Shown here: piece by piece, positions 1 through 64,000 of the stretch
Position numbering within the stretch: the first letter of the stretch is position 1
Layout: each line of letters opens with the position of its first letter
DNA from: a virus
Length of the DNA stretch: 64,000 nt
IMG/VR virus record: IMGVR_UViG_3300029305_006219
Direction: 5' to 3' (one strand)
Notes under the pieces: generated by a model
The model's input: the letters and a program-made list of their open reading frames with translations, nothing else
The model's database searches: none
What the model was told of the DNA's origin: nothing
Translations under genes and position numbers: made by a program

Positions 1-2
1 AA

Positions 3-176
3 GAGTTTGAGAAAGTTCTTTGCCATGAGTTAGTGCATGCGGCAATGTTTGCATATGATATGACTTTGGGTCATGATGAGGAAGAACTTATAGCGGAAAT
101 AATTTCGGTTTTTGGTGAAGAAATTATTGATTTAACTGATATAATGTTTGAACGAATAAGAAGAGGAAGATATTGA
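3..176 (+). CDS. C-terminal fragment of a HEXXH zinc-metallopeptidase-like protein; gene starts upstream of the window
   Basis: Plus-strand frame 3 reads ...EKVLCHELVHAAMFAYD... (HEXXH motif) to TGA at 174-176. This is the only plus-strand gene seen in the window. Confidence 0.4.
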   Translation, partial: EFEKVLCHELVHAAMFAYDMTLGHDEEELIAEIISVFGEEIIDLTDIMFERIRRGRY

Positions 177-196
177 GATATCTTCCTCTTTTTTAC
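159..196. terminator. Bidirectional rho-independent terminator between convergent genes
   Basis: Inverted repeat AGAGGAAGATAT / ATATCTTCCTCT followed by a T-run. It lies between the plus-strand gene and the minus-strand ruvC-like gene. Confidence 0.5.
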
Positions 197-702
197 CACT
201 CTAAAGCAGAGCTATAATCTTTTTCTTTTTTTGGATGTAAATAAGCATGACCAATACAAATTGCGTCTGCAATGTCGTCATTGGTTAAAGATAATCCATA
301 AGCACGGTTTGCAAAGTCTATATCTTTCTATTTTTTCTATTCGCGCTTAGATCCACGTCCATCTTCTATTCCACATACGGAGCGCCAAGAACTAGGATAA
401 ACTAATTCAATTTCTACATTAGGATATTTATCATGAAGCTCGATATGGATTAACGCTTGTAAATACATTAATGCTTTAAATGTATTAGTGTTTTTAGTAT
501 GATCTGGAATAACTTCTTCCATTACAATTTTTTCAATCTTTAACTATTCTACTAATGCTAGTATATTATCAACCATTTTATGGATTCGTTTATATAAATC
601 ATTTGAAGAAGCTGTAATACAAGTCTATCCAATCAACTCTTTGTCTTTAAAAATTGCCACACCTGTTGCTTTAGTTGAGGCATCTAATGCAAGTAAGTAC
701 AT
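193..702 (-). CDS. ruvC: RuvC-like Holliday junction resolvase, read through 4 in-frame TAG codons
   Basis: Joins ORF 337..522 with flanking in-frame segments. N-terminus MYLLALDASTKATGVAIF; C-terminal DDIADAICIGHAYL resembles the RuvC D-A-x-A-x-A-x-x-H motif. TAGs at 337-339, 328-330, 544-546, 625-627. RBS GGAGG upstream of the ATG at 700-702; TAA stop at 193-195. Confidence 0.7.
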
Positions 703-766
703 ATATGCACCTCCATTCTGGTTTTATTATACTATAAAATTTTATAAAAGTCAAAAGGAGCAGAAT

Positions 767-994
767 TTACTTCTGCTCCTTGGCTTTTTGTTCTTGCTCT
801 ATAAGTAATTGATATTGTTGTAAATCTCTTTGATATTCTAATTGGACTTGATTTTGAGTTTCAATATAAATATCTTTTAATAATGCAGCGATTGTAAAAG
901 GCGGTAGATGATAATCATTAACTCCAGCATTTACAAGATTAATAAGATTTTGTTTTAATTGTTCGTAAGCAACAGATTGAGGTAATTGAGCCAT
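767..994 (-). CDS. Hypothetical protein
   Basis: 75-aa ORF with a TAA stop. Confidence 0.35.
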   Translation of the reverse strand: MAQLPQSVAYEQLKQNLINLVNAGVNDYHLPPFTIAALLKDIYIETQNQVQLEYQRDLQQYQLLIEQEQKAKEQK

Positions 995-1479
995 TATTTA
1001 GTTCCTGTACTACCAAATCCGCCTTCTCCGCGCGCGGTAGTTCCAATAGAATTTACCTCATTAAATAGTACTGGTATATATGGAGTAACCACGATTTGTG
1101 CAATACGTTCTCCATGTTCTACTATTTGTACTTCATTTGAAGTATTCTTAAGAGCTACTATTAGTTCTCCTCGATAATCTGAATCAATGATACCTGTTCC
1201 ATTGGCTAATACAAGACCACGCTTTGTAGCCATCCCAGAACGAGGATAAACTGCGCCAAACGTGCCTTGAGGTAGCTCAATAGCAATGCCAGTAGAAATC
1301 TTACGAACTTCGCCTGGAGCAAGGGTGATACGACTTTGCAATTCAAGATCCGCATAAAGATCCCAGCCTGCTGCGTATGTACTGCCCTGCACTGGCTCGT
1401 GCGCAGTGGGTGAAAGTTTTACATAATTTACGTGGCTACGCCACATTCCATTAGTGTCACAAGATGTTACTCCTACCAT
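994..1479 (-). CDS. dut: dUTP diphosphatase (dUTPase)
   Basis: dUTPase motifs (AAGWDLYA, GLVLANGTGIIDSDYRGEL, ARGEGGFGSTG). Internal ATG at 1477-1479 with a GGAG RBS is preferred over the TTG at 1494. Confidence 0.85.
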   Translation of the reverse strand: MVGVTSCDTNGMWRSHVNYVKLSPTAHEPVQGSTYAAGWDLYADLELQSRITLAPGEVRKISTGIAIELPQGTFGAVYPRSGMATKRGLVLANGTGIIDSDYRGELIVALKNTSNEVQIVEHGERIAQIVVTPYIPVLFNEVNSIGTTARGEGGFGSTGTK

Positions 1480-1480
1480 A

Positions 1481-1732
1481 TTAAAATGCTCCAATCTTAT
1501 ATTCTACGCTTGCTTCTCCACAAGGTTCTTTAGGGTCATCGAATACCTTAACCAAAGTTACAATATAATATTCATCAATAATTTCACCCTTTTGTTTGCG
1601 TTCTTTTTTTACCGAAGAGTATTTTGATAAGAGATAGCGCGTATCCGCCTTAGCTGCCTCTATAAGCGCAGCCGCCTCTTTTTCACTATCTGCTCTATGC
1701 TCTTCTGTTGTTTTAAGCAAATATTTAGCCAT
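1481..1732 (-). CDS. Hypothetical protein
   Basis: 83-aa ORF with a TAA stop. Confidence 0.35.
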   Translation of the reverse strand: MAKYLLKTTEEHRADSEKEAAALIEAAKADTRYLLSKYSSVKKERKQKGEIIDEYYIVTLVKVFDDPKEPCGEASVEYKIGAF

Positions 1733-1754
1733 ATCCTTTTATCTCCTTTTATTC

Positions 1755-2036
1755 TTATAGATATTGAAAAGTCAAATCATCTATACTATAAGTTGTTACT
1801 GTTGTTTCTTTTAGTCTTTTTTCAATGCCTTCCATATAATCTTTTGCGCCTGAAAAACTAATATGCTTAATATCATATTTTTTAATAAGCTCGAAAATAA
1901 CTTCATCGAGATCTTCAAATTGAACACCTATTGTGTCAACTATTGCTTTTTCTTTAACGACGCAAATTTTATAAAAAGGGGTTACTGGACTTCCGTGTAT
2001 TAATATTGTATTCATAGACTGCTCCTTAATATTCAA
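1755..2036 (-). CDS. Hypothetical protein
   Basis: 93-aa ORF. Confidence 0.35.
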   Translation of the reverse strand: MNIKEQSMNTILIHGSPVTPFYKICVVKEKAIVDTIGVQFEDLDEVIFELIKKYDIKHISFSGAKDYMEGIEKRLKETTVTTYSIDDLTFQYL

Positions 2037-2451
2037 TTACTGCTTCTCCATATGGGAAAAGATAATAAGCAAAACAACCCTCAGGGTTTCTAATCCAAAG
2101 TTCCCAACTACCATCTGTTTGATCTTCTATTGCTAAAATTTCTCCTCTATTAATCATACACTCAATAACGTCATTAGCTGCATTGTAAACTGTGAGAGGA
2201 GGAGTCATATCGCTATTTGTTTTATTTAAGTTAAATAAAGTAAAGTCGCGCTGTTCATGACATAAAAGCATAAAATACTTTTGTTCAAAATGGTTTAGAA
2301 ACCAAGTTCTTAAATGTTCACGCGAAAGTTCAAGTTGAGCATCGCTAATCTTAGGCTCTTTTTCCATCAACTGCTTATTTATATCATATAGATTTCCAAG
2401 AGAGACTTCTGACGTTTGCTTTGGAATTTTATCTTCATAGTTGGCTTTCAT
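2026..2451 (-). CDS. Hypothetical protein
   Basis: 141-aa ORF. Confidence 0.35.
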   Translation of the reverse strand: MKANYEDKIPKQTSEVSLGNLYDINKQLMEKEPKISDAQLELSREHLRTWFLNHFEQKYFMLLCHEQRDFTLFNLNKTNSDMTPPLTVYNAANDVIECMINRGEILAIEDQTDGSWELWIRNPEGCFAYYLFPYGEAVIEY

Positions 2452-2704
2452 TTTTCTTTCTCCTTAAATTGTTCTATATATAATAATTATAATTTAATTT
2501 TTTATTTTTGTCAAGCTTCTGTTTTTATATATAAACCGCAATTGCAAATAGTCCCCTAAGGTGATTCACGAAAATCTTTACACATACATTTAGTATCTTC
2601 ATTTCGAAATTCTTTTAGCACACAAGGACAATGTCCTTCAGCAGCATTAATAGCTGTGCGGATCTCAGCGGCAAGTTCATCACTAGCATATCTTTTAATG
2701 ATCA

Positions 2705-3187
2705 TTAACTAATCCTTTCTGCGTATTGATTGGGAGAAGCCAATTTTACGCCAAGTATTTCATCATAATGTGACTCAGTATTTGGAATATAGCGCCCAAA
2801 TTTTATTATGATGTTTGAAAATTGTTTTAATTGAATTAATTCATTTTCAATCTCATCTTTATTATAACCTGTATAGATAATAATATCATCATTTATAGAA
2901 TAACATTCTCTAAAAACAAAGATAAGATTTAACAGGTCTTCAAATGTATCAAAAGGTTCTAGACCTTGGAAGCATATCGCGCGCGCGATAGGGTTGTTTC
3001 TATAAGCTTGTACTATTGAAGTGTTAGCAATTTCTTTATCAGGTGCGGCCACCAGTGCGCTATTTTGACACACTGGTTGGCCGCATTCACGATCGCATTT
3101 AAAACCTTTACAAATAGGCGTTTCTATTGTCATACAAGGAACTTTATAATTTACAAAATCTTCAAATATAATTCCTTTTATTTTCAT
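2705..3187 (-). CDS. nrdG: Anaerobic ribonucleotide reductase activating protein (NrdG-like radical-SAM activase)
   Basis: Sits immediately downstream of nrdD with ATGA overlap. IIIYTGYNKDEIENE and GLEP motifs resemble NrdG WVWTGY.LDEL and GGDP. The Cys cluster is non-canonical. Confidence 0.55.
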   Translation of the reverse strand: MKIKGIIFEDFVNYKVPCMTIETPICKGFKCDRECGQPVCQNSALVAAPDKEIANTSIVQAYRNNPIARAICFQGLEPFDTFEDLLNLIFVFRECYSINDDIIIYTGYNKDEIENELIQLKQFSNIIIKFGRYIPNTESHYDEILGVKLASPNQYAERIS

Positions 3188-6100
3188 TTATTAATAGGCT
3201 CCCATTTTCTCATTTTATATTCATTAGTTCTTTCTTTTGACCACGTCTTTATAGGGGTGTAAAAGCCAACGATACGAGTATATTCTGTTTCAACTGGTCG
3301 ACCACATACTGGACAAGTGCGTCCATAGAAGGCATGGTTATTATCACAAGCTTGAATCTTGGTATTAAAAGCAAAATATGTTACTCCTGCATCAGAGATA
3401 TAATTAACCATATCCCAAGCCTTATCAAAACTATCAAATGGGGCATCGATATTGGCGTGTAGGATCGAACCTCCATTGCAATATCCATCAAACTCTGCGG
3501 CGATACGTACGCGCTCGGCAAGGGTTGTTTGTATACCAAGCGGAATAAATTGATTACCATAAAGCGGTAAGTCAAAGATGCTCGCTTCCGGATAAAAGAA
3601 TTTGTCTTTTTTCATTAGCTTTGCGGCAGCCGACTCTCCGGGGATCTATTCAGTATTAACGTGATAATCGGCGCCTACCTCTGCAATAAATTCATCTGCC
3701 GTTTGACGTATAGTCTCAAAGATTCTTTTACCAAGCGACGAAGCATTTTCTGTATAGTAAACATTGCCAAATTCATCTGTACGAGTATAGCCAAAACGCT
3801 TCATTGTTTCATATACTCCGATAAAACCAATAGTATTATAAAGATGTTCAAAGTCGACTAACCCATTAGAAAAATTAGGTAATAGTCCTTTTTCAACATT
3901 ACGACGAATAATATTACGTACACAATGTAGTGCTTGAAGATTCAAAAGTGTCAACTTCTTCAATCCACATAGATATTCAAATTCATTAGCACTATCAAGA
4001 GCGAGGCGCGCGAGGTTGATTGTAGAGACTTTAACTGAACCGACTTTTAGTGCGGTACCTCCGATACTATTAAAATAACCTAGGTCTTTAATATCACTCT
4101 TCAAACGACAACAGTTAGAAAGTGAAGTTACTGAATCATCAATAAATAGGTTACTGTCAGACCAGCGCATATTGTGTTTAACTGCCCAGCGCGCAAAATC
4201 TTCATCTTGGAATTTACCTTCTTGTTTTAGTAGAGAGATTGAAAGTACTGGAAAAGTAAACATATTCTTGTCCCTGATATCAGCAACGGTTTCCATATAC
4301 CATTTTTGGAATTCAATAATTTCTTCTTCATAGTCAATCATAAATTCTCCATTAGGGAACTCACTGCCGCCAAATAAAGCTTCGTAGTAAGGACGATCAA
4401 ATACACTGGTATTAGTAAATGCAGATTGCGACCCATCGCGGACATAAGGTTGATTCACTGCGTATACAAAACGCTGGAAGTTTTGACGTGCATATTTCTC
4501 TCCATTTCCGCTACTCTTGATACCGAGATAGTCTTCTTCCATATCCTTATGCCAAAAGTAATACATATAAGGGATGAGATTAGGAAGTCCTACGGCGCCG
4601 GAGGAACGATTAGAAGCATAGCTAATAAACTCTTTAACAAAATCAACAAAAGTAGTTAAATGCTAAGCAGGCTCAGGATTAAAAGGTGCGCCAATAAAAT
4701 ATAGTCCTTTTTCAGCCAGGTCTTTCAGGTCATAAGCAAAACAATTATGAGATAGAATGTTGTTGCAAATAAAATGACCTGTTTTTGTTGTTAAGTCATA
4801 TACCTCAGGGCATTCATCAATATACTCTGAGTTATCAATAACTGAGACCCATCCATAGTTATATTCATATTGCTTGTTTTTAAAATTACCTTTACGAGTT
4901 AAAGGAATATATTTTTCAGCAATTTTAATACTTCCAATACGAGAAAAATATTCTTCGTTCGTTAAAGTGAAGCCAATCCCAAACATTGGTAACTTTTGTT
5001 CGAAGCTTCCAGCTCGATTATATCTAAATGGAGTGCGATCTCCTGCAAAAACCCCTTTGGAATGTAAATACATACTCAATTGATGGCATAGCGTTTCTGA
5101 GGCAATACGGATATGACAATGTCTATTTTTATATCCATCAATAGTACCATCGCCATCGATCATTCCCGCAATAATTCCATCCATAAATTCAGAAGGATAA
5201 GTCATGAAATATGATGGTAACTGCTTAGTTGCAGAAGTCTGACCTTTTAATAGTGAATTTAACCATTCTTCAAAAGGACTAACCTTTAAATAAATTTTTC
5301 TATCTCCACTTTCTGAATATGGAATATCATATTGGTCACAGATATATTTTAATTTTTCAGCTTGAGGAGAATCTAGTTTTTGAGCAATTACAAATTGACT
5401 ATTCAGACTATTTCCTTCGGAAAGAGCCATACCTAATATCCATCCTGTCTCTCTATTATAAGGAATTTGATATACAATTTCTTGATGACTTTCAGAATAT
5501 TTATTAGGCTGTATTGTAAAGACTCGATACTCACTAGTTACATCCTTTGCAGGAATATCTCCACAATCGGTAATAATAGGGTGATCTTCTGTTACAATTT
5601 GTGATAAACCATTTGCTAACTTGATAAAACGCATAGGTTTATTATTTGTGTGTTTAACTGCGCGAGTAATCTTAGTCCAACATTTTTCTCCAGTTTCTTC
5701 ATTAATATCAAGTATCTCGATATTTTTCGGGAAAAGTGCATTTTGTTCAATAGATACATCATATTTTTCTTCTGCTTCTGTATCCATATACAAAATATTT
5801 TCATACAAATTCTTAAGTGCAAAAGTGTATTCACGATGCACCTTGTCTCTTACTGTTACAAGTTCTTCACCCTTATAGCAGTAATGTTTAAAGGTCGAGG
5901 TATCAGCATCATGCATGTAGAGCTGACCAATCCATTCGGCGCGCAACCACTCATTTGCACGTTTAAAACCAAAATGTTTTTGCATCTCATAATGAATTTT
6001 ATTATAAGCTAATAATTTTCTATGAGGTTTTGGCATTTCGTTTAAGAGAGTTACAATATCTTTTTTACTAACATTACTATTGCCATCAATACTCGCGTCA

Positions 6101-6321
6101 GCTACGACTTTGGTATCGATAAATGAACTAATAAAATCTGTGTAACTTAATTGTTCATCAGCAAATCCATTAAGCTTTGCCATTTCAGTTCCAAATTCAT
6201 CTTGCATTTTGTTATAAGCAGTAACAAAATTTTTCTTTAATTTAACATTAACTTCCATATCTCCAATGATATCCTCCTGTTGTTTGTAAAAATCCTTGAC
6301 AGCATCGAGATATGTTTTCAT
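3184..6321 (-). CDS. nrdD: Anaerobic ribonucleoside-triphosphate reductase NrdD, intein-containing, read through 2 in-frame TAG codons
   Basis: ORFs 4663..6333, 3646..4566 and 3184..3615 are one reading frame separated only by TAG at 4663-4665 and 3646-3648. C-terminus has a CPVCG zinc site and a RIVGFYTP glycyl-radical motif. TGA stop overlaps the nrdG ATG. Confidence 0.85.
4744..5880 (-). mobile_element. Intein (about 379 aa) with LAGLIDADG homing endonuclease domain inside nrdD
   Basis: Starts CYKGEEL and ends ILSHN followed by +1 Cys (CFAYDLKDL, aligning with E. coli NrdD FNC-MLIDLKG). Contains LGMALSEGN and IAGMIDGDGTI dodecapeptide blocks. Confidence 0.7.
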
Positions 6322-6922
6322 GATGTATGCCAAGCTCTTTCTCTGCTTCTGCTAGAGATTTAAAGTTTTGATTTAGCTCCACACAATAAACTGGAGTAAC
6401 TCTTTTATCTTCAGATAGAGGAAGATTATTTGATAAATAATCTTCATAGTATGTCCAATGAAATTTATATGCAGTGTGTAATTTTCCACGACAACACGCA
6501 ATAATATTTGCATTAGCAAAACCCTTTAATCGTTCAATTTCTTTTGCGCTATCAAAAACCTTTTGTGTTTCTAAACATATAATTTTTCTTTTTGTTTTAC
6601 AACTATTACTCATTTTTTGACGAGATTCTCTTGAATATTCATTATTCAATCCGCCACTTTTTATATTATAGCCACTATTCACAGTATCATATTTTGTGAT
6701 AAGTTCTTCTTCTTTTTGATTAGCTTCCTGTAATGTTAAGTTCTCATATAAAATAGTCTATTCAAAATTATCCCATCCATATTTTTCAATAGCATGATAA
6801 AATTTAACACAGCCAGTATAGTTAGAGGGGTGACAGCGACGCGTGATATCTTTAGACTAACCAATATATTTTTTGCCATTTATTTTATTGGTATAACAAT
6901 AAATGCAATATTGATTATCCAT
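6248..6922 (-). CDS. GIY-YIG homing endonuclease (HE1) between nrdH and nrdD, 2 in-frame TAG
   Basis: N-terminus MDNQYCIYCYTNKINGKKYIG[TAG]SKDITRRCHP...YGWDNFE[TAG]TILYENL, then the C-terminus of ORF 6248..6682 with two C-x-x-G...GY.W.Y repeats. TAGs at 6857-6859 and 6758-6760. Confidence 0.8.
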
Positions 6923-7139
6923 TAGCATGCTCCTTTGCCCAATTAGTAAACCACTTAATAGCTTCTGGGCCTGTATAGATAGTACCATCCATACGAAGCG
7001 CGGGAGCAGCTTTTACTCCAAGAGCAATAATTGCATCTTCATCTTCAATATGCTTATAGCTGATACCAGCTTTATCCATTTTCATTTTTAACACTTTGCA
7101 CTGGGGGCATCCAGGCTTTGAATATAAAGTTATATCCAT
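6915..7139 (-). CDS. nrdH: NrdH-like glutaredoxin
   Basis: 74 aa with a CPQC redox motif, adjacent to the nrd genes. Confidence 0.7.
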   Translation of the reverse strand: MDITLYSKPGCPQCKVLKMKMDKAGISYKHIEDEDAIIALGVKAAPALRMDGTIYTGPEAIKWFTNWAKEHANG

Positions 7140-7214
7140 GTCATTTTCTCCTTTTCATTTAATTTTGACATTATAATATAATTTTTATTATAATTAGTTA
7201 AATTATTTTTGACC

Positions 7215-7922
7215 TCATTTTGCTTTTATCAACTTTAAATGTTCACTAAAAACAGCCGGATCTTTACCAAGAGATAACCACATTCTACTAATAGGCAAAG
7301 TAATACCATAGTTCATAAGTAGGTCTGGATTGGTATTATTATCCATATTTGCAAACCTGTAATATTCAAATTCAAGGTCGCTAAAATCTGTTTCATCTGT
7401 AAAATAACGACGACACATTTCTGCACAATTAGGATTATCAGAGCGTTGTAAATAACGCATTAAGCGCATTTTATCAGGTGCGTCCACATAAATTACTATG
7501 GTTTGAATATTAGGCGCCTCAAGAAGAGCAATTACACCTGCAGGGTTAAATACACCTATATTAATTTTATCGGTTACTAATGAGTCATAACCAGTGCCGT
7601 AAAACCAACCATTAAATTCTGTTGCTTCAAAGAGATTCCCATTTAAAACTCTACGAGTAAAATCTTCAATAGAAAGGTAATGGTAATCTATACCATCTTG
7701 TTCATTATCTCGCGGCGGGCGCGTAGTACAGCTAACTATTGAATGAAAAATATCTGGATGTAATTCATAAGTAACTCGCTGAATTAAATCTTTACCTGCG
7801 CCCGCCTTGCCTATAAGCGCCACTACTTGATATTGTTTATCCATAAATTCTTGTTTGACCTCTTTCTTTTTGTATTTCTTGTAAAGATAATAGTAGTTGA
7901 TAAGCTTCACTATAATCTTCAA
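7215..7922 (-). CDS. Guanylate kinase-like nucleoside monophosphate kinase
   Basis: P-loop GKAGAGKD and TTRPPRDNEQDGIDYHYLS resemble the guanylate-kinase signature. The start may instead be the internal ATG near 7844. Confidence 0.55.
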   Translation of the reverse strand: MKIIVKLINYYYLYKKYKKKEVKQEFMDKQYQVVALIGKAGAGKDLIQRVTYELHPDIFHSIVSCTTRPPRDNEQDGIDYHYLSIEDFTRRVLNGNLFEATEFNGWFYGTGYDSLVTDKINIGVFNPAGVIALLEAPNIQTIVIYVDAPDKMRLMRYLQRSDNPNCAEMCRRYFTDETDFSDLEFEYYRFANMDNNTNPDLLMNYGITLPISRMWLSLGKDPAVFSEHLKLIKAK

Positions 7923-8000
7923 ATGATTCTGTGGTAATCTCTATTTTATAGAGATTACCAGCATTTTCATAATCGGGGGTAATTACCCGTTTTATATCAA

Positions 8001-11000
8001 TCATTCTTCCATATCCTTTCTTTCATGAACTAGTTCCATATCGCGTCCGTTATTAAGCAATGATATTTTATAGATTTGGTGCGTCGGGGTATGCTTATAG
8101 GTCTTGGTTACGAACTGGTCACCACGTTTATAGCCAGTTAAAAGTAGCATCGTTCCTCTCTTAAACCAGCCCTTTTCTGTTATCTTCTTAGATCCATCAT
8201 CCTGAAGCTCCGACAATTGTTTCTTGTACTGCGCATAATATTCCTTCGTAAACTTAACAGTGACAACACCGCTTGGAGTTAATAGAGTAATAGATGCTTT
8301 ATTATCATTTTTTGCGATTACAGTTCCGATAATCTTATGCGTTTTCCAAATCGGAATCTGTTGACCATTGCGCTTGAAATAGTAGTCAACCTCGGGCTCT
8401 TCTGGAAGCGCAAAGAAGTTTGAAATACCATACTTATAGGTGTCAACATTTGCTAACTCATGCTCGTGATAATAGAAACATAGAGACTCCATTTCCCAAG
8501 AGGATAAAGATCCTTGAGCATATTTATTCCAAGTATCCATAAAGAGCTGTGTATTGAGTTGGCGCAAAACCTCACTCTGATTCTCCTTCAACCAATCACG
8601 GGCGCCATCCATCTGTTTCTGATAAATACCGTCCCAAGTCTTTTGTTGAATACAAGTTAATCCATTGATAACTTCAAGTTTTTCAATATCAAAGTGACCT
8701 TTATAGAATTTATCACAAGGTTCATCAAATACAAAGTATTTTCCAACTTTTGTATTTGCTTTGAGATATTTATTAAACTCAAAAACTCTGCGCTCAAAGT
8801 CAAGTGACTCTGGAACCAGACCACGCTGAATAAGTCCGTTAAAGTTCTGCAAAGTTAGTTTACTTTTAGGCTCACAAGCTTTTGATAAATAATATGCCAT
8901 AGCTACGAAACGAGGATGGATATTTAACTCTTTACCCCATTCTGCTTCAAGCTTATCAAAGGCGCCCGCCTTGATAAGAGAAATCATCTGTGTTTTATTA
9001 AGAGGACAGCGCTCCATAAAATCGGCGATATTAGCATACGGTCTGCCGCAAATTATCTGCTCAATAACTTCGCTATTGATTCCGCTTAATGCTTTCATAC
9101 CAAAGAGGATTTGATTATTTTCTACGTCAGGCTTAAAGCTGAATTGAGATTTGTTTATATCAACTAAAGATACATTAATACCAGCGGAAATAATATCTCC
9201 TAAAGCACGAGCAAGTTTTGTATAATCAGTCTGTTTATCTTTTGCCTCTTCATCGTCATCTTCATTGTCATAGCCTTCAAGTGAGCCACTATTAACAATT
9301 AGATTTGCGGTATTCCAATAAATTGGATTCCATCTAGTCGCAGCATACGCAGTCTGGAATCCTATAAATGAATAGGCTAGAGCATGGATTATGGAGAAGG
9401 AATAACCCATCTGGGGTCCAATTCCATGTTTCCATACATAGTGACCCATGCATGGAGAGCTAGCCTGATCAAGAACTTGTTGTTGTAAAGCAGGAATCTT
9501 AGACATTTGCTTTTTTCCGACAATTTTTCTGGCGGCGTTGGCATCTGCAAGGCTAAACCCACAAATCTTGGGATCCATCAACATCTGCATCATCTGCTCC
9601 TGAGAAGGTGGAACACCGTGAGACTTTAAGAAGTAAGGTTTTAATACCTCTTGCTCCTCTTTGGTTAAGCCAAATTCATCCATTTCTTTATACCAAAGGT
9701 TAATATTATTCTTAAAACGAACATACTTTTCCATTGGGGTTTCCTGACCTTTTTCATTTGTCATAAGGCGCATTAAACCATTGGCGTCCGCCAGCTCAAG
9801 GATACTTGATGGACGAATCTTTTTAGCCGCTTGGGCGCCCACATCTGAGTCAAACTGGAAAAGACCTAATACTGCAACATCTTGAATAGGTTTCCAATAC
9901 TTTTCTTCTTCAATAGGAAGAACATTCGGATGAAAATATTTATCATATATCTGGCGCAAGGTCATATCTGACTCTAATTCGCCAGTCTCTTGCAGCATAT
10001 TAATAGTCTCTACGAGTTTGTCTTGTACTTCTGTTACAAGGAAGTCATATTTCACCATTCCAAGTGCCTCACAAGTGTGAAGATCAAATTGCGTTATAAC
10101 TTCACCTTTTGGAGTTCTCATGAATGCGCCAAACTCATATGGATCTTCATCAAATAAAATTACTCCAGATGCGTGAGATGAGCGCTTGTTCTTAAGACCT
10201 TCAATCGAAGTCATAATTTCCAAAAGTCCAGGATAATGATTTACTTCTCGAACGAATGACGCTACTGGTTTACGATCTTTATCTGGGTTACCATTAACAA
10301 CATCATTGATACTCCATAAGAAACCACGCTCTTGCGGAACAAGAGAAGTAAGATACTGCGCCATATCAACATCAATACCGTCCGGATATTCTTCACTACG
10401 ATAGCCGCGGCAAGCGGTCAATATTGCGCTCTTTGTAGTTTCCGTACCAAAAGTTGCAATAAGAGTACAACCTAAGTTTGCGCGAGACAGTTCATCAATA
10501 TCTGTATTAAACTTGGCTCCACGTTCTTCTTTAATTTTCTTAAGAATATAGGGTCTTTTACTTGGACAAAGGTCTAAGTCGATATCACCGAGTTCTACTC
10601 TTTCCTTATTGAGGTAGCGCCAGAAGGGAAGATCCCACTCTATAGGATCAAGCTGGGTAACTCCAAGGAGATAATGGTTTAGGCCTGAGCAGCTTGAACC
10701 ACGACCGGCGCCAACCATAGAACCGCATTCCCAAAAGAGATCAATATAATGCTGAAGAGTGACAGGATATGCAAACATATTTGTTTCCAATTTTTCACTA
10801 ATCGTTCTCTTGATATCTGCTTCTTCTTCAAGTCTGTCGAGATATTGAGAAAATTCAACGATTAAATCATAACTGGTAGCTTTCTTTTTATTTGCCAAAC
10901 TTTCAAAACATTGATTTACCCAATATCGTTCCACCTTATTTTCAGAATTAAATAGACTATTCAAAGTAGGGTAATGTGTACCGATAAAATATTCATCGTC

Positions 11001-11975
11001 ATTACCAGATTTTGTTAAATCAACTTGCGGATACTCTTTTACTTCAACTTTAGGAATTCTTTGCTTATGTCGAATACTGTAATTTTCAATTTTATCATAG
11101 ATAGATAAGCTATTTTCAAATAAATTGCTAATATAATTATCATCATTGAAAGATTTTCGTAAGTTTTCAAAAATCTCGTCTTCAGTTTGAAGATAAGAAT
11201 ATTCATAGAAGCTATCTACTTCTCTCTCGCCGCCTTTTGAATTAAGATACGCTTTATGAACATATCTATCCTTCTTTGAGAGATAATGTGCGTCGCTGCC
11301 AATTACCATTGGAATCTGCATTGCATCAGAGATTTGACGCAGCTTTTTATTAACCACTATCTGATCTCTTGAAGCGGCGGGCGCGCACTCTAAATAAAAG
11401 TCGTTTCCAAAAAGATTCTTACACCAAGAGATAAAATCAATGATATGATTATACTCTCGCTGTCTTGTATCCATATCAAACATAGCTTCTGCACTTACCA
11501 TATTTGCGACTGCTGTTGATAATTCTCCGCCGAGACAAGCGGTTGTTGCTATAAGTGAATTTGGATATTTGTTTACAATTTCTTCGAGATCTGATTTAAG
11601 AGTTACTACTCTTTCCATGCCGCGATCCCAATAGCTATTGAGCCAAGCGCGCGATGATAACTCTCTTAATGCGCGCCATCCATTAAAATTTTTCGCCAAT
11701 AAGATAAAATGCCAATATTTTTGTCCAGTTTCTCTAGTATTGCATAAATAAATCTCGTTGCCTAAAATAACTTTAAAATCAGGATATTTTTTTTGAATTT
11801 CTTCTGCATAAAAATTAGCCTCTGGTAGTCCAGCTAAAGTTTCATGGTCTGTAATAGCAATTCCTTGAAGTCCTATTTCTACTGCCTTATCTATAAGACG
11901 TTGTACAGTGTTTACGCTATCTAACAATCTAATATTACTATAATCACTATGAGTATGAATTTCACATCGTTTCAT
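8001..11975 (-). CDS. dnaE: DNA polymerase III alpha subunit (DnaE-type replicative polymerase with PHP domain)
   Basis: 1324 aa. N-terminal PHP motif MKRCEIHTHSDYS...ITDHE. No in-frame TAG. GGAGG RBS upstream. Confidence 0.85.
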   Translation of the reverse strand: MKRCEIHTHSDYSNIRLLDSVNTVQRLIDKAVEIGLQGIAITDHETLAGLPEANFYAEEIQKKYPDFKVILGNEIYLCNTRETGQKYWHFILLAKNFNGWRALRELSSRAWLNSYWDRGMERVVTLKSDLEEIVNKYPNSLIATTACLGGELSTAVANMVSAEAMFDMDTRQREYNHIIDFISWCKNLFGNDFYLECAPAASRDQIVVNKKLRQISDAMQIPMVIGSDAHYLSKKDRYVHKAYLNSKGGEREVDSFYEYSYLQTEDEIFENLRKSFNDDNYISNLFENSLSIYDKIENYSIRHKQRIPKVEVKEYPQVDLTKSGNDDEYFIGTHYPTLNSLFNSENKVERYWVNQCFESLANKKKATSYDLIVEFSQYLDRLEEEADIKRTISEKLETNMFAYPVTLQHYIDLFWECGSMVGAGRGSSCSGLNHYLLGVTQLDPIEWDLPFWRYLNKERVELGDIDLDLCPSKRPYILKKIKEERGAKFNTDIDELSRANLGCTLIATFGTETTKSAILTACRGYRSEEYPDGIDVDMAQYLTSLVPQERGFLWSINDVVNGNPDKDRKPVASFVREVNHYPGLLEIMTSIEGLKNKRSSHASGVILFDEDPYEFGAFMRTPKGEVITQFDLHTCEALGMVKYDFLVTEVQDKLVETINMLQETGELESDMTLRQIYDKYFHPNVLPIEEEKYWKPIQDVAVLGLFQFDSDVGAQAAKKIRPSSILELADANGLMRLMTNEKGQETPMEKYVRFKNNINLWYKEMDEFGLTKEEQEVLKPYFLKSHGVPPSQEQMMQMLMDPKICGFSLADANAARKIVGKKQMSKIPALQQQVLDQASSPCMGHYVWKHGIGPQMGYSFSIIHALAYSFIGFQTAYAATRWNPIYWNTANLIVNSGSLEGYDNEDDDEEAKDKQTDYTKLARALGDIISAGINVSLVDINKSQFSFKPDVENNQILFGMKALSGINSEVIEQIICGRPYANIADFMERCPLNKTQMISLIKAGAFDKLEAEWGKELNIHPRFVAMAYYLSKACEPKSKLTLQNFNGLIQRGLVPESLDFERRVFEFNKYLKANTKVGKYFVFDEPCDKFYKGHFDIEKLEVINGLTCIQQKTWDGIYQKQMDGARDWLKENQSEVLRQLNTQLFMDTWNKYAQGSLSSWEMESLCFYYHEHELANVDTYKYGISNFFALPEEPEVDYYFKRNGQQIPIWKTHKIIGTVIAKNDNKASITLLTPSGVVTVKFTKEYYAQYKKQLSELQDDGSKKITEKGWFKRGTMLLLTGYKRGDQFVTKTYKHTPTHQIYKISLLNNGRDMELVHERKDMEE

Positions 11976-11978
11976 TTT

Positions 11979-12866
11979 TTATTCTATATACCTCCAATAA
12001 TATCCATATGCTTTTCTTTGCTTTCTGGCAGCTGCGCAAATATTACTTTTATCTTGTAATCCTAGAGCTCTAGCTGCATCTGCTCCAGAGTCATATTCAG
12101 CAATTATGCTATTATCTAACGTGAGTTGTTGAATTCTTTTCTTAGGGCGTCCACTAGATAACTTATTCTAATAAATTTGTACCCACTCTTGGATATCTCT
12201 TTCATCTGCTTTGTATTTCCAAAGAAAGCCGTAAGCACTTTTCTATTTCTAAGCACATACCTAACTAATTGCTGTTTGTTGAAAACCATTAGCCCTGCCG
12301 CACTCTGAGGCTGATTCCCATTCTTGGATAAAATATCCATTTAAATCATACTGTAGTACAGGATAAGCACATCGTTTTGCTACTGCGCAACCAAATCTTG
12401 CGGCTATCTCTTCTCGTGAAATTCCTGCTCCTCTTAATCGAAGTCGGGCAGTTTTTTTTGAACAGCCTATTTTTTCAGCAATTTCTTTAATTAAAAGACC
12501 TTGATTCCAGCCATCAAGAAAAAGCTGAGTGGGATATAGAATCGCCCCTTGTCCTCCAAGAACTGCATTGTATCCATTATTAGGGTCGGTGCTGTCAAAA
12601 TATTCTATATAATACATTTCTCGCTCAAATCTAATTTCATCAGGGCATTTCTCTAGCGTTTCAATAATAAAATTTTGTTCTCCGTATTTTCGTATAGCAC
12701 AAGAAATATGATAATAATATCCATGATCACCTTCTTTAGAATGAGCCCTTCTTATATGTTCCCTCCACCTTGTCTCAACCCCTCGAATAGTTTCTCCTAT
12801 ATAAACTTTATTGTTTATTTGGTTGGTAATTTTATAAATATAAGCCATAAAATGCTCTCCTTTCAC
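11979..12866 (-). CDS. GIY-YIG homing endonuclease (HE2), 4 in-frame TAG
   Basis: MAYIYKITNQINNKVYIGET...R..H, then reading through TAGs at 12261-63, 12249-51, 12243-45, 12168-70 gives two C-terminal repeats KSAYGFLWKY and RKQRKAYGYYWRY. TAA at 11979-81 lies 3 nt before the dnaE ATG. ORF 12116..12340 in the other frame is spurious. Confidence 0.8.
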
Positions 12867-12932
12867 TTTGTTCTTATATATATAAGAAAAAAGTGATAAT
12901 AAAATTATTGAGATTTGACCTTAATTTTACTC

Positions 12933-13103
12933 TAAAGCATTTTCAATCTCGTTACATTTATCTTCTATTGCTTGAATAATAAGCGCCATTGCAGGAAAAC
13001 TTAAACCCGCTCTATTCATATTATCTACAAATCTACAATCTTCACTTATTAAAAATTCTCTTACCTCTTGAATTGTTTTTTTATCAATTAATGTGCTAAA
13101 CAT
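12933..13103 (-). CDS. Small hypothetical protein (56 aa)
   Basis: ATG preceded by AAAGGAGAA, downstream of a consensus promoter module. Confidence 0.3.
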
Positions 13104-13111
13104 ATTTATTA

Positions 13112-13160
13112 TTCTCCTTTCGCATACTTTTATATATAATAATTATAACTTATTTTTTAC
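13112..13160 (-). promoter_or_regulatory. Sigma-A-type promoter, one copy of a repeated intergenic module
   Basis: On the minus strand: TTGATT-17 nt-TATAAT, followed by an RBS. Confidence 0.5.
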
Positions 13161-13162
13161 AA

Positions 13163-13190
13163 AAAATCAAGCCGTATCACCTGATACGGC
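13163..13190 (-). terminator. Rho-independent terminator
   Basis: Hairpin AAGCCGTATCA..TGATACGGCTT followed by a T-run on the minus strand. Confidence 0.55.
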
Positions 13191-13195
13191 TTTTA

Positions 13196-13441
13196 TCATT
13201 TTAAACCAAGCATACGACATATATCTAAATAACTTTCACTTACCTCATAGGGCTCATTATCAGAATCAGCATTTATCCAAATTTCAGTGCCAGTTAGAAT
13301 TTCACGACTTGGCCCAAATTGTTCGATATATGCCGTATTTAGCATTATTTTATTTTGAGAATGAAAAAGAGTTACTTCAATAAACATATTATTTTTCCCT
13401 CCAAATATGAATTGGTAAATTGTTTTCACAAGGAAAGACAT
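13196..13441 (-). CDS. Hypothetical protein
   Basis: 81-aa ORF with a TGA stop. Confidence 0.35.
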   Translation of the reverse strand: MSFLVKTIYQFIFGGKNNMFIEVTLFHSQNKIMLNTAYIEQFGPSREILTGTEIWINADSDNEPYEVSESYLDICRMLGLK

Positions 13442-13625
13442 TAATCATCTTATGATCTTGACTGTAAGAACAATAAACATCAAAACCTCGTTTCTTCATT
13501 TGTCTTTCGATAATCTCTTCTTTAAGTAAGCCAATATGTGCATAGTTCTTAGCTCGCTGTTCTGCGATACATTTATCAAGATACTTAAAAGTTTCTTTTA
13601 TTGCTTGTTCATATTTTTCTGTCAT
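13389..13625 (-). CDS. Hypothetical protein
   Basis: 78-aa ORF. Confidence 0.35.
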   Translation of the reverse strand: MTEKYEQAIKETFKYLDKCIAEQRAKNYAHIGLLKEEIIERQMKKRGFDVYCSYSQDHKMINVFPCENNLPIHIWREK

Positions 13626-13944
13626 TTATTTTCCATGCTCCTATTTCAAAGTTATTTAGATCTATTAGCGGCGGATCGCCAATGAAAGCGATTTTTATTG
13701 GCTTTTGAAGTTCGCTTACGCCAAGTATCCAAAGAGAATTGGGATCTAGCCTCTCTGGGTCGTAGTATACTTCTACAGGTATCTGTTTTTCTTTTATTTT
13801 TTGTCTGAATAAAAGATACAATTCTTCAAAAGATAGCTCTCTTACATCAGTCGTTGCTTTTATGTTCTCAATTAGATCGTGTAATTCTGCTTCTATATAT
13901 GGTTTCATTGCTACCTCATTTCCGTTGATAATATTCTTCTTCAT
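13609..13944 (-). CDS. Hypothetical protein
   Basis: 111-aa ORF. Confidence 0.35.
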   Translation of the reverse strand: MKKNIINGNEVAMKPYIEAELHDLIENIKATTDVRELSFEELYLLFRQKIKEKQIPVEVYYDPERLDPNSLWILGVSELQKPIKIAFIGDPPLIDLNNFEIGAWKINDRKI

Positions 13945-14887
13945 TTTCTTTTGTTAATAGAAATCTTGAAGTTTCTAATTTTAAATCGTTTAGGTCATAC
14001 TCTTGATCATATGGGATACGAATTAATGGAATATTATGTTCAAAACAATATTTATTTTTAAGTAAATCGTTGTTGCGAGTTTCTTCAAAATGCTCTTTTG
14101 TATTCCAAGTATTTATAGTATCTTTGCGATATGAAAAATGTTGTTGTCCATCAAATTCAATAATATAAGAGTCTTCTATATAAAAATCAAATCTAGCCTT
14201 TGCACCAGAGGCTAACAAACAGTCTTTAAAACTCTTTTGGTTTGTAAAGCTAATATCGGCTTCTTGTAACATTTGTGTAATTTTTGTTTCATTATAGGAT
14301 GCGCCTAAACAGCCGCAACTTTTTGTTTGCCCCACAGTTAAATAGCCAGAAGGAACTTCCGTATAGTTACCGCAATCACATAAGCATTTCCAAATTACAT
14401 AAGATCCAATCCTTTTTTCAGTTGGTTCTAAAGCAGTTAATAAGCCAAATTTTTGATTACTTAAATCAATAAAATGCCTAGGTTTACAAAATCCACAGCT
14501 TTTGGTGTCGCCAGCCGTAAGACTTGAGCCCATTACTATATGCGCCCTTCCACAAGAACATTTGCAATTCCAAAAGGCATGGCCACCTTCTGTTTTGGCT
14601 AAACTTAAAACTGTAAGTTCTCCAAAAGTTTGTCCTGTTAAATCTCGAACTGGTCTTCCGCCACTTTTATTTTCGTGTTTAAGACAGCCACAAGATTTAG
14701 TATGATCTGATGTTAAATGGTTTTTAGACACCACTAATAAAGTCTTTGCTTCACATTGACATTCGCAGAGCCAAAAGACACCTTTTCTCCCTGTTGGATG
14801 CTCTACTCTATATAGCGCTTTTAAACGATTAAACTATTTACCAGAAATATTTTCAGCTTGCCCTATTGGAATTTGTTTGTACTCCAT
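13916..14887 (-). CDS. Zinc-ribbon-repeat protein with C-terminal PD-(D/E)xK/Vsr-like nuclease domain, 1 in-frame TAG
   Basis: Starts MEYKQIPIGQAENISGK[TAG]FNRL... (TAG at 14834-36) and continues in frame into ORF 13916..14734. Repeated W.C.C.CG...TKSCGC motifs; C-terminal YIIEFDGQQHF resembles Vsr/DUF559-type nucleases. Confidence 0.5.
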
Positions 14888-14891
14888 TTTT

Positions 14892-16079
14892 TTACTCCTT
14901 TATAATAACGACTTTTTCACTTCCTCTTGTGCAACAAGTATATAGCCATTTTTTATGCTCTTCTTTATCAAATGGGAAACGTTCTTCAATAACTAGTACT
15001 TTATCCCATTCACTGCCTTGCGCGCGATGTCCAGTAATACTATAACCATATGTGAATTCATAGGGAATCATATGCTTTGTCATTTTATTTCGAGAAAGTT
15101 TATAGATTTGTTGGGGGGTTAAACTTCCCTCTCCCATTATTATATAATTTTTATCCATATTCAATTCATTAAACTTGTCCAAATTTTCCGAAAGGAAATT
15201 ACAAGAAATAATTGGGATAGGAGGCACTCCTAAAATTTTTGGAGGATAAAAAGTTTGTTCATAAAAATCAGTGCAATATCCAATAGTGCCATTAATTAAA
15301 GCATTGCCTGATTCTGAAATTTCAGACCAATAATTTTTTAAACAGATTAATTTTTCATTTTTTTCTAATGGTTTTTCATAACCCAATAGTTCTCGGACTT
15401 GTGAGTTTAAAGCAATTCTAGTCTTATTAGTTGAGCATAGAATAATATCTGCCCAAGTCAACATACCTGTATTCAATTCACTAGAAGGTAGAACCATGGC
15501 ATCTTTTCCCTTAAAATTATCTATTCTTTCTCCATTTCGAATTTTTAAGCTCAATTGAATAATATCACTTTCTAAACTTTGACGCATAATGTCAGATAAA
15601 AAGATATGAGGTTTATCTAATAAATGATTGGCATTTGTTTTATCAATTGGAGGAAGTTGTCCTGGATCGCCGCAGAAAATAAGGTAAGCATTGTGAGAAA
15701 ATAAAAGTGCTACCATATCTTGCGGCACCATAGAACATTCATCAATCACAATAATACGATATTCTAATTCCGTTTTGGGGGAATGCACGAATTTGCCATT
15801 GGGTAGGGGGCGAGTATAATATAATAGCTTATGAAGGGTCATTGCATTTTTATTACCCTTTTTTTGAAGTACAGATGCCGCCTTTCCAGTAAAACTTGCG
15901 TATGCTACATCTTCTATTGTTAAACCAGATCCAGTATTCAAAAGCGCGGCTACTAAAAATTTAACTAGCGTTGACTTACCAGATCCAGCGTATCCCGAAA
16001 TAACCGTATACTTTTCGCCTGCTTTATATCGCTGAAGTGCGATCGTAAGTCCAGTTAATTGCTGATCAGTTAGCACCAT
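14892..16079 (-). CDS. Dda/RecD-like superfamily I DNA helicase
   Basis: Walker A motif GYAGSGKST; AAA_30-like architecture; 395 aa. Confidence 0.75.
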   Translation of the reverse strand: MVLTDQQLTGLTIALQRYKAGEKYTVISGYAGSGKSTLVKFLVAALLNTGSGLTIEDVAYASFTGKAASVLQKKGNKNAMTLHKLLYYTRPLPNGKFVHSPKTELEYRIIVIDECSMVPQDMVALLFSHNAYLIFCGDPGQLPPIDKTNANHLLDKPHIFLSDIMRQSLESDIIQLSLKIRNGERIDNFKGKDAMVLPSSELNTGMLTWADIILCSTNKTRIALNSQVRELLGYEKPLEKNEKLICLKNYWSEISESGNALINGTIGYCTDFYEQTFYPPKILGVPPIPIISCNFLSENLDKFNELNMDKNYIIMGEGSLTPQQIYKLSRNKMTKHMIPYEFTYGYSITGHRAQGSEWDKVLVIEERFPFDKEEHKKWLYTCCTRGSEKVVIIKE

Positions 16080-16453
16080 GTGTCATTCACCACCTTGCTA
16101 ATATTCTTTAACTTTTCCCAAAGCTTATCATTCTCTAGCTGTAAATCATAGTTTCTATCTATTAAATCTGTATTGTCACTCTCTAGTATTTCATTTCTTT
16201 CTCGTATATGATCATTATAGTCTTTCAAGTCATCGATATCTGCTTTTAAGCTTTCAATTTCTTCCTCATACTCTTCTCGTTCATCAGTATAAAGTATAGT
16301 ATGAGCTTCAACATCTTCCCACAGATCTTTCATTTCTGCTTCAAATATATTGCGTTCAAGAGGATTGCAATCAAGATTATTAAAGCCTTTTGCCTCATAT
16401 AGCTGCTGCATTAAGTCTTTAATTATGCTTTTTACTTTTTCTTTATTTGCCAT
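16070..16453 (-). CDS. Hypothetical acidic coiled-coil protein
   Basis: 127-aa ORF. Confidence 0.35.
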   Translation of the reverse strand: MANKEKVKSIIKDLMQQLYEAKGFNNLDCNPLERNIFEAEMKDLWEDVEAHTILYTDEREEYEEEIESLKADIDDLKDYNDHIRERNEILESDNTDLIDRNYDLQLENDKLWEKLKNISKVVNDTWC

Positions 16454-16464
16454 TATATTTCTCC

Positions 16465-16692
16465 TTAAAATGTAAAACTAAAGCCTATAGACGAATCTGT
16501 TTTTTCCTTTCGTTCAATGCGTTCTTCTTGTTTACCGCAAAATCTGCATCGAATTCCCACTCTATGATTTCCTTCTTCATCTTCGTAGCTACTACCATCT
16601 AACCACCATTGATGTGGACACATATCAGGGTGTTCAGATAGAAAGGCTTCCATAAAGGCTTCAACTCTAGCTACTCTTTCTTCTAAATACAT
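16465..16692 (-). CDS. Hypothetical Zn-ribbon protein
   Basis: 75 aa with CxxC pairs. Confidence 0.3.
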   Translation of the reverse strand: MYLEERVARVEAFMEAFLSEHPDMCPHQWWLDGSSYEDEEGNHRVGIRCRFCGKQEERIERKEKTDSSIGFSFTF

Positions 16693-16931
16693 TATTCTTC
16701 CTCCCTTTTTTCTTTTCCCATAAATCTGTATTTATCCAATACCTTAATCCCATTAAAATTTTCAAAATGCATAAACATTTCTTCGACTTGTTTTCCGTCT
16801 TTATAAGTTCCACATATTCCACGCTCATTGGTGTATTGTATTTTACACGCGCAATGCTTTTTTCCATCGTGAAAAAAGCAAGAGGTAGCAAAACAAATTG
16901 GTCTTGGATCCGTCTTTTTTATTTCTTTCAT
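16692..16931 (-). CDS. Hypothetical Cys-rich protein
   Basis: 79-aa ORF. Confidence 0.3.
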   Translation of the reverse strand: MKEIKKTDPRPICFATSCFFHDGKKHCACKIQYTNERGICGTYKDGKQVEEMFMHFENFNGIKVLDKYRFMGKEKREEE

Positions 16932-17429
16932 TTACTCTTCCTCCAATTTTTTACCCATTCTCAACTTCATCAGTCTTCCGCAGAATTCCGATTGAGTCAA
17001 TACTGTTCTGCTCTCATCATTTTTACCTATTGAGTGCGTTAAGATAGCGGGTTTAGATGCTTCAAGAGCTCGCCTAAATCCTTCGTTCTGGTATAGAGCG
17101 TTGTAAACTCTGTTTAGAAGAATCTGGTATTCCTCGCTATCTCTCTTGTATTCTACTCCCTGCCAGTAGAGAGTCTGATCTCTCCACCACTTCTTATCTT
17201 TACCCTTAAACTTTGCGGCCTTGCCTACCAGGGTGCAGACATGGCGCTGCATATCGGGTGATTTAAATTTTAATGACTGCAAGAACCCCTCCATTGATGC
17301 ACATTCGACGCCGTCTATTACGAATGGGTGCGGCGCAAAGTTGCTCAATGTGCAAGATGGGTATGCAGACCCGCTTCCTATATCCATTTTATTTTCCTCT
17401 TTTCTTATTCTTATAATATATTTTAACAT
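16932..17429 (-). CDS. NADAR (YbiA/DUF1768) family protein
   Basis: SNFAPHPF..DG...SMEGFLQSLKF and GKAAKFKG resemble NADAR motifs. Confidence 0.5.
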   Translation of the reverse strand: MLKYIIRIRKEENKMDIGSGSAYPSCTLSNFAPHPFVIDGVECASMEGFLQSLKFKSPDMQRHVCTLVGKAAKFKGKDKKWWRDQTLYWQGVEYKRDSEEYQILLNRVYNALYQNEGFRRALEASKPAILTHSIGKNDESRTVLTQSEFCGRLMKLRMGKKLEEE

Positions 17430-17458
17430 AATTTTTATTAAAAATCAAAAGAGGATGA

Positions 17459-17683
17459 TTAATTATCCTCTGATGTCATTGTTGTTAGATAATATAATAA
17501 TGTTGTTTTCCTTCCGCATTTAGGACATTGCCAAATTTCTTCACCATATGCTAAAGAGTCTTTTCTCAGAGAAGTGTGCTGACAATTTTGAACCTTCTCT
17601 TGAATACACTTCATTCTAATTCTACATTTACAACAGTTAATTCCTGTAGTGCGAGGTAATTTTGTGCGTTTTAAATATTTCAT
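17459..17683 (-). CDS. Hypothetical Zn-ribbon protein
   Basis: 74-aa ORF. Confidence 0.3.
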   Translation of the reverse strand: MKYLKRTKLPRTTGINCCKCRIRMKCIQEKVQNCQHTSLRKDSLAYGEEIWQCPKCGRKTTLLYYLTTMTSEDN

Positions 17684-17753
17684 ATTTTACTCCTAAAAAT
17701 TCCAAAAGTCATTTTCATTTTAAATTTACGACCCAGTTCGTTCCAAGTATTAG

Positions 17754-17999
17754 TTAAATGAAGATTAGCTCTCCCCCATAAGGACTGCACATGGGTTTTA
17801 ATACACAGGTAATCCATTCTTCATTAATCTTTGTGTTTAATTCGCCATCTACATAAATGGTGTTACATCTAGCACCAGGGCGCCCCATTAAGAGATAGCT
17901 TCGTGTACCTTTAATAATTGTAATTTTAGTGTTGTTGGTTAGAATAGTCTCTACCTTATTTTCTTTATCATCTAATAGAAAAAACATTATTCTTTTCAT
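17754..17999 (-). CDS. Hypothetical protein
   Basis: 81-aa ORF; ATGA overlap with recJ. Confidence 0.35.
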   Translation of the reverse strand: MKRIMFFLLDDKENKVETILTNNTKITIIKGTRSYLLMGRPGARCNTIYVDGELNTKINEEWITCVLKPMCSPYGGELIFI

Positions 18000-19792
18000 C
18001 AGAAATTATACCTACTTTCACCTGTAATTGCATATTCTTCGATAAATATCTGCGGACTTACCCAGCCATTATATTCATTCTTATTTGGCTTTCCAATGAT
18101 ATCCATTTCCACATAGCCTTGAGTGTTTTGAAGCTTCTCACACAAGTCATCGGGTGCGTTGAATAACATTATCGACAAGCGGTTGGGAAGAGTTATTTTA
18201 AGGGTCTTGTTTTTCTTTATATACACAGTTACCATATCTGCGGTCACTTTTAAGCCATCAATAGCAACGAATGATTCTTCCACATCCTTGCCCCAGATAC
18301 CATCAAGCTCAGCTATTTCAAGGATTTGATTAGGATCTACATTTGTATTGCGGTAGATGTAGTCTACATAATGGACTGGTTCAGATGCCATATTACGAAG
18401 CGCGCGGTCAGTCGATTCAAGAAAGAAAGGCACGTCCTCTGGAAGAATGCCTAAGCCAAACGCGCCTTGGTGTCCAGCCACATATTGGATAAGACCAGTT
18501 CCTTCGCAGATATCTTTGAAATTAGATACTTCTGCTTTATCGCAGCCTCGCGCTGAACCTTCGTAACAGAAATACTTGCGCGCATTAAGAGTGGGGGTTG
18601 CATCCATTTCTTTTTCGCGTTTTGTAAGTACGGCGCAAGGACGCTGATACTTACCCATTATTTTATTTGCGGCAAGACCAGCTACATTTGGCTCAACCTC
18701 GCCAGGTTCAAGAAGGAATAAAAGGACTTGATGATCCATCAGATTTTCCATAGTAATACGCTCTTCAAGTAATTCCATTGCTGCATCTTGAGCTTTCGTT
18801 TGGCGCGTCTTTACATTCTTACAAGTACGCACTGCTTGCGTCACTAATTGTTCAGTTTCACCCTGTTTATGCCCACGCTTTGTAGAGTATATATAATCAA
18901 AAGCCTTAAACTTTAAAAAGGATTTGAAAAGAAGCTCCTTTTCTTCTTCTTCACCACTACGCACCATAGCATTGACAAACGGCGCAATATACCAAGCAGC
19001 GCCATGTGGAGTAATCTTATCTCCAAGAGAATAGGCATTACTTTCAGCTATTGTTGCGATAAATGGATTGTGAATATTTTCTGCGCGGAAGCCCTTCATT
19101 ATAAGATGCTTTGTTTCTATTGACTGAAGCGACATCATATCCGCGGTATTCCCCAGCGCCACGAGGTCAAGATAATTCTGCGCATAATCAGTGTGCATAA
19201 GTGAATCAAGGTATCTGCAAAACTGCCACGTGATACCAACACCTGATAGTTGCTTATTTGGATAGGCGCAAAGCTGATTATTTATGACTATTGCATTTGG
19301 AGATACAATATCCGCTTCATGGTGGTCTAAGACAATAATATCTACACCTTTGTCGATAAAAGCTAGGTGATATTCATAGTCATTAGAGCTTGCGTCTGGG
19401 CACAAGATTAATGCGTAATTGGCGGCCGCCCATTCAACATCGACATCACTAAGTCCGTGTTGTTTGCCGCTATGAATAAACCAGTCTAAGTTGTTCTGAA
19501 CCCAAGCTGGGAAATGGTCATAAAGGTAATTGATTAGAAGCGCGGACGAGGTAAATCCGTCGCAGTCTGAGTCCACGATAACCAGCGCTCGGGCGCCTTG
19601 AGAAATCGTTTTTATTAAGGTTTGAGCTGCCTTGCGCAATCGATCGGCGCCCAATAAGTTAAAGTCATTAATATCCGCATCCGTTGTATTCAGCCAGTGA
19701 TGGATATCATAGTAGGGAATACCTCTATTGGTTAGCACCTACTCTACTGCTGAATAGTGCGGATTTATATTTCCTAAAAGTTTATAGTTCAA
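17999..19792 (-). CDS. recJ: RecJ-like DHH-family ssDNA exonuclease, 1 in-frame TAG near the N-terminus
   Basis: DHH motifs VIVDSDCDGFTSSALL and VLDHH. The conserved N-terminal VLTNRGI block lies just downstream of TAG 19739-41. Upstream residues LNYKLLGNINPHYSAVE continue in frame from a TTG at 19790-92 with an AAAGGA RBS. Start choice is uncertain (alternative is GTG at 19738). Confidence 0.65.
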
Positions 19793-19801
19793 TTCACAAT
19801 C

Positions 19802-20554
19802 TCATCCTTTCTTTAAATAATTTTCTACATCTTCAATAAACAACCAATGATAACCATAGCCTTTAGTTTCACCTTTATTACGACAACTTCTACGAATGTG
19901 AGAACCATCTGTTTTTCCTAGTGCTCGAGCAGCGGTTTGACTTGATGAATACTCTTGTTTGGTTTCTATGCAATATACTGGTTTACTATTGGTTTTAACT
20001 GAATTTATTCGCATTTTATCTAATTTAATTTTTTCTTCTTCTTTATGACTATCCCAGTATACACGAGATGCCATTCTTCCTTTTAAGGTATTATTTTTTC
20101 GTTCTTCAAAAGAAGAATTTTCTATATATTTTACATTAATTTCCTTTAAAAATACTTTCTTTTCTTCTTTTTTATCTTCTGGTAAATTTTGCCAAGTATT
20201 TTTAGAAGCAATACCAATTTTCTTTTTAGTTTCTTCTGTGTGCAAATGTCCAAGCTGACCTCCTTTTGTTAAATTATATCCAAAATCAGGATTGTCACTT
20301 TTATAAAATTGGATATAAAATTTTTCCCAATAATCAGCTTCATTTTGACTTAGCAAGTTTTGTTTTAAAATTATATGCTCAAAATTATCCCATCCATATT
20401 TTTCAATGGCAGAATAAAAAAGAGGGCTTTTAATATATTGCTTTCCATTAGCTCTCCATCTCTACTTTATATTACAGCTTTGTCCTATATATCTTTTCTA
20501 ATTTTGCTTATTAACATGAGCATAGATACACCATTTTTTAATATTTTCATTCAT
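19802..20554 (-). CDS. GIY-YIG homing endonuclease (HE3), 2 in-frame TAG
   Basis: MNENIKKWCIYAHVNKQN[TAG]KRYIGQSCNIK[TAG]RWRANG...YGWDNFEHIIL then ORF 19802..20356, ending in a C-terminal CRNKGETKGYGYHWLF repeat. Note the genomically encoded Q in YIGQS. TAGs at 20498-500 and 20462-64. AAAGGAGG RBS. Confidence 0.8.
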
Positions 20555-21666
20555 AATAAAATCCTCCTTTTAAACAGTTCTATAAATACTTCTGCTCCTT
20601 CGTCAAGAGGAGAAGCTTTGTATGGCAATAAGTTTTCTTTATCAAAAATAAAACTAATTTGCACTTTAGAATAGTATTTTTTATGAATTGCTTGAAGCTT
20701 CTTTACCCACTGATTAAACTCTGTATCATTTTTTTGTCGCCATTGGCGATCAAAACCAATCACTATTTCTTTCGCGCCATGTTTAATTAATAAATCTACT
20801 TGATGTTGAATAAGATTACTTCCACACACTGCTACCGAAATATCGTTTTCTGTCCCAAAAAAGGATGCATATTTTAAGCAACTTTTTTCACCTTCTACAA
20901 CAATTGCCTTTTGTATTTTTCGTATATTGTTTTTTGAAAAGTTCAAGTTATATAAAGCGAAACCTAATGGATGATTATATTGAACACCATTAAGAATCGC
21001 TGGTCGATACTTACCATATGCTTCCTCTTCTTTAATAAGTGTGCGCTCACGGATACCTATTAGCGCTCCATTTTCATCATAATGAGGTATCACAATACCT
21101 TGGTTAACGGGGTCATAACAAATACCTCGAGAATCCATTATCTCTTGAGTAATGCCTTCATTAAGCCATGGAGTAATGCGCGGGCGTGGTAAGTGTTGAA
21201 GGATATTTTCATCAAATTTTTTGAACTCAATTATTTTTTTATCATTATTGATGGAGCTATTTTGTTGATAATTCTTTAAAATATCCCAATCACGAAGTTT
21301 TTGTTGTGCATCTCCAAAATTCTCGTCTTCAGATGAAGCTATGCCGAAATAGCGGGCAACATACCCAACGGCGTGTGATAGTGACCACTCTTCGCCGCGC
21401 TGGATCTTCATTGCGCGCCGTGTTAAGTCATATATGTCAAACGCGTCTCCCGCGCACTCAGTGTAGCAGCGATAGAGTCGAGTATTCCCGTAGTAGTATA
21501 ACTTGTGTGATCCGGTGCAAGCTGGGTTATGGCAGATAGTGTGGGCAGTAAAAACTTCTCCTCCTCCGGGGTCAAGTTTAGGATTGCCGCCAAGCTCTGC
21601 GGTGTAATCGAAGACTTGTTGGAAGGTAAGTTGTTGTTTGATTTCGTTGGAGTCATACTTGCTCAT
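20551..21666 (-). CDS. dnaG: DNA primase (DnaG-like, CHC2 zinc finger plus Toprim)
   Basis: CHNPACTGSHKLYYY zinc finger and a VVEGEKS Toprim motif. GAGGAGG RBS before the ATG at 21664-66. ORF 21423..21656 is spurious. Confidence 0.8.
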   Translation of the reverse strand: MSKYDSNEIKQQLTFQQVFDYTAELGGNPKLDPGGGEVFTAHTICHNPACTGSHKLYYYGNTRLYRCYTECAGDAFDIYDLTRRAMKIQRGEEWSLSHAVGYVARYFGIASSEDENFGDAQQKLRDWDILKNYQQNSSINNDKKIIEFKKFDENILQHLPRPRITPWLNEGITQEIMDSRGICYDPVNQGIVIPHYDENGALIGIRERTLIKEEEAYGKYRPAILNGVQYNHPLGFALYNLNFSKNNIRKIQKAIVVEGEKSCLKYASFFGTENDISVAVCGSNLIQHQVDLLIKHGAKEIVIGFDRQWRQKNDTEFNQWVKKLQAIHKKYYSKVQISFIFDKENLLPYKASPLDEGAEVFIELFKRRILL

Positions 21667-22274
21667 TTTTCCTCCTCGTAACAAGTCCAAATTCCATATG
21701 ATACATTTTTATATTTACAAGGCTGTCCATAAACTACTTTTTTACAAGTCTTACAAATGTCTGGTGTAGCTGCGAAAGCCCAGTCGCTTATGATAGCTTT
21801 ATTCTTATTTGGTTTATTAAGTTCTGCAATTTTCATTTTAACTGTCACAGCTTCGCCTAAATGCTTATCATCAATATCCATCATATCATCACAAATATTA
21901 CATTTTGCTCGTTGACCTCTTGTATAGTTTGTTGAATGATAATAGTCACAAGGCATTCCCTCAAAAAAGTCTTTAAGAGGTTCTGGATGATTGAATAAAC
22001 ATATTGGACCTACCATAATATCACTATCATCAAAGTGGATACAGTCTGGGTGACAGGTTTTTTGCTCTTTAAGAGTAAACCCCTTATATTCTCCAATAAC
22101 CCCATTCTTCATATTTTCTTCTGAAGCGGTTTTAACATACCCCTCACACTTCCCATCGGCGCCAATATTAATCACATAGTTATCACATACTCCATTATGA
22201 TTAAATAGGCAATCAGGGTGCGCCTTACATTTTACTATTGTGTTCTTTTGATCCATTACAAGCCTCCCTTTCAT
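21663..22274 (-). CDS. Hypothetical Cys-rich protein
   Basis: 203 aa with many CxxC pairs. Confidence 0.35.
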   Translation of the reverse strand: MKGRLVMDQKNTIVKCKAHPDCLFNHNGVCDNYVINIGADGKCEGYVKTASEENMKNGVIGEYKGFTLKEQKTCHPDCIHFDDSDIMVGPICLFNHPEPLKDFFEGMPCDYYHSTNYTRGQRAKCNICDDMMDIDDKHLGEAVTVKMKIAELNKPNKNKAIISDWAFAATPDICKTCKKVVYGQPCKYKNVSYGIWTCYEEEK

Positions 22275-22494
22275 TAAAACGCTTCAAATCTTCTATCATC
22301 TTTTCAAACTTGTCTCTTGGCATGAATATCTTACAAATACCTCGTTCATCGTGAAGAATAAGTGAGGCTGTGCAATATTCATCTTTATTATATAAACATT
22401 GAGTTGCACTACATTGAGTAACTCGTTCTGGATTTTTTATGTTAAGATCTTTCATATTTACCCACCCTGCTATAACATACTCCATTATTATCAA
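22225..22494 (-). CDS. Hypothetical protein
   Basis: 89-aa ORF. Confidence 0.3.
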   Translation of the reverse strand: MIIMEYVIAGWVNMKDLNIKNPERVTQCSATQCLYNKDEYCTASLILHDERGICKIFMPRDKFEKMIEDLKRFNEREACNGSKEHNSKM

Positions 22495-22774
22495 CTTTGG
22501 CTTCTTCTAAATCACAAAAACCGCCTTCCATCCAATGCATACAAAATTTATCAGCGCATCTATCCTGACAACCATTCTTCCACATTGTATAAGTTTCAGC
22601 ATTTGTCCAAGAAATATTAATCCATCCAAGGTCTTCTCCCCAACTATAGCTTCTTTCTTTTAGCACATAACAAGTTTCAAACCAACGATATTCATTGCCT
22701 ACTCGAATAGGCAATAGAGCAAAGCGTTTTACTATTTTATAGTCTTTATTACGATATTTTTTAGTCCATCTCAT
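22442..22774 (-). CDS. Hypothetical protein
   Basis: 110-aa ORF. Confidence 0.3.
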   Translation of the reverse strand: MRWTKKYRNKDYKIVKRFALLPIRVGNEYRWFETCYVLKERSYSWGEDLGWINISWTNAETYTMWKNGCQDRCADKFCMHWMEGGFCDLEEAKVDNNGVCYSRVGKYERS

Positions 22775-22785
22775 TTTTCTACTCC

Positions 22786-24330
22786 TTAAAACGCTGATAA
22801 GTCAACGCTTTTCTTTACATTTATCTTAAAATCTTCTATATCAACTAATTCATAACTATATTTAGTTACAAATATCGGATCTAATCTACAAATACCACGA
22901 TCTGACTTAATCCAGACTAGAACATTCTTCCAACGACCTCGTCTATTCTTATAAATCGACATCTTAATATCTGGCATCTCACATCCAAGACGCTTAACCA
23001 AAGGCGCCAGCGCCTCTTTATCTTTATCCGTCGCCTCAAGTAAAATAGAACCAGCATCAATTTTATCTGCTATAGACTTTGCGCCACGAAGCAATCCTTG
23101 GTCATAAACCTCTGCCTCGTGATAATCATTACTCAACTGAGTCGCAGACATAATAAATATTCCATACTGATTACACAAATCTTTAAGTCTTACGGAAATC
23201 ATAAAGAGAATATTATCTTCTCTAAGGCGCACACCGCCGCTTCTTCGAGTAATCTCTTCGAGAATCTTCATACTCGTGTGTATATAGTCGTGGAATACGT
23301 ACTTGATATCGTTCTCTCTAATGCCTTTCTTAATAACATTCTCAATGTCTTGTAATGAGAAATCTGGAAGTGCTTCAAAATAGATTTTTCCAGTCTTTAA
23401 GAGTTGCGCAGCATGGAGTGCGCGCTCCCATTCACCTTCAAGATATTCACCTGTAACAATATGTTCCTCGTCAACACCAGATAAAAACGCTATCATCATG
23501 GTTTGAACTTCTGATAACTCTTGCTCTGTTGCTATATAAAGAGTGGCTTGTGGTTCACCTGTATTTATCCAAGTGCGTTCTTCAAGGCTATACATAGAAC
23601 CACATCCAATATAACACGCATCTGCTACCATTGAACGCGTTTTACCAACACCTGTTGCAGCTGAGCGCAAGTAAAATTTTTTCAAGCGCGCGCCGCGGAA
23701 AATAGTATTAATATATTTGCCATACAATGGGTATCCAAGCTCAGGCTTTTGTTTTAATTGCTCAAGAAGTAACTCCACACCTGCGCCCGCCTGAACAATA
23801 TCGGCTTCGCAGTTGTCTACATAAACTGATTTAACTTCATCTATCTTTTTATCAATTAAATCTGCAATTTCTACAAGAGGTGTATTGTCTAACCAGTCCT
23901 CTTGTGCCTGTTTCTTCTTTGCATCAAAGATATTATCCATATCATAGAGCCACGATAAATCCATTCCACAGCGCTCGTTATACATGCGCAAGAGCGTCAT
24001 CTTCTTAACTCTATCATAGTAATACTGAAAGGCGCTTAATTGTGTAGCCTCTTTAAGTTGCTCAAGATATTCTGCACCCTTATTTGATTTATATATCGCT
24101 TGGCGCTTAGGGCGCTGTGCAAGATAGTCTTCTATTGCATTGAGAGTTATCTCCTTAGCGCCGAGCGCATGTAGATTATATATAGTTCCAAAAAGAGTCA
24201 CGTGAAAGTCTTCACAAAAATCTTCTTCGTGGAAATGATAATTTTCATTATCTAAAAGTGAGGGTTGGATATAGATAGCACCGATCACTTGCATTATTGC
24301 AGCGGTATCTACATATTTACTTTTGCTCAT
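22786..24330 (-). CDS. DnaB-like replicative DNA helicase
   Basis: 514 aa. Walker A motif SAATGVGKT in a RecA-like C-terminal domain. Confidence 0.7.
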   Translation of the reverse strand: MSKSKYVDTAAIMQVIGAIYIQPSLLDNENYHFHEEDFCEDFHVTLFGTIYNLHALGAKEITLNAIEDYLAQRPKRQAIYKSNKGAEYLEQLKEATQLSAFQYYYDRVKKMTLLRMYNERCGMDLSWLYDMDNIFDAKKKQAQEDWLDNTPLVEIADLIDKKIDEVKSVYVDNCEADIVQAGAGVELLLEQLKQKPELGYPLYGKYINTIFRGARLKKFYLRSAATGVGKTRSMVADACYIGCGSMYSLEERTWINTGEPQATLYIATEQELSEVQTMMIAFLSGVDEEHIVTGEYLEGEWERALHAAQLLKTGKIYFEALPDFSLQDIENVIKKGIRENDIKYVFHDYIHTSMKILEEITRRSGGVRLREDNILFMISVRLKDLCNQYGIFIMSATQLSNDYHEAEVYDQGLLRGAKSIADKIDAGSILLEATDKDKEALAPLVKRLGCEMPDIKMSIYKNRRGRWKNVLVWIKSDRGICRLDPIFVTKYSYELVDIEDFKINVKKSVDLSAF

Positions 24331-24337
24331 TGTTGCC

Positions 24338-24607
24338 TCACCTCATTTTAATATTTTGAATTTTATTACCAAGCTTATTGATCCATGCATGTGCTACTAT
24401 TTTTGCATCTGACCCAATGAATACTATTTTACTTTTCATAAGATCAAGATGATTTTTTAATCTACAAATTTTAATAACAACATCAAAATTAGCTTCAGCT
24501 TCAGCCGCCCAATTATAAAATGTTGTATCTGCTACTTCAAACCAGCCAAGATAATCAGAATCGTAGCGAGCTTTAGTGAATTTTAAAATTACTTTATGTT
24601 TTTTCAT
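24338..24607 (-). CDS. Hypothetical protein
   Basis: 89-aa ORF. Confidence 0.3.
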   Translation of the reverse strand: MKKHKVILKFTKARYDSDYLGWFEVADTTFYNWAAEAEANFDVVIKICRLKNHLDLMKSKIVFIGSDAKIVAHAWINKLGNKIQNIKMR

Positions 24608-25125
24608 TCCTCTTCCTCCAAATCATCTAAATTGAACAAACGCGGCGGTTTTACAATTCTCATAGGTGGTTCAATAGAGAACTCTCTAACCTTAACTTGA
24701 AAATGCTCTATGTCTTTATCTTCATTAGCGACCGCCGCCAGATATAGTGCATAGTAATAGGCGCACGCATCCTTGTAGACATAAGGTACAATGCCTATTG
24801 CACCGTTTGCTTTTTCCACATCGTTACCTTTTAATTCATACCACCACTTAAGCGTTTTTAATATTCCACTATAAGAATATTTATACACTTCTTTATATTC
24901 CTTAAGTTGTTTCCATACTCGCGGATTTAAATCCTCTCCTAAGAGGTATTTTATATATTCGATTAATTCATTATAGTCTCGTTCTTCTTGAGACATTGAT
25001 GCCATATGTGTTTCATAGCATTTTTGATGTGCGTAACGATTACCTTTTGGTTTGGCGCAAGGCTCAGAATTACGATCAAAAAGCTGGCCACAATACAGGC
25101 ATTTAACCATTGCTTTGCTCGCCAT
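24604..25125 (-). CDS. Hypothetical protein with N-terminal Zn-ribbon
   Basis: 173-aa ORF. Confidence 0.3.
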   Translation of the reverse strand: MASKAMVKCLYCGQLFDRNSEPCAKPKGNRYAHQKCYETHMASMSQEERDYNELIEYIKYLLGEDLNPRVWKQLKEYKEVYKYSYSGILKTLKWWYELKGNDVEKANGAIGIVPYVYKDACAYYYALYLAAVANEDKDIEHFQVKVREFSIEPPMRIVKPPRLFNLDDLEEEE

Positions 25126-25223
25126 TTATCTTTTTACCTCTTTTTATACTTTTATATATATATATTATAACATAAATTAAATAAAAAGTCAATAGAGGAT
25201 AATATCCTCTATTGACTTAATCA

Positions 25224-25700
25224 TTATTGAGCTGTATTTATCAAATCTTTAAGTTCCGTCACAATAAGGTCAAGCGCTTCTGTCTGTTCGCGAGAGCACT
25301 GAGAAACTTTTTGTCCTTTACCAAGATATTTCTCTATGCATTGACTAATACGAGGTTGCCAATAAGTTTTGAATGTTTCTTCGTCGCTTTGAACCGAGAG
25401 GTCTTGAATCATTGAGTTAAACTGCATCATAAGTTCATCGAAATCAAGTTCTTTTGAAACGAATGTATGCAAGTTGGCGCCAGTATCTGTGAAGTATTGA
25501 GTTCCATCCTCAGCCGCCTGTCTATCAATAGCATCTCCTATTGCATTAACAAGAGCATTATAGTTGAAGTCAATATAATCAGGCGTATACTTAAATCTAC
25601 TTCCAGCTACGAAACGAGGAGTTCCGCGCATAAAGAGTTTTGTAGATTTCTCACCAGACTCAGACTCAACAGTTCTCGCATATCCTATTATGTCCTTTAA
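25224..25700 (-). CDS. AAA_24/Sak4-like ATPase, 3' exon (C-terminal part)
   Basis: ORF 25224..25715 continues the ATPase sequence interrupted by the group I intron. The exact 3' splice site is not resolved. Confidence 0.45.
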   Translation of the reverse strand, partial: LKDIIGYARTVESESGEKSTKLFMRGTPRFVAGSRFKYTPDYIDFNYNALVNAIGDAIDRQAAEDGTQYFTDTGANLHTFVSKELDFDELMMQFNSMIQDLSVQSDEETFKTYWQPRISQCIEKYLGKGQKVSQCSREQTEALDLIVTELKDLINTAQ

Positions 25701-26690
25701 TACCCTCTTTTTCAAGATATTTTAATGGGAATAGACTATATCTTCATCCATTTTAAACGGTGGATGTCATGCACTTCGATTTAAAGGATTTTCACCTACT
25801 TTTATATTATTATAAAAGCCCTACTCCTGTTGAGGAAATTTCATCCTCCAGTGGGATAGTCGTTGAACCTTCTCCTATTCGGAGCTTGGCTGCTGATTGC
25901 CCAATTTAATCAATTTTTAACATTCGCACTTAGATTTCTTTCATTCTTATGCTGTAGTTTGATTAACTCTAAGGGGTTTCCAGCAATTCACATGATTTGC
26001 TTAATGGATTGCTCCATTAAGGGCCTTATATATTTCATATTTTCGTCTCAACCGAGAGGCCTCGGTTGAATGTTCATAAATTTTATTTAAAATTTGTACA
26101 ACTGCAGCGCCTTCTTTATGAATTTGATAAGCAGAGGTTCCACAAGGACTTACTTTATTATCAAACTCTAAAATTTCTAGCATTTGTTTTGTGCAGATCT
26201 CAGTTTGACTGACAAAACTTAAACTAGGAATATTGTTTCTATCTTCTCTAATGTGAATACTACCATCTGCATCTAGCAATCCTCTTGCAAAATCATAAAT
26301 ATATTCATTAGGAATGTTTTCAAGGGGAATACTAAAAATAGAGGTTTTTGCAGGTACTATATTATATTGTGCTAAATAACGTTTTAACTCTGCCGAGTTT
26401 ATAGATACAGTTAAAGCATGACATCCAGTGTTATTAGTACGCTCTGTAATGGGCGCATTAGATTCAAAGAATGCTTGTAAATTTTCAAGCTGCTCTCTAT
26501 CTATATCTTTTAACTCAACTCTTACTCTGGCTTCATTTTTAGCTACATTTCCATCTCCAGCTAAAAATCCAAGCCAATAATATTTTTCATGAGGGTCTAT
26601 TTTAATGTTTGTTAAATTTAAAGGATATTTTCTCAAAAAACTTTCAACTCCTTCTTTAAGAGAGCGAAAATATGAAATAAAAATGTTAAG
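25700..26690 (-). mobile_element. Group I intron interrupting the AAA_24 ATPase gene and carrying a LAGLIDADG endonuclease ORF
   Basis: Minus-strand core elements: P-like AATTGCTGG (about 25950), Q-like AATCAGCAGCC (about 25890), R GTTCAACGACTA (25849-25860), S AAGATATAGTCT (25726-25737). Upstream exon ORF ends at a TAA at 26686. Boundaries are approximate. Confidence 0.6.
26001..26636 (-). CDS. Double-motif LAGLIDADG homing endonuclease (intron-encoded)
   Basis: LGFLAGDGNV and ARGLLDADGSI motifs. TTG start with an AAGGAG RBS. Confidence 0.75.
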   Translation of the reverse strand: MRKYPLNLTNIKIDPHEKYYWLGFLAGDGNVAKNEARVRVELKDIDREQLENLQAFFESNAPITERTNNTGCHALTVSINSAELKRYLAQYNIVPAKTSIFSIPLENIPNEYIYDFARGLLDADGSIHIREDRNNIPSLSFVSQTEICTKQMLEILEFDNKVSPCGTSAYQIHKEGAAVVQILNKIYEHSTEASRLRRKYEIYKALNGAIH

Positions 26691-27252
26691 CCATACGGTT
26701 TACAATATTACGAGGTTTATTATCAAGAGTAGGAACAATCTGATTATACTCATTGCCATTTTGATCCTTAAAGGTTTTGTCTTGCGCGTGAGAAATAATT
26801 ACTAAGCCGTATCCTAATTGAAGGATTGAACGAAGCGCGCTATCAAACTCTTGCGCTGCCATTTTGAAGCCCTTTCCGTAACCAATGTCACCGATGCTAT
26901 CGACGCCTATAGAGCCATCTGGACGAACTGCATTGGCGCAAATATATTTCTCACAATAGTCATAGGCTATATCAGCTGTATCAAGGATAATAGTTTCGAA
27001 TCTAGCTTTAACCTGTTCATTCTTTAACTGGCGCAAGAATTTTTTAAACTCAGACCAACTATTAATAGGTTGTGCCATGGCGCCGGGAATTGCATTATAT
27101 CCTTTTTCAAAAGCCGCCAAAAGATGATTAGGGAATTTAGTCGCGGTAGTAGTTTTACCGGTCTTTGCGTCTCCATAGAAGAAGACGCAATAACCGCGCA
27201 TATCTCTTGAAACCTAATGAGGCTAAATATCAAGTAAATTAAAATCTGCCAT
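26690..27252 (-). CDS. AAA_24/Sak4-like ATPase, 5' exon, 2 in-frame TAG
   Basis: MADFNLLDI[TAG]PH[TAG]VSRDMRGYCVFFYGDAKTGKTT (Walker A) ...ISHAQDK. TAGs at 27223-25 and 27214-16. RBS AAAAGAGG. Confidence 0.6.
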
Positions 27253-27271
27253 TTTCACTTACCTCTTTTTA

Positions 27272-28237
27272 TCAGAAGTTAAAGCCACCAGCTTTTGCCT
27301 GAGGAGCGGCGGGCGCTGCTACAGGATTATTTCTCTGTGCCTTATACTCTTCACTTCTCTTCTTTTCCTCGGCAAGCTTAACCTGTCTATCCTGCATAGC
27401 CTTTGTAAGCTCTTCTCCAGTAAGAATACCCTCTTCACCAAAGTCATAAGGATTCTGCGAAGCTCTTACAACAAGCCATTCTTTAGTCTTGCGCTCAAAG
27501 GTTCTTACAGACTCGCCGCCAAATGCAGTCTCTTCCTTGACCTCGTTCTTAACAGTATTGCAGTTAATAATACCTTCAACCCAAGTGTAAACAGGCTCGC
27601 TACCAGACACGCCAAGTTCTTCAAAGTAATTCATACCGTTAGGATTCTTAACTGTAAAGGTAAGAGGAAGAAGTTCTTTACGGAAATTAAATACTGCACC
27701 GCGAAGAGCAACATGTTCATCAATGTTTTTCTCTTTATCTTCATCTACATGAGTTACATTTGTGATAACCATATCACAGCGGAAATAAGTTCTCTCTGCT
27801 TCGTTCTCAGGAAGAGTGTTTACGATTGTTGCAAAACCACCCTCGTGCATTACCTGAGAGACAAGTTTATCTTCACCATTCTCATTGATATAGAAATCAT
27901 TGAGCGCAAAAGAAGGCTCGAGTTTAACCATAGGTGCAGCATCCTTGCCGTCCTTTACCCAAGTCTTACCGCCATCGATAAGTGCCTTAAGAGCGGTAAA
28001 GGTATTGTTGGTGCCGCCATTCTTTGTGGTGGGGGTTACAAAAGTGTAGTGAACAGGAATTACATTAAGACCTGCTTCATCTACTGCAACCTGGATAGTT
28101 CCTGCAATAAACTCCTTACCGAAGTTCTCAGACTTTTCATTCTTTACAGTCTTTACTTCAAGCATATTTCTTCCATTTGCTTCTCCAAAACTGTAAACTC
28201 TTCCTTGAATTGTAATTGAATTCTTTGTGTACTTCAT
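27272..28237 (-). CDS. Putative ssDNA-binding/annealing protein (uncertain)
   Basis: 321 aa, adjacent to the Sak4-like ATPase; C-terminal Gly/Ala/Pro-rich tail ending GGFNF. Confidence 0.3.
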   Translation of the reverse strand: MKYTKNSITIQGRVYSFGEANGRNMLEVKTVKNEKSENFGKEFIAGTIQVAVDEAGLNVIPVHYTFVTPTTKNGGTNNTFTALKALIDGGKTWVKDGKDAAPMVKLEPSFALNDFYINENGEDKLVSQVMHEGGFATIVNTLPENEAERTYFRCDMVITNVTHVDEDKEKNIDEHVALRGAVFNFRKELLPLTFTVKNPNGMNYFEELGVSGSEPVYTWVEGIINCNTVKNEVKEETAFGGESVRTFERKTKEWLVVRASQNPYDFGEEGILTGEELTKAMQDRQVKLAEEKKRSEEYKAQRNNPVAAPAAPQAKAGGFNF

Positions 28238-28471
28238 TTCTTTCTCCTTGTTTATTAATTATTTTACTTATTTAATATTTTTGTCCAATATCTTTATTAT
28301 AACAAAAATTTTTTATTTAGTCAAGTAGAAGCTGCATTATATCATTAACTACTTCATAAGTCATACGAGAGCTTCCATCTTCATTATAGCAAGTTATTCC
28401 TCTTGTTTTAAGATACTCCTCTAAAACAGGAAAAGGTATATAAGAAATTGCTAAAATTATAAAATCTCTCA

Positions 28472-28855
28472 TTATTCTTCATCCTTGGTTTTCTTTTCTG
28501 GAACTACTACCGTTACGCTCATCCCAAGTTCTGTAAGCGAATAACAAGTAGGAGTTCCTTCTGTCTTGCTTACATAACCGTCAGTAATAAGCTTTCTCAT
28601 AGCACCAGACACTGTGCGCGAAGAACAGAAAAGTCCATCACCGATTTCCTTTGCCTTGAGAATATTGTTATAAGACTCATAATTCTCCTGCATCCAAATA
28701 AGAACCTTTGCGCCATTTTCAGTAAAAGGAGCCTTCTCCTTTTCAGGTGTTGCTTTAAGCTGATTAAGGTATTCAATAGCTTCAGTAGGAATCATATCTT
28801 TGCTATGCGCAATAAGTTGTTCTACTGTGTTGATAAAAATTTCTTTGTTTGTCAT
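28472..28855 (-). CDS. Winged-helix (MarR-like) DNA-binding protein
   Basis: 127-aa ORF. Confidence 0.3.
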   Translation of the reverse strand: MTNKEIFINTVEQLIAHSKDMIPTEAIEYLNQLKATPEKEKAPFTENGAKVLIWMQENYESYNNILKAKEIGDGLFCSSRTVSGAMRKLITDGYVSKTEGTPTCYSLTELGMSVTVVVPEKKTKDEE

Positions 28856-28937
28856 TTAATTAATTTATCTCCATTTCTATTTATTTTATTCATTTTATAT
28901 AATAATTATAATTAAATTTGTATAAAAAATCAATAAA

Positions 28938-29633
28938 TTAATCAAAGATTAGCTCTTTTGCATAGGGAAGAGTATTCGCCCACTCAAGGAAAGTATGCCA
29001 CTCAGAGAGCTTGTGTCCGGCGCGCTGATGAGCCATACTACGAAGATTCTCATAATTCATAGTTACTGTACGCGTTTGAAGCCAACCATTGGGCAGCCAA
29101 CGGATAAGCTCTTTCCAATATCGCTTATCTTTTGTTTCAAGATATTTTTGACGCAAGGTTTCACAATAAGCAATAATAGTATCTGGATTTAATGTTTCAT
29201 CAATATCCGCGAAGTTAGTAAAATCATCAGTCTCAAAACATTCAAGCGTAATTGGAGTGCTTGCCAGTTTATGCATGGTGCTAGTTGAATTCTCGGTTAC
29301 TCCAATACGGTAGGTATCAAACTCCTTGAGCCAGTAGAGAGGAGCAGTAATATCTACACTCACGAAGATTTGTCTAAGAAATTTACGATGTTCTGGACCT
29401 CCATTGATTAGTCTACGACAAAGATCCATATCATTAGGTCCGATTACAAAAGCCCCTTTAAGCATATTGCCTGGACACACTGACCAATCAAGACGCCATT
29501 TATCACAATTATCACAACTACCTGGACACAAAATAGAATCGCTTTTAGCCCAGCTATTAAGCGGATTTCTCATACCACGTAAAGCACCTTCAAAGTTAAA
29601 AACCTCAGTATTCTTAAACTTCATTAATCCCAT
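28938..29633 (-). CDS. ThyX-like (flavin-dependent thymidylate synthase family) protein, divergent
   Basis: C-terminal NLRSMAHQRAGHKLSEWHTF aligns with ThyX [22 protein letters not shown]. The canonical RHRxxSxNxxSxR motif is degenerate. Confidence 0.45.
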   Translation of the reverse strand: MGLMKFKNTEVFNFEGALRGMRNPLNSWAKSDSILCPGSCDNCDKWRLDWSVCPGNMLKGAFVIGPNDMDLCRRLINGGPEHRKFLRQIFVSVDITAPLYWLKEFDTYRIGVTENSTSTMHKLASTPITLECFETDDFTNFADIDETLNPDTIIAYCETLRQKYLETKDKRYWKELIRWLPNGWLQTRTVTMNYENLRSMAHQRAGHKLSEWHTFLEWANTLPYAKELIFD

Positions 29634-29756
29634 TCCTCCTTTATTCCATCTTGATATTTCTTTTTCATTTTCTTTAGTACGCGAATTGCATCATCAAAAG
29701 AGTCTTCATAAGTTTCATGCTCAAATTCGCCGCTATCCTCCCATTCAAGAGAGATT

Positions 29757-29975
29757 TCAATTCTTGTTACTTTCATTTGCCACATCCTTTATATAATCTT
29801 TAATAACTTCATTATTAAGTAGATTAAACAGTTCTTCTTGGTTATGCTTATCTACTATTATGGCGCAAGCTTCGTTCCAGCTTAGGTTTTCAGCATGATA
29901 CTCTGCGCCTTCGTCTGTTGTTATCCAAATATCTACTTTCATTTCAATTTTAACTCCTTGCGTATTTTCTTCCAT
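29757..29975 (-). CDS. Hypothetical protein
   Basis: 72-aa ORF. Confidence 0.3.
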   Translation of the reverse strand: MEENTQGVKIEMKVDIWITTDEGAEYHAENLSWNEACAIIVDKHNQEELFNLLNNEVIKDYIKDVANESNKN

Positions 29976-30083
29976 TTTTGGTCGTACATTTTAAAAACAA
30001 AGCTAAAACAGTCTCCCCAAGACCAAAACTCTTTTTCTTCAATATCACCAATTTCATCTGTCCATTCTAGTTTAATATACATT

Positions 30084-30308
30084 TAACTATTTCCGCGAGT
30101 TTTATTCAGTCCAAAATCATATGTCTGATAGAGGTCAATATAAAACTTCTCCTTTTCATTTAATTCATTGATATTACATTTTTCAAGTATTTCAAAAGTA
30201 AAGTTATCAATACCCTTTTCTTTTGTAAATGCATAAAGTTGACTTGTTACAGGGGTATCGATACCTAAGCTGCATTTGACATGCGTTACCCAGCGCTCTT
30301 TAATGTTG
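30084..30308 (-). CDS. GIY-YIG endonuclease HE5, 3' exon (second half of the catalytic domain)
   Basis: Reads CNIKERWVTHVKCSLG...DNFTFEILEKC...GLNKTRGNS with an in-frame TAA immediately upstream, so it cannot stand alone. It matches the continuation expected after YIGQA in paralogs (HE3: YIGQSCNIKQRW). Confidence 0.5.
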
Positions 30309-31598
30309 CATTAATTTTGACTATTTTTTACTGTAATTTTTATTACAGGAAACCATTTCGGCATTTAAAGTACTTCGTTTCCTAAAATACTACTATGTGC
30401 TAATAATAGCCCTACTTCCCCGCCCATAAGGCCTAGGGAATAGTCGATACAGGTTTTTCAATTAATCCATTATTTTCTAGCAGGATAATCATAATCTTTA
30501 AGAATATAAGTTTTTCCTAAATTAATATTACTTATAGTTGAACGCCCTATGTTATATTGTGCACCAATATTATCCATAGAAGTATTAGTATTACGTAACA
30601 GATCTAAAATATTCTAAACATCCTCTAAAGTTAAATTATGATTATTGCGAATGTTTTTTGCTCTAATAGGATAACTATATTTCCCTATTTCTGCAAATTT
30701 TCTTCCATTATTAATGTCTCTTAATACCCTGATTGGAATATTATATTTAATATCTATACCACCTTGAATTGGTAAATCCCAACGATACAATAAATCTTCT
30801 TTTAAATTAACTAGCTCTTCTTCGGAGGAAAAATAATCTAAAACTTCTGTCTTACACGCTGAGTCATGATTATTTTTTCTTAATGGGTAAACTAAGTTTG
30901 GATTAACATAGGTTCTACCTGTTGAAATATTTAATATAGTACCTTGTCCTACTCCATATTTATTACCTATCTCTGTTAAAGAAAACTCTGTATGATTAAT
31001 TAACAAATCAATTATTTCTTTAAGTTGATTTTCATTTAAAGCTGCATTAGGATTTTCAGTCCCTCGTTTCCCCGAAGCGTCTCCTCCTCGGGTTTTATTG
31101 TATCCGTGTCCATCTTTAATATAGGTTTTATAAAAGGAAATCCAATATCTTTCTTTATCATCTAATAACGATAAGTCAGAAACTGTTTCAAGTAATTCAA
31201 ACTCATCAATAATAATATTGTATTCTTTCATTTTTTGCTCACACAATAGAAGTTCTCTTGAACCATGTCCAGCTTGACTATAAGAATTATGCTCCATAAG
31301 TCTAGCTCGAATATTTTGAGCCTATCCAATGTAAGCTTTTCCGTTTGGGTAATTAATTTTATAAATTCCGCTAATAATGTCATTTGGTGTCATCTTAGAT
31401 AAAAATAATTTTTGCATTTTATGCCTCCTATAATGTTATATTCATCAGTTGTTCATATATATATTATTTTTATGGAAGATGGATTAATCAAAATTTCCCA
31501 CGAGATTGTATTTTATTAAAAAATATTTTCCTCGTTAGCCACTATAAGTTAGCGACCCCTAGCAGCTACTAGGTAAAGTTTTTCATCGGCCAACATTG
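30309..31598 (-). mobile_element. Putative group I intron carrying GIY-YIG HE4, inserted in GIY-YIG HE5
   Basis: 5' exon ends ...YIGQAGT, followed by an in-frame stop VNVGR*. Intron ends in G before exon 2 CAACATT. R-like TCGACTAT and S-like ATAGTCAA lie in the 3' 170 nt. Boundaries are proposed, not proven. Confidence 0.45.
30470..31417 (-). CDS. GIY-YIG homing endonuclease (HE4) with tandem C-terminal HTH repeats, 2 in-frame TAG
   Basis: MQKLFLSKMTPNDIISGIYKINYPNGKAYIG[TAG]AQNIRARL... then ORF 30614..31297. The TAG at 30614-16 reads through into a second HTH repeat DNIGAQYNIGRSTISNINLGKTY before TAA at 30470-72. GGAGG RBS. Confidence 0.75.
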
Positions 31599-32566
31599 AC
31601 CGCTTGTCCGATATAAGATATACCAGAGTCAATGTGTGTTATCTTATATATTCCACTGGCGCCCAACGCACCTACGCGCGCCGCAAGGTCATTGACTTTA
31701 TCTCTATAGAAAGTAGTCCATATAAGCATACGCAAAGGTCTTGCTTCGCGTAGATTATATTCAATACTTTGAAGATATGCCACGTCTCGCTTATCTGCCT
31801 CATTAAGTTGAAGAGTATAAAATGTTGCTTGATTTTTAATTTCTTCTTCACGAAGTTGTGCTTCCATTGTGGCGGCCTTGGTTGCACGAATTTTTTCTAG
31901 CTCTTTGCGGATTGAGTCTAGGTCGGCGCGCATTGCCGCCTCTTCTTCTTGTAATTCTTTAGACATTGACTATTGCTTATCATAAAATAATTGCACAAGA
32001 GTGTCAATATCTTGACGTCGCTCTTCAATTAATCCTTTTTCTCTTGCATCAAGTTCTTGAAGTCTGTCAAAATATAATTGATCAAGAGTGTCCACTTCAA
32101 TATCGAACTCTTGTTCGCGTTTTTGATATTCATAATCAAGAGTCTCACAATATTGTTCAAAGGAGGCGAGCGCAGCTGCCTTTAAGTCACCTGACATTGT
32201 CTCTACAGAGCTGCTGAAAGCAGCAATTTGCGCCTCAATTCCTGCTTTTTCAATTTGCTTATTTTGAATTTCATTTATTAACAACAATTTCTATTGAGTT
32301 AATTGATTTAATTCGTCGTAAGAATTTTTTGTTTTTTTACAGTTCTCTTCATATTTTTGAGAAATTTCATTGTTAGATTTTATCAATAAGTTATTTTGTG
32401 CTTCTAAGCTTTTGCGAGTTGCTTGTAATGACTAATTGAGTTCTTCTAGTTTCTAATTTTCTTCTGCTGTATAGCGATTAGCTTTTACAGATGTGGCTTT
32501 AACCCATACTCCATAAGCAAGACCGCTCACACCAAGAAGAATTGATATTACGCATAATACTATCAT
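31583..32566 (-). CDS. Membrane-anchored coiled-coil protein whose C-terminus is the 5' exon of GIY-YIG HE5, 4 in-frame TAG
   Basis: N-terminal TM helix MIVLCVISILLGVSGLAYGVWV, then a long coiled coil. ORFs 31970..32287 and 31583..31966 are joined by TAG 31970-72; further TAGs at 32453-55, 32432-34, 32291-93. Ends GASGIYKITHIDSGISYIGQAVNVGR*. Confidence 0.5.
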
Positions 32567-32948
32567 CTTTACAATTTAAGGGGTAATTGCATAATTACCC
32601 CTTATTTTCCTTTTTAATTAGTCTTCCGTTGCCTCAGGATCAAAACATTTTCCCGTTTCAGTTAGACGGATATATTTTACCTTACCGCCAGTTACAGCAA
32701 CCTCTTCACGATAAATAAGATCGTGGTGTCTTGCCATTGCTGTGAGGCATCCATTTACAGACTTTACACCGATACCAGTTGCTTCTGAAATATCCTATGC
32801 AGTAAAGTCCTCTCCATCATGCTCTCTTACATAGTTAAAAATTGTGAGTGAATTGTCTTTTAAAGCCATTGCCTTAATTCTCCTTTTATATCTTAATATT
32901 TGCAGTTTTTTATTCTCTGCTATTGTTATTATAATTATATAATAAATT

Positions 32949-33200
32949 TTAATGATTGTCAAGTAGATTCTTGTTATAGATATAATCTTCGATGGCAAAC
33001 ATCTCAATCATTGTGCAGCTTTCAATGATTTGGGTCATTTCAGTTTCAGCTGCGTCTTTATCAATGCCTGCTTTTATTTGCTTTTCGAGTTCTACAATGC
33101 GCTTAATTTTAGGCATAAGGCGCTTATGCATTGCCTTACGCTGCTCTCGGTTCATTGGCGCATGACTATTTGAATCTTTTAAGTTTATGTTAACTTTCAT
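32949..33200 (-). CDS. Hypothetical protein
   Basis: 83 aa; ATGA overlap with ligA. Confidence 0.3.
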   Translation of the reverse strand: MKVNINLKDSNSHAPMNREQRKAMHKRLMPKIKRIVELEKQIKAGIDKDAAETEMTQIIESCTMIEMFAIEDYIYNKNLLDNH

Positions 33201-35209
33201 TTCATTAACTCCTGTAACTGTTCTTCAGTGATAATTGGAATACCGAGCTCTTTTGCTTTAAGATTTTTTGATGATGTGCTTGTAACATCATTGTTTACGA
33301 GATAATCGGTTTTTGAAGAGACTGATGATGTTACCTTGCCACCTGCGGCGGTCACTGCCGCTGAAAGTTCGTCTCGGTTCTTCCAGATATGGACTCGACC
33401 CGTGACACAAAAAATCTTACCCTCAAGCGCATTTCCAGAATTTTCCAGTGCGCCTTCTTCTTCGACAAAGTCAATGATATTCATATCAACCATTCTATCT
33501 GCCTCATAATAATTAAAACTCATGATTGCCTCATGCATTGCTGGACCAAATCCATCAATCTGTGTAAAGTCAAAAGGTTTAATACCAGTGATAGGATCGG
33601 GAGTTACAGATACTCTAAAGTTTTGATAAGTTTCAAATATCTGCGCCAACTGACGTGCATAAGTCTTCCCTATAAGCGGAATACTAATCGCGCTTAAATA
33701 CTTCTCAAGTGTCGTGTGACGCGCCTCTTCAATAGCATCCAAAATCTTCTTTACGCTCTTTGCGCCGAATCCTGGCTTATTAATCCACTCAGACTCGCAT
33801 TGGTATAGATAGAATAGATCCTTTGCTCTTGTAATCCAGCCCCAGTCAATAAGTTTTTCTAAGGTAGCTTTAGACAAGCCTTTAATGTCGAGACCTTTCT
33901 TACCACAGAAATGGTCTAGCTTGTTTATGAGCTTTCCTTCGCAAGTATCACTTGAACAATACAGCTCAATAGTTCCACTATCGCTCTCTCTGATTTCTGT
34001 TGGCGCGCCGCAGATTGGACATTTCTTAGGTGGAAATAAGAATTTAATTTCTGGATCGTTAAGATAATAACCCGGATCCGCGCCAAATATTTCTTCCGCT
34101 TTTTCCCCCCAACTTACTTGAGGATTAATCATTAATGCCTTATATGTTTTTATTTTTTGTCCTACATAGGGATATTCACCAAGAATCTCGACTAAAGTAT
34201 TGATATTATGAAGGCTTGCTCTTGAGCACATTGTATTTTCCATTTCTATTTCTCGATAAATAGCAACTGGACTAAGCACTCCCGTTTTACCCATACTCCA
34301 TTCAATATCTAATAGCTCGGTTTCATATTCTTCATCATAAAATTTAAACGCAATTGCCGCTTTTGGATGATGGGCGGTAATCCCAGTGGCATAGTATTCG
34401 CTTTTATTATTTAATTTAAAAACCACTCCATCAATAGGTAAGCCTATTCTTTCACTATCCCATTTTAAACTATCTATTGCTTCTGTTATAGATTGACTTC
34501 CTGAAACGCTCCAGGAGACAACCTCAAACCCATAAAGACTTAAATCTTCGAGTTGAGCTGATAAAAAGTTACTTTCACTTTTATCGTCATAAATACAGTC
34601 CCACGCAATAAAACTCAAATTTCGCTTTGCAGACTCAGCGCTGTCAAGCAATCTAATACTACCCGCCGCAAAGTTTCTTGAGTTAGCATACTCCTCTGCA
34701 AAAGGTGCAAAGTCTTGCGAAAAACAGACTATCTCTCCATCGACTACAAGTCTGCCATCATGCGGAATCCACTTGGGTATATTTTTTACAACTTTAGCGT
34801 TGTGTGTGATATCCTCTCCCACCTCGCCATTGCCTCGAGTAGCCGCTTGAATTAGGCGCCCGCCTTGATAGATAAGACGACATGATAGACCATCACATTT
34901 AGCCATTGCAATCCATTGCTTATTTCCAAATTTATCTTCGATATCAGCAATCTCTTTTGTCTTATCAAGAGAAAGCATAGGAAAGTCTTCATCATGAGAT
35001 ACTTTGCGAAGCTCCGATACAACTTCATATCTTATCTTTTGAGTTGGAGATCCAGGTAGGCTTTCTCCAGCAACTTCTTCAAGATTCTTTAATTCAAAAT
35101 AGGCATCATCCCACTCTTTATCGCTAATTGCAGGGGTACTTTTATCATAAAGCTCTTGATGATGATTTAGAAACTCAATAAGCTCTTTCATTCTTGTATA
35201 ATTAGCCAT
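33197..35209 (-). CDS. ligA: NAD-dependent DNA ligase
   Basis: 670 aa with the adenylation motif KCDGLS, Zn finger CPICGAP, HhH region and a C-terminal BRCT-like domain. Confidence 0.85.
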   Translation of the reverse strand: MANYTRMKELIEFLNHHQELYDKSTPAISDKEWDDAYFELKNLEEVAGESLPGSPTQKIRYEVVSELRKVSHDEDFPMLSLDKTKEIADIEDKFGNKQWIAMAKCDGLSCRLIYQGGRLIQAATRGNGEVGEDITHNAKVVKNIPKWIPHDGRLVVDGEIVCFSQDFAPFAEEYANSRNFAAGSIRLLDSAESAKRNLSFIAWDCIYDDKSESNFLSAQLEDLSLYGFEVVSWSVSGSQSITEAIDSLKWDSERIGLPIDGVVFKLNNKSEYYATGITAHHPKAAIAFKFYDEEYETELLDIEWSMGKTGVLSPVAIYREIEMENTMCSRASLHNINTLVEILGEYPYVGQKIKTYKALMINPQVSWGEKAEEIFGADPGYYLNDPEIKFLFPPKKCPICGAPTEIRESDSGTIELYCSSDTCEGKLINKLDHFCGKKGLDIKGLSKATLEKLIDWGWITRAKDLFYLYQCESEWINKPGFGAKSVKKILDAIEEARHTTLEKYLSAISIPLIGKTYARQLAQIFETYQNFRVSVTPDPITGIKPFDFTQIDGFGPAMHEAIMSFNYYEADRMVDMNIIDFVEEEGALENSGNALEGKIFCVTGRVHIWKNRDELSAAVTAAGGKVTSSVSSKTDYLVNNDVTSTSSKNLKAKELGIPIITEEQLQELMK

Positions 35210-35221
35210 TTCTCTTTCTCC

Positions 35222-35298
35222 TCTTTTTCATTCTTATAATAAATTATAACATATTTTTAATAAAAAATCAAAATAAGAGGGTTAATATAACCCTCTTA
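35222..35298 (-). promoter_or_regulatory. Intergenic terminator plus sigma-A promoter module (repeated family)
   Basis: Minus strand: hairpin AAGAGGGTTATATTAACCCTCTT, then TTGATT-17 nt-TGTTATAAT, then RBS GAGGAG before the ligA ATG. Confidence 0.55.
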
Positions 35299-36144
35299 AT
35301 GTTTTATTCTATACCATAAGCTATAAAAGACACTATATATCTTATTGGCAATTTTAACTAAAGTGCGTAAAAACTTATTTTGGGTTTTAAACGGCTTTTT
35401 AATATTTAATGGAGTGGTCTCAGTATCAACAATAGCATAAGCTTCACGTAACTTAAAATCATAGGGCCAAACGGCACGACCTTGATTACCCCAAAATACA
35501 CTCCAAGAATTTTGAATTTTCCAACCGTTTTCATCCCAACCATAAAGCACCATCGCATGGCCGCCAGACTTTTGGGTGAAATTAGAGGTTATAACTCCAT
35601 CTTTGACTTTCATATCATTATACCAGTCCACTGCAATAATAACAGGATAGCCTTGCATTAATGCTGTTTTTATTTCTTTTTCTTTTGATACTTTAATATA
35701 AGAGGTAAAACGGAATTGGCGCGCGAGTGCGTCCAATGAGTCTTTAGCCTTTTCTACTGCGGTAATAATATCTGGGACTTCACAATGTAATGGAAAATCA
35801 TTGAATGTAGGAGCGCCATCTGCGCAAAAATTGGAAATTGCAAAACGCGTAATCATGCCAGCAGTTTTATTTAATGGAGGCACTCTATTGCCATAAATAT
35901 AGCCAACGCTTATTTCATTTGCGATGCCATATTGTTGTTGATTAAAATATTCTGCTACTAAAGCAATAGAATGAGCTACGCAAGAGCCAACTGATCCTTG
36001 ATTCTTAACAGGTGGCATTGGTAATTCAAATTCAGCTGGAAATTCTGATTGTAGACTAGAACTATCAATACGATAATCTCGGATATCGGGAGCGGAAAAT
36101 TCCGCTCCCAAAGTTTCCATATATTGTTGATTTTCAGTTATCAT
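35296..36144 (-). CDS. Papain-like (C1 family) cysteine peptidase
   Basis: QGSVGSCVAHS (Gln and Cys), GGHAMVLYGW (His), NSWSVFWGNQG (Asn and Trp). Confidence 0.6.
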   Translation of the reverse strand: MITENQQYMETLGAEFSAPDIRDYRIDSSSLQSEFPAEFELPMPPVKNQGSVGSCVAHSIALVAEYFNQQQYGIANEISVGYIYGNRVPPLNKTAGMITRFAISNFCADGAPTFNDFPLHCEVPDIITAVEKAKDSLDALARQFRFTSYIKVSKEKEIKTALMQGYPVIIAVDWYNDMKVKDGVITSNFTQKSGGHAMVLYGWDENGWKIQNSWSVFWGNQGRAVWPYDFKLREAYAIVDTETTPLNIKKPFKTQNKFLRTLVKIANKIYSVFYSLWYRIKH

Positions 36145-38483
36145 ATTTTAATTACTCCTTTTATGGTACTATTTTTAATCATTATATTACCTTGCGCCGT
36201 GCGCGCTAAGAGCGGAATTTCAGTGGCTGATATGCAGATGCTATTTGGCGAACCGACTATGAGAAGATTATCTTCATCGCTAATCAACGCTGCGCCAGCC
36301 AGGTCTCCACTTCCTATCTTTAGGCCCTTGCCACCTCTACCCTGGACAGGGAATTCTTCAAGCAAGGTCTTGCGCCCCATACCATTCGCGCTAAATGTTG
36401 CAAGAGTATCAGTCTTATGCTTAATAGGCAAACCAGTTAAAACCTCATCACCCTCGTTTAATTTAATGCTCTTTACACCAGAGGTTACGCGCCCAATAGG
36501 AGCAATCTCTTTCGTTTCAAAGCGAATACTCATTCCTTGTTTTGTAAGAATGATAAAATCTTCTTCATTAGCAAAAGTAACAGTAGCAAGTGAATCACCT
36601 TCCTTAAACTTAATTGCGGTAATACCTGTTGCTCGTTTTGTTTGGAGATATTCTTCTAACTTTGTCTTTTTGAAAAGTCCCTGCTTTGTAATAAAGATAA
36701 CATATTCTGCTTGACTCTTGCGATATAGTGAAGTCATAGCTACTACTTTTTCATCTGCTTCTATATTAATCAAGGCGCCGATGCGTCCGCCCTTCGAAGC
36801 ATTAGTGCCAGTAGGAACTTTATCTACCAATAGACGATACATTTTACCTTTATCAGTAAAGAACATTAAAGTATCGACAGTGTTGGTAGAAATCATGTCA
36901 AGGATTGCGTCATCTGTTGTCTTTACGCCTTTGCCGTTGCGCTTTTGCGTTTTAAAAGATGCGGCGGGCACTCTCTTAATATCGCCATTTTGTGTCGCTA
37001 TTACTACGCAGTCTTCAGGTACTACGGTTTCGATTTCCTTCTCTACCTTGGGAAGCTCGATCTGCTCAAGACCAGTTCTGCGTGAGTCACCATATTTCTT
37101 AATGAATGCGGTAAGGCGTTCGCGCAATACTTCACGCTGCTTGGTTTCGTTAAGGAAGAGGGTATTTAATTCCTCAACTTCTTTGTGGAGTTCGTTTGCC
37201 TCTTGATTCAGCTCAACCTTTTCAAGTCCAGCGAGCTTACCAAGTTTCATATCTACGATAGCTTTTGCTTGTGCTTCAGAGAACTTATAGGTGGCGATTA
37301 ACGCATCCTTAGCGGCCGCCGCACTTGCAGATGTCTTAATGAGCGCGATAATGTTATCGATATCTTCCAATGCATGAAGAAGTCCTTCAACGATATGAAG
37401 TCTATCTTGCGCCTTTTCCAAATCAAACTGTGCTTCATTTTGAATACAAAGTAAATTATGGTCTACATAAATCTCACAATAGTCTTTAAGAGTAAGAAGT
37501 CTTGGAGTTTTACCCACAAGCGCCCATTGGTTTGCGCTATATGATTTTTGTAAATCAGTCTTAGAATACAGCTGTTTTAATACTGCATCGGGATTTTCAC
37601 CACATTCTACATCTATTTCAATACCCTTTTTACTACTTCTATTATAAACCGCATCTACGCCAGTGATTTCGCCTTTTGATGCAAGCTCTTTAATTTTTTC
37701 AATAAGAGGCTCAACATACACCTGATAAGGAAGTTCTCTAAAATAGATATGGTCTTTTACTATATCTGCTCTTGCCCTAAGTGTGACTTTGCCTTTGCCT
37801 GTTGCATAAATAGGCGCTAAATCGTTTTTATTAATTATCTGACATCCCGTAGGAAAATCTGGAGCTAAGCCTGTAAAATCAACAGTGTTAGTTTCAATAT
37901 AGTTAAGAATAACATTTCCTATATCAGTTAAGTTATGCGGCAACCATACGTTTGCTATTGTGCTTCCTATTCCTTGACATCCATTTACCATTAAGCGAGG
38001 GAAAATCGCAGGAAGAACCTCTGGCCATTCATCGTCTTCAGAATAGTTGGGAATCATTTTTACTACTCGCTTTTTAATAGCATGGAACATACCCTCTTCA
38101 GTTGCTTTTGAAAGACGAGTTTCTGTATACCTTGAAGAAGCGGCTGAGTCAGGAATAATTTGAGAACCATTATTTCCTTTCCAGTCTACTTCTGGAACAT
38201 TATTAATCCATGGCTGAGACATACGAGTAAAAGTTTCATAGATAGCTACATCTCCGTGCGGCCACCAGTTACCCGATACTGCGCCAGCTACTTTTGCGCC
38301 TTTTACTGTTGGTTTAGAAGAAAGATATCCTTTATGATACATTTCCCAAAGACAAGCGCGTTGACCTGGTTTTAAGCCGTCTCTTGCGTCAGCAAAAGCA
38401 CGACATGAATTGGCTTCATAACTAAAATCTATAAAGTTATTTGATAATTCATCACATATGTTTATTTGTTTATTATTATCCAT
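36141..38483 (-). CDS. Type II topoisomerase subunit A (GyrA/ParC-like)
   Basis: 780 aa with a GLKPGQRACLWEM motif, downstream of the B subunit with ATGA overlap. Confidence 0.8.
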   Translation of the reverse strand: MDNNKQINICDELSNNFIDFSYEANSCRAFADARDGLKPGQRACLWEMYHKGYLSSKPTVKGAKVAGAVSGNWWPHGDVAIYETFTRMSQPWINNVPEVDWKGNNGSQIIPDSAASSRYTETRLSKATEEGMFHAIKKRVVKMIPNYSEDDEWPEVLPAIFPRLMVNGCQGIGSTIANVWLPHNLTDIGNVILNYIETNTVDFTGLAPDFPTGCQIINKNDLAPIYATGKGKVTLRARADIVKDHIYFRELPYQVYVEPLIEKIKELASKGEITGVDAVYNRSSKKGIEIDVECGENPDAVLKQLYSKTDLQKSYSANQWALVGKTPRLLTLKDYCEIYVDHNLLCIQNEAQFDLEKAQDRLHIVEGLLHALEDIDNIIALIKTSASAAAAKDALIATYKFSEAQAKAIVDMKLGKLAGLEKVELNQEANELHKEVEELNTLFLNETKQREVLRERLTAFIKKYGDSRRTGLEQIELPKVEKEIETVVPEDCVVIATQNGDIKRVPAASFKTQKRNGKGVKTTDDAILDMISTNTVDTLMFFTDKGKMYRLLVDKVPTGTNASKGGRIGALINIEADEKVVAMTSLYRKSQAEYVIFITKQGLFKKTKLEEYLQTKRATGITAIKFKEGDSLATVTFANEEDFIILTKQGMSIRFETKEIAPIGRVTSGVKSIKLNEGDEVLTGLPIKHKTDTLATFSANGMGRKTLLEEFPVQGRGGKGLKIGSGDLAGAALISDEDNLLIVGSPNSICISATEIPLLARTAQGNIMIKNSTIKGVIKI

Positions 38484-38498
38484 TTTTTATTCTCCTTA

Positions 38499-40409
38499 TT
38501 ACCACAATCCATCGCTTGCTTCTTCGCTGTGCGCCAATAGCCATGCGCGCCTTGGAGGAACAGCAGTCCCCATTAATGTTTCAAACATAATATCTGCCTG
38601 CTTTTTATCGGGAACTATAATCTGATTGATATTGCGAGTCTCAGGATTTAGTAAGCAGGGCTCTAATTCTTCGCTATCCTGTTCTCCAAGTCCCTTGTTT
38701 CTGTTGATAACGAACTTCTCGTTTCGATGTTCATTTTTATATTTCTCTAGCTCCTCATTATCTTTAAGGTAGATATATTTATCTTTTCCCTTAGTGATTC
38801 TATAAAGAGGCGGAACTGTTACATAAACGTGACCATTTAAAATAAGCTCTGGACAAATAGTCCATAGGCAAGTTAATATAAGATTTTTTATAGCCATGCC
38901 ATCAGGATCTGCATCACAAGCTGTAAGAATTTTTCCATAACGAAGCTTTGAAGTATCATAAATCAATTTACCTGTTCGAGGATCAATATCAAGACCAAGA
39001 GCTTTCTTTAGATTATTTACTTCTGCATTAGCAAGAACTTTCTCTGGAGAATTCTTGTAAAGATTGATTAATTTTCCACGGATTGGAAAAATGCCTTGTG
39101 TTTCAGAATCTCGAACCTTAATCAATCCACCTGCGGCACTATCGCCTTCACAGATATACAGCTCACATTCAAGCCTGTTTTTGCTATTTGCGTCAACGAG
39201 TTTTGTTGGAAGGTTAAGAAGTTTATTTTTCTTTTCTTTTTTGTCGCCACGAGCCGCGTCTCGCGCCTTTTTAGCAGCTTCTCTTGCCTTTCTTGCATTA
39301 ATTGCTTTATCTGCAATTACTTTGATTTCCTTTTCATTATTATTCAACCAAATACTTAAATTCTCTGCGAGTGCCTGAGTAAAGGTTGTCATACCAATTT
39401 TAGTAATATTACTCTTAACCTGTGCATCATAAGATACATTGGGTGCAGTAATATTAAATACAATATACATTCCCTCTTGGATATCATCACCAGACAGATT
39501 CTCGTCAGTAGATTTCAACCACTTTTTCTCCTTGAAGAACTTATTAAATTCTCTTGTGAGTACTGTCTTAATCTGTGTGATATGAGGTCCTTTCTCTGTA
39601 AGTCCAGTATTCACATATGGAACCAGAGTAGAGGAATAATTGCTGGTATAAGTGAGGATAAAGTCCATTTTCTCTTTTCCTTCACTAAAATTCATAGAAA
39701 ATCTGTTATTGATTATTTCTTTATCTTTTACTGCTTTATCTGCTAAATCATTTAATCCACGAGTTGAATGATAAACAGTTTTCTTTCCATTATCATCAAG
39801 ATTAATCGTTAACCCAGGGCAAAGACAAGTGATTGTTTCAAATAAAGAATGAATTTTAGACACTTCTACTTCTGGATGAGTAAAGAACTCTTCGCTTGGT
39901 TCGTACTCTACAATAGTACCTGTAGGTTCTTTATTTTCAATGCCCGTTACTCGCTGATCGAATACACCTTCTCTAAAATTGACGCTTTCCATTTTCTTAT
40001 CTCGAATAGTTACAACGCGCAACCAATGAGAAAGGAATGTAGTAATCTTTGAGCCAATACCGAAGCTACCTAATGATGTTCCTTCATAAGTTCCATCCTC
40101 TCGATACTTTCCGGAGGTATTCAGAACTGAGAAAGCTGCCTCTAGGATAGTTTTACCATCATCGCGCTTTTCATTTACCAAGAAGCCCTGACCATAGTCT
40201 CTAACTCTAACCTTAGCATCTCGAAGCTCTACATCGATTTGATTACCATGACCCAATCTAAATTCATCAACCGAGTTAGAAATTATCTCAACCAAGAGCT
40301 GAGTTGCATAGGTCGTGTCTCCTGCATATACCCCTGGCCTAAGACGAGTAAATTCTAGCGGCGATAAAGATTCGATTGAGTCCTTAGTATATAATTTACT
40401 ATCTGCCAT
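38499..40409 (-). CDS. Type II topoisomerase subunit B (GyrB/ParE-like ATPase plus Toprim)
   Basis: 636 aa with a GHKL ATPase N-terminus and the Toprim motif EGDSAAG. Confidence 0.8.
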   Translation of the reverse strand: MADSKLYTKDSIESLSPLEFTRLRPGVYAGDTTYATQLLVEIISNSVDEFRLGHGNQIDVELRDAKVRVRDYGQGFLVNEKRDDGKTILEAAFSVLNTSGKYREDGTYEGTSLGSFGIGSKITTFLSHWLRVVTIRDKKMESVNFREGVFDQRVTGIENKEPTGTIVEYEPSEEFFTHPEVEVSKIHSLFETITCLCPGLTINLDDNGKKTVYHSTRGLNDLADKAVKDKEIINNRFSMNFSEGKEKMDFILTYTSNYSSTLVPYVNTGLTEKGPHITQIKTVLTREFNKFFKEKKWLKSTDENLSGDDIQEGMYIVFNITAPNVSYDAQVKSNITKIGMTTFTQALAENLSIWLNNNEKEIKVIADKAINARKAREAAKKARDAARGDKKEKKNKLLNLPTKLVDANSKNRLECELYICEGDSAAGGLIKVRDSETQGIFPIRGKLINLYKNSPEKVLANAEVNNLKKALGLDIDPRTGKLIYDTSKLRYGKILTACDADPDGMAIKNLILTCLWTICPELILNGHVYVTVPPLYRITKGKDKYIYLKDNEELEKYKNEHRNEKFVINRNKGLGEQDSEELEPCLLNPETRNINQIIVPDKKQADIMFETLMGTAVPPRRAWLLAHSEEASDGLW

Positions 40410-40519
40410 ATTTTCTCCTTTATTTTATTTTATTCATTTTTATTTACTTATAATATATTATAACATATTTTTTATATTTTTTCAATTCAAAAAGCCATAG
40501 ATTAACTCTATGGCTTATT

Positions 40520-41002
40520 TTATATTATATTTAAGCGGAACATTCTATATCCTTCAACCATTATTTTGAATTTAACATATAATTCAGATAACGAATATGC
40601 TTCCAGCGCTGGATCCTTAAGAGGGAAAACGGGCGCACAAGTGGAATACCCATTTTCAGTCAAAAAATTTCTAAAAGCATTTTCGATTCGGTCGAGACGT
40701 TCGCCTTCAATCCGAACAGCTTCTTCAGTATAAGGGGTGTCATAAAAACCTGTATCTATTGTCATATAGTATTTTTTATCAGCTCGATTATAATAAATAT
40801 ATGCATCATCCCAAGAGCAGAACGAAGGTGTAATTATAGGGTTTGTATTATATCCCCATATAAATTTATTATCTAACATATTAAATTCATCGTCGCGCCA
40901 GTCCGGATAAAGGCGCACGCATCTTGCTTTTTCGCGCTTCATGCTTTTGCCTATACGACGAAATTCTTTACGTAAATAGGCATCTAATTTTTGTTTATTC
41001 AT
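40520..41002 (-). CDS. Hypothetical protein
   Basis: 160-aa ORF. Confidence 0.3.
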   Translation of the reverse strand: MNKQKLDAYLRKEFRRIGKSMKREKARCVRLYPDWRDDEFNMLDNKFIWGYNTNPIITPSFCSWDDAYIYYNRADKKYYMTIDTGFYDTPYTEEAVRIEGERLDRIENAFRNFLTENGYSTCAPVFPLKDPALEAYSLSELYVKFKIMVEGYRMFRLNII

Positions 41003-41062
41003 ACTTACTCCTTGTTAATAATGGTAAAGCTCCTTTGATTCTCTCAAAGGAGCTTCTCTATC

Positions 41063-41137
41063 TGGCAGGGGAGGTAGGAATCGAACCTACGTCTGTGGTT
41101 TTAGAGACCACGGTCTTGACCTTTCGACGACTCCCCA
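41063..41137 (-). tRNA. Amber suppressor tRNA, tRNA-Gln-like, anticodon CUA (reads UAG)
   Basis: Minus-strand sequence UGGGGAGUCGUCGAAAGGUCAAGACC GUGGU CUCUAAA ACCAC AGAC GUAGGUUCGAUUCCUAC CUCCCCU G CCA. The anticodon stem is 5 bp Watson-Crick and the loop is CUCUAAA. U1.U72, G2-C71, G3-C70 and the G73 discriminator follow the bacterial tRNA-Gln pattern. It closely parallels the tRNA-Gln(UUG) at 62245-62316. Confidence 0.75.
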
Positions 41138-41272
41138 GTATAAGTAATGAGGTGGCTGTTTATTAATATTTTACCTGTCGAAATTTAAGTTGTCAGGCGG
41201 CACCTTTCACACACCACTTTTTTCATTTCTTAACTCATTACATTTATATTATATACAAATTTTTTAGTTTTG

Positions 41273-41794
41273 TCAAATAAAGAAATCAATTGATTGTCTA
41301 AGTGGATCGTCATCTGGTTTAAACCAATATTCAATAAGCTCTTTATATTTCTTATGATTGCCAGTAGCTAAGGCATCTGCTAATTCATTACCTATATCAC
41401 CTGAGTGCCCGTCGCATTTGTGAACTTCTGCGTTGAAAAATGGGCGCGAAATGTAACTCCATATTGCTTTCATCAAATCGATATTTTCTACTTCTTGCTT
41501 TTTTGAGTTACGCCATCCATTAGCCGCCCATGTCCGCATCCAAGAGTTGCAACTATTGACAACATAAGCGCTATCAGAATAAATAATAAACTGGTCATTT
41601 GGATGAGACTCTACATATCCAAGGGCGCAAATCATTGCCTTTAACTCCATACGGTTATTGGTTGTATGATCTTCAGTGTCGTGCTCAGTGAAAATAATCT
41701 CAGTTTCATTTTCATTCATCACGATCATTCCCCAGCCACCTGGGCCCGGATTAAATCTTGCACTTCCGTCTGTGTATATATGATATTTAGCCAA
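41273..41794 (-). CDS. rnhA: Ribonuclease H (RNase HI type)
   Basis: Motifs YTDGSARFNPGPGGWG...NNRMEL...YSDS...; TTG start with a GGAG RBS. Confidence 0.8.
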   Translation of the reverse strand: MAKYHIYTDGSARFNPGPGGWGMIVMNENETEIIFTEHDTEDHTTNNRMELKAMICALGYVESHPNDQFIIYSDSAYVVNSCNSWMRTWAANGWRNSKKQEVENIDLMKAIWSYISRPFFNAEVHKCDGHSGDIGNELADALATGNHKKYKELIEYWFKPDDDPLRQSIDFFI

Positions 41795-42248
41795 GTTCGC
41801 TCTCCTTTCTAATTTTTAATACAGTGCTTAAACAAGCATATCTTAAGCCTAATTCTTTTTTATTTAAACAGTCATGATGATGTGGCAAATCACATAAAAC
41901 ACGATGAATAAATGTGCGGGTGTGTTCGTGCATAGCAATAGGTTTAGAACTCTTATTCAGCCACCATTCATATTCTTTTTGGTAACTGAAACTCTTTCCC
42001 ATATATGCGCGCCCGGCGCCTAGATAATCACAGAGCATCTCTACTGCATCTTTATAAGGCATCTGTACAGGGTGCCCACCATTGTCAAAATTGTCCTGCC
42101 AATATTCGTAATGGTGAGTGTTTCTACCTTTGTGGTGCATCCACGCTTTAGAGACACCTTTATCTTCTTTGCAAGCGTCAATGGGAGAGCGATTACCTTG
42201 ATAGTATCTCACCGACTCCCAGAATTCAGTCGGTGAGAATTTAGACAT
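41787..42248 (-). CDS. Hypothetical His/Cys-rich protein
   Basis: 153-aa ORF. Confidence 0.3.
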   Translation of the reverse strand: MSKFSPTEFWESVRYYQGNRSPIDACKEDKGVSKAWMHHKGRNTHHYEYWQDNFDNGGHPVQMPYKDAVEMLCDYLGAGRAYMGKSFSYQKEYEWWLNKSSKPIAMHEHTRTFIHRVLCDLPHHHDCLNKKELGLRYACLSTVLKIRKESELG

Positions 42249-42347
42249 ATCGTGTTTAATTCCGCGCCAAGGGAACCTGCTTTACAACAATAATAAAATA
42301 CCCAATATTTATGTTTGAGTATTTTACCGAAGTGACGACAAGTATTC

Positions 42348-42656
42348 TTAATAGTAATTTTGGGAGTCATTTATAGTTGCAATCCTTTCTGATTTATATC
42401 CATTATCATTAATCACTGTAAAATCAATATCATCATACCAAATAAAAACATTATGATTAGGAAAGCAATCTTGAAGAGTGCGTTTTAATGTATTAAGTTT
42501 TTCAAAATCATAGCCCGAATTTCGAGAGATGCGCGCAACCAGTACTGCATTCCGCTCAAGGGTAAGAGTATTAAGTTGCATAGAGGCAAGGTTTGGCGCC
42601 TCATAGTATTTAGGCATGCCTTGTTCTATTGGAGTGCCCGTATAATAATCAATCAT
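42348..42656 (-). CDS. Hypothetical protein
   Basis: 102-aa ORF. Confidence 0.3.
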   Translation of the reverse strand: MIDYYTGTPIEQGMPKYYEAPNLASMQLNTLTLERNAVLVARISRNSGYDFEKLNTLKRTLQDCFPNHNVFIWYDDIDFTVINDNGYKSERIATINDSQNYY

Positions 42657-42736
42657 ATATCAATTCTTCCTTTTTTTATTTTTTATTTCTTATAATAATT
42701 ATAATATATTTTTAATAAAAAATCAAAGAAGGAAGA

Positions 42737-43030
42737 TTACTCTCCCTTCTTTAACTTTTCTCTCATTATTTCAAGTGCTGAATCTACCATTTTTGAAAAG
42801 AGTTTAAATGGTAATACTTTTCCTACTAGTGGGAACTTTTGAACTAGTCTATCATGAACTAACCTTAGTTTGTCTTGTCCATGCCCTACGCCGATTTCTG
42901 TTTCTGCGGCAGTAACAGCTTCAAGCAGCCATTTCTTTAATGTATTACGTTTAAAGATGAACATTATTACAAGAAATGCTACAGCGAGTACCGCAGCAAT
43001 AATATAAAATACTGTTTGCATCGGTATCAC
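42737..43030 (-). CDS. Holin, LL-H family-like (single N-terminal TM helix)
   Basis: TM segment VFYIIAAVLAVAFLVIMFIF, then KKWLLEAVTAAETEIGVGHGQDKLRLVHDRL, which resembles the phage_holin_LLH family. Confidence 0.4.
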   Translation of the reverse strand: MIPMQTVFYIIAAVLAVAFLVIMFIFKRNTLKKWLLEAVTAAETEIGVGHGQDKLRLVHDRLVQKFPLVGKVLPFKLFSKMVDSALEIMREKLKKGE

Positions 43031-43067
43031 ATCCTTTCATATAATTATGAAAAATGCAATAGATATA

Positions 43068-43511
43068 TTAATTAGTTTTGTCCTTAAGCGCTCTTTGAAG
43101 AGTAGCATTTTTGAAACCAAGGTCACGAGTAATAATGGTATTATGATAAGAGCGTTTAAGGTATTGAATGCGCGCAGACCATTCATCATATCGTGCTTTG
43201 ACTTCGTCTACTTTAATTCGCATCTTTTTTACCCAAAAATCATCTACATTATAGGTGCGAGTAGTGATCATATTACGCCAGAATTCAGTTAGCGCCTTAA
43301 GTTGCGCAGAATAAAAAGCTTTTTTTGCTTTTGCATATTCAATTTCAGCTTTTGTTTCTGCAAGAGTCCAACCGAATATATCACTTTCATGCGCCCAGTC
43401 CTCCTCACGGCAAACTGTGGCGCCAGTAAACTCTCCTAAATCTGTACCTATTGTTACCAGATAGCTATGAGAATCTGGTTTTATATTTTCAATTAATGTA
43501 TGTTGCTTCAT
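43068..43511 (-). CDS. Hypothetical protein
   Basis: 147-aa ORF. Confidence 0.3.
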   Translation of the reverse strand: MKQHTLIENIKPDSHSYLVTIGTDLGEFTGATVCREEDWAHESDIFGWTLAETKAEIEYAKAKKAFYSAQLKALTEFWRNMITTRTYNVDDFWVKKMRIKVDEVKARYDEWSARIQYLKRSYHNTIITRDLGFKNATLQRALKDKTN

Positions 43512-43601
43512 CGTAGCTCTATTTTCTCCTTTATAGCATAAAATATTTTTTCAATTTCAAAACGGTTTTCCATAAACCAATGGTAAATAGGAAATATAAT
43601 A

Positions 43602-44150
43602 TTAATCATTCTTTTGAATCTCCTTCCAATGCTCAGTAATCTCTTCAATAACTGTATCAAGTAGTACGGGTCTACAATCATGCGCATCCATATTTACGTT
43701 GTAGCAAAAAGAGTGTTCACACCACTTTGAAGTAGAGTGAGTGTGTCCATGTAAATTCCATGTAGCTAACCAACATTTGTCTTTTCCGTTGCCTGTAAGG
43801 GTAGGATAATGGCTAAGATAAAAACTTTTCTTTTTGTATTTTAACCTATATGCAAAATGAACATCGTATCCAAGTTCTTTATATATAGCAATTCGAGTAT
43901 CCGTGCAATGGTTGCCACAAACCACATGAATATGTCCTTTGAGTTGTTTAAGAGCGGCCGCCCCTTTTTCATTATCATTCATCATTAAATCGCCAAGAAT
44001 CCAGACATCATCTTCATGATCAACCAATTCATTCCATCTTTTAATAATTTCTTCGTTCATATGGTCTGGAGAAGTGAATCCTCGTGCTTCCCATACAAAT
44101 GGTTGAATATGGGATAGATGCAAATCGCTAGTTACATATATTTTACCCAT
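43602..44150 (-). CDS. Calcineurin-like metallophosphoesterase (candidate RNA/DNA 3'-phosphatase or 2',3'-cyclic phosphodiesterase)
   Basis: Motifs DLHLSH, GDLMMND, GNHC, GHTH. Confidence 0.65.
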   Translation of the reverse strand: MGKIYVTSDLHLSHIQPFVWEARGFTSPDHMNEEIIKRWNELVDHEDDVWILGDLMMNDNEKGAAALKQLKGHIHVVCGNHCTDTRIAIYKELGYDVHFAYRLKYKKKSFYLSHYPTLTGNGKDKCWLATWNLHGHTHSTSKWCEHSFCYNVNMDAHDCRPVLLDTVIEEITEHWKEIQKND

Positions 44151-44155
44151 ATTTT

Positions 44156-44368
44156 TTACATCCTTTCTATCATTTTATTTAGTTCATTTACTGCAAAATT
44201 ATAATTATTTAATATTCCTATCGCTTGTAGAATATCAGTATTACTTTTAGAAGAAACGCAATGCGTCTTAATACAACACTGCTGTTTATCATAGTCCCAC
44301 CAAGCGCAACGCTTTGCTTCACACTCTGTACTATGACCATATTGATTAGTTTTCATTGGACATTGCAT
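44156..44368 (-). CDS. Hypothetical Cys-rich protein
   Basis: 70-aa ORF. Confidence 0.3.
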   Translation of the reverse strand: MQCPMKTNQYGHSTECEAKRCAWWDYDKQQCCIKTHCVSSKSNTDILQAIGILNNYNFAVNELNKMIERM

Positions 44369-44372
44369 TTAA

Positions 44373-44849
44373 TCACCACTCTCTAATACGAGTAATTTTA
44401 GTAAAACCTTCATCTCTTGTAGGTGCCTCCATTTGAAAGAACATTCTACGAATGACTCCACGCGGCACTCGTGCGCGCCCTTCGCGCAGTTCGTTTCTTA
44501 TAAGTGCAGTTTCAAGAGGAACCTCTATTACTATTATTTCTATTTCATCTGCAAATTTAGCGACTTTATTAAGAACTTTAGCGCGCGCCTTTTTATTAAG
44601 ATGAGTCGCATCTGCTATTGCAATTTCATCTACTATAAGACTGCCAATAATTTGATAAATAAACTTATCAAAAACTTCATCTTCATAGTCAAAATACTCG
44701 CCGCCTCTTTTATCAAGCAATTCAAAACGAATTGCATCTCTTGATACAGGTATTATATCTGGAAAATTATTTTTTATCCAAGTACTTTTACCAGAACCTG
44801 GAACTCCGCACATCATAATTAATTTACTCATTCTTCTATCTCCTTCCAA
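44373..44849 (-). CDS. P-loop polynucleotide kinase-like protein (AAA_33/Pnk kinase domain)
   Basis: Walker A motif MMCGVPGSGKST, small kinase fold of about 158 aa, adjacent to the phosphoesterase and near the RNA ligase. Confidence 0.5.
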   Translation of the reverse strand: MEGDRRMSKLIMMCGVPGSGKSTWIKNNFPDIIPVSRDAIRFELLDKRGGEYFDYEDEVFDKFIYQIIGSLIVDEIAIADATHLNKKARAKVLNKVAKFADEIEIIVIEVPLETALIRNELREGRARVPRGVIRRMFFQMEAPTRDEGFTKITRIREW

Positions 44850-45160
44850 CTAATCCATATTTTTATTTCTACGGGGATTATTGTTCCCGATCCTTTGATC
44901 TCTTGGAGTTCAACACTATATCCAAAATCCGTAAGAAGATCAATTAATACATCTTCAAATACTGAGAATGTAAACTCTTTTTCCCAAAAGACTTCTTTAG
45001 TCCATTTATAGGAAACATGGTATTCTCCTTCACTTGCTGCTTTTTTAATACGCGGATTAATGAAACGATTAATTTCATCTATTGCAAACTGCTTTGCGCG
45101 TTCTCTTTCGCGACTATTAAAACTATCTGCTATTCTTTTAGCTTCTATTGCACCTATCAT
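44828..45160 (-). CDS. Hypothetical protein
   Basis: 110-aa ORF. Confidence 0.3.
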   Translation of the reverse strand: MIGAIEAKRIADSFNSRERERAKQFAIDEINRFINPRIKKAASEGEYHVSYKWTKEVFWEKEFTFSVFEDVLIDLLTDFGYSVELQEIKGSGTIIPVEIKIWISWKEIEE

Positions 45161-45184
45161 TTTTATTCCCTTCTTTTCATTTCT

Positions 45185-45262
45185 TTCTTATTTTATAATT
45201 TATTATAACATATTTTTTTAATAAAATCAAAAAAGCCGCTAAAAAGCGGCTTTTGTTGTTTT
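45185..45262 (-). promoter_or_regulatory. Intergenic terminator plus sigma-A promoter module (repeated family)
   Basis: Minus strand: hairpin AAAAGCCGCTTTTTAGCGGCTTTT, then TTGATT-17 nt-TGTTATAAT. Confidence 0.5.
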
Positions 45263-46062
45263 TAGATAATATAGAATTTATTTGTACCTGCGCTAAGAGT
45301 GAAAGTTCCTGCTTCACCATATTGTACAAATTTAGACAAATCAGTGATGATAGTTCCCGTTTTCCATATCGCAGCATCCATTGTTATTTCTTCGGCGCCA
45401 AGTGTAACAACACCAGTATTAGCAATACTTAAAGTTGTTTCTGTTGTTTCTATTGTAGGCACTCCTTCAATTTGAACGAAAATAGCTGTTCCTGTAGGAA
45501 TTGTCATTGTGACATCTTCTTTATCATAAATCTCAAGAGTAAATAATACATCCTTATCTTCTTCTGTAATACCAGGCATCGCATCAAAAGTGAAAGTAAA
45601 AGCAGAAGGATCTCCTGAAGGAGCCATTGCTAAATTAAGGTTAGATTGTAATTTTGCTCTTGGAATTACAATATATGCTGGATGATCATTACCAGATTCA
45701 TCTCTAAATAAAGTATCAGCAGTAATTTTATAATATCCAGCAAAAGATGTTGTTTTAGATGTAAATTTAATACCATTATTAGTATCTTTTACATCTGCTC
45801 CAGTTAAGGCATAAAAGCTTTCCATTGTAATAAGTGCATCTTCAACGGTAAAGGTAAGTGTTTTTTCACCTTCCCAAGCCATTAAACGAGAGTTTCCTTT
45901 TCCTCCTTGTGCATAAACGGTAGTAGAAGCACCTTCAAGAGTAGAAGTTTTGGCTGTCTCAATGTCGAATTGCGCTGGACCAACACCAGAAAGTTTTTCT
46001 AAGTGCATATCGCATACTTCACGAATACCAAATCTCATATGTATAATCTCCTTTATTCTCAA
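45262..46062 (-). CDS. Hypothetical protein, possibly structural (Thr/Gly-rich beta-type)
   Basis: 266-aa ORF. Confidence 0.3.
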   Translation of the reverse strand: MRIKEIIHMRFGIREVCDMHLEKLSGVGPAQFDIETAKTSTLEGASTTVYAQGGKGNSRLMAWEGEKTLTFTVEDALITMESFYALTGADVKDTNNGIKFTSKTTSFAGYYKITADTLFRDESGNDHPAYIVIPRAKLQSNLNLAMAPSGDPSAFTFTFDAMPGITEEDKDVLFTLEIYDKEDVTMTIPTGTAIFVQIEGVPTIETTETTLSIANTGVVTLGAEEITMDAAIWKTGTIITDLSKFVQYGEAGTFTLSAGTNKFYII

Positions 46063-46143
46063 ATTTTATAGTAGTTAGCGGCAAGCTATTTATCTATAAA
46101 AATATGAAAATAAAGGAGATTATTTTAATTTATTTTGACCTTT

Positions 46144-47580
46144 TTATTCTTCAGTAACCTCTTGAGCCTCTTCCATATCAGGTGCGGCGGCCTCGGCTTT
46201 GACCAGCCCTTCTAGACACTTGAAACTAAAGTTCTTGTGTTTGTATGCGGCGAACTTAGGTCTATTGATTATACGCACAACTACTCCTTCACGGACATGG
46301 GTCTTTCCAATAGGATCGGCGCCATCATAAAATTCTTCTGCAATCTTCATTACAAGGTCACCAAGAGTCATTCCCTCTTTAAGAAGATAATCGTGATCAT
46401 AGCCATCGGGTGCTACAAAATGCGCGCGATCAGCGCTTAATATAACTTTTCCAAATACAGGCACAGTCTTAACCCCCATCTGCTCGCAACGGTAACGCAT
46501 GAGGTCAGGAGTGTACTCGACTATCTCACCATCCTCGTTAGTCATTGTCATACGGTAAACATAGATGTCTGACTGAGGGATGCTATAATCTATAGTGGGC
46601 ATGACGTTAGGTTCATCATATTCAGTAACTTTAAAACCAAAAGGCTCGCATCCATAGGAGAAACGAGTAATCTCGCCATACTGCTTGATGAATTCCTTAT
46701 CATTAAGCTTCTTGTTAGAAGCATCACCCATGATAGGAGCACCATTGGTTGTGAATCCTACTACTTCATAGTAGACCGTTTCTCCTTTATTCAGCTTATC
46801 CTCGAATATTTTAGAGTGTTGTTCACGAAACTCGTTACTTCCGTAAAAACCGCCATCATAATTTTCAAGAACTACGCGGCGGGTGCCAGAAACATAACCC
46901 CAATCATAAATAGGAGTGCCTTCCTTGCGAGTAAGCTTCTTCCAAAAGCTGCGCTTATATCCTTTAAGAGTAGGTAGACATCCTGTTCTTTGACTAGTTC
47001 CATGCATCTTAAGCGTGATCTCAATTTCATCACCTACTTTAAAAGCGCCGAGATTATATGCCAACTGCTCAGTATCCGCATGCTCTTTGAAGAGAGGTGC
47101 AGTAGGAACTTTCTTTTTACGAGTTCTATTGCCTTCAGTTACAGTACCGCGGCGAATGTTGGTACGAGGTATATACTTGCAGCAGATTTCGTGTCCGTTA
47201 ACTAGACCATCAATTATATCTCCAGCTTTAAGATGAGCGGCGGCCGCCCCATCCTCAAAGCAATAGTCAAGCGCTGATAGAGGAAGGAAAAGACCGTCAC
47301 TCTTCTCACTGCGCAGACGAATTGCGGTTACATTTCTTTTATCTGGGTCCATGTATCCACCAATCTGGTTTCCTGCATCATCTTTCTTACGGAGTAGGTT
47401 ATTATGCTCAGCAAATTCTACCGATACCTGACCATCAGTGGGTAGATAAATACCCACTTGACCTTCAAAATAGCTAGTGGATACGCATACGGTATTACCA
47501 AAGCAATCTCCAAGAAGCAGTCTATCTGCATTAGGATGCTTACGCACATTTTTCAGTGTAGTTATATATGCTTTATACAT
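46144..47580 (-). CDS. ATP-dependent RNA ligase (Rnl2-like nucleotidyltransferase) with N-terminal tRNA-binding (Myf/CsaA-like OB) domain
   Basis: N-terminal KHPNADRLLLGDCFGNTVCV resembles the tRNA-binding OB-fold motif. LKMHGTSQRTG matches the KxHGT(N/S) motif I of Rnl2-type ligases. 478 aa. Confidence 0.6.
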   Translation of the reverse strand: MYKAYITTLKNVRKHPNADRLLLGDCFGNTVCVSTSYFEGQVGIYLPTDGQVSVEFAEHNNLLRKKDDAGNQIGGYMDPDKRNVTAIRLRSEKSDGLFLPLSALDYCFEDGAAAAHLKAGDIIDGLVNGHEICCKYIPRTNIRRGTVTEGNRTRKKKVPTAPLFKEHADTEQLAYNLGAFKVGDEIEITLKMHGTSQRTGCLPTLKGYKRSFWKKLTRKEGTPIYDWGYVSGTRRVVLENYDGGFYGSNEFREQHSKIFEDKLNKGETVYYEVVGFTTNGAPIMGDASNKKLNDKEFIKQYGEITRFSYGCEPFGFKVTEYDEPNVMPTIDYSIPQSDIYVYRMTMTNEDGEIVEYTPDLMRYRCEQMGVKTVPVFGKVILSADRAHFVAPDGYDHDYLLKEGMTLGDLVMKIAEEFYDGADPIGKTHVREGVVVRIINRPKFAAYKHKNFSFKCLEGLVKAEAAAPDMEEAQEVTEE

Positions 47581-47595
47581 TTTTCTTTATCTCCT

Positions 47596-48531
47596 TTAAT
47601 TCTCTAAACATTCTTTTAACATACTAGCGCGCATAGGATTACGCAGTTTTCTCATAGCTTTTTCTTCAATCTGACGTATGCGCTCTTTTGAAAGACCATA
47701 AACCTTGCCAACGTCTTCCAAAGTCTGCGCTTTTTGATTGTTTAATCCATATCTACGAATTACAATATCAGCTTCTCGTTCATCAAGAGTAGATAATACT
47801 GTCTTTATCTTTTGAGAAACTTCTGCTTTGAATATATCTTCAATGGGCGACTCTGCGCCGTCGTCTGCTATAAGATCTCCAATAGTAGCATCATCTTCGT
47901 CGTTCAAAGTCTGATCAATAGAAACAGGCTCTTTTACAATATTTTGAAGTTCGCGCACCTTATTAATATCAAGCTTCATATAGGCGGCAAGTTCTGCGGC
48001 AGTAGGCTCGCGCTTAAATTCTTGATATAACTCACTATTCGCTCTACCAAGTTTATTCAAAGCTTCGATAATGTGATGCGGCACGCGAATTGTACGAGAC
48101 TGCTCTACCAACATTCTTGAAATAGACTGTTTAATCCAATAGGTGGCATAGGTAGAAAACTTATATCCCATTGTATAATCCCATTTATCAACTGCGCGTA
48201 TCAATCCGATATTACCTTCTTGAATCAAATCAAGAAAAGGGATTTTAGTTTTATTAGTATATCGTTTTGATATGCTAATAACCAAACGCAGATTAGATTC
48301 AATAAGTTTATTTCGCGCCGATAAATCACCTTGAGTAATCTTTGCGCCGAGCTCTTGTTCTTCTTCTGCTGTCAACAACGGAATATGTCTTATAGAGTTG
48401 ATATAAGCTCTTGTGGCATCGGGCAAATAATCACTTGTTTCAAACTCTAAATCAATTGTTTCTTCTTCAATCATTACATTACTTTTTGTCATACTATTTT
48501 CTCTCTTTCTCATTTTAATTTTCTTTAGCAT
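47596..48531 (-). CDS. Sigma-70 family RNA polymerase sigma factor
   Basis: Region 2 DLIQEGNIGLIRAVDKWD and region 4 GLSKERIRQIEEKAMRKLR. Confidence 0.8.
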   Translation of the reverse strand: MLKKIKMRKRENSMTKSNVMIEEETIDLEFETSDYLPDATRAYINSIRHIPLLTAEEEQELGAKITQGDLSARNKLIESNLRLVISISKRYTNKTKIPFLDLIQEGNIGLIRAVDKWDYTMGYKFSTYATYWIKQSISRMLVEQSRTIRVPHHIIEALNKLGRANSELYQEFKREPTAAELAAYMKLDINKVRELQNIVKEPVSIDQTLNDEDDATIGDLIADDGAESPIEDIFKAEVSQKIKTVLSTLDEREADIVIRRYGLNNQKAQTLEDVGKVYGLSKERIRQIEEKAMRKLRNPMRASMLKECLEN

Positions 48532-48572
48532 ATTATTATAACATAATTTTTTGAAAAAGTCAATCGATTCCT

Positions 48573-48821
48573 TTATGTTTCCGTTCCTGTTATAATATGT
48601 GTTGGAATAGGTGGGACAATTGCGGCAAATTTTGACCAGCTACCATAGTCAATAAAAGTTGCAGTTTCAGCCATTAAAATGCGCCAATAGGGATTGTTTG
48701 CCGCCTTAGGGATAGCTTCTCGAATTATTTCACAAGCTTCTTGATAGGTATTAGCTTCACCTATCTCAGTTTCGTTGTGAAGAGTTTCTATTGAATCTGA
48801 CGTAAAAATTTTATATTTCAT
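48573..48821 (-). CDS. Hypothetical protein
   Basis: 82-aa ORF. Confidence 0.3.
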   Translation of the reverse strand: MKYKIFTSDSIETLHNETEIGEANTYQEACEIIREAIPKAANNPYWRILMAETATFIDYGSWSKFAAIVPPIPTHIITGTET

Positions 48822-48839
48822 TTTTTTCTCTTCTCTTTT

Positions 48840-49202
48840 TTATTTATCTTCTAAAGGATTTACTTCGTCAATGATAACATTGAATGTCGAAAAGTAAATA
48901 ATATGACGCATACCTTGTTCATCATCCCAAAGAATATAAGTAGTATGATCAGTTTCGATGTCAAACTTACCAGAATACTCTGCGACAAGATCTCCATCTA
49001 TATCATAAACTTTAACAGTTCGATATAGACCGCCATTCCAGTTACTATCCATATCTTTGCAGCTACGGGCGCAACCTTCAGAGCATGAACATAGCGCCAG
49101 CGCTATTAAAAGCATGCATACTGTGACAATAATACGATGTTTGTTAGTTTTGAGGAATTTCTTCATTTTTCTTTTCTCCTTGTTCTTTATTTTCAATTTC
49201 AT
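48840..49202 (-). CDS. Putative lipoprotein
   Basis: Basic N-terminus, hydrophobic segment, then a LALCSCS lipobox-like sequence. Confidence 0.4.
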   Translation of the reverse strand: MKLKIKNKEKRKMKKFLKTNKHRIIVTVCMLLIALALCSCSEGCARSCKDMDSNWNGGLYRTVKVYDIDGDLVAEYSGKFDIETDHTTYILWDDEQGMRHIIYFSTFNVIIDEVNPLEDK

Positions 49203-49313
49203 TCAAAAAATTTGCAAACTCTGTAAATTCACTTGCAAGTCTTAAAAATCCAAGCCCTGCATAATAATTAGCTCTTTCAGTGGCTTTATTTTTTAATTCG
49301 ACAAGTCTTTCTT

Positions 49314-49730
49314 TCATAGTAGTTTCTCCATTTCCGACACATCAACGCCTTTGCCGCGAAGATTGTCGATGCACTCTTTCAAGTATTCATCGTTATGTTC
49401 GGGATAAATGATTTTACTCATTTGGTTTGCATCCATCCAAATATTAGATAATACTGTGGTATCAACCCAGTTAATATCATGTTGTAAAACATTTCCTCTC
49501 CAGTTAGGATCTTCCCAAATGAGATCAGGGTGATATCCTCTTTTCTGCATTTCCATCATAATGTGCCAATGATATGCAACCAATAGTTCAGGTCTATGAG
49601 TAAACACATAATCAACTGTCGCATGTTTCTTACCCCAACCTTTACCTCTTAAAGCGGCACATTCGCGATGTTGACCTAGCAATTGTTGTCTAGGAAGGTA
49701 GGGTATTAGTTTTTGATGCCAGAGTCTCAC
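49314..49730 (-). CDS. Pyrimidine-dimer DNA glycosylase (T4 endonuclease V/DenV-like)
   Basis: N-terminal MRLWHQKLIPYLPRQQLLGQHRECAALRGKGWGKKH resembles T4 endoV [27 protein letters not shown]. Confidence 0.45.
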   Translation of the reverse strand: MRLWHQKLIPYLPRQQLLGQHRECAALRGKGWGKKHATVDYVFTHRPELLVAYHWHIMMEMQKRGYHPDLIWEDPNWRGNVLQHDINWVDTTVLSNIWMDANQMSKIIYPEHNDEYLKECIDNLRGKGVDVSEMEKLL

Positions 49731-50353
49731 GCTTTTATCCCCCTTATTTCAAATCCATAACAAAATAACTTTTCAACATCAGGTTGAACAGCTATTGTTT
49801 TAATCTTTTTACGCATTTTTTTACTTTCAAATTCTGCGCCCATCTGTTTTTTAATAAGCGTAAGCGCTTCTGTGATGGCTATGTCACCATTTTTTACTGT
49901 AAATTTATTTTTTACTTTACTTGAGGCGGGCGCATTTCGAGGAATAATCTCAAAAGCATCATATTTTTGACCGTAAGGACAACCTGCAGAAACTATTTCT
50001 TTTGAGTTGTCAATTTTGCCAATAAAATCCATCTTTGCGCGTTTAATATTTTCTTCATAAGTTACCCACTCAAGATTTTCTAAGCTATTATCTCTTTTAT
50101 TATGATTTTTGTGATCAACAGTAAGATTTTCAGCCTCATCCGTGGGGCGCTAAGTAAGCATCACTAAACGATGAGCAAGTATTTTCGTGCAAGTTGTGCA
50201 ATCAACTTTAACACAACAATACCCTTTCTGACTTATTTTAATAGGCAAATCGGCTTTATCTCTATTACGAAAGCGCCCATGCGTTGATACATAAACACCA
50301 TAATCTTTATTAAATTTCCATCTTTCAAAGTGAATTTTAAGTGTTGGCAACAT
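49727..50353 (-). CDS. HNH homing endonuclease, 1 in-frame TAG
   Basis: ORF 50150..50425 (GYCCVKVDC...AHRLVMLT) reads through TAG 50150-52 into LTVDHKNHNKRDNSLENLEWVTYEEN (the HNH core) and ORF 49727..50032. The upstream M at 50425 lies inside the repeat module; ATG 50351-53 is preferred. Confidence 0.7.
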
Positions 50354-50384
50354 TTTTCTTTTCCTCTCTTTTTGCTTTTCATTT

Positions 50385-50455
50385 CTTTTATAATTTATTA
50401 TAACATATTTTTTTAATAAAATCAAAAGGCACTCATAAGAGTGCCTTTAAGTTGT
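50385..50455 (-). promoter_or_regulatory. Intergenic terminator plus sigma-A promoter module (repeated family)
   Basis: Minus strand: hairpin AAAGGCACTCTTATGAGTGCCTTT, then TTGATT-17 nt-TGTTATAAT. Confidence 0.5.
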
Positions 50456-51556
50456 TTAATTGTAACCATTATTTCTTGTATGCTCGATATCTATTGTAAA
50501 TGCTTCTTTATAAATATCTTCCATTTTATTTGGTTTAATATTATATTGTTCTCTTAGCTCTTCTAAATGCTTATTGTAAATAGATATTATATCTTCTTGT
50601 TCAGCAATTTTTTCACGAAGAGCTTTAGCTTCTGTTGCATGAGTATAAAATTCTTCCTCAGAAAGATCTCCTTGGATATATTTTATTGTCTTATAGTCTT
50701 TTTTGGCTAAACTTTTTTTATAATTATCTATTTTTTGCTTTGCAATATTAATTTGTCCAAAAGTAGGTGCGGCAGCGGTTAAATAATCTTTTTCATCAAT
50801 TTCAAGACGACGACCTTTATCATAAATTTCTCCCGTAGCTTTAAAAAATTCTAATTCTTCAGGAGTTAGTTCAGAAAATGCTTTTGTCCAACGATAATAA
50901 GCATTTATTTTATCGTTGGGAAAATGTCCTACTAAAACACCGTTAGCAAAATATAAATTATTTTCAACTATAAGAATATAGCTCTTACGATTGATTGAGT
51001 CTGCTATAGTTGCTTTTTTTACTAAAGTTATTTCAGCTCCGTCAAGACCACAGCCTTTATCTCCTACTTTCCATATTTTACTTCCTACTACTTCATTTTT
51101 CTTTGCAGAAAAAATTGTATGGCTTTGACGAATCTGTAACAAAGAACCGTTATCAAAAACGAAAGTTTCCCATCCTCTTGTTTGAGCAGTAACAAAAGCT
51201 CCATAGCATTTTGCATTGATATAGGTTTTGGTAAGTGGGTCCCAACTTTTAACATAGTCTCCATAACGAACATCGCAAATTTTTTTAGAGCTTCCATCCA
51301 TCATAAGGATATCGGTATCTTCTTTGAGACAAGTCATTCCTTCAACATAATCTATATTATCAATAATATTGTTTAAAATTGTTTCCAAGTTTTTGGAAGA
51401 TGTCGTAGATCCCCACGAATCTTTACAAGAAATAGAATTTGGAAGTGTTATATTAGTACTAAATTCCGCTGTGTTGTTAGCAATAGTCAAAACTACATTG
51501 CCTGAATTGTCAAGAAGTTTCCAACCATTGTTTGTGCTTTTCATTAATGTTGCCAT
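50456..51556 (-). CDS. Hint (Hedgehog/intein-like) domain protein, possibly structural
   Basis: CLKEDTDILMMDGSSKKICDVRYGDYV ... LIVENNLYFANGVLVGHF has an intein N-terminal and C-terminal splicing-block pattern. ATG at 51554-56 with an AAGGAG RBS is preferred over the upstream M. Confidence 0.45.
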   Translation of the reverse strand: MATLMKSTNNGWKLLDNSGNVVLTIANNTAEFSTNITLPNSISCKDSWGSTTSSKNLETILNNIIDNIDYVEGMTCLKEDTDILMMDGSSKKICDVRYGDYVKSWDPLTKTYINAKCYGAFVTAQTRGWETFVFDNGSLLQIRQSHTIFSAKKNEVVGSKIWKVGDKGCGLDGAEITLVKKATIADSINRKSYILIVENNLYFANGVLVGHFPNDKINAYYRWTKAFSELTPEELEFFKATGEIYDKGRRLEIDEKDYLTAAAPTFGQINIAKQKIDNYKKSLAKKDYKTIKYIQGDLSEEEFYTHATEAKALREKIAEQEDIISIYNKHLEELREQYNIKPNKMEDIYKEAFTIDIEHTRNNGYN

Positions 51557-51639
51557 TTTGTTAATCTCCTTTATAATATTTATTTTATTTATTATTTCAA
51601 AGAGGGTATAATTTGTACCCCATTGATACTGTGTTATTA

Positions 51640-54477
51640 TCACGAGTTATAATCGTTGTTTGCTATTATCATATCAGTTAGTTTTACAAAACCCTGAGAC
51701 ATTGAGTTGATGTCGACGTAAAACTGATTATCATAATAATTTGTATCGATAACCTGATTATATTCATCAACATAAAATCCGCTTGTGTTATATGGAGTGT
51801 TAATCCACTCTTGCCAAGTCATACCTTCTAAGGCGGTGTATGATGCTCCGTTAACGGTAAAGGTAATTATAGGCAATGTTCTTGTAAGAGTATATGTGTG
51901 ATTTGCTACGATTGTATCACTTGTTTTAACATATTTATATATGATGTTACCATCCTCATCTTCGTCTTCTCTCAAACATATAAGATTTCCCGTCATGTCC
52001 TCACAAACATATCCAGGTATCAATGGATCACTCCAATAATTTTCAGAAGGAACATAGTAACTGCCGTCGCTGGCGTTCATAAAATCAGCCCAAGTCATAC
52101 CCTCGGTGACTGTATATGATTCATCTCCTGCATCGTTACCGTCAATATAGAATGTTATTGTGCTAGGTGTTGGCTCTTCTTCGTTTTCAAAATTAAAGTA
52201 AATATCTATTTGAGTATCTGTTGAAGTCGTATAATCAATTGTAAGGTTATTGTTTTCAATATCGATAGAGTTAATATTTGAAGTTAAATTATCAATACCA
52301 TTTAAGGTTATTAATTCATTGTTCTACGAACCCATATTTATTGTTTTAGTATTTTCAGTTGCAAGAAGCTCTATTGATATTGGGCTTGTTATTTCTACTT
52401 CAATCCCTACAGCATCGATATAATAGTTACATCTTCCTATAATAATATCCAAATCACGACAATGTCTACCGCTACCATCATTAAGCCATACTGCGCCGAT
52501 ATATCCATCTCCATCTTCATCGATAATAGATTCTGCTACACAGTTTTCTTCTCCGTTAACAGTAAGAGAGTTCCAAATAACAAAATCCTTTGTATTATAC
52601 GCGCTATCGCACCATTCATACCACGTCATACCAGGCTCAGCCATGTATGTTATTCCTTCAATAGTGAAAGTGATTTCAAGTGTAATATATGAATCATCTA
52701 TATAATATACACCATTTTCTGTAATTGTATCATTATAAGATACCATCATCTTGATATCATCGCTATTGTAGTATACTGCGCCGATATATCCATCTCCATC
52801 TTCATCAGTTGCAGATGTTGCTATTAAGTCTTGATTATATGAGCTATTATAAGGAACAAAACCTGCTTTATTATATGAGCTATTACACCAATCGCTCCAA
52901 ATCATATTCCTATTAGATGTGTATTCTGTTCCATTAATAGTAAATGTTATTGTACTTGTTTCGTTTTCAAAACTAAAGTAAGCATCTATTTGAGTGTCGG
53001 TTGAAGTTGCATAATTAATTGTAAGTTCATTATTTTCATTAATATTAATAGAGTTGATATTTGAAGTTAAATTGTCAATACCATTTAATGTTAATCTATT
53101 CTATGAATCTATATTTACTGTTTTAGTATTTTCAGCGGCAAGAAGCTCTATTCTCATTGGACTTGTTGTTCCTGCTGGTATGTCTCCAATTGTGTATGTA
53201 TAATTTGCCATAATAAGACTACTTGGGAAAACTGGCTTACTACCATCATTGCAATATACCGCTACTTGTGATCCCTCTTCTACCACAAAACCATCTTGAA
53301 TAATATAGTATGTACCATATTCACTATTCACCCAGTCTTGCCAAGTCATACCTTCTTCAAATCTATAGAACTCGTCTCCCGTTAGATTATCTTCGATATA
53401 AAATATTGAGGTTGAAATAGGTAATGAATCTGAAACTATATATGAATGATTTATTCTAATAACATCACTGGGTTTAACAGCAGTGTACTCATTTAAAAGC
53501 ACATATCGACCTGTAGAATTTTCTATTATATAATCATTTTGAACTACATATTCTGCATCATCATTACTTGAAATACTATCAATCCATTCTTGCCAAGTCA
53601 TACCACTCTCGGCGAAATATGATTCTTTTTGCATATCATTTCCTTCAATATAAAATGTTATCATACCTACAATATAATCTCTATAAACACTCCAATTTGT
53701 TGCTGCTTTCCAATCATCAACAAGTTCATAGGGAACTCTAATTTTACAATTTGAAGGAATGTTTAAAAAAGCACTTGTATTAGCAAGAGTTGGTATACTT
53801 GTATGAAAAGAAAAATCGTAATATTGCATTGAAGTACAGTTGGCAAATGCGCTTGATCTAATAGTTGTAACGCCATTAGGAAAATTCATTTGTGTAAGAG
53901 CCTTACACCCATAAAAAGCTTGCTCTCCAATTGCTGTAATATTACTAGGTAGAGTTATGCCTGAAAGAACTTTACAACCGCTAAACATGCGATATCCAAT
54001 CCAGGAAATATTACTGGGTAAAGATATATCTATAAGAGATGTACAATTATAAAATGCTTCATCTCCTATTTTTGTAATACTATCGGGTAGACTTAAACTC
54101 TTAAGCTTAGCACAATTAGTAAAAACACCTACTCCAAGTTGTGTAATAGTGTTAGGAATAATTATATTTGCATTTGACTCAAGTCCATGACAATTTGAAA
54201 AAGCATAATCACCAATATAAGTAATATTATTTGGTATATTTATTTTTGTAAGATATGTGCAGCCCTCAAAAGCAGCTCGTCCTATTTTTGTTATATTAGC
54301 TAAATCCTGTGTAGTTATTTCAGTAATTGTTCTATCAATTATTTTAGCTAGTTTACTTTGTTCTTCTGTATCTGCATTTAAAGCCGTTACAATAATATCA
54401 CGATCGCAATATTTACCTGCTGTTTTTAAACGAATGGAAGATCCGCTTGTTACATTTATATTATGTTCAGCCATCAT
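51640..54477 (-). CDS. BspA-type leucine-rich-repeat tail fiber/receptor-binding protein with C-terminal tandem repeats, 2 in-frame TAG
   Basis: ORFs 53101..54477, 52324..52905 and 51640..52098 are one frame joined by TAG 53101-03 and TAG 52324-26. LRR_5 repeats (NITYIGDYAFSNC...). Repeated (R/S)IELLA(A/T)ENTKT(V/I)N(I/M)(D/G)S and GMTWQEW blocks. Confidence 0.6.
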
Positions 54478-54794
54478 TCTACCTCCCCATTATAAACAGG
54501 TAGGGCATTTATTACTGCTGAAACTATTTCATTTTTATCTTCATCTGTCCAATAATCCGTTCCTTTTACAGGAGTATAACCATCGTCACCTTTCTCTCCA
54601 GTTAATTCTAGAAAAGGAAGATTTCCTACCTTAGTCGTTCCATCTCCTATTTTTAATCGAGGCTTAGATTCTCCTCCTTTACCGTCAGAATAAATAATTA
54701 ACTCTCCTTTTAAAGGTATAAAAGTCGTAGCTAATTCCCATTCTGCGGCCGTACCTATTTTATGCTAGATACGAGCATTAATTTGTTTTGCCAT
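54474..54794 (-). CDS. Tail fiber N-terminal anchor-domain protein, 1 in-frame TAG
   Basis: MAKQINARI[TAG]HKIGTAAEWELATTFIPLKGELIIYSDG...RLKIGDGTTKVGNLPFL, plus a collagen-like GEKGDDG. TGA overlaps the ATG of the LRR gene. RBS AAAGGAG. TAG at 54765-67. Confidence 0.55.
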
Positions 54795-54956
54795 AGCATT
54801 TTCTCCTTTAATTTATCTTTTCAAAATTTGGAGAATAAGTTTACCATCATTCCAGATAAACTTCTTTCTTCATTTTATATATAAAAATTAAAGAAGATAA
54901 AGTAATTTACTTTGACCTGTTTTTATAATTATAATAAAATTTTATATAAAAGTCAA

Positions 54957-54990
54957 ATAAAGCCATCGGCGCGAACCGATGGCTTTAGAT
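54957..54990 (-). terminator. Rho-independent terminator
   Basis: Hairpin AAAGCCATCGG CGCGAA CCGATGGCTTT followed by a T-run on the minus strand. Confidence 0.55.
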
Positions 54991-54999
54991 TACTTTAAG

Positions 55000-57480
55000 T
55001 TATTCTTTTGAAGCCTCTACAATATTTTTCATTGTTTTCTCAAGGCTGGTTCCACGAAGCAGAGTGTTCCATGTCTCAGCGAGAGATTCACCCTTAGCCA
55101 TAGCGGCAGGCGCGAGGTTTTTGCCAAGTCCATTCATAATCTCTGCATTTGCCTGAGACTCAAGTGCTGCTACAAGATCAGGGCTAATTGCCGCAAATAT
55201 CTTAGCAACGTTGTCTGCATATGCCTTCTGTTTTGCTTCTTCTATTGCAGCAAGCTGCTTCTCAGTTGCGATCTTGGCATCATCTGCCGCCTTATCACGA
55301 GCAAGCTGTGCTTTCTGAATTGCATCGAAGATAGGCTGCATATCAGACTTGGCAGTAGCTTCAGCTGTTGCCTCAGCACGCTTCATAGCGGCGATCTCCG
55401 CCTGATTCTTTAGCTTTTCTTCTTCAGCCTTCTGGTTAAGCTCAAGCGCATACATCTTATTCTGGTGATTAAGTTCTGCCTCTTCACGATCGAATTTAGC
55501 AATCTGCTTAACCATTTCAGATTTACGAGTAGCATCAGAGAGTTCAAGAGTTTTCTGAATCATTTCCTTCTGGTGTGCTTCCATCATCTTAGCGACTTGC
55601 GCCTCAACCTGAACATTGAGAACTTCAACATCAGTTACAAGCATACCATTTTCTTTAAAGAGTCTTCCGTTATGAGGCGCCTGATCAGTTTCTGCTTTAG
55701 CTACATTGCCAAGCGCAGTGTTTCTGATGATGTCTGCCGCTTTTGCGTAGAACTCTTCAATATTATACTTCTTAGCTTCGCGCTTAAGGAGACTGCGCAT
55801 TCTGTCACACATATGTTTTACATAGTTATCTACAGAGAACCACTTATCCTTATATTCGGGAAGGAAGTTTACATTATAGGAGAGAAGGAACTTAACATCA
55901 ACAAAGTCCTTTGTCTGAACACTGATGATATCAGATACCTTATTATTGTCAATACGGAGATATGCAGTCTGAATCAGATTGTCTGTTGTCTTAGGCTTAC
56001 CTGTTGAAAGATTTACAATTTCAAGAGTCTCATCATACTCAAGGAGTCGAGTAGCAGGACCAATGATTGTCTCTCTCTTACCAGACTTGGATACAACATT
56101 TACTGCATAGCCAGTCCATACATTGATAGCAACAACTCCATCATACTTTGTATCAAGCACAATAGTACGAGGCTTTGTATAAGATACACCGCGCGAAATA
56201 TTAGCGGTTGCCGCAAAAATCGCAAGAGCATCATTTTGATTTGCAGTGCTATATGCATTATTAATTATGTCTGTCTTGTTAGACTTACCATTGCGCGCAT
56301 CGCGCTCAGCCTTTGCTTCAGAAAGACCGAGGTTATATTCAAGCGCCTCACGGTTGCCAGGATAGAAAGTTTCGCACTCCTTAACAGAAAGTACTCTCTT
56401 AACAACTACCTCAAAACGAGGATCAGGAAGATACATAGCGGGACCCTTGACCATCTTAACAGTTCCCTTAATTCTATCAAGGATATAGCGTCCTTCGCCC
56501 TCAGGAATTGCTATTGCATGATGCATATACTTACCGTCATACTGAATAAGTGCGTGCTCAGGGCGAGGATAGTAAATCATCTGATTATTACCTGTAATAA
56601 AGAGTTCTTCGCCAACAGGATGCTTAACTCCATTCTCTGTATATTCTGCGATAACCTTTACATAAATACCGCTAATAGGCGAAAGTTCAAGTGCGCGGAA
56701 TATTACGCCCTTCTGAGGGGTCTGTACGAAGGTCTGTGTAGGTGTAGGGAATACAACCTTGGGTCCATGAGCATAGACCTTTTCACCGTTTTCATCTTTA
56801 AGGATACAATACTCAAGGCGCTCAAGGGTGACTGCATCGCGCACATACTCAGAAGAGTTATCTTCACAAGCGAGAACTTCAATACCCGTAGGAGGAATAT
56901 AGAAAGATACTTCAGTACCCTTGATTACAAGTTGCTGACCTGTAAAGTAGGTCTCTTTCTTAACGATCTCTTTACCTTCTGCATCGAGAATAGTTGCGGA
57001 AGCAGCGTTCTTGGCGGCTGCCACTGCGTCATAAACGCGAGCAATGAGGTACTGGTTAGAACGAAGCTTATGTCCTCGAATAACTTTTGCCATCTGACCA
57101 GGGAATAGCGCAAAGGAAGCAGGTCCAGAAATATTAACCTTAATACCAATTTTCATATTATCGGGAGTAACATTCGACTTACCTGCAAGAGGGTATACAC
57201 CATCTGCCGTAGGGTTCTTGAGAATCACATACCAACCCTCGGGCGCCGATACAAATAGCTGTTTTGCTCGCTCGAAGTCTTTTACTTCATCGAATTTCTT
57301 TGTCTTATTGTTGAAAATAACACAAGTCTGCTGCTGAGAAATAGTTACCATAGCAGGTCCTGCATAGGTTCTAATCTCACCGTTAGTGCAGTCCTGAATC
57401 TGGACGTATTCATTGACTGCAAGTACAAGGTCGCGTGTGCGACCTCTATTGTCATTTGCATTGTAATTAAAATCATTCAT
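55000..57480 (-). CDS. Large flotillin/MVP-like SPFH-domain coiled-coil protein (function unknown, possibly structural)
   Basis: 826 aa. C-terminal Ala/Glu/Lys-rich coiled coil typical of the flotillin/YqiK C-terminus. No TAG. Confidence 0.35.
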   Translation of the reverse strand: MNDFNYNANDNRGRTRDLVLAVNEYVQIQDCTNGEIRTYAGPAMVTISQQQTCVIFNNKTKKFDEVKDFERAKQLFVSAPEGWYVILKNPTADGVYPLAGKSNVTPDNMKIGIKVNISGPASFALFPGQMAKVIRGHKLRSNQYLIARVYDAVAAAKNAASATILDAEGKEIVKKETYFTGQQLVIKGTEVSFYIPPTGIEVLACEDNSSEYVRDAVTLERLEYCILKDENGEKVYAHGPKVVFPTPTQTFVQTPQKGVIFRALELSPISGIYVKVIAEYTENGVKHPVGEELFITGNNQMIYYPRPEHALIQYDGKYMHHAIAIPEGEGRYILDRIKGTVKMVKGPAMYLPDPRFEVVVKRVLSVKECETFYPGNREALEYNLGLSEAKAERDARNGKSNKTDIINNAYSTANQNDALAIFAATANISRGVSYTKPRTIVLDTKYDGVVAINVWTGYAVNVVSKSGKRETIIGPATRLLEYDETLEIVNLSTGKPKTTDNLIQTAYLRIDNNKVSDIISVQTKDFVDVKFLLSYNVNFLPEYKDKWFSVDNYVKHMCDRMRSLLKREAKKYNIEEFYAKAADIIRNTALGNVAKAETDQAPHNGRLFKENGMLVTDVEVLNVQVEAQVAKMMEAHQKEMIQKTLELSDATRKSEMVKQIAKFDREEAELNHQNKMYALELNQKAEEEKLKNQAEIAAMKRAEATAEATAKSDMQPIFDAIQKAQLARDKAADDAKIATEKQLAAIEEAKQKAYADNVAKIFAAISPDLVAALESQANAEIMNGLGKNLAPAAMAKGESLAETWNTLLRGTSLEKTMKNIVEASKE

Positions 57481-57561
57481 TCTTTTTTATTTCCTTTCTT
57501 TCTTATCATTTATTACATATATATTATATCATTTTTTTTATTAAAAATCAATTAAAATTCC

Positions 57562-57921
57562 TTAATTTGATTTATTTCTTTCAATATAATTATATTGATT
57601 CTCAGTCACGGTAATAGTTTTTGTTACCTGTGTCCAATTGACTTCTTGTGGCTGGCGCCAATATTCAGTATCTTGAAGTTCAGTCAAAGCCTCATCTGCA
57701 TTAAGCTCAAAGAAACGCTCATTAATATTTACCCAACGAGTGTGATTACGGTTCCAACGACGCGGTTCATCATATTCTTCTTCAATAATGCAACAAGTGT
57801 CGTTTTCATCCTCGTCAAAATCAAGATAAAAGATATCTTTAAGCTCGTGTTCATTGAAATTCTCTCCTGCGTCATAGCGCGCCAAAAATTCTTTAACTTT
57901 CATCATTGATAACCTCCACAT
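57562..57921 (-). CDS. Hypothetical acidic protein
   Basis: 119-aa ORF. Confidence 0.3.
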   Translation of the reverse strand: MWRLSMMKVKEFLARYDAGENFNEHELKDIFYLDFDEDENDTCCIIEEEYDEPRRWNRNHTRWVNINERFFELNADEALTELQDTEYWRQPQEVNWTQVTKTITVTENQYNYIERNKSN

Positions 57922-58447
57922 TGCAACTTTTCATTACTTCAAGCGCTGCTTTATGTTTCTCTGGTGTAAGTCCGGCGCAACAGCTTGCATCTACGCGGAT
58001 TTGGGTATTTGGATACATGCTACGTAATATCAATGCGTTAGAGATTACGCATATATCCGTACAAACGCCACAAAGTTCAATTACATCTGCGCAACAAAAT
58101 CGATCCGCCCAATTATCCCACATTGTATATCCATAAGTGGATTTATGTGCAGTATAAAATACGAAAGAATAAAGCTCAGGAATAATATCTTCACCTTCAG
58201 TCCCTTCCATACAATGGGGCGGCACATATTTACTTTCAAGACAAACGGCGTACACTTCTTCGTCATAGTGTTTATCAATAGTAAAAATAACTATATCTCC
58301 ATTCTGGCGCGCTTCAATTACTTTATCGCGCACATTATAGATAATATCGCGCGCTTCAGGTGTTCCAAGGGCGCCATACACAAAATCATTCTGCATATCG
58401 ATTATAATTAAAACTTTATTCATTATTTGTATCCTCCCACTTAACAA
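57893..58447 (-). CDS. Isochorismatase-family cysteine hydrolase (nicotinamidase PncA-like)
   Basis: LIIIDMQNDF, IDKHY, and CGVCTDICV (catalytic Cys). Confidence 0.6.
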   Translation of the reverse strand: MLSGRIQIMNKVLIIIDMQNDFVYGALGTPEARDIIYNVRDKVIEARQNGDIVIFTIDKHYDEEVYAVCLESKYVPPHCMEGTEGEDIIPELYSFVFYTAHKSTYGYTMWDNWADRFCCADVIELCGVCTDICVISNALILRSMYPNTQIRVDASCCAGLTPEKHKAALEVMKSCNVEVINDES

Positions 58448-58703
58448 TTATCATTTTACTGCCGAGCGTAAGAGTTTTATATCCCAACTTCTCTAAATAA
58501 GAGCCAACCGCTTCTGCCTCAGAGGGACCATCTACATTTATACGAGTTTGAAAATATCCTTCAGTTGCAGCTGCCCAGATATGTTTCATAAGATTTTTCT
58601 TATATTTTTTACCTAGAGTCATTGGTTTCTTGGTAAAAAGATTTGCTTCTTTTGCAGTGATATCTTTCATTACTCCATCTCCTCCACTATAAGTCATTTC
58701 CAT
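58416..58703 (-). CDS. Hypothetical protein
   Basis: 95-aa ORF. Confidence 0.3.
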   Translation of the reverse strand: MEMTYSGGDGVMKDITAKEANLFTKKPMTLGKKYKKNLMKHIWAAATEGYFQTRINVDGPSEAEAVGSYLEKLGYKTLTLGSKMIIVKWEDTNNE

Positions 58704-58795
58704 TTTTCTTTTCCTCTCTTTTTTCCCTTTTTTATTTTATAATTTATTATATCATAAATTTTTAAAAAAATAAAAGCAGATTATATGATCTGCTT

Positions 58796-59221
58796 TTATT
58801 CTACTTCGTGTTTATAATTAAGTGTTTTGAATTGGCGGCGATCGATGCATTTAAGCTTCTCGCTTTCATTGATATTTTCTAGCAACAACTCACAATTAGC
58901 GCCAGTTGCACTAAGATTACGTATAGACTCCATCATTTCTGATAAAGAAACACCGTATGATTTTGCTGCTGTTGCTATTTTCTGCAGAGCATTGCTCATA
59001 CTACTCTGTGCTGTTTGTAATTGTTCTTCTTTAGTACCCATTCTCACTTCTAACTCCTTCCATTGATGTACACCATCTCCTATTTTTACTGTGACGATTC
59101 CTTGATCAGAATCAATTGCGCAACCCACTTCGCCTTTCATTAATATTGGATTATTTTCATTCCAAGCCTATGGAGTATCATTTTTCATAATAAGGCGCGT
59201 ACTTAGATTATAAGTTGCCAT
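58796..59221 (-). CDS. Tail-fiber N-terminal-domain-like protein, 1 in-frame TAG
   Basis: MATYNLSTRLIMKNDTP[TAG]AWNENNPILMKGEVGCAIDSDQGIVTVKIGDGVHQWKEL continues into ORF 58796..59140. TAG at 59168-70. RBS AAAGGAG. Confidence 0.5.
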
Positions 59222-59588
59222 TTTCTATCTCCTTTGCTATCTCAATATAAGTTCCTTTTACACCTTGACTTTTGACCTGCGCAATACCAAATTTTTCCAT
59301 TTTTTGCAATAGTGAAGTCCATACAGGGCGCGAAAGGCTTGTTTTTTGAATCATCTTTACAATTGAGATATTACCAGATAAACCAATTGTTTCTCTAATT
59401 GATTGAAAAGCCAATTTTTCATTATCTGTTAATGATTTGTAAAAATCTTCTACTAAAATTAGCTGATCAGCGCCAATGACCGCTTCTAAGAAATCCATTA
59501 GGCGCCCAAGATCTCCATCAAGTCTAAATTCACGAATATCTGCTTCATATTCTTTAGCTATTGCTAATAATTTATCATAAGTAATCAT
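59208..59588 (-). CDS. Hypothetical protein
   Basis: 126-aa ORF. Confidence 0.3.
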   Translation of the reverse strand: MITYDKLLAIAKEYEADIREFRLDGDLGRLMDFLEAVIGADQLILVEDFYKSLTDNEKLAFQSIRETIGLSGNISIVKMIQKTSLSRPVWTSLLQKMEKFGIAQVKSQGVKGTYIEIAKEIENGNL

Positions 59589-59748
59589 ATTTTTATTTTC
59601 CTCTACATATTCTTTTAATAAATTATAATATAAATTTTACAGTTTTTCAACGAAAAAATCTAAAACCACTTTTAGATTCTATAAGTCGACCCTCTGCGTT
59701 CCGAACAGATATATAAAATAAAAAGCCACCTTCATAGGTGACTCTGGT

Positions 59749-59823
59749 TGGAGGCGCGCCCGCGACTCGAACGCGGAATCAAGGCTTTGCAGGCCTGCGC
59801 CTTAACCATTTGGCTAGCGCGCC
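59749..59823 (-). tRNA. tRNA-Cys (GCA)
   Basis: Cloverleaf with anticodon loop CUGCAAA, U73 discriminator, and CCA encoded. Confidence 0.8.
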
Positions 59824-59913
59824 ATTTTATCAAAGCCCCCGCGACAACGTACATCGCGGGGGTAAGCAGAAAGGAAGGGTAGAAAAATGATAGGCTGTAG
59901 GAGCCAGCCTATA

Positions 59914-59988
59914 TGGAGCAAGTACTGGGAGTTGAACCCAGATCTTCTGCTTGGAAGGCAGAAGTAATAGCCGTTATACGACACCTGC
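59914..59988 (-). tRNA. tRNA-Gly (UCC)
   Basis: Anticodon stem UCUGC/GCAGA, loop CUUCCAA, U73, CCA encoded. Confidence 0.8.
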
Positions 59989-59989
59989 A

Positions 59990-61100
59990 GAGGGCGCTTA
60001 AGATTGTCAATTGAATTTCCTGTGGAGTAGTTAATTGTATCCACACTTTTCCCAACCCTACCAAGTACTATCTCTTGCGAGACCGTGCAAACGGCTTCTT
60101 TTGACAGAGCGCTGTGTTTGGGGCAGAGGCTCTCTTAAGCATTATTATAGATTAACTTGATATTTGCGCAGTGATCACCTGATTCCTGCTCCTATTGATC
60201 TTTTCCGAAGGTGCGACCTTCGCACAGTTCTGCATATCAAGTGAAAATGGGAAGAAACGAAGACCTTTCCCGTAGTCCTCGTTTAGCGACACTAACGGAT
60301 TTCCAAGGGCGGAATGTGTCAGTTACCCGAGCTTATGACCCAGCCACAGAGGTTTGTCAGAGTATGCTCTCCGCAACACTTTTGCATCTTCAAATGTCGA
60401 CGACTTACAGGCGTGCGCCGCCTTGTCTCAGAAAGGAGGTGAGACTATAATTGAAGAAATTAGTCGCTTTTAAGGCTCACAGCGTCGCCACGAGAAGGCT
60501 TTCTTCTTGACGCCATATGGAGCACCTGATTGGATTTGGACCAATGTGGACAGAGTCTCGCGCTTACAAGGCGCGTGCAATCGACCGCTATGCGACAGGT
60601 GCATATATTAAAGAGGTGACAGCTTTAGGTCAGCCAACCGCTCATTGTTTTCTTTTGGGCGTGGTATTTGCTTACCATCCTCAATTCGAGTAAATAACCG
60701 TTTCATCTTTCAATCTACATCTGGCTTAGACATTTTTAATTGGTCTACCAGAACCTCGCCACATCCTCGGCGCCAATCGCACCCTACTTATTTCACCGTA
60801 GCTACTCTTCGGGTGGACGAAATCCACGATTTTCTCGGCATTTGATTTCAGTTTATTTTCGTGGGCGCTCTCTCAAGCCTACTCTGGATTATCCAGCAGT
60901 ATTCGCCTCAAAATACTCAATGAAATCAAGGTTATTCACTTATAGATAAACTTTTCATCAATATTAAGGATATTATAACACTGGCATTTATCAATCCCTG
61001 TTATAAAAACCCTGACACTTTTGTGCTCGTGCTGCGAGGTCAGCTCGTGGTTAGCACTCTTATAATCCTGAATGCTCCAGAAGTCATCTACATTTGCTCA
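59990..61100. ncRNA. GC-rich non-coding block between tRNAs; candidate large structured RNA (GOLLD/ROOL-like?)
   Basis: About 1.1 kb with no ORF over 80 aa in any frame even with TAG treated as sense. GC content is clearly above the flanking genes, and there are many local hairpins. No family could be assigned from sequence alone. Confidence 0.25.
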
Positions 61101-61119
61101 AGGCTTGGAAGTAGCTCCA

Positions 61120-61195
61120 TGGTACCGACTCTGGGATTCGAACCCAGAAATTTTAGTTCCTAAGACTAACGCCTATGCCATTCGGCTAAGTCGGC
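61120..61195 (-). tRNA. Class-I tRNA with anticodon UAG (would read CUA/CUN); identity undetermined
   Basis: GCCGACU UA GCCGAAUGGCAUAGGCG UUAGU CUUAGGA ACUAA AAUUU CUGGGUUCGAAUCCCAG AGUCGGU A CCA. Short variable loop, A73, G1.U72. Confidence 0.6.
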
Positions 61196-61512
61196 ATAAA
61201 GGTTGTTGATTTTGCGGTAACAACCAACCCGCTGAAGGGAGGAAAACCATGAAAAGTCTCGTACTTGGAGGGAACTGAGAATTACGATATCTCGACATCA
61301 ACCTTAACAGGGTTGCGCTCTGCCTCTGAGCTAAGCTCCCATATTGCGCCTGTGAGGTTTACTTCAGTAGCGCCAACTGAAGGTGACTTACTTCGCTTCT
61401 TTATATACCGTTTTCCGCTATTGCTCCATACCTCGTTACCATATCGCGGTGAACCGCACCTTGATCTGAGTCGGGAGTAGTTTAGTCACTAATCCGTGTT
61501 AACGGTTATATT

Positions 61513-62163
61513 TTAATCAGCCTACCATTTCCAAATGAAACCATAAGCAGATTTTCTAATTCCATTTGCACACTCTCGAATGTGCGTTGAAATACCTTTT
61601 ACTTTCACTGAAGATGTTAAATTATTATCTATTAAATACTGAGAAGCATCTGTTAAAGAAGAAAAACTTTGAATATATTCATTAGTTTTTTTATCAAACA
61701 TTTTTACAGCTTTGCTAAACAACTCTTTATTAATTGTTTGAGCAGTTTTTAATACGCCTCCTCGTTGATGAATAACAATATATACGCTATCTACTGAAAT
61801 ATTTAATTTTTTTGCCACTTCTGTTGCATTTTGCAAAACTTCATAAGTGGAATAGATTAAATCATAATCTAAATAACGTTTTCCATCTCCTCCTAAAGTA
61901 GCATTATAACCATTTTTAAATGATTGTTTTTTCTCAATCCAAAAGATTTCTCTTTCAGAAGGATTATCTGTTTCTTCAAGCAATTCTATATGAAAATGTT
62001 CAATTCCATATTTGTTTATTGCTCGATATAAAGGACGATCCTTGCATCTTTCCTTTTGATAATCACTACAATGCTCTTTCCAACGTTTTTCTATAGACTT
62101 TTCTGTTTTACCAATGTATATTTTACCATTTATATCATTGGTAATTTGATAAATGTATGCCAT
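61513..62163 (-). CDS. GIY-YIG homing endonuclease (HE6) in the tRNA cluster, 1 in-frame TAG near the C-terminus
   Basis: MAYIYQITNDINGKIYIGKT...R..H...NGYNATLGGDG...; C-terminal CANGIRKSAYGFIWKW[TAG]AI then TAA. RBS AAAGGAG. Confidence 0.75.
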
Positions 62164-62244
62164 ATTTAAATAGCTCCTTTTTATACTTATTATCAACTTT
62201 TAGCTTAACCCATCGCACACCACGTGGAGGTAGTTGATTAAGTG

Positions 62245-62316
62245 CGACCTGGGGTGGCTGGATTTGAACCAGCGGGTGTCAGAGTCAAAGTCTGATGCCT
62301 TGCCACTTGGCTACAC
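62245..62316 (-). tRNA. tRNA-Gln (UUG)
   Basis: UGGGGUG...anticodon loop CUUUGAC...GCUGGUUCAAAUCCAGC CACCCCA G. U1-A72 and G73. CCA is not encoded. Confidence 0.8.
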
Positions 62317-62561
62317 CCCAATAATATCTTAATTACATTAACTAATAGGAGTGATTTGCACTATTCCAAAGGCGATTACTCAACCTTCCTCCTTTAATCT
62401 TGTACAAGATTTGTGAACAACCTAAGTTACCGTTTCACTACGGAGTTAATGTTATTACGATTAGCGACCCCTTTCGGGCAATTTTGAATCGAGAATTTGT
62501 TGATGGAAACTCAGGTCAGGAGTTTATATTGCATCGCTTTATTTCTTACATATATATTATA

Positions 62562-63003
62562 TCATAAATTTTTTAGAAAATCAATTAATCGATAATTTTC
62601 TACCAAATTTATCCCTTTAGTTTGATTATTTTTTGGAGGATCTTGTCTAAAAGTAATTACTTTTTTAGTACCAATTTCTTCAATTGGCAGAATAAGAATT
62701 TCATTCCATTCTACGATATAAAAACAAAAATAATCTATGTCATTCTCGTAAGTGCTATAATGTTTATTGGTAGTATGGTTTGTACTGCTTGCACAAGGAC
62801 AGGCAATAGAATTATTTTCAGTAATTTGTTGATTACAATACTTTACTTGAATACGATTTAATTTTCCATTAAACTCTGCTATCAAATCATAACGAGCATT
62901 ATCTCCAAAAGGGATTGCTACCTAAATGTTATTTTTAACAAATTCAGCAAGTACAACTGCCTCACCAATATTGCCTTTATCTTTACTATTCATATTACTC
63001 CTT
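62562..63003 (-). CDS. PD-(D/E)xK (Hjc/endonuclease-like) nuclease, 1 in-frame TAG
   Basis: MNSKDKGNIGEAVVLAEFVKNNI[TAG]VAIPFGDNARYDLIAEFNGKLNRIQVKY continues into ORF 62562..62885. TAG at 62932-34. RBS AGAAGGAG. It is immediately adjacent to the interrupted tRNA-Lys. Confidence 0.45.
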
Positions 63004-63007
63004 CTTA

Positions 63008-63161
63008 TGGTGAGCCAAGCGAGATTCGAACTCGCGACCCCGTGATTAATGGTGCTTGAGGTTAGATTCGAACTAACAACCTAAAGCCGACTAAGCCCCA
63101 GACTTTACCAATTAAACATACTCAAACAAGTCACGTGCTCTTCCATCTGAGCTACTGGCTC
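63008..63161 (-). tRNA. tRNA-Lys (UUU) interrupted by a 78-nt insertion in the anticodon loop
   Basis: Exon parts GAGCCAG UA GCUC AGAUGGAA GAGC A CGUGA CUU | 78-nt insert | UUAA UCACG GGGUC GCGAGUUCGAAUCUCGC UUGGCUC A CCA. After removal of the insert the sequence closely resembles E. coli tRNA-Lys and the loop reads CUUUUAA. Confidence 0.6.
63050..63127 (-). other. tRNA-like insertion element (acceptor/T-arm minihelix with encoded CCA) inside the tRNA-Lys anticodon loop
   Basis: GUUUGAG...GUUAG UUCGAAU CUAAC CUCAAGC A CCA. The 7-bp acceptor pairing and T-arm are perfect. No canonical anticodon arm could be folded. Confidence 0.45.
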
Positions 63162-63169
63162 ATATAATT

Positions 63170-64000
63170 ATTTACTTAGTTAGCTTTTTGAATAGCTCTA
63201 TATTTTCGCTTGAGTTTATTGATTATATTTCCATTAGCGGCATCGCGCTAAAGAATACTAATACGATTAAGTATTGCAAGTTCTCTATTTATCATTTTGC
63301 TTTATTTCCTTTCTTATCTTTATTACATAAATATTATATCATATTTTTTAATAAAAATCAATGAAAACCTTTGGAGTTTGCTTTTGCCTAATGGTGGTTA
63401 GGACAAAAGCTCTCTGCAACTCATTTTTCTTTGCTACGAGTAAACACAATAGATTGATAGGTTTTTACTAAGCTACCTTCAAACTTAATGGTGGAGAATA
63501 TGAGTAACGATCTCATCTGAACTTCTGCTTGCAAAGCAGACGACCACTCCATGCAGTCCCATTCCCCATAGGAAAGAGAGGGAGAGTTTTTATATCCAAC
63601 AAGAGAATCACTCTCCAAACTCTGATGTTTTACGAGGCGCCGAGTAATGCTTGTTGGCAGCATCAAGGCGTTGATTTAAAATGGCAGAAAATGTCGGTGC
63701 TGCCCCGCTACTCCGCATCCCAAATGCGGTGTGTTACTGTTACACTACATTCTCTATATTCCAGCTTTTAGATGCGGGAAGCTGGGCCCGCGCCTTTCAT
63801 AGCCTTGTTGGATAAACCTGCGCTATTACTAAGCTATCTTTATAAATCTCGCACTTCATCTTGGAGGCGAAACTCCAGCGGATGTTTGGCCCACCGCTGC
63901 CTTTCGGATATAAGTCTCACCGAGTATAACCAGCACTGTTTATATAGCGTCTGCCGCCTCGCTCTCTACTCTCTCTGTTGATTAGGTGAGAGGAATATCC
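63170..64000. ncRNA. GC-rich non-coding block at the window end; candidate structured RNA
   Basis: No convincing ORF, high GC relative to the phage genes, and contiguous with the tRNA cluster. ORFs 63421..63666 and 63529..63981 look spurious. Confidence 0.2.

Follow-up and report, generated by a model that had tools for sequence, protein, structure and literature searches.

Selfish nuclease elements in the replication module of an uncultured phage with amber recoding

The DNA analysed here (the window) is a stretch of 64,000 nt from an uncultured phage, IMG/VR record IMGVR_UViG_3300029305_006219, in which all genes, and all features given below, lie on the minus strand. It is very probably (at roughly 85%) the replication and nucleotide-metabolism module of a phage reading TAG as glutamine, and has been settled by selfish elements whose nucleases fall into four or five known structural families; homing, and a delay or limit on nuclease production through TAG suppression, are proposed as part of the same explanation. 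About 13% of the window is taken up by nine endonuclease genes and one intein endonuclease domain. Of the nine genes, five encode GIY-YIG homing endonucleases (four of them free-standing, the fifth intronic), and one each encodes an HNH_3 enzyme, an I-Ssp6803I-like PD-(D/E)XK enzyme, a Cys-repeat nuclease (phrog_374) and, from within a group I intron, a LAGLIDADG protein; the intein, of LAGLIDADG type, lies in NrdD. A previous sequence-only reading had described a very high homing-endonuclease load. This is confirmed, although two nuclease genes had been missed and one host gene wrongly counted; TAG codons had also been read through, with amber recoding left unmentioned. The load is real and consists of many elements, all of kinds already known; for the most part its biology is ordinary, set in a recoded phage. 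The DnaE of the window is ~40% identical to DnaE (YorL) of SPbeta-like Bacillus phages, and a megablast search for a close isolate returned no match longer than 180 nt.

TAG as a sense codon

Together, the five endonuclease genes of GIY-YIG type and the HNH and PD-(D/E)XK genes contain 12 internal stops, every one of them TAG, and neither TAA, TGA nor a frameshift occurs within the 2179 codons of the endonuclease genes. Every TAG-bearing endonuclease ORF is broken under the standard code (table 11) and intact when TAG is read as sense. A suppressor tRNA with a CUA anticodon is encoded at 41063..41137 (ARAGORN; Rfam tRNA 58.9 bits), and sequence comparison reveals a tRNA-Gln-like acceptor (UGGGG..CCCC, G73), features that we take, from general knowledge of GlnRS, to be glutamine identity elements. 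Genes terminate with TAA (54) or TGA (26) and never with TAG. The second TAG of NrdD aligns to a glutamine that is invariant in 11/11 orthologues, while TAG, CAA and CAG are exchanged at identical codons of the AAA_24 gene between close relatives. The exclusive use of TAG among internal stops, the tRNA(CUA), the lack of TAG terminators and the placement of TAG at conserved glutamines lead to the conclusion, drawn from the sequence, that the phage uses code 15, in which TAG encodes glutamine.

Nuclease genes, introns and the NrdD intein

Domain searches were performed on ORFs translated with TAG as Gln, using the gathering cut-off for Pfam GIY-YIG (PF01541). They upheld the GIY-YIG, HNH_3, LAGLIDADG_3 and NUMOD1 / I-HmuI_NUMOD-like assignments, which did not fail for most of the ORFs concerned. 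Six GIY-YIG genes had been proposed, and six domains indeed exceed the cut-off, all keeping the I-TevI residues Y6, Y17, R27, E75 and N90; five belong to genes labelled 'homing endonuclease' in PHROGs (E 1e-22 to 1e-34), whereas the sixth belongs to an intron host gene and not to an endonuclease. Identity between paralogues is just 25-39%, which indicates independent lineages rather than recent duplicates.

The four free-standing GIY-YIG genes lie at the homing-site positions previously described. GIY1 (6248..6922; 224 aa, TAG at codons 22 and 55; Pfam GIY-YIG, NUMOD1 and I-HmuI_NUMOD-like; phrog_314, E=3e-34) is inserted between nrdH and nrdD; its end overlaps the start of nrdD by 11 nt, and the nrdD ribosome-binding site is located within it. 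GIY2 (11979..12848; 289 aa; GIY-YIG 32.8 bits, NUMOD1 27.3 bits; phrog_314/7168) stops 3 nt ahead of dnaE and carries four in-frame TAG (codons 196, 200, 202 and 227), all in its DNA-binding half. GIY3 (19802..20554; 250 aa, TAG at codons 19 and 31; GIY-YIG 28 bits; phrog_314/7168) lies between primase and RecJ, its start overlapping the primase stop (ATGA). GIY6 (61513..62163), between tRNA-Gln and tRNA-Asn, comprises 213 aa followed by a TAG and 2 further codons; it scores 45.2 bits for GIY-YIG, 25.7 for SegE_GIY-YIG and 24.4 for NUMOD1, and matches the I-TevI catalytic domain structures 1MK0/1LN0 (E=2e-12).

The shared, often tandem C-terminal repeat already noticed in these genes corresponds to the known NUMOD1 / I-HmuI-like helix-turn-helix (PF07453, PF22083). 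In the alignment the four proteins contribute six copies, in which S, G and W are invariant: two in tandem in GIY1 (aa 109-162 and 172-224; 6251..6598), finishing in ..YKFHWTY and ..GGYHWRY, two in GIY2 (12201-12374 and 11982-12149), and one each in GIY3 (19826-19996) and GIY6 (61516-61722). The NUMOD1 cut-off is passed by the whole proteins GIY1, GIY2 and GIY6. When single repeats are submitted to Pfam alone, one of the six exceeds a cut-off, namely repeat 2 of GIY1, which passes on both profiles (I-HmuI_NUMOD-like 28.6 bits, NUMOD1 23.9 bits); repeat 1 of this protein is weak. The C-terminal, possibly tandem arrangement of the '..I..C..G..KSAYGF.W.Y' repeat is that of known endonucleases, yet the best solved relative of its profile is PDB 8B6E, a 66-aa protein (E=5e-4), rather than I-HmuI. 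The genes resemble I-TevI and SegA-G of T4 in encoding an N-terminal GIY-YIG catalytic domain that keeps the same catalytic residues, followed by a C-terminal region for DNA binding, in their free-standing position among conserved replication and nucleotide-metabolism genes, or group I intron location, and in their sporadic distribution in relatives. They differ in that their catalytic domains are 26-46% identical to that of I-TevI, that one or two NUMOD1-type repeats replace its zinc finger, minor-groove helix and HTH, and that they carry in-frame TAG read as Gln.

The fifth GIY-YIG endonuclease, GIY4 (30470..31417; 315 aa, TAG at codons 32 and 268; GIY-YIG 30 bits; phrog_7168 'homing endonuclease', E=3e-22), is encoded within intron 2. 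Its C-terminal half contains two HTH repeats that are sigma-70 r4 / CENP-B-like and unlike the NUMOD1 motif, with Sigma70_r4 and CENP-B_N scores near their Pfam cut-offs. Intron 2 itself (30309..31598, 1290 nt) interrupts the YIGQA/..IKERW motif of a coiled-coil/GIY-YIG gene, with a 5' splice site after U (GCGGU/CAAU) and G as its last base (UUAAUG/CAAC). It is precisely absent, with the frame kept, from three alleles that are 87-90% identical (L081-L083). It shares with other copies, 7 distinct ones in all, a conserved 3' core that contains 13 covarying pairs and is closed by GACUAU/AUAGUC. A homologous core is found in Lak phages and in the split dnaE of Enterococcus phage EF1, where a stretch of 104 nt is 84% identical. 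An Rfam search of this site gave no group I intron (RF00028) match; intron 2 is supported by its intron-less alleles and covarying core, and is probably of group IA type. The gene that it interrupts comprises exon 1 (31599..32566), which encodes a TM segment, a coiled coil of ~300 aa and the first part of the GIY-YIG domain and holds four in-frame TAG, and exon 2 (30084..30308), which encodes the remainder of the domain. The spliced protein (32566..31599 + 30308..30084) scores 25.2 bits for GIY-YIG over residues 304-387. The pieces at 30084-30308 and about 31583-31660 had been taken for a split homing-endonuclease copy; this candidate is rejected, since they belong to a conserved phage gene that occurs in 29 related loci, uninterrupted in L081-L083.

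Intron 1 (25695..26689, 995 nt) lies in the AAA_24 (Sak4-like ATPase) gene between the codons of ..NRMA/DIIGY.., preceded by U and ending in G. Of the two group I introns proposed from the sequence, it is the one recognised by Rfam (Intron_gpI, 25713-26068, 78.2 bits against a gathering score of 50), and it is cleanly missing from alleles L110-L112, whose proteins are 94-96% identical. Its LAGLIDADG ORF (26001..26636; 211 aa) has two LAGLIDADG motifs and no TAG. Two LAGLIDADG domains had been reported: the intronic one passes in Pfam (LAGLIDADG_3 34.4 bits, cut-off 22.5; LAGLIDADG_1 23.5 bits), while the inteinic one stays below threshold (LAGLIDADG_3 17.3 bits against 22.5), as does Intein_splicing (31.5 against 35.8). 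The single intein itself stands. Its coding stretch, 4744..5880, lies within the NrdD gene (3184-6258). The intein has Cys as its first residue and His-Asn as its last two, with Cys+1 following; it contains two LAGLIDADG-like motifs (LGMALSEGN and IAGMIDGDG) and forms an exact 379-aa insertion relative to 11/11 orthologues. Introns and inteins are likewise found in conserved replication and RNR motifs of large Bacillota phages of the SPbeta, SPO1, Twort and Enterococcus phage EF1 types, from which the window phage differs in its genetic code.

The one HNH gene expected is present at 49727..50353 (208 aa; HNH_3 39.9 bits, cut-off 24.8; phrog_59, E=9e-24), upstream of a T4 endonuclease V-like gene, with one TAG (codon 68) within the HNH domain. 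Two further nuclease genes had been overlooked. The PD-(D/E)XK gene (62562..62993; 143 aa, TAG codon 24; PDDEXK_5 115 bits; PDB 2OST, E=1.7e-5) starts 15 nt past a tRNA gene. It shares its Pfam family and its tRNA-gene association with I-Ssp6803I, which is encoded in a cyanobacterial tRNA-fMet intron, but is free-standing between phage tRNA-array genes rather than located in a group I intron. The gene at 13916..14887 (323 aa, one TAG at codon 18) encodes four Cys-rich repeats and a C-terminal nuclease-like domain. It matches phrog_374 'HNH endonuclease' (E=3e-48), phrog_9084 'homing endonuclease' (E=8e-22) and phrog_7140 'intron encoded nuclease', with no Pfam family above cut-off and no PDB relative; it is apparently of endonuclease type and mobile. 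Shine-Dalgarno sequences upstream of the endonuclease genes are strong, and weaker only for the HNH gene.

Distribution among relatives and proposed homing

The comparison set consisted of about 100 related phage loci. The order DnaB-primase-RecJ-Dda-DnaE-Gmk-NrdH-NrdD is conserved in 80 loci, with endonuclease genes occurring sporadically at the primase/RecJ junction, upstream of dnaE and elsewhere. As the earlier reading had proposed, the insertion sites were compared with element-free relatives, and these exist for nrdH/nrdD, the dnaE-upstream slot, primase/RecJ, both intron sites and the intein site. nrdH and nrdD adjoin without an intervening gene in 11/11 relatives. GIY2 is absent from the closest relatives (L080 and L001), and other GIY-YIG genes occupy its slot in L020, L027, L029 and L071; the primase/RecJ junction is empty in most relatives and holds a different GIY-YIG gene in L039. 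The place of the HNH_3 gene is taken in L134 by a divergent HNH (53% identity), with none detected in L144. The Cys-repeat gene varies in position and is absent in L080, and PD-(D/E)XK homologues are found within tRNA arrays in 25/25 related loci. This presence or absence at conserved junctions fits mobility; sporadic genes and different lineages in one slot are the signature of mobility rather than of conserved function.

In the proposed mechanism, each nuclease would, at co-infection, cleave the allele that lacks its element, close to where that element is inserted, and repair templated by the element-bearing genome would then copy it in. To find their targets, the four free-standing GIY-YIG enzymes would use their one or two C-terminal NUMOD1-type modules, tethered to the catalytic domain in the manner of I-TevI, the Seg proteins and I-HmuI.

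TAG bias and alternative readings

In-frame TAG occurs in 8/9 endonuclease genes and in 5/70 other genes (p=4e-7); non-selfish genes with TAG include NrdD, AAA_24, RuvC-like, LRR fibre and coiled-coil/GIY-YIG, and most replication genes nearby have none. By codons, this amounts to 14 in 2179 against 14 in 16763 (odds ratio 7.7, p=6e-7). The same bias is seen in relatives, with 35 TAG per 3555 aligned endonuclease codons against 170 per 222179 (odds ratio 13, p=2e-25), and homologues of the Cys-repeat gene are TAG-rich (22 per 3408 codons). Translation of these eight nuclease genes therefore depends on the phage tRNA(CUA), and this need for suppression would delay or limit nuclease production. 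Borges et al. proposed such suppressor-dependent, late translation for one group I intron endonuclease that lies within an early gene in 'Agate' phages and is likewise enriched in recoded stops (bioRxiv 10.1101/2021.08.26.457843). The present analysis adds a bias across 8/9 endonuclease genes, repeated in relatives. The recoded codon is TAG (Gln) instead of TGA (Trp) in 'Agate', and the bias spans free-standing GIY-YIG, HNH, PD-(D/E)XK and phrog_374 genes in addition to an intron ORF, and a family of relatives.

The interrupted ORFs could alternatively be decaying pseudogenes of a standard-code phage, the load then being mostly dead remnants. Homing-endonuclease genes are known to decay after fixation, all the interrupted ORFs are broken under table 11, and some related loci may read TAG as stop, which would make their TAG-interrupted endonuclease ORFs possible pseudogenes. 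Decay is nevertheless hard to reconcile with the restriction of internal stops to TAG, with catalytic residues intact beyond them, with the encoded tRNA(CUA) and the lack of TAG terminators, or with the glutamine positions of NrdD and AAA_24; this explanation is already close to refuted. A far stronger contender, though still somewhat short of even odds, holds that the nucleases are real and translated and that TAG enrichment has no regulatory meaning, arising from CAG-to-TAG transitions under AT pressure in genes unneeded before the suppressor tRNA, selfish genes included. It differs from the main explanation only over whether TAG dependence is selected. Endonuclease genes are indeed low in G+C (about 31% vs 35%; GC3 0.19 vs 0.28) and CAG-poor (8 CAG to 70 CAA vs 180 to 362), and other non-early genes (RuvC-like, fibre) are equally or more TAG-rich. 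Since part of the excess follows low G+C, falling from 7.7-fold to 3.7-fold against non-endonuclease genes at G+C 34% or less, drift rather than regulation could explain it. However, the excess is still significant after this filter (p=0.006) and recurs across many relatives, and the first TAG falls within codons 18-32 in 5/9 endonuclease genes, where termination would abolish the enzyme.

Finally, it is a rather unlikely reading that some free-standing nucleases have been domesticated for competitor exclusion, recombination or host DNA degradation instead of homing. Free-standing seg and mob genes of T4 cause marker exclusion that favours their carrier, and the coiled-coil/GIY-YIG gene, conserved in its 29 loci, is without a DNA-binding module. 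Against it, the other nuclease genes are sporadic at their sites, with different lineages sharing one slot.

Reading of TAG in the window and its gene content

Read in the standard bacterial code, none of the listed endonuclease ORFs is open, a point overlooked by the sequence-only reading, yet they are real when TAG is read as glutamine. Their internal stops are exclusively TAG, with no TAA and no TGA, and proteins were translated with TAG as Gln for all profile searches. The interruptions could be taken as the mark of pseudogenes; this reading is rejected in favor of genetic code 15, to which several observations lead. The window encodes a tRNA with anticodon CUA (41063-41137), whose UGGGG/CCCC acceptor stem and G73 resemble tRNA-Gln and are what we take to be GlnRS identity elements. 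Once TAG is read through, genes end with TAA (54 genes) or TGA (26) and never with TAG (0). NrdD gives a single continuous Pfam NRDD match spanning two TAGs, the second of which lies opposite an invariant Gln (NTEQIPGE) in 11/11 orthologues, and the first opposite Gln in 5/11. Two codons of the AAA_24 gene are TAG/TAG in the window and in L110, CAA/TAG in L111 and L112, and CAG/CAG in L115 (L-numbers designate related phage loci, mostly from IMG/VR). A sub-threshold match to an HDV-like ('theta'-type) ribozyme lies immediately 3′ of tRNA-Gln, which fits the theta-type ribozymes of the recoded gut phages of PMC10879173. Altogether, a phage-encoded tRNA(CUA), in-frame TAG at conserved Gln sites and the absence of TAG as a terminator were all found, and the phage therefore reads TAG as glutamine. 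Because gene callers using the standard code break every one of these genes, the homing-endonuclease load of recoded phages is systematically underestimated or ends up annotated as pseudogenes.

The match next to tRNA-Gln is to HDV-F-prausnitzii (62181-62248, minus strand; 37 bits against a gathering score of 44, E=2e-4) and lies 3′ of tRNA-Gln(UUG) and 5′ of the GIY-YIG gene GIY6. A weaker CPEB3/HDV-like match (60452-60526, minus strand) overlaps the final few nucleotides of a tRNA-Thr and continues 3′ of it, and both are similar to the 'theta ribozymes' of recoded gut phages. The suppressor tRNA is followed on its 3′ side only by a terminator-like hairpin, and no HDV-like ribozyme was detected there.

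Profile searches identify the window as a phage replication and nucleotide-metabolism module, with all credible genes on the minus strand. The nucleotide-metabolism genes are those for dUTPase, NrdG, NrdD, a glutaredoxin-like NrdH and a guanylate-kinase-like protein, while replication is represented by DnaE (1324 aa), a Dda/RecD-like helicase, gp30.3, RecJ, DnaB and, with a sub-threshold match, a Toprim primase. Further genes encode an AAA_24 ATPase, an NAD-dependent ligase, GyrA/GyrB, RNase H, a sigma-70 factor and a T4 endonuclease V-like glycosylase; an LRR_5 fibre-like protein, a major-vault-protein (MVP)-like protein and a tRNA array are also present. The phage has no close isolate, since megablast of 12 kb against GenBank phages returned only 180-nt matches. 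DnaE is ~40% identical to YorL of SPbeta-like Bacillus phages, and at least 187 relatives in IMG/VR, on contigs of about 100-165 kb, share 59-88% DnaE identity. The nearest contigs in IMG/VR are 3300029305_004519, _005988 and _006221.

The MVP-like gene (55000-57480, minus strand; 826 aa) matches Pfam MVP_shoulder (89 bits) and Vault_3, contains no in-frame TAG and is 77% conserved in the close relative L134. This relative lacks the three-gene block located between the MVP-like and HNH genes (50456-54794, minus strand), which encodes a Hint-module-like protein (sub-threshold, E=3e-4), a BspA-type LRR_5 fibre-like protein of 945 aa with two in-frame TAGs, and a protein with a weak Mtd_N match. 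The block looks like an accessory or host-range cassette.

Endonuclease genes and their DNA-binding repeats

All six GIY-YIG domains score above the Pfam cut-off for PF01541 (23.2-45.2 bits against 22.6, TAG as Gln), and the I-TevI catalytic residues Y6, Y17, R27, E75 and N90 are invariant across them in an alignment of the catalytic domains. Five of the six genes match PHROGs annotated 'homing endonuclease', with E-values of 1e-22 to 1e-34. The sequence-only reading had counted six GIY-YIG genes, one of them as a split copy; the domain count stands, but the split copy is in fact the host gene of intron 2 (exon 1, 32566..31599; exon 2, 30308..30084). This gene, conserved and found in 29 related loci, encodes a transmembrane segment, a coiled coil of ~300 aa and a C-terminal GIY-YIG domain. 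No DNA-binding module was found in the protein, and it is accordingly kept out of the homing-endonuclease count. With no more than 25-39% identity, the GIY-YIG paralogues belong to separate lineages; a recent intragenomic duplication is rejected on the same ground.

The repeat said to be shared by the C-termini of the free-standing GIY-YIG proteins is present in six copies in the four of them: two each in GIY1 (6248-6922) and GIY2 (11979-12848), and one each in GIY3 (19802-20554) and GIY6 (61513-62163). These repeats are of the NUMOD1 type, whereas GIY4 (30470-31417), the ORF of intron 2, uses two other helix-turn-helix repeats. In the alignment of the six copies, S, G and W are invariant and the ending is '..AYGF.W.Y'; the copies match the NUMOD1 and I-HmuI_NUMOD-like profiles. 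At the whole-protein level, GIY1 exceeds the cut-offs of both (23.3 and 32.9, respectively), as do GIY2 (27.3) and GIY6 (24.4) for NUMOD1. Taken singly in Pfam, one repeat of six is above the cut-off, four give weak matches to the same families and one gives none. The C-terminal repeat is most likely a helix-turn-helix module already known from the homing endonucleases of phages. The profile built from the six repeats best matches PDB 8B6E (E=5e-4), the solved 66-aa protein sCTP-23166, which terminates in ..GGYHWVY and is a stand-alone version of the NUMOD1-like repeat.

The single HNH gene that had been proposed is borne out by an HNH_3 match at 49727-50353 (39.9 bits against a gathering score of 24.8) that covers an in-frame TAG. 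The corresponding site holds a divergent HNH gene in one close relative; another has no detectable HNH there, but 1 kb of unassigned DNA. The inventory had missed two endonuclease-type genes. The first (13916-14887) encodes a 323-aa protein that combines Cys-rich repeats with a nuclease-like domain at its C-terminus; it matches phrog_374 (E=3e-48), as well as PHROGs annotated 'homing endonuclease' and 'intron encoded nuclease', and a PDB sequence search found no relative of the nuclease. The second is a PD-(D/E)XK gene (62562-62993) with a PDDEXK_5 match of 115 bits against a cut-off of 26.1. It resembles I-Ssp6803I (PDB 2OST, E=1.7e-5) but, unlike what defines that family, it is free-standing rather than located inside a group I intron of a tRNA gene. 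It begins 15 nt past a tRNA, and its homologues sit within phage tRNA arrays in 25/25 loci (L159-L183), starting 25-30 nt past tRNA-Lys(UUU) in at least eight of them, which suggests a free-standing, tRNA-gene-associated endonuclease family.

An intron search with ARAGORN predicts a tRNA-Thr(UGU) at 63008-63161 (minus strand) with a 78-nt insert in its anticodon loop, and the I-Ssp6803I-like gene starts 15 nt downstream of this prediction. In Rfam, the insert itself is recognized as a tRNA (63053-63127, 31 bits); it terminates in CACCA and is too short to be a group I intron.

Strong Shine-Dalgarno sequences precede all these endonuclease genes except the HNH gene. Together, the elements occupy 8.4 kb, or 13% of the window, at a density of roughly one per 6-7 kb; T4 carries about 15 such genes in 169 kb. 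Owing to this density, the phage family constitutes a rich natural collection of occupied and empty alleles for homing studies.

Introns, intein and insertion sites among relatives

Two group I introns had been proposed. Intron 1 is detected by Rfam RF00028 (78.2 bits against 50), and the intron-less AAA_24 alleles of L110-L112 (94-96% protein identity) set its bounds at 26689..25695 (995 nt), splitting ..NRMA / DIIGY.. with a U before it and G as its final base. These alleles also place the start of AAA_24 exon 2 at 25694, and a start at 25712 is rejected. The coordinates given for the elements in the sequence-only reading were good. The intronic LAGLIDADG ORF (26001-26636), likewise upheld, scores 34.4 bits. 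Intron 2 (31598..30309, 1290 nt) is a precise in-frame insertion relative to L081-L083 (87-90% identity), within a YIGQA/..IKERW motif, again with a U before the 5′ splice site and G as the last base. Splicing of the two introns is expected to produce the exon junctions ..AACCGUAUGGCU/GACAUUAUC.. and ..CAAGCGGU/CAACAUUAAA...

Although its intron-less alleles uphold intron 2 as an insertion, RF00028 gives no match to it, whether at E<=1 across 1.9 kb or at E<=10 across the 186-nt 3′ core, detects no group I intron at the matching positions of 12 homologous loci, and finds none matching the intron 2 core in Enterococcus phage EF1. The assignment of intron 2 as a putative group I intron is therefore a comparative one. 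The 3′ core of intron 2 is found again in 12 IMG/VR loci (seven distinct sequences, including the window), with further homologues in Lak megaphages and in the split dnaE of EF1 (L158). RNAalifold, applied to the seven distinct copies, predicts hairpins closed off by a GACUAU/AUAGUC helix; 13 pairs are compensatory. By-eye naming of the parts (R/S-like elements, P7, P7.1/P7.2, P8) suggests a resemblance to a group IA core. Three loci with an intron-2-type core (L146, L152 and L155) additionally contain, within 3 kb, as many as three group I introns that Rfam detects, and these regions are thus very intron-dense.

The intein of NrdD (4744-5880) is an exact 379-aa insertion, absent from 11/11 orthologues, and its ends (CYKGEE...ILSHN/C) provide Cys1, His-Asn and Cys+1. 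The claim of an intein with a LAGLIDADG domain is sustained by these features and by two LAGLIDADG-like motifs recognized by eye, but the profiles remain below their gathering scores (Intein_splicing, 31.5 against 35.8 bits; LAGLIDADG_3, 17.3 against 22.5).

The comparison of insertion sites supports the sequence-only reading. In 80 DnaE-anchored loci, the order DnaB-primase-RecJ-Dda-DnaE-Gmk-NrdH-NrdD-NrdG-dUTPase is kept, while GIY-YIG genes are sporadic at conserved sites, with occupied and empty alleles between nrdH and nrdD (GIY1), upstream of dnaE (GIY2) and between the primase and RecJ genes (GIY3). In 11/11 relatives with this NrdD type, nrdH directly adjoins nrdD; L001 and L017 provide empty alleles of this site. 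The primase-RecJ site is empty in most loci, L005 being an example, and holds in L039 a different GIY-YIG gene, 48% identical to GIY1. Upstream of dnaE, L080 and L001, the relatives nearest to the window, have an unoccupied slot, which contains other GIY-YIG genes in L020, L027, L029 and L071. In L080, dnaE is interrupted after about codon 839 by a GIY-YIG ORF missing from the window, and the position of the phrog_374 gene varies among relatives. Such a pattern is what would be expected of homing elements repeatedly invading the same conserved junctions. For the site of GIY6, between tRNA-Gln and tRNA-Asn, the exact 42-nt tRNA-Gln pattern was sought in IMG/VR for comparison and gave no match. 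The dnaE genes of L049 and L050 carry an insertion of about 1.2 kb; that of the window is uninterrupted.

In-frame TAG in endonuclease genes

The high homing-endonuclease load is real and its interpretation supported, and its parts are known families behaving as expected. Worth retaining are the recoding context, the inventory as corrected here, a family of introns unseen by Rfam, and a TAG bias of endonuclease genes that extends to the whole phage family. In the window, eight of nine endonuclease genes contain in-frame TAG, compared with 5/70 other genes (p=4e-7), namely those for NrdD, AAA_24, a RuvC-like protein, the LRR fibre protein and the coiled-coil/GIY-YIG protein. Per 1000 codons, TAG occurs 6.4 times in endonuclease genes and 0.84 times in others (odds ratio 7.7, p=6e-7). 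The first TAG falls within codons 18-32 in five endonuclease genes and is twice the Q of the YIGQ motif. Among relatives, aligned endonuclease codons include 35 TAG per 3555, against 170 per 222179 (odds ratio 13), and DnaE, primase, DnaB and Dda are nearly devoid of TAG. A rough division of the relatives into recoded and standard-code phages, drawn from 24-kb loci, enters none of the conclusions.

The endonuclease genes are AT-rich and CAG-poor. When the comparison is confined to non-endonuclease genes of 34% G+C or less, a 3.7-fold TAG excess persists (p=0.006); composition therefore explains part, not all, of the excess. The same bias was noted by Borges et al. (bioRxiv 10.1101/2021.08.26.457843) for one family of group I intron endonucleases in TGA-recoded Agate phages, with the proposal that in-frame stops block endonuclease production until late. 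The present case differs in extending the bias to TAG and to several free-standing endonuclease families. The bias does not establish regulation. A tentative reading, to which we give a probability of roughly 30%, is that homing endonucleases of all families are systematically 'amber-gated' and 'code-locked' in recoded phages, the bias being selected rather than a product of drift. Amber gating would mean that no endonuclease is produced before the suppressor tRNA encoded by the phage becomes active, which would confine DNA cutting to a period that drives homing without harm to early replication. The code lock would render them non-functional after transfer to standard-code phages or hosts. 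If this selective reading is true, the genetic code would act as a barrier shaping the spread of selfish elements. Seen in several families of endonucleases and across an entire phage family, the bias extends a single earlier remark on a recoded intron endonuclease, and turns it into a computationally testable hypothesis on the interplay of recoding and selfish DNA.

The highest TAG density of the window is found in a RuvC/RuvX-like resolvase gene (193-702, minus strand; four TAGs in 169 codons), whose DUF3882 match of 21.9 bits is slightly below the cut-off. In 15 relatives, RecJ contains a total of 104 in-frame TAGs beside the almost TAG-free DnaE, primase, DnaB and Dda, so that the degree to which the replication module tolerates TAG depends on the gene and on the lineage.

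Follow-up and report, generated by a model that had tools for sequence, protein, structure and literature searches.

Why does one phage place almost the same promoter in front of so many of its genes, often directly behind a hairpin, and which sigma factor reads it? The window analysed here is a 64-kb stretch of DNA from an uncultivated phage, in which an initial annotation had described at least 12 intergenic modules of a terminator hairpin followed by a near-consensus sigma-A promoter. The pattern TTGATT-N16-18-TATAAT has nine exact matches in the window where 0.21 would be expected, and every one of them is on the minus strand. A PWM iterated from the seed TTGA..N17TA.AAT, with a cut-off of at least 18 bits, finds 21 sites of 18-36 bits on the minus (coding) strand and none on the plus strand of the window, and shuffled sequences give a mean of 0.01. 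The motif is confirmed as real, far beyond chance. The figure of at least 12 sites is borne out, but seven of the 21 (59622, 41248, 32934, 28296, 17420, 2486 and 726) had been missed, and three of these (59622, 17420 and 726) have adjacent hairpins. Thirteen of the 14 examples originally listed contain a bona fide promoter; the remaining pair, 62530-62561, is offset and overlaps only the -10 of the promoter at 62556-62584.

The consensus of the 21 sites is TTGAyTTTTtwtwAAAAwTTATGwTATAAT. The -35 hexamer is TTGAYT; a 17-bp spacer of A and T only, the Gram-positive '-16' motif TRTG and a perfect TATAAT as -10 come after it, with an AT-only discriminator of ~10 nt directly 3' of the -10. TRTG occupies -17 to -14 (T18 in 20/21 sites, A19 in 17/21, T20 in 17/21 and G21 in 13/21). 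The passage of PMC6570832 that cites Voskuil & Chambliss gives T-R-T-G at these positions, directly 5' of TATAAT, as the consensus of the Bacillus '-16 region'. The window sites resemble the sigma-A '-16 region' promoters of Bacillus subtilis in this respect, but the host promoters of B. subtilis are as a class much less uniform. The 21 sites have ~30 bits in common, spacer and discriminator positions included. The information content is restricted to about -4 to +45, counted from the first T of the -35, and the bases upstream are not conserved. The description of near-identical promoter cores behind different hairpins is correct. The literal 29-mer quoted for the core is exact at 35243-35271 but occurs only once, and four sites match it with at most three mismatches.

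Sequence shared to this extent could also belong to a mobile or recombinogenic repeat unrelated to gene starts, either MITE/REP-like or a recently duplicated promoter cassette. The copies at 45202 and 50397 are identical over ~40 nt, and the motif regions make up the largest repeat families (50-94 nt) found by an independent repeat finder. However, the similarity extends no further than the hairpin at one end and is gradually lost in a purine-rich 5'UTR at the other, and the copies have no terminal inverted repeats and no target duplications. Every one of the 21 is oriented with the coding strand and keeps a fixed spacing to the start codon or tRNA downstream, and orthologous promoter positions are kept in relatives with sigma protein identities of no more than 46-68%. 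Limited similarity, a single strand, a fixed distance to gene starts and orthologous positions effectively refute a mobile repeat, which we regard as extremely improbable. Both the conservation profile and the repeat finder indicate that the shared sequence is not part of a longer mobile element, and the assignment as strand-specific sigma-A-type promoters with an extended -10, 20-75 nt 5' of gene starts, stands. A ribosome-binding site had been proposed after each promoter; a purine-rich Shine-Dalgarno sequence and a start codon do follow ~20-135 nt downstream of 17/21 sites, but three sites precede tRNA genes.

The association with terminators is looser. A strong hairpin (dG -10 to -20) ends -3 to +6 nt from the -35 at 11-12 of the 21 sites; for comparison, a hairpin of this kind occurs anywhere within 60 nt in 11.5% of random windows. 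Nearly all the strong terminator-like hairpins of the window adjoin a promoter. Where a hairpin abuts the -35, TTGATTTTTT doubles as the predicted terminator U-tract. Nine of the 14 listed examples are full modules, all on the minus strand, while four are promoters only and one is the offset pair. The hairpin overlaps the -35 in the modules at 13142-13192 (hairpin 13169-13192, dG -14.5; promoter 13142-13170), 25164-25218 (hairpin 25186-25218, dG -13 to -20 depending on the stem limits chosen; promoter 25164-25192) and 42698-42753 (hairpin 42724-42753, dG -16.0; promoter 42698-42726). At 50397-50448 the overlap is 1 nt (hairpin 50425-50448, dG -15.4; promoter 50397-50425). At 45202-45254 the gap is 0 nt (hairpin 45231-45254, dG -14.2; promoter 45202-45230), and at 54928-54987 a 13-bp stem (54958-54987, dG -19.7) stands 1 nt from the promoter at 54928-54956. 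The gap is 2 nt at 35243-35298, upstream of the gene for NAD-dependent DNA ligase (hairpin 35274-35298, dG -13.4; promoter 35243-35271), and 6 nt at 40457-40516, upstream of gyrB (hairpin 40492-40516, dG -13.7; promoter 40457-40485). The module at 58746-58797 has TTTATT as its -35 (hairpin 58772-58797, dG -10.2; promoter 58746-58774).

The unlisted units with hairpins are also on the minus strand. The module at 726-781 (hairpin 755-781, dG -16.7; promoter 726-754, gap 0 nt) is the last transcription unit ahead of the convergent late-gene array. At 17420-17475 the hairpin is weaker (17446-17475, dG -8.6) and the promoter, 17420-17448, has TAAAAT as its -10. The unit at 59622-59688 combines a promoter without TG (59622-59650, 26 bits) with a borderline AU-rich hairpin (59648-59688, dG -10.0), and a start codon lies 33 nt downstream.

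Nine of the 21 minus-strand promoters have no adjoining terminator. The hairpin is absent or weak at 62556-62584 (33.5 bits), upstream of tRNA-Gln at 62248-62321; at 57523-57551 (29.8 bits), where the gene 42 nt downstream encodes an 826-aa MVP-shoulder-domain protein; at 28905-28933 (28.9 bits, no TG); and at 48535-48563, the top-scoring site (35.7 bits), directly 5' of the phage sigma gene. The promoter at 63333-63361 (TTGATTTTTATTAAAAAATATGATATAAT, 34 bits) has a short ORF and a tRNA region downstream; a hairpin at 63374-63414, 12 nt upstream, lacks a T-run and was not scored as a terminator. The remaining sites are 28296-28324 (30.3 bits), 2486-2514 (25.8 bits), 32934-32962 (27 bits) and 41248-41276. 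The -35 at 32934 lies within the last codons of ORF 32949-33200, and the gene that follows (83 aa, start 32867) contains one in-frame TAG. The promoter at 41248 is the weakest (19 bits, no TG, no T-tract) and has an amber-suppressor tRNA(CUA) downstream at 41063-41137.

The same promoter is found in related phage contigs of 90-200 kb. Matches to the hexamers only, in 52 related loci (573 kb), number 215 co-directional vs 11 antisense, and the 145 sites in relatives that lie outside the selection made by the search pattern have the same spacer and discriminator profile. In these relatives, T content at +4 to +9 is 4.6 of 6 with an abutting hairpin vs 3.1 of 6 without (p = 5e-4), and a terminator adjoins only 21% of the 215 sites. 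Many promoters do lie directly behind hairpins, but the pairing is not obligatory and to speak of a module as the general unit exaggerates the coupling. In the nearest relative, no such promoter occurs in 12.3 kb of the convergent, TAG-rich (late) array. An association of the promoter with TAG-free genes is a trend only (p = 0.08, motif-retrieved loci excluded).

The sequence features make it very likely that these are strong promoters of the sigma-A/sigma-70 class used by host RNA polymerase, about half of them with a rho-independent terminator. The host holoenzyme would transcribe from them the co-directional early/middle region, with its replication, nucleotide-metabolism, tRNA and sigma genes. 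The phage itself is TAG-recoded and would be large (about 120-180 kb), with anaerobic gut Bacillota as hosts. About half of the promoters would lie directly 3' of a terminator that borrows TTGATTTTTT from the promoter as its 3' U-tract. Because the U-tract is shared, one intergenic spacer of 50-80 bp could close one unit and open the next, and the gene array would be divided into ~20 insulated units of 1-8 genes each. The sites would initiate and terminate transcription with host sigma-A as their first user: transcription would start ~7 nt after TATAAT, and transcripts would end at the hairpin/TTGATTTT junctions. The low-GC Gram-positive host originally proposed is plausible. In its favour are TRTG at -16, ribosome-binding sites of the AGGAG type and an anaerobic NrdD, together with relatives that were binned in MAGs from rabbit and rumen carrying the labels Bacilli, Clostridium and Erysipelotrichaceae, although some of these bins are plainly wrong.

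Other large phages that infect Gram-positive bacteria are known to be organised in this way, and the finding is real and largely ordinary. The Herelleviridae (Staphylococcus phage K, Bacillus phage SPO1) are likewise large lytic phages of low-GC hosts with many co-directional early genes, and they share the TTGACA-like -35, the 17-bp spacing and TATG-n-TATAAT (TRTG plus extended -10). The early and middle units of phage K start from sigma-A-like promoters with an extended -10, and frequent intrinsic terminators delimit them, while the late promoters differ and, as here, this class of promoter is missing from late genes (PMC11598898). The differences lie in the details. The spacers examined in phage K and SPO1 contain G/C and have no T-tract/A-tract pattern, and the -35 of the present phage is mostly TTGAYT, doubling as terminator U-tract. 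TAG is a sense codon in this phage, and its proteins have <40% identity to proteins of cultured phages, which also sets it apart from the Herelleviridae. The early promoters of coliphages T4 and T5 (Liebig & Rueger 1989; Gentz & Bujard 1985) are reportedly recognised by the host primary sigma, with a consensus said to continue well past both hexamers, into the spacer, which is AT-rich, and into the initially transcribed sequence. They differ from the present promoters in having a Gram-negative host, no TRTG and other conserved spacer bases, and they are not known to be joined to an upstream terminator in any systematic way. Their extended consensus has been explained by selection for promoters strong enough to outcompete those of the host.

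The phage also encodes a sigma factor of its own (47596-48492, minus strand), SigA/RpoD-like, with regions 1.2-4.2 and without region 1.1. Its start codon is probably the ATG at 48492, placed there by promoter geometry and the alignment with the related locus L001; the alternative longest-ORF ATG, 48531, is only 4 nt past the -10 of promoter 48535. It had been presumed to serve a different promoter class, a proposal that its sequence does not support: it aligns to residues 100-389 of C. difficile SigA (E = 5e-83) and retains most residues that read the -10, TG and -35, including Q437, R441, H455, E458, E585, R588 and Q589 (E. coli numbering). The same -35/TG/-10 specificity is predicted from these residues, and the phage sigma would probably read the same promoters later in infection. 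The sigmas of SPO1, gp28 and gp33/34, are by comparison highly divergent. Huge phages encode sigma-70/RpoD homologues (Al-Shayeb et al. 2020; PMC7162821), similarly host-like primary-type sigmas that could replace the host sigma; that report ties no promoter set to the sigma, and here a candidate cognate promoter family can be defined.

The phage-encoded sigma could even be the principal user. The T/A-tract spacer and the AT-only discriminator exceed what sigma-A is known to need and are absent in the promoters of phage K and SPO1 that were compared, so there may be an additional reader of these promoters. The 45-bp element could then be the cognate promoter of the phage sigma, its clade-specific spacer and discriminator favouring a sigma that lacks region 1.1 and carries W433Y, with host sigma-A using it poorly or only priming it. 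The phage sigma would in this way take over core RNA polymerase in a self-amplifying manner. Binding to the class is expected from the retained determinants. W433Y is common to all five phage sigmas compared, and R584K is shared by the sigmas of the window and L001, together with promoters that favour TTGAYT rather than TTGACA. The window and the related loci L001-L004 each combine the sigma gene with the spacer signature, and a huge phage with its own sigma-70 that also targets the host's provides a precedent (PMC7162821). However, the elements are near-perfect sigma-A consensus, and no residue change falls on a known spacer contact. The sigma gene stands behind the best-scoring copy, so host sigma-A must fire the class first unless the sigma is packaged in the virion; in L001 and L004 the sigma genes are also preceded by orthologous promoters. 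We judge this possible but unlikely, and continue to favour the host holoenzyme as the main user.

The spacer permits one further reading. Across the clade, 62-84% of sites have A at +12 to +15, and +5 to +9 are T-rich, both above intergenic background, and this quasi-palindromic T5-6/A5-6 spacer might serve as the operator of a DNA-binding protein from the phage or the host. The binder, or free sigma lacking region 1.1, would toggle the whole promoter set and provide temporal control. This is improbable in our estimation, less so than a mobile repeat and more so than a phage-sigma promoter. The two halves are not perfectly symmetrical, the centre of symmetry differs between copies, terminator overlap accounts for part of the T-tract, and AT-rich spacers may merely raise promoter strength. 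No candidate regulator has been identified. Among the gene products encoded close by are several small HTH-like proteins, such as those of the 83-aa ORF starting at 32867 and of 59208-59588, the latter with a weak CodY-type HTH match below the Pfam cutoff.

A repeated promoter element had been proposed in the initial annotation for the intergenic regions of the window, and its presence is confirmed. The pattern TTGATT-N16-18-TATAAT matches nine times in the window, always on the minus strand, where dinucleotide shuffles give an expectation of 0.21. An iterated weight matrix, seeded with TTGA..N17TA.AAT and used with a cut-off of 18 bits, finds 21 minus-strand sites scoring 19-36 bits (named here by their lower coordinate), no plus-strand site of 18 bits or more in the window, and a mean of 0.01 matches in locally shuffled sequence. 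Two weak extra matches, at 15136 (intragenic) and 7170, are excluded from the 21. The consensus of the sites, TTGAyTTTTtwtwAAAAwTTATGwTATAAT, is clear, although the 29-mer quoted in the annotation occurs as an exact copy only once (35243-35271). The same intergenic regions make up the largest direct-repeat families returned by an independent repeat finder. A mobile intergenic repeat of the MITE/REP type could also give rise to such families, and would be recognized by terminal inverted repeats, copies in both orientations, no relation to gene starts and similarity running past the regulatory core. None of these features was found among the copies. They have one orientation and a fixed place ahead of starts, and their similarity covers only about 45 nt plus a low-complexity 5'UTR; on these grounds a mobile repeat is rejected.

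The anatomy of the element is highly uniform. TTGA forms the -35 core in 20 of the 21 sites, followed by T (11), C (8) or A (2) at position 5 and by T (16) or A (5) at position 6. The -10 hexamer is TATAAT in 20 sites and TAAAAT in one, and the -35/-10 spacing is exactly 17 bp in all 21. Counting from the first T of the -35, positions +18 to +21 read T-A-T-G (T18 in 20/21, A19 in 17/21, T20 in 17/21, G21 in 13/21), which places TRTG at -17 to -14. This is the Bacillus subtilis '-16 region' consensus, as given in PMC6570832, which cites Voskuil & Chambliss. The spacer is nearly without G or C, being T-rich at +5 to +9 and carrying A at +12 to +15 in 17-21 of the 21 sites. Scored against the intergenic background, information content climbs at -4, is high across the -35, the full 17-bp spacer and the -10, and remains above background for about 10-15 nt past the -10, where an AT-only stretch, wwATTATAAr or ATATATGTAA, lies 3' of TATAAT. 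Upstream of -4 relative to the -35 the information in the 21 sites is approximately zero, with no UP element or conserved upstream A-tracts.

The coding strand carries all 21 sites. The leader behind them is purine-rich and contains an AGGAG-type Shine-Dalgarno sequence, with the start codon 21-133 nt past the -10; at three promoters (63333, 62556 and 41248) tRNA genes are found downstream instead. Long 'non-coding' gaps appeared to follow 32934, 54928 and 726; these vanish once TAG is taken as a sense codon, and with TAG read in this way a gene or tRNA lies downstream of every promoter. Judged by sequence and placement, the 21 sites have the -35, the -10 at 17 +/- 1 bp, the TRTG and the co-oriented upstream position of a Gram-positive sigma-A (sigma-70 housekeeping) promoter.

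The terminator half of the module is less regular. At eleven promoters a hairpin (dG -10 to -20 kcal/mol) adjoins the -35, its end falling anywhere from 3 nt within the hexamer to 6 nt ahead of it, and one further hairpin (dG -8.6) adjoins 17420. Among 200 random windows, only 11.5% had any hairpin this strong (dG of -10 or lower) within 60 nt, and nearly all of the strong terminator-like hairpins on the coding strand adjoin a promoter. A GC-containing stem-loop followed by a T/U-run past a stop codon is present at only 11-12 of the 21 promoters, and a credible terminator is absent at nine (63333, 62556, 57523, 48535, 41248, 32934, 28905, 28296 and 2486). Of the 14 example regions in the annotation, nine are complete modules, four contain only the promoter and one is offset (62530-62561, against the promoter at 62556-62584); its statement that the hairpins differ is borne out, as their sequences are mutually unrelated. 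The hairpin tails have 5-8 T per 10 nt in 10 of 12 modules (40457 has 5, 59622 only 2). In 10 of 12 modules the T-run after the stem is (T)TTGAyTTTT, that is, the -35 hexamer together with the T-tract of the spacer. The exceptions to this sharing are 59622, with its 2 T in 10 nt, and 40457, which has its own T-run 6 nt upstream. Predicted transcript 3' ends would fall in TTGAUUUU after the hairpins, and the intrinsic terminators would insulate successive transcription units. A separate strong hairpin at 161-190 (13-bp stem, dG -16.2) lies where the minus-strand array runs out and the genes converge. On the minus strand no clear T-run follows it; it may be a bidirectional terminator.

The overlap of U-tract and -35 was followed in relatives of the virus, using only those sites that had not been pre-selected by a search pattern. 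Among these, T at +4 to +9 averages 4.6/6 when a strong hairpin abuts the promoter and 3.1/6 when it does not (p = 5e-4), and hairpin-abutted sites are also richer in A at +12 to +16 (p = 0.002). TTGATT is the dominant -35 with a hairpin, whereas TTGACw dominates without one. Because hairpin-abutted sites carry more T and more TTGATT, the comparison supports a dual use in which the -35 and early spacer are shaped partly by their role as a terminator U-tract. Even hairpin-less sites have a T-tract above background, and dual use is therefore not the whole explanation. Across the clade the coupling is looser, with an abutting strong hairpin at only 21% of 215 sites.

These relatives were reached in two ways. 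A search with the sigma protein of the window retrieved four low-GC viral loci whose sigmas are 46-68% identical to it, three on contigs of 123-181 kb and one (L003) on a 24-kb contig. The same promoter type is present on the coding strand in all four, and in two of them, L001 and L004, one copy immediately precedes the sigma gene. A degenerate 29-nt DNA pattern alone retrieved at least 120 stretches, mostly from viral contigs of 90-200 kb. Homologues of window proteins are encoded in 73 of 127 loci, often in synteny. In 52 homologue-bearing loci (573 kb), matches to the hexamers only are co-directional with genes in 215 cases and antisense in 11. The 145 sites that fall outside the retrieval pattern are T-rich at +5 to +9, have A at +12 to +15 in 62-84%, T18 in 89%, A19 in 60%, T20 in 88% and G21 in 67%, and are followed by the downstream block AtAtATAnAA. 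Since these pattern-independent sites show the same profile, the extended consensus is conserved across a deep clade and does not come from recent duplication.

A megablast of 15.6 kb of the window against cultured phages gave no match. Experiments on Staphylococcus phage K have shown sigma-A-like promoters, frequently with an extended -10, at its early and middle units, which are delimited by terminators; its late promoters do not conform (PMC11598898). The unit organization predicted for the window mirrors this arrangement. TRTG is common to the promoters of phage K and the window. However, the phage K spacers are heterogeneous and contain G/C without T/A tracts (13 sites), and the SPO1 early promoters likewise have TRTG and no T/A tracts (2-3 sites only), both being small samples. 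Three features are specific to the present case: the clade-wide T/A-tract spacer with its AT discriminator, the fusion of U-tract and -35, and a SigA-like phage sigma perhaps able to share or take over these promoters.

The genes of the window are all on the minus strand and encode GyrB/GyrA, an NAD-dependent ligase, DnaB, primase, RecJ, Pol III alpha, an anaerobic NrdD with an intein, RNA ligase/PNK/phosphoesterase, a sigma factor and about ten tRNAs. In several places what seems a non-coding gap is in fact coding sequence broken by in-frame TAG, and coding density rises from 0.854 to 0.902 once TAG is sense. The anaerobic ribonucleotide reductase NrdD (3184-6321 (-)), with an Intein_splicing match and two in-frame TAG, is 1045 aa long with TAG read through. 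Similarly, a BspA-like LRR protein at 51640-54477 (-) reaches 945 aa and has internal direct repeats of about 780 nt with 82-86% identity (families D10, D11 and D13). Free-standing ORFs resembling GIY-YIG/NUMOD-type homing endonucleases (6322-6914, 11979-12848, 19802-20554 and 30470-31417, all (-)) looked like non-coding gaps under the standard code because an in-frame TAG breaks each of them. A suppressor tRNA with anticodon CUA is encoded at 41063-41137 (-), behind the weakest promoter copy (41248-41276). Given this tRNA, the gain in density and the residues that relatives have at TAG positions, where Gln is commonest (45 against 22 for the next residue), TAG is read as a sense codon in the window, most likely for Gln. 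This recoding fits known TAG-recoded gut phages, and the ~154-kb 'Agate' clade from cattle (bioRxiv 10.1101/2021.08.26.457843) is a candidate home for the phage.

Gene orientation flips just past position 1 of the window, and the genes beyond it run toward those of the window. The array on that side in the closest relative (L134:1-12351 (+), on the contig of L001; also L133:3607-7654 (-)) is made up of large genes, every one with 10-23 in-frame TAG, and is presumably the late/structural module. No promoter match above 15 bits is found in its 12.3 kb. By eye, several of its intergenic regions have terminators and then a T-run with TATATAA/TATAAAT-like boxes and no -35, which can serve only as a lead. 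Over all loci, genes whose upstream gap measures 60 nt or more have a promoter match ahead of them in 26% of TAG-free and 8% of TAG-rich cases (p = 7e-5); the values are 18% and 6% (p = 0.08) in the loci that were not retrieved by the motif. A search for a second promoter class, for the phage sigma, by 7-mer enrichment in relatives' upstream regions (91 non-redundant TAG-rich against 498 TAG-free) gave nothing past multiple testing, with a best p of 0.003.

The phage sigma ORF (47596-48531 (-)) contains Pfam regions 1.2, 2, 3 and 4 (r1_2, r2, r3, r4) and aligns over its full length to C. difficile SigA, residues 100-389 (E = 5e-83). ATG 48531 is only 4 nt past a -10 and ATG 48492 matches the L001 start in the alignment; the latter is probably the true start. 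Region 1.1 is absent, with only ~25-36 residues ahead of region 1.2. The best models are those of RpoD: the two leading NCBIfam ones score 334 (cut-off 555) and 332 (cut-off 572) bits, and RpoD_Cterm scores 302 (cut-off 354). The missing region 1.1 and the sub-cut-off scores mark the protein, by its sequence, as RpoD-like and not a bona fide primary sigma. The residues Y425, Y430, W434, Q437 and R441 (E. coli numbering), which recognize the -10, are kept, as are H455 and E458, which recognize TG, and E585, R588 and Q589, which recognize the -35. The changes are W433Y (all five phage sigmas), T440S and R584K (window and L001 only).

From these retained residues the phage sigma should read the same promoter class as the 21 sites. 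The initial reading is therefore only partly supported: its sigma-A-type promoters and terminators stand, but the different promoter class proposed for the phage sigma is contradicted by the predicted -10, TG and -35 contacts. The best-scoring promoter copy precedes the sigma gene itself. Because the gene lies behind this promoter, the class must be usable by host sigma-A, the alternative being that virions carry the sigma with them. It is conceivable, though rather unlikely, that the clade-specific 45-bp promoter (TTGAYT, T/A-tract spacer, TRTG-TATAAT, AT-only discriminator) co-evolved with the phage's SigA-like sigma, truncated by the loss of region 1.1 and carrying W433Y. In that case either the phage sigma would use these promoters preferentially and so capture host core polymerase autocatalytically, or binding by the free protein, suggested by the lack of the auto-inhibitory region 1.1, would silence early transcription at the onset of the TAG-recoded late programme.

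The best-supported reading is an ordinary but very clean case of strong host-type sigma-A promoters driving the early/middle region of a large lytic phage, and current understanding is not overturned. Indirect evidence makes a low-GC anaerobe a plausible host. Relatives of the Pol III protein occur in MAGs from rabbit and rumen with the labels Bacilli, Clostridium and Erysipelotrichaceae, some of the bins being plainly wrong. The clade's phage contigs, up to 139 kb long (L179-L192), are also part of MAGs that bear the labels uncultured Bacilli (rabbit 'Lapin' bins), Clostridium, Erysipelotrichaceae, Methanobrevibacter and Endomicrobiaceae, of which the latter two at least are very likely binning artefacts. 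For the large TAG-recoded gut/rumen phages of this uncultivated clade, the result provides a predicted transcription map with ~20 units in 64 kb. It also provides a compact DNA signature, as the 29-nt pattern could find and orient clade members and more than half of the stretches it retrieved encode window-protein homologues. The U-tract/-35 fusion is a neat regulatory compaction and a possible synthetic insulator-promoter part for low-GC Gram-positive bacteria. Three observations bear on the question of how these phages may time the switch from standard to alternative code: the tendency of the promoters to precede TAG-free genes, a suppressor tRNA behind the weakest copy and a SigA-like sigma.

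Several other features of the window were observed. Immediately 3' of tRNA-Gln lies an HDV-like ribozyme match at 62181-62248 (-) (HDV-F-prausnitzii, E = 2e-4) that scores 37 bits where the gathering threshold is 44, and a weaker CPEB3-like match at 60452-60526 (-) adjoins tRNA-Thr. They resemble the 'theta ribozymes' that adjoin viral tRNAs in gut phages (PMC10879173), although the matches in the window are sub-threshold. No theta/HDV-like ribozyme was detected beside the suppressor tRNA. An Rfam tRNA match at 63011-63161 (-) spans 150 nt at the gathering threshold, while a local search covers only 63053-63127 and ARAGORN makes no call; it could be a tRNA with an intron or one that is atypical in another way. 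What looks like a tRNA-repair set (43602-47580 (-)) follows immediately after the sigma gene and comprises an RNA ligase, a polynucleotide-kinase-like protein and a phosphoesterase. A group I intron (25713-26068 (-), Rfam 78 bits), overlapped by a LAGLIDADG endonuclease ORF (26001-26636), sits between an AAA_24 (Sak4-like) ORF at 26686-27252 and the ORF at 25224-25631, and these two ORFs are therefore probably one intron-split gene. An 826-aa protein (55000-57480 (-)) has major-vault-protein shoulder (PF11978, 6e-26) and repeat (PF17795) domains, which seems unusual for a phage protein.

Follow-up and report, generated by a model that had tools for sequence, protein, structure and literature searches.

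The introns of T4 and SPO1 carry their open reading frames in the P6, P8 or P9 loops. Phage introns mostly encode GIY-YIG, HNH, PD-(D/E)xK or EDxHD enzymes (Hausner et al. 2014, PMC3984707), and one LAGLIDADG case is listed for the Bastillevirinae introns (PMC11878797). Borges et al. (bioRxiv 10.1101/2021.08.26.457843) describe an early gene of the recoded Agate phages that harbors an inserted group I intron endonuclease. The paper on the Phassvirus phAss-1 group lists a 'LAGLIDADG endonuclease' and a 'P-loop NTP hydrolase' whose presence varies, and leaves an intron unmentioned (PMC10607447).

The locus considered here lies in IMG/VR virus record IMGVR_UViG_3300029305_006219. The whole stretch of 64,000 nucleotides that was analysed is called the window. 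We are highly confident that the locus is a mobile group I intron with a free-standing monomeric double-motif LAGLIDADG enzyme, placed between codons 188 and 189 of a Sak4-like ATPase gene in an uncultivated tailed phage whose TAG codons are translated as Gln. As selfish elements go it is of an ordinary kind, though well supported. Like the phage IA2 introns (T4 td, nrdB and nrdD; Bacillus SPO1-type; Staphylococcus Twort; Bastillevirinae, PMC11878797), it is of a self-splicing type, here predicted, and interrupts a conserved gene for DNA metabolism in a tailed phage. As in those introns, the site lies in conserved-motif codons, the intron opens with a stop in frame with the exon, P7.1/P7.2 are present, and the homing endonuclease encoded within has a separate ribosome-binding site. 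By blastn the core segment P4-P7 matches annotated or unannotated introns in Pseudomonas, Staphylococcus, Bacillus, Streptococcus and Clostridioides phages. The endonuclease type is different, since LAGLIDADG is found here and GIY-YIG, HNH, PD-(D/E)xK or EDxHD in most phage introns. The location of the ORF also differs, as it is in the P1 loop and overlaps the guide and P2 rather than being in P6, P8 or P9 as in the T4/SPO1 introns. A literature search turned up no Sak4/AAA_24 gene with a described intron.

The interrupted ATPase gene

The Sak4-like AAA_24 ATPase gene is on the minus strand and encodes 344 aa once its exons are joined across the 994-nt intron. The parts of the locus, and one tRNA elsewhere in the window, are as follows.

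27252..26689, minus: exon 1, codons 1-188, ATG start at 27252, last base U26689
27225..27223, minus: in-frame TAG at codon 10, Q in eight of ten aligned homologs
27216..27214, minus: in-frame TAG at codon 13, Q in all ten aligned homologs
27174..27148, minus: Walker A, YGDAKTGKTT, in exon 1
26991..26971, minus: Walker B region, in exon 1
26688..25695, minus: group I intron, 994 nt, recognized by the Rfam match, with boundaries placed by alignments to uninterrupted homologs and eight same-site introns
26653..26648, minus: Shine-Dalgarno AAGGAG of the endonuclease ORF, 11-nt spacing to the TTG
26636..26001, minus: double-motif LAGLIDADG ORF, 211 aa, TTG start, stop TAA at 26003..26001
25694..25224, minus: exon 2, codons 189-344 plus stop TAA at 25226..25224, opening with GAC AUA AUA GGA (DIIG)
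41063..41137: tRNA with anticodon CUA

The protein is an AAA_24/Sak4-like ATPase, a predicted ssDNA-annealing protein with full-length PF13479 and both Walker motifs. An earlier note, made from the letters of the window, had proposed that a group I intron with a LAGLIDADG endonuclease splits such a gene, and this proposal stands. The joined exons give one continuous match to AAA_24 (PF13479; 2e-35, profile positions 2-195 of 195) that spans the junction, and their alignment to ten uninterrupted homologs is gapless at ...NRMA|DIIGY. Identity to the closest uninterrupted homolog, P0001, is 97% in the alignment and 95% by BLASTP. The protein matches PHROG 124, 'Sak4-like ssDNA annealing protein', at 2.9e-52 and is 30% identical to SPbeta YorG. 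A DnaB-like helicase flanks the gene, and in relatives the order is YorF-AAA_24-YorH-DnaB, where the names YorF and YorH come only via the relatives' precomputed matches. This neighbourhood fits a phage recombination module. The dN/dS of the exons is 0.027, which implies strong purifying selection.

The intron opens with UAA in frame with exon 1 and ends in omega-G at 25695. The ATPase frame with its Walker A motif does stop at 26686, as the note had it, at the TAA of 26688..26686. The note also placed the rest of the gene in an ORF at 25224..25715. The homologous continuation is indeed there, but exon 2 begins at 25694, and the first 21 nt of that ORF (25715..25695, the TTG plus the 18 nt of KKRVLK) are intron. 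The Rfam match ends at G25713, 18 nt before the 3' end of the intron. Splicing at G25713 would give a product of 350 aa with six extra residues, KKRVLK, and was rejected in favor of G25695 by the homolog alignment. A register with C at -1 and A at omega would give the GCG codon of the intron-less allele. It was rejected because all eight fully delimited same-site introns have U before the 5' splice site and a terminal G. The predicted ligated junction is ...CGTATGGCT|GACATAATAGG... (AUG GCU|GAC AUA). Neither this exact junction nor an identical intron-less allele was found in JGI or IMG/VR contigs, where the search returned nothing but distant, intron-less alleles that have GCU as codon 188 and ~67-70% nucleotide identity over the aligned pieces.

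Ribozyme and endonuclease

Rfam Intron_gpI (RF00028) matches 26068..25713 at 78.2 bits, well over the gathering score of 50 (E 3.6e-18, model positions 1-253), which bears out the check that the earlier note had suggested. The elements of the ribozyme were assigned as follows.

26022..26026, minus: internal guide sequence (P1 3' strand), A-GGCC, pairing with U26688 and exon GGCU 26692..26689, with a G.U wobble at the splice site
26001..26020, minus: P2 hairpin, UUAAUGGA-GCAA-UCCAUUAA, which includes the endonuclease stop codon; 5 pairs with compensatory changes
25867..25997, minus: region of P3 5' strand, P4, P5/P5a and P6, from Rfam alignment and covariation
25995..25991, minus: P3 5' strand, 4/5 pairs compensatory
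25985..25980 with 25896..25891, minus: P4, in the core between P3 5' strand and P6
25890..25867, minus: P6, with 3/4 pairs of P6a compensatory
25868..25857, minus: R element, GTTCAACGACTA = GUUCAACGACUA, at the J6/7-P7 position of RF00028
25861..25857, minus: P7 5' strand, GACUA; compensatory U-A to C-G change in P7 in L015
25856..25825, minus: P7.1 hairpin, peripheral, between P7 and P3'; compensatory changes in helices 12-14
25819..25798, minus: P7.2 hairpin, peripheral, between P7 and P3'; compensatory changes in helices 12-14
25733..25774, minus: region of P3 3' strand, P8 and S element, from Rfam alignment and covariation
25771..25767, minus: P3 3' strand, CAUGA, pairing with P3 5' strand
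25766..25745, minus: P8, with compensatory changes
25744..25733, minus: S element, AAGATATAGTCT = AAGAUAUAGUCU, at the P7' position of RF00028; P7 3' strand at 25738..25734
25729..25703, minus: P9, CCC...UCUU-GAAA-AAGA-GGG, a hairpin that covaries
25695..25729, minus: P9 and 3' tail UAUUAAAG, ending in omega-G

The minus-strand R and S elements and the P-like and Q-like elements of the earlier note are thus all present. It had put them in about 285 nt downstream of the ORF. The ribozyme part after the ORF stop is 306 nt, and while the core does lie downstream, the 3' end of the ORF overlaps the guide and P2.

Covariation among the eight same-site introns follows this structure. RNAalifold found P1-P9 unaided with 41/93 pairs compensatory, and with the assigned structure, including the P7 pseudoknot, 96.7% of cells are paired and 41/87 pairs are compensatory. 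Slid controls give only 4-10 compensatory pairs, and none of 500 shuffles matched what was observed. A P5/P5a extension is present (5/8 pairs of P5a compensatory), and the P9 stem occurs in relatives as UCUU/AAGA, UCGG/CCGA, UCUC/GAGA, UUCC/GGAA and UUGG/CCAA. The guide tracks the exon in 14 related introns. There are five exon/guide combinations (GGCU/GG[CU]C, GUGU/GCAC, GGUU/GACC, GAUU/GAUC), and all 5 positions are paired in each. No guide was found in the window just downstream of the 5' splice site; the actual guide is 3' of the ORF. P10 is weak or absent, with no convincing pairing drawable for this copy, and is 5 bp in L007-type relatives. P7.1 and P7.2 between P7 and P3' are a hallmark of subgroup IA, and they are found here at 25856..25798. 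The intron probably belongs to IA, a placement read from P7.1/P7.2 only, and IA2 would be our choice over IA1 or IA3.

The P1 loop accommodates the endonuclease ORF, whose final codons include the guide and extend into P2. The two motifs seen by the earlier note are YWLGFLAGDG (D28) and RGLLDADG (D124). We collected 24 homologs of the ORF, and both catalytic Asp are invariant in 18 homologs. Pfam gives LAGLIDADG_3 (PF14528) at 2.6e-8 and LAGLIDADG_1 (PF00961) at 1e-4, the latter in individual stretches that are each below threshold. By sequence profile it matches 2dch, a putative archaeal homing endonuclease (2.6e-5). An AlphaFold2 model (pLDDT 90.4, pTM 0.89) has a tandem alpha-beta-beta-alpha-beta-beta-alpha fold. 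The top hits of this model in the PDB by Foldseek are I-AniI (1p8k, E 7e-9) and the I-OnuI family (1e-6 to 1e-5), and the best 50 matches are all LAGLIDADG enzymes, maturases or intein endonuclease domains. As in I-AniI, the I-OnuI family and I-DmoI/I-Tsp061I, there are two LAGLIDADG helices with catalytic Asp in a predicted pseudo-dimeric fold. Identity to these enzymes, however, is only 10-18%, the length is 211 aa rather than the 250-300 aa of I-AniI or I-OnuI, and the enzyme is phage-borne. Its dN/dS is 0.086 against a 96%-identical copy from another sample. The ORF is intact and under purifying selection, and judged from sequence and model it looks functional.

We propose that these parts would work together in the following way. 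P1 would form from just 4 exon base pairs (GGCU) and 1 intron pair with A-GGCC, bridging ~660 nt and leaving the G.U wobble where the splice occurs. This small, long-range P1 counts against the reading, as do the weak P10 and the failure to find the ligated-exon sequence in contigs. The core (P3-P8 with P7.1/P7.2) would bind guanosine in P7, and cleavage would occur after U26689. Omega-G25695 would then dock, and ligation of the exons would restore the 344-aa ATPase. On unspliced RNA the ribosomes would halt at the UAA with which the intron opens. The endonuclease would be translated from its own Shine-Dalgarno and TTG, and since its ORF ends within the guide and P2, this translation and the folding of P1/P2 should compete. 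During mixed infection the enzyme would cleave the corresponding site of intron-less alleles, which would acquire the intron through repair.

Relatives and retargeting

An IMG/VR scan with the single endonuclease protein as query gave no matches, and a scan with the endonuclease alignment gave 19 loci. The intron is absent from L001-L003, which are 89% identical in nucleotides and read ATGGCG|GATATC at the insertion site, and it is present in the close relatives L009 and L010. Eleven related loci have the insertion at RM[AC]|D..GY. Their host ATPases are 36-77% identical, the lowest being 36-38%. There is therefore both a presence/absence polymorphism among close relatives and use of the same site in divergent ATPase genes. 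The candidate intron-less target of the endonuclease is CGTATGGCGGATATCATTGG or its GCT variant, and the target sequence of the intron-less L001 is AAATCGTATGGCGGATATCATTGGC. In L023 a related endonuclease gene is free-standing, just upstream of an intact ATPase gene. No close cultured phage emerged from a megablast search with 24 kb of the window, and the phage collection held no record with a nucleotide-level match. An Enterocloster phage match to the ribozyme core was rejected as a homologous insertion because it is in another gene, which carries a GIY-YIG endonuclease.

The ATPase genes of relatives have two to three introns each, at aa 31|32 (Walker A), 88|89 (Walker B), 127 and 188|189. 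In this they resemble Twort orf142 and the cyanobacterial rRNA genes (PMC1995217), which likewise host several related group I introns, whereas in the present window only 188|189 is occupied. Homology is clear between the ribozyme cores of sites 88 and 188, and the introns at the Walker B site carry a retargeted guide. It is conceivable, though we would not yet call it probable, that the intron and its LAGLIDADG gene moved as a unit between at least two sites of the Sak4-like gene, Walker B 88|89 and RMA|DIIGY 188|189, with guide and endonuclease both retargeted at each move. The guide is inside the last codons of the endonuclease, so changes in ribozyme specificity and in the C-terminus of the protein would be physically coupled. 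If this scenario is true, it offers a natural series for the joint acquisition of a new target by a group I intron and a homing endonuclease. The 14 introns, two sites and five exon/guide pairs are a clean comparative set for intron retargeting.

Recoding, alternatives and gene calling

The two in-frame TAGs in the upstream exon, which the earlier note had recognized, are best explained by TAG being read as Gln (genetic code 15), with the true start of the gene at ATG 27252. Both lie between that ATG and ATG 27201, which is the choice of a standard-code ORF finder. One can imagine a scenario where the TAGs are ordinary stops, the gene begins at ATG 27201 and the upstream stretch is untranslated. 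This start is immediately before the Walker A strand, and the database homolog P0002 is called from the corresponding Met. However, homologs conserve the protein sequence of the N-terminal 17 residues (MADFNLLDIQPHQVSRD) and have Gln where the TAGs stand, and a Gln codon (CAR) replaces the first TAG in L009. There is also a good Shine-Dalgarno sequence upstream of ATG 27252, the window has a tRNA-CUA, and at least ten other long minus-strand ORFs in the window require TAG read-through. We consider ordinary stops very improbable. The tRNA-CUA has a tRNA-Gln-like acceptor end, UGGGG, and G73, and from these features we take it to be probably charged with Gln. The intron-less allele of L001-L003 retains both TAGs. 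TAG=Gln and a phage tRNA-CUA are shared with the Agate (bioRxiv 10.1101/2021.08.26.457843) and Phassvirus (PMC10607447) phages, as are relatives on contigs of ~130-147 kb. The closest cultured relative is likewise Enterococcus phage EF1. The likeness is by features only. In the Agate case the endonuclease ORF is preferentially recoded, whereas here that ORF is without an in-frame TAG and the host gene has two. The counterparts of the ORF in L011, L014 and L015 do contain TAG. In recoded phages, how much TAG the endonuclease or host gene contains might also time homing or splicing.

It is worth considering whether the intron reading itself could be wrong. An endonuclease gene may have landed in the ATPase gene and split it permanently, with no splicing and with halves that are either separate polypeptides or parts of a dead gene. 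Phage genes split by free-standing endonuclease genes are known, the gene in L023 stands free, and exon 2 has no obvious start of its own except the in-frame TTG at 25715. Yet the group I core is complete and far over the Rfam threshold, the junction exactly restores the homolog sequence with U at -1 and G at omega, and the exons are under selection. A guide that tracks its exon is meaningful only if P1 forms and splicing occurs. We find a permanent split scarcely credible. Another scenario keeps the splicing ribozyme and makes the element a decaying relic, immobile, with an endonuclease that is inactive or near loss and a protein that may be only a maturase. The relatives' ATG is replaced by TTG here and the Shine-Dalgarno spacing is long, so expression of the endonuclease may be low. 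A hairpin that might mask the Shine-Dalgarno folds no better than shuffled sequence does (z = +0.86). I-AniI, the closest match in fold, acts both as endonuclease and as maturase, and cycles of invasion and decay are common for homing endonuclease genes (see also PMC13619312). Against this, the ORF is full length with both catalytic Asp kept, its dN/dS points to purifying selection, and intron-plus and intron-less alleles coexist in close relatives, as expected of an active element. A relic is unlikely on these grounds, and we prefer the mobile intron with a probably working endonuclease.

To standard-code gene callers this recombinase gene appears as three ORFs, one of them an 'endonuclease' and the other two P-loop fragments. 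This is probably why related recoded gut phage genomes list a variably present endonuclease and 'P-loop NTPase' without an intron. Recognizing both the intron and TAG=Gln gives back one 344-aa Sak4-like protein. The catalogue gains a new host gene and also a LAGLIDADG-bearing intron, a kind seldom seen in phages. It must be noted that Rfam alone under-counts introns here. At the gathering threshold it misses the same-site introns of L005, L007 and L008; with the E-value threshold instead, L005 is recovered at 45.4 bits and L007 is still without a match. It also misses a second intron in the window, at 31598..30309, which has group I hallmarks.

The split ATPase gene and its splice junction

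At the level of sequence the element has every feature of a mobile group I intron with a LAGLIDADG homing endonuclease. The ORF listing for 27252..25224 of the minus strand agrees with the earlier note, which had described ATPase reading frames around a double-motif LAGLIDADG ORF.

ORFs (ORF listing) and intron boundaries (homolog alignment)
26686..27201, minus strand, ORF with Walker A YGDAKTGKTT
26001..26636, minus strand, ORF with two LAGLIDADG motifs
25224..25715, minus strand, ORF continuing the ATPase
U26689, minus strand, 3' end of exon 1
26688..25695, minus strand, group I intron, 994 nt
25695, minus strand, omega-G
25694, minus strand, 5' end of exon 2

The ATPase starts at ATG 27252, which is preceded by GAGG and lies in frame upstream of ATG 27201. 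When the exons are joined with TAG read as Gln, the product gives one continuous AAA_24 (PF13479) match across the junction (2e-35, profile positions 2-195 of 195). It also matches PHROG 124, 'Sak4-like ssDNA annealing protein' (2.9e-52), and its nearest homologs in the database, about 344 aa long, have no interruption. Placing the 3' splice site at the end of the Rfam match yields a 350-aa product with a KKRVLK insertion. No other sequence in the homolog alignment has this insertion, so the true junction is ...NRMA|DIIGY.... The ORF 25224..25715 does continue the ATPase as had been proposed, but exon 2 begins inside it, at 25694. In the closest uninterrupted homolog (relatives' loci L001-L003) the 1035-nt coding sequence shows 89% identity to the joined exons, with ATGGCG|GATATC at the site, so this is a natural intron-less allele. 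The intron opens with UAA in frame with exon 1, and ribosomes on unspliced RNA would terminate there, at the splice site.

Ribozyme core, guide and endonuclease

The Rfam check suggested in the earlier note is significant. Intron_gpI gives a single match at the gathering threshold, 26068..25713 (-), over the full model; it scores 78.2 bits where 50 are required (E 3.6e-18). No further group I match appears when the whole window is scanned permissively with Rfam. The proposed R and S elements, GUUCAACGACUA (25868..25857) and AAGAUAUAGUCU (25744..25733), fall where they should in this alignment, at J6/7-P7 and P7' respectively.

Covariation was examined in alignment A3, which holds mini-constructs of eight introns from the same site (site 188, between ATPase codons 188 and 189). 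Each joins 8 exon nt and the first 4 nt of the intron to the stretch running from the guide to the 3' end, followed by 8 nt of exon 2. Without a given structure RNAalifold recovers P1, P2, P3, P4, P5/P5a, P6, P7.1, P7.2, P8 and P9, with compensatory changes in 41 of 93 pairs. When P7 is entered as a pseudoknot in the named structure and the pairs are counted, 96.7% of cells are paired and 41/87 pairs change on both sides. Sliding the structure by 1-3 columns leaves 4-10 such pairs, and 0/500 shuffles match the observed covariation. P3 is the most telling helix (UCAUG/CAUGA, CCCAG/CUGGG, UUCCG/CGGAA and CUACG/CGUAG among the introns), and the P9 hairpin with its GAAA loop has five covarying variants. 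The P7.1 and P7.2 hairpins between P7 and P3' indicate that the intron is probably of subgroup IA.

There is no guide sequence directly 3' of the 5' splice site. The guide is found ~660 nt downstream, immediately 5' of P2. The endonuclease ORF therefore fills the P1 loop. The guide A-GGCC, 26026..26022 (-), pairs with U26688 and exon GGCU, with a G.U wobble at the splice site. In relatives the guide covaries with the exon: GGCU occurs with GGCC or GGUC, and GUGU (Cys codon) with GCAC. Intron base +1 covaries as well, U or A opposite A or U respectively. The last ORF codons, K-A-L-N-G-A-I-H-stop, include the guide and the entire P2 hairpin (26020..26001), and translation of the ORF would compete with P1/P2 folding. 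Other ORFs that reach into core sequence have been described, reportedly with tight control over their expression (PMC3984707).

The catalytic Asp of each LAGLIDADG motif (D28 and D124) is invariant in 18 homologs. An AlphaFold2 model built on the 18-homolog alignment (pLDDT 90.4, pTM 0.89) has the tandem alpha-beta-beta-alpha-beta-beta-alpha pattern. Foldseek against the PDB matches it to I-AniI (E 7e-9), the I-OnuI family, bI3 maturase and E-DreI, and a sequence profile matches 2dch, a putative homing endonuclease. Compared with a copy from a different sample (96% identical), the ORF has a dN/dS of 0.086 and is therefore under purifying selection. Its start codon is TTG, 11 nt past AAGGAG; in more distant relatives an ATG stands one codon further upstream.

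Introns in relatives

The endonuclease has 24 database homologs, and a search with its protein alignment finds 19 IMG/VR loci. In the homolog contigs and these loci the ORF lies inside Sak4-like genes. The insertion of L004-L015 and L024 occupies the identical RM[AC]|D..GY position, in ATPases down to 36-38% identity with the window's. All eight fully delimited introns have U before the 5' splice site and end in ...AAAG. There are also other sites.

Further intron sites in relatives' ATPase genes
Codons 31|32, inside Walker A: L005, L007, L017
Codons 88|89, Walker B: L016-L022
About codon 127: L013

A single Sak4-like gene can have up to three intron-like insertions at conserved-motif codons (L005, L007, L013, L017). 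LAGLIDADG ORFs are present in the inserts at 31|32, 88|89 and 188|189. In L023 a related endonuclease gene is free-standing upstream of an intact ATPase gene.

Ribozymes from codons 88|89 score as high against the site-188 core profile as the site-188 introns do, and the endonucleases encoded there share 42-46% identity with that of the window. The guide of these ribozymes occupies the homologous position and reads GACC or GAUC, which fits exon GGUU or GAUU. This homology and these fitting guides suggest that the whole element may have relocated within one gene and that its guide changed with it.

Compared with classical phage introns, the window's endonuclease is from LAGLIDADG, a family uncommon in phage introns (PMC3984707), its ORF is in the P1 loop and the host gene is a Sak4-like/AAA_24 ATPase. 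Our literature search found no paper linking Sak4 or AAA_24 with an intron. The kind of system is already known; the element's value lies mainly in the annotation of recoded phages and in what it offers for comparing retargeted introns.

Recoding and a second intron

The two in-frame TAGs claimed for the upstream exon are at codons 10 and 13 after ATG 27252 (27225..27223 and 27216..27214, minus). Both align with Gln, and position 13 is Q in 10/10 aligned homologs. The intron-less allele retains both, and L009 has a Gln codon in place of the first. ARAGORN calls a suppressor tRNA, anticodon CUA, at 41063..41137 (-). Its acceptor end reads UGGGG with G73 and resembles that of tRNA-Gln. Reading TAG as sense extends many minus-strand ORFs.

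Examples of long ORFs with in-frame TAG
54477..51640, minus strand
6321..3184, minus strand
32566..31583, minus strand
12848..11979, minus strand
20554..19802, minus strand

Recoding therefore reaches beyond late genes into the replication/recombination module. TAG is absent from the window's endonuclease ORF, and the endonuclease ORFs of L011, L014 and L015 contain one or two. Borges et al. (bioRxiv 10.1101/2021.08.26.457843) describe, in an early gene of Agate phages, a group I intron endonuclease that is preferentially recoded, and suggest that its production is delayed by recoding. The TAG-to-Gln phages of the Phassvirus paper (PMC10607447) measure about 133-136 kb and are relatives of Enterococcus phage EF1; the paper lists a variably present 'LAGLIDADG endonuclease' and no intron. 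The best cultured match of the ATPase is in EF1-type phages (48.7% identity, uninterrupted). The window probably belongs to this broad EF1/Phassvirus-like group.

Another gene in the window is split by an intron with group I hallmarks. The split gene encodes a 397-aa coiled-coil protein with a C-terminal GIY-YIG domain.

Second intron (homolog join, helices by eye)
31598..30309, minus strand, intron, 1290 nt
32566..31599 and 30308..30083, minus strand, exons

Neither the whole-window nor a local permissive Rfam scan matches this intron. The joined exons align ungapped to the uninterrupted database homolog P0145 (364/397 identical). The last base before the 5' splice site is U31599, and the omega-G lies at 30309. 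Its guide, AAUGUUG-GCCG, pairs with CGGU of the 5' exon and, over 7 bp, is perfectly complementary to CAACAUU of the 3' exon (P10). A 9-bp stem that can be read as P6, AUUAAUCCA/UGGAUUAAU, encloses a GIY-YIG endonuclease ORF, 31417..30470 (-), in which TAG occurs twice in frame. Downstream, P7 (GACUA/UAGUC), P7.1/P7.2-like hairpins and P8 are readable, all helices being assigned by eye from one sequence. The P7-P7.2 part, a block of about 100 nt (30355..30458), is 84-90% identical to Enterococcus phage EF1/EF5 and Prevotella Lak megaphages. Rfam finds no intron at the matching EF1 locus, so similar introns may have gone unrecognised there too.

Other RNA matches lie near the end of the window. 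An HDV-like ribozyme match, RF02682 (HDV-F-prausnitzii), lies at 62181..62248 (-); its 37 bits fall short of the gathering score, 44, and a local scan gives it E 8e-5. The match begins exactly at the 3' end of tRNA-Gln(UUG), 62248..62321. This arrangement is like that described for the 'theta' ribozymes adjoining tRNAs in recoded gut phages (PMC10879173). A 151-nt stretch at 63011..63161 (-) aligns to the Rfam tRNA model with 50 bits. Its outer halves pair into an acceptor stem of 7 bp and an anticodon stem whose loop reads as anticodon UGU. They are split by an insert of about 77 nt that itself scores as tRNA (63053..63127, 31.4 bits), followed by CCA. ARAGORN calls neither the outer nor the inner sequence. 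Either one tRNA gene has been interrupted by a second, or the two are nested.

In the Enterocloster phage CB457P1 (L033) 57 nt at 8463..8519 of the record share 94.7% identity with the window's ATPase intron in its P6-P7 core. They lie in an unannotated gap adjoining a gene annotated 'intron-associated endonuclease 1', and probably belong to a group I intron of this cultured phage that is missing from its annotation.

Follow-up and report, generated by a model that had tools for sequence, protein, structure and literature searches.

We identified a stretch of the phage sequence studied here (the window, 64,000 nt of IMG/VR record IMGVR_UViG_3300029305_006219) that is very probably a single gene with a group I intron inside it. 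Its predicted product is a 397-aa protein with a membrane anchor, a helical coiled coil, a small conserved domain and an I-TevI-type GIY-YIG nuclease domain. The intron in turn carries a homing endonuclease gene, HE4, also of the GIY-YIG type. All parts of the gene and intron given below lie on the minus strand.

Exon 1 (31599..32566) encodes a transmembrane (TM) helix, a long coiled coil, the small conserved domain and the first GIY-YIG half (GIY...YIGQAV). Its ORF starts with an ATG at 32566, contains four in-frame TAG codons, which are read as Gln, and ends with ...GASGIYKITHIDSGISYIGQAVNVGR and a stop codon; the last exon bases, GT, are the first two of the Val323 codon. Exon 2 (30083..30308) encodes the second half of the domain, with the equivalents of the catalytic Arg, His, Glu and Asn. 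It reads NIKERWVTHVKC...DNFTFEILEKC...TRGNS up to its stop codon, is preceded by an in-frame TAA and contains no in-frame start codon, the nearby ATG being out of frame. For both ORFs the first-pass annotation proved accurate: the start, the four TAG codons and the terminal GIY-YIG motif of the first hold to the base, and the second catalytic half does follow the TAA at 30308..30083. The two exons are separated by exactly 1290 nt (31598..30309). Joining ...GCGGT to CAACATT... gives YIGQAVNIKERW and the 397-aa protein. At the nucleotide level the predicted ligated-exon junction is GGACAAGCGGT joined to CAACATTAAAGAGCG (also given as GGACAAGCGGTCAACATTAAAGAG); the intronless alleles read ...CAAGCCAAAGATATCAAAGAG here, which differs from the junction predicted for this allele. 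The intron lies between bases 2 and 3 of codon 323, between the YIG tyrosine and the catalytic arginine, and the Pfam GIY-YIG match in the joined protein (residues 304-385, profile positions 2-74 of 78) crosses the junction. A likeness to HE3 claimed for the joined peptide also held, as the ORF at 19805-20569 contains YIGQSCNIKQRW.

Comparison with intronless homologues places the insertion precisely. Uninterrupted homologues of 397 aa are up to 92% identical at 100% coverage, all with a Pfam GIY-YIG match, and well over 100 protein clusters show the TM helix, coiled coil and GIY-YIG domain in unbroken succession; the codon 323 site is likewise uninterrupted in 25 further viral loci. The intronless allele L001 aligns to 32566..31602 and 30304..30083 of the window with just 7 nt between the two blocks, so the insert is exactly 1290 nt long and the frame is kept. 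Removing it restores the conserved reading frame, and the product is collinear with the 397-aa homologues. It had been suggested that the coiled-coil gene might end before the GIY motif in relatives lacking the insertion, and that the selfish sequences had become fused to it; instead, the homologues run through the motif, and the supposed fusion is one conserved architecture with a dN/dS of about 0.1. Against intronless alleles, dN/dS is 0.04-0.12 for exon 2 and 0.09-0.12 for exon 1, values that indicate purifying selection on both exons, in a comparison that includes the intronless lineage and to which a very recent insertion into a now-dead gene would therefore stay invisible. Searches of IMG/VR recovered neither the ligated-exon junction as DNA nor an exact match to the 5' junction of this allele.

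Based on its predicted fold, we assign the insert (30309..31598) to the group I introns, type IA. P1 with the internal guide sequence (31587..31602, read from the sequence) is formed by the exon bases CGGU and an intron C, which pair with GGCCG and leave a U·G wobble at the 5' splice site between 31599 and 31598; P1 is invariant in five orthologous introns. The P1 loop AAUGUUG (31597..31591) serves as the P10 strand and pairs with the first 7 nt of exon 2 (CAACAUU), giving 7 bp that abut P1, and the final intron base is a G (30309). In each of the five orthologous introns, P10 forms an unbroken Watson-Crick helix (7, 4, 4, 8 and 6 bp long) that begins at exon-2 base 1 and abuts P1, and its sequence differs between alleles. 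The junction proposed at the outset (U at -1, terminal G, YIGQAV joined to NIKERW) is exactly the one required by the intronless homologues and by P1/P10 covariation.

The P3 5' strand, AAACU (31577..31581), pairs with GGUUU (30354..30350) and has compensatory variants in AUACU/GGUAU (L059), AGACU/GGUCU (L056), AAUGGUU/AGCCAUU (EF1) and UACAUCU/AGAUGUA (L047). The canonical order P1-P2-P3-P4 is not followed: the P3 5' strand comes directly after P1, and a canonical P2 is missing. Two local hairpins resembling P3.1 and P3.2 (31538..31573) separate the P3 5' strand from J3/4, and both covary across the family; a 'P3.1' helix is an optional group I element (PMC3873408). Two other pairings were rejected. 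A pairing of P3' (GGUUUCC) with the conserved loop AGGAAAC fails, as this loop is invariant where P3' is not complementary, and a P3 that uses the second hairpin's 3' strand, which would be canonical and is forced by RF00028 in L059, fails, as that strand covaries locally and not with P3'.

P4 (ACGAGG/UCUCGU), P5 and the P6 5' strand (31497..31535) are accompanied by canonical J4/5 GAAA and J5/4 CAAU, and RF00028 aligns this region in L059. The P6a 5' strand UUUUGAUUAAUCCA (31480..31493) pairs with 30469..30456 in a 14-bp helix that brackets the endonuclease ORF; all 10 counted pairs of this helix vary on both sides across the family. The 3' half of the ribozyme (30319..30469) comprises P6a', P6', J6/7, P7 (GACUA), P7.1, P7.2a, P7.2b, P3', P8 and P7' (UAGUC), with an invariant P7.2b loop, UUUUAGGAAACGAAG, and the J segment UUAAAUGCCGAAAU. 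The P7.1/P7.2 helices, the extra helices of subgroup IA, covary (30416-30440 and 30369-30410). The 3' tail AAAAUUAAUG (30309..30318) ends in the terminal G and contains no P9 hairpin. A group I core had been noticed in the insert but placed in its 3' 170 nt; the core is present, and its confinement is not, as roughly the first 120 nt of the intron contain P1, P3, P4, P5 and P6, and roughly the last 160 nt contain P6a'-P7'. P5 of this allele is an A/U-only hairpin that lacks the CCUAAG...UAUGG receptor of L059, L037 and L047, the GAAA-receptor motif carried in P5 by other family members. With neither P9 nor this motif, self-splicing could be weak or need a protein helper.

Support for this fold comes from covariation in 17 family introns, with ORFs excised or naturally ORF-less, from seven kinds of phage gene. 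In the hand-derived structure of 63 pairs, 89.6% of cells are paired compared with 38-50% when partners are slid by 1-3 columns, and the covariation score is 0.419 compared with 0.08-0.13 for the slid controls, over which the observed structure is somewhat favoured because its helices were first found by eye on the same sequences; none of 500 shuffles reached the observed values. Across the 17 introns, 41 of the 63 pairs change on both sides. P4, P7, P7.2a and P7.2b are 100% paired with compensatory changes, those of P4 including A-U to G-C exchanges, whereas pairing in P3 reaches 83.5%, and three of its pairs vary on both sides. The core from P3 to P8, including the P3/P7 pseudoknot and the P4-P6 domain, is supported by covariation. 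A covariance model (R1) built only from introns in gyrB-like, thyX, dnaB-like, DNA polymerase and nrdD-like genes matches the target at 30319-30450 with 143.6 bits (E 2.4e-32). With its ORF excised, the intron has a folding energy of -85.8 kcal/mol (z = -5.2; ViennaRNA), and the minimum-free-energy fold recovers P1, both hairpins between the P3 5' strand and J3/4, P4/P5, P6/P6a, P7.1 and P8.

The Rfam group I model RF00028 does not recover the target, either at its gathering score or at E values up to 10 on 29900-31800 and 30290-30480. Over the whole window, only an intron at about 25.7 kb reaches the gathering score, and this Rfam-certified intron is also the second match of R1. An Infernal Intron_gpI search of 30309-31598 had been put forward as a check; its outcome is negative although the element is an intron, and the test would have misled. 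The Enterococcus phage EF1 locus and ORF-less family members also have no Rfam match at the gathering score, which makes the negative at the target uninformative. The ORF-less intron L059 aligns to RF00028 over the full length, scoring 43.2 bits (E 7e-10); the gathering score, 50, is a database threshold and not a biological defining feature. We read the miss as a limit of the model that arises from the ORF insertion and the atypical 5' topology.

HE4 (30470..31417) has 315 codons and sits in the loop of the P6a helix, preceded by a ribosome binding site, AGGAGG, at 31429..31424. It contains two in-frame TAG codons read as Gln, the first of which is Gln in the L038 homologue. The first-pass description of a complete GIY-YIG endonuclease with helix-turn-helix (HTH) repeats holds, except that it counted a single TAG. 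Pfam GIY-YIG matches residues 17-98 and HTH-type matches fall at 134-161 and 259-307, about three HTH-like repeats following the nuclease domain; phrog_7168 spans residues 17-307. This is the I-TevI-type layout of a catalytic domain followed by a DNA-binding region. The catalytic Tyr, Tyr, Arg, His, Glu and Asn are intact in a by-eye comparison with I-TevI, and TIGR01453 scores 41.4 against a cutoff of 56.05. Homologous endonuclease genes occupy the same loop in L038 and L057. The window also contains at least four free-standing GIY-YIG genes. An origin of HE4 from the nuclease domain of its own host gene was considered and rejected, as neither resembles the other more than it does the remaining GIY-YIG genes of the window.

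Several states of the intron occur at the same codon. Most alleles have no intron; the endonuclease gene is intact in the window, L038 and L057, frameshifted in L027, and deleted in L050 (304 nt) and L060 (319 nt), where a KDYDYPARK remnant is left. P9 is absent from the window, L038 and L050, and is present only as a small hairpin in L060, L057 and L027. The intron-bearing alleles are 40-90% diverged; exon 2 is open wherever the contig extends, P1 is kept and P10 covaries. Mobility of the HE4 intron is supported indirectly by this sporadic distribution and by the degeneration series of the endonuclease gene. Elsewhere in the family, the genes split are gyrB-like, dnaB-like, thyX, nrdD-like and DNA polymerase genes, in addition to the nuclease gene described here, and the guide complements its own exon end (AUUGGU/GCCAAU in thyX, GGGGU/GCCCU in the EF1 polymerase gene). 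Family members that carry no ORF include L047, L050, L056, L059, L060 and L062. The 3' core is 84-89% identical to that of the Enterococcus phage EF1 DNA polymerase gene intron and of Lak phages. The same intron family is found in the TAG-recoded window and in TGA-recoded genomes (L038, L027).

The intron might be recognizable and yet dead for splicing, having lost P9 and the L9/P5 contact, with the 327-aa coiled-coil protein as the only product and exon 2 a recent relic. Only AAAAUUAAUG follows P7' and the A/U-only P5 has no receptor, as this explanation would have it, and gene callers predict a truncated 327-aa product in three other assemblies (P0020, P0047, P0085). However, P9 and the receptor were lost together across the whole subfamily in this gene, and the diverged alleles nonetheless retain an open exon 2, P1 and a covarying P10. 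Moreover, two alleles retain the ribozyme after loss of the endonuclease gene, which is expected only if splicing is needed, and exon 2 has a dN/dS as low as that of exon 1. We consider a dead intron unlikely and favor a gene that is spliced.

The first-pass annotation described the region as nested selfish elements, and an intron with an endonuclease does interrupt a GIY-YIG domain; the selfish nature of the outer gene was not borne out. The nuclease domain is of the homing endonuclease type: the joined protein passes TIGR01453 'group I intron endonuclease' (60.7 bits; cutoff 56.05), the best solved-structure matches of the domain are to the I-TevI catalytic domain (TM 0.75-0.81; Foldseek top matches 1MK0 and 1LN0), and the protein matches PHROG and PADLOC homing-endonuclease families. 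Using phmmer against PDB sequences, the nuclease domain alone gives weak I-TevI matches only and the full-length spliced protein gives none. These matches would suit an active mobile homing endonuclease that was itself invaded. In contrast, no NUMOD, IENR1 or HTH module was detected in the host protein with Pfam, PHROGs and NCBIfam, nor is a DNA-binding module evident in its predicted secondary structure. In their place are the TM helix, about 240 helical residues (helices 2-121 and 126-246 in an AlphaFold2 model of the intronless homologue P0001) and the small conserved domain. The gene lies downstream of the DNA ligase gene in close intronless relatives, as in the window, and the same small upstream gene adjoins it in two distant relatives, one of them clearly TGA-recoded. 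It belongs to a large family with purifying selection over its full length, and shows neither the DNA-binding domain nor the sporadic distribution of a mobile gene. An outer gene that is still mobile is thus very unlikely. Judged from these comparisons, the outer gene is conserved and syntenic, and is neither a homing endonuclease gene nor the product of a chance fusion; its features are those of a resident and probably domesticated gene. PADLOC and NCBIfam assign no function to the coiled-coil part; matches of this part to ZorA, PtuB and TrlF are weak, probably reflect coiled-coil composition and were set aside.

We give almost no credence to insertion of a free-standing homing endonuclease gene with no intron, leaving a gene in pieces (as reportedly in a T4-like phage, where a homing endonuclease splits a ribonucleotide reductase gene) or a pair of decayed pseudogene remnants: the negative RF00028 result at the site and the free-standing GIY-YIG genes, whose number implies that such insertions are common in this genome, speak for it, but exon 2 follows a TAA with no usable start, the 340 nt flanking the ORF are a covarying group I core, inserts without the endonuclease persist at the same site, P10 tracks exon 2, and the domain is cut between the Tyr motif and Arg/His/Glu with no shared interaction module, so that reassembly of the halves is not expected.

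For the spliced gene, we propose that folding of the pre-mRNA would bring the exon end CGGU and the guide GGCCG together as P1, in which the U·G pair marks the site of cleavage. An external guanosine would attack after the U at 31599, and exon 2 would next pair through its first seven bases with the adjacent guide bases AAUGUUG, giving P10. The terminal G (30309) would enter the G-binding site in P7, and exon ligation would produce YIGQAVNIKERW and a whole catalytic domain. On unspliced RNA, translation would run just five codons into the intron (...AVNVGR, then a stop) and so end before the catalytic Arg, His, Glu and Asn. HE4 presumably cuts intronless alleles of the host gene in co-infecting relatives, in which case repair would copy the intron in (homing). 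Given its two TAG codons, HE4 would be made only once the TAG-decoding tRNA of the phage acts.

The arrangement resembles the T4 td intron with I-TevI (group IA2), likewise a group I intron in a phage protein gene, inserted at a conserved catalytic site. In both, the ORF is looped out of P6a, P7.1/P7.2 separate P7 from P3', the 5' splice site has a U·G pair and the last base is a G; HE4 and I-TevI alike begin with a GIY-YIG domain and continue with DNA-binding modules of the HTH type. The core motifs also look alike, AACGGGGAA...CAAUCCCGUG and GACUAUCCC...GGGAGUAGGG. Unlike td, the intron has no canonical P2 but two covarying hairpins between the P3 5' strand and J3/4, an enlarged P7.2 with an invariant 15-nt loop and, in this allele, no P9. 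Its host gene itself encodes a GIY-YIG nuclease, the TAG codons of its endonuclease are recoded, and RF00028 is blind to it. The EF1 DNA polymerase gene intron belongs to the same family (3' core 84% identical over 104 nt) and shares P1, P3, the hairpins, P4 and the ORF-bracketing P6a layout. It differs in its host gene, in compensatory P3/P8 sequence, in a P9 with a GNRA-like loop and in its standard genetic code.

The nearest deposited relative of the host genome, and only a distant one, is phAss-1 of the 'Caudoviricetes code 15 clade' (OQ749652; PMC10607447), with a genome of about 130-136 kb in which TAG is read as an amino acid and which has a tRNA-Sup-CTA. Its homologue of the host gene is 32% identical over residues 204-396; the main text of PMC10607447 contains none of the words intron, homing and GIY-YIG. 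A recoded group I intron endonuclease with in-frame recoded stops is described for TGA-recoded 'Agate' gut phages by Borges et al. (10.1101/2021.08.26.457843), who also propose that recoding delays the endonuclease until late infection. In Agate TGA is read as Trp, whereas in the window TAG is read as Gln.

An intron with a homing endonuclease is a well-known kind of selfish DNA, and current knowledge of the group I mechanism is left unchanged by these results; the subfamily found here is missed by the standard Rfam model. We tentatively suggest, as a possibility, that this is an uncatalogued and widespread IA-type subfamily of gut and Firmicutes phages (phAss-like, TGA-recoded, Lak and Enterococcus phages), marked by two hairpins after the P3 5' strand that replace P2 and by the invariant P7.2 loop, and that its homing endonuclease has specialized on the DNA of a domesticated relative's catalytic motif. 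If so, the outer gene would encode a membrane-tethered, domesticated I-TevI-type nuclease. The host protein itself, predicted to be a coiled-coil nuclease that is anchored in the membrane and has an I-TevI-like domain, is common among these phages. Where the intron is not recognized, the host gene would be annotated as a truncated coiled-coil protein and an orphan fragment. With the subfamily below the Rfam threshold, other split genes are likely annotated as fragments as well; core genes of replication and nucleotide metabolism are interrupted by this family in many contigs of gut phages, which affects gene calls as well as protein-family statistics for these phages.

A single gene here displays almost the whole homing cycle, from the empty site through the intact and frameshifted to the deleted endonuclease gene. 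The endonuclease gene carries the recoded stop of the resident phage, TAG in the window and TGA in L038. Recoded stops in this gene fit the earlier idea of delayed endonuclease synthesis, and suggest that mobile endonuclease genes either become adapted to the genetic code that their host genome uses or are restricted by it.

All genes in this region of the window lie on the minus strand, and many ORFs in the window contain in-frame TAG codons at sites occupied by glutamine in homologues, so TAG is decoded as glutamine. A tRNA with the anticodon CTA is located at 41063-41137, and among deposited genomes the phAss-1 group ("code 15 clade"; PMC10607447) comes closest. The exon 1 ORF (start at 32566, minus strand) includes four TAG codons and reaches a TGA stop following ...YIGQAVNVGR. 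A 315-codon endonuclease ORF (31417..30470, minus strand) contains two TAG codons, has an AGGAGG ribosome-binding site, and encodes a GIY-YIG domain and repeated HTH-like modules. Exon 2 (30308..30083, minus strand; NIKERW...TRGNS and a stop) has no in-frame start codon. Joining the exons at GCGGT|CAACATT yields a 397-aa product whose Pfam GIY-YIG match (residues 304-385) straddles the junction. The split GIY-YIG gene with an intervening ORF, as described in the first-pass annotation, is thus confirmed.

A protein search identified 1567 relatives of the joined product, the best of which are 397 aa long, with 86-92% identity, 100% query coverage and PF01541. DNA of the intronless allele L001 aligns with 32566..31602 and 30304..30083 of the window, and the gap of 7 bases is the exact number remaining at the window junction; the codon at the insertion site is unbroken in 25 viral-contig loci. 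Three protein clusters of 321-327 aa without a Pfam domain (P0020, P0047 and P0085) have the same ...AVNVGR ending as exon 1, and are additional intron-bearing alleles that were gene-called as truncated. The intron is absent from the majority of alleles, carries an intact endonuclease gene in the window, L038 and L057, and carries a frameshifted one in L027. In L050 (304 nt) and L060 (319 nt), the endonuclease gene has been deleted to a last-codon remnant and the ribozyme is kept, which argues for a need for splicing. Relative to intronless alleles, dN/dS is similar in exon 2 (0.04-0.12) and exon 1 (0.09-0.12).

The fold of the intron, derived from family sequences, comprises P1 (CGGU|C with GGCCG) with the P10 strand within its loop, P3 (AAACU with GGUUU), two local hairpins between P3 and J3/4 (UAA), P4 (ACGAGG with UCUCGU) and P5 with classical GAAA and CAAU junctions, P6 and a 14-bp P6a that encloses the ORF, P7 (GACUA with UAGUC), P7.1, a two-part P7.2 with an invariant 15-nt loop, P8 and a terminal G at the intron end. 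In a MAFFT alignment of 17 introns, with ORFs cut out or naturally missing, 89.6% of cells at paired positions are paired, compared with 38-50% after the 3' partners are shifted by 1-3 columns; both sides change in 41 of 63 pairs, and the covariation score is 0.419 versus 0.08-0.13 in the shifted controls. All 500 shuffles fell short of the observed pairing and covariation values. An independent covariance model trained solely on introns from other genes matches 30319-30450 (minus strand) with 143.6 bits (E 2.4e-32), all aligned pairs being canonical; the model's second match is the Rfam-certified intron at approximately 25.7 kb. Folding of the ORF-excised intron with ViennaRNA gave z = -5.2 and recovered most helices. 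Together with the precise insertion, these results support the earlier intron reading, and the insert is, as judged from sequence, a group I intron. The Infernal check proposed with that reading detects nothing, though: Rfam Intron_gpI (RF00028) has no match at the site, including in searches of short sub-windows with E allowed as high as 10.

P1 is common to five orthologous introns (window, L038, L050, L060 and L057), and in each of them the bases immediately 5' to the P1 strand can form Watson-Crick pairs with the start of that allele's own exon 2. This P10 complementarity covers 7, 4, 4, 8 and 6 exon 2 bases, respectively, and its sequence varies from allele to allele. The covariation fixes the exon junction put forward in the first-pass annotation, and would be hard to explain other than by selection for exon ligation. 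Two elements, the P9 hairpin and the P5 GAAA-receptor motif that other family members keep, have been lost from the host-gene intron subfamily, and this is a caveat on the efficiency of the predicted splicing.

BLASTN revealed that 30458..30355 shares 84-89% identity with two other phage sequences, the second intervening sequence in the Enterococcus phage EF1 DNA polymerase gene and Lak megaphages. Pattern scans recovered about 30 loci with the conserved core, in gyrB-resembling, dnaB-like helicase, thyX, nrdD-like and DNA polymerase genes, one other gene (L047) and orthologues of the window host gene. A GIY-YIG ORF is usual, and four copies are ORF-less; one of these, L059, matches RF00028 across the whole model with 43.2 bits (E 7e-10), slightly below the gathering score of 50 bits, which is reached by none of the tested family members. 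L047 (ODLE01004987.1) carries two family introns less than 1.3 kb apart on one contig, the first (oriented ~2450-2800) with a diverged core and the second (~3730-3990) ORF-less. In EF1 (L003, MF001358), the second intron (2192-3181) has no intron annotation; the polymerase gene is annotated as separate CDSs, and the 2358-3026 ORF and the next CDS are labeled 'hypothetical protein'. The core also occurs in Prevotella Lak megaphages (MK250015-19) and on two contigs from Clostridia bins (L065 and L066; MAGs of Clostridium sp. and Intestinibacter sp.), so the family spans very different phage lineages.

The C-terminal domain of the host protein scores above the cutoff of TIGR01453 ("group I intron endonuclease"). 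In the AlphaFold2 model of P0001, an intronless homologue (mean pLDDT 80.6), residues 2-121 and 126-246 form helices, residues 250-298 a small domain and residues 305-383 a GIY-YIG fold. The top solved-structure matches of the nuclease are the I-TevI catalytic domain (target TM-scores 0.75-0.81). In the sequence alignment with I-TevI, the intron falls after the YVG tyrosine and before Arg27, so that exon 1 has the catalytic Tyr residues and exon 2 has Arg, His, Glu and Asn. The first-pass annotation had considered the arrangement to be nested selfish elements fused to a coiled-coil gene. Neither framing is supported. A mobile endonuclease gene and an accidental fusion are both disfavored: scans against protein families gave no DNA-binding module for the host protein, its C-terminal 180 residues are highly conserved over 50 homologues, and the gene keeps its position. 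In its close intronless relatives it lies downstream of the DNA ligase gene, and in two distant relatives, one of them clearly TGA-recoded, it adjoins the same small upstream gene. The host gene is best read as a resident and probably domesticated nuclease gene.

Homing-type endonucleases are unusually abundant in this genome. Four further GIY-YIG ORFs (minus strand) appear to be free-standing and intergenic: 6251-7012 after an nrdD-like gene, 11982-12920 after the DNA polymerase III alpha gene, 19805-20569 between a primase-like gene and its neighbor, and 61516-62199 among tRNA genes. A second group I intron at 25713-26068 (minus strand; RF00028 78 bits, family model 32 bits) lies just downstream of a LAGLIDADG-like ORF (26004-26699, minus strand; WLGFLAGDGNV), and an AAA_24-like gene (26689-27258 and 25227-25721) appears to be interrupted by the two. 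At 63011-63161 (minus strand), Rfam predicts a tRNA over 151 nt that ARAGORN does not call, with normal acceptor, D and T arms and an insertion of ~80 nt within the anticodon loop that itself includes a T-arm-like GGUUGUUAGUUCGAAUCUAACC; possible readings are a tRNA gene that has been interrupted and a tRNA fragment nested in another.

Phage genes with group I introns that encode GIY-YIG homing endonucleases are well known, the T4 td gene and its I-TevI being the textbook case. For gut phages with alternative codes, Borges et al. (bioRxiv 10.1101/2021.08.26.457843) have already noted recoded endonuclease genes within introns. The window intron is therefore a further example of an established element type. 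What is new or unusual is the atypical 5' topology of the predicted fold, with P2 absent and two hairpins separating P3 from J3/4 (the literature lists a "P3.1" helix as an optional group I element; PMC3873408), a family that goes undetected by RF00028 at its gathering score among members tested, and the target, as invader and invaded gene encode catalytic domains of one kind. In the host-gene orthologues L038, L027, L010-L013, L022 and L028, TGA encodes the conserved RW-motif Trp, and in L038 it also encodes one conserved Trp of the intron endonuclease. Thus, the host gene and intron family occur both in TGA-to-Trp phages and in the TAG-to-Gln phage studied here, and the recoded stop codon in the endonuclease gene is that of the resident genome.
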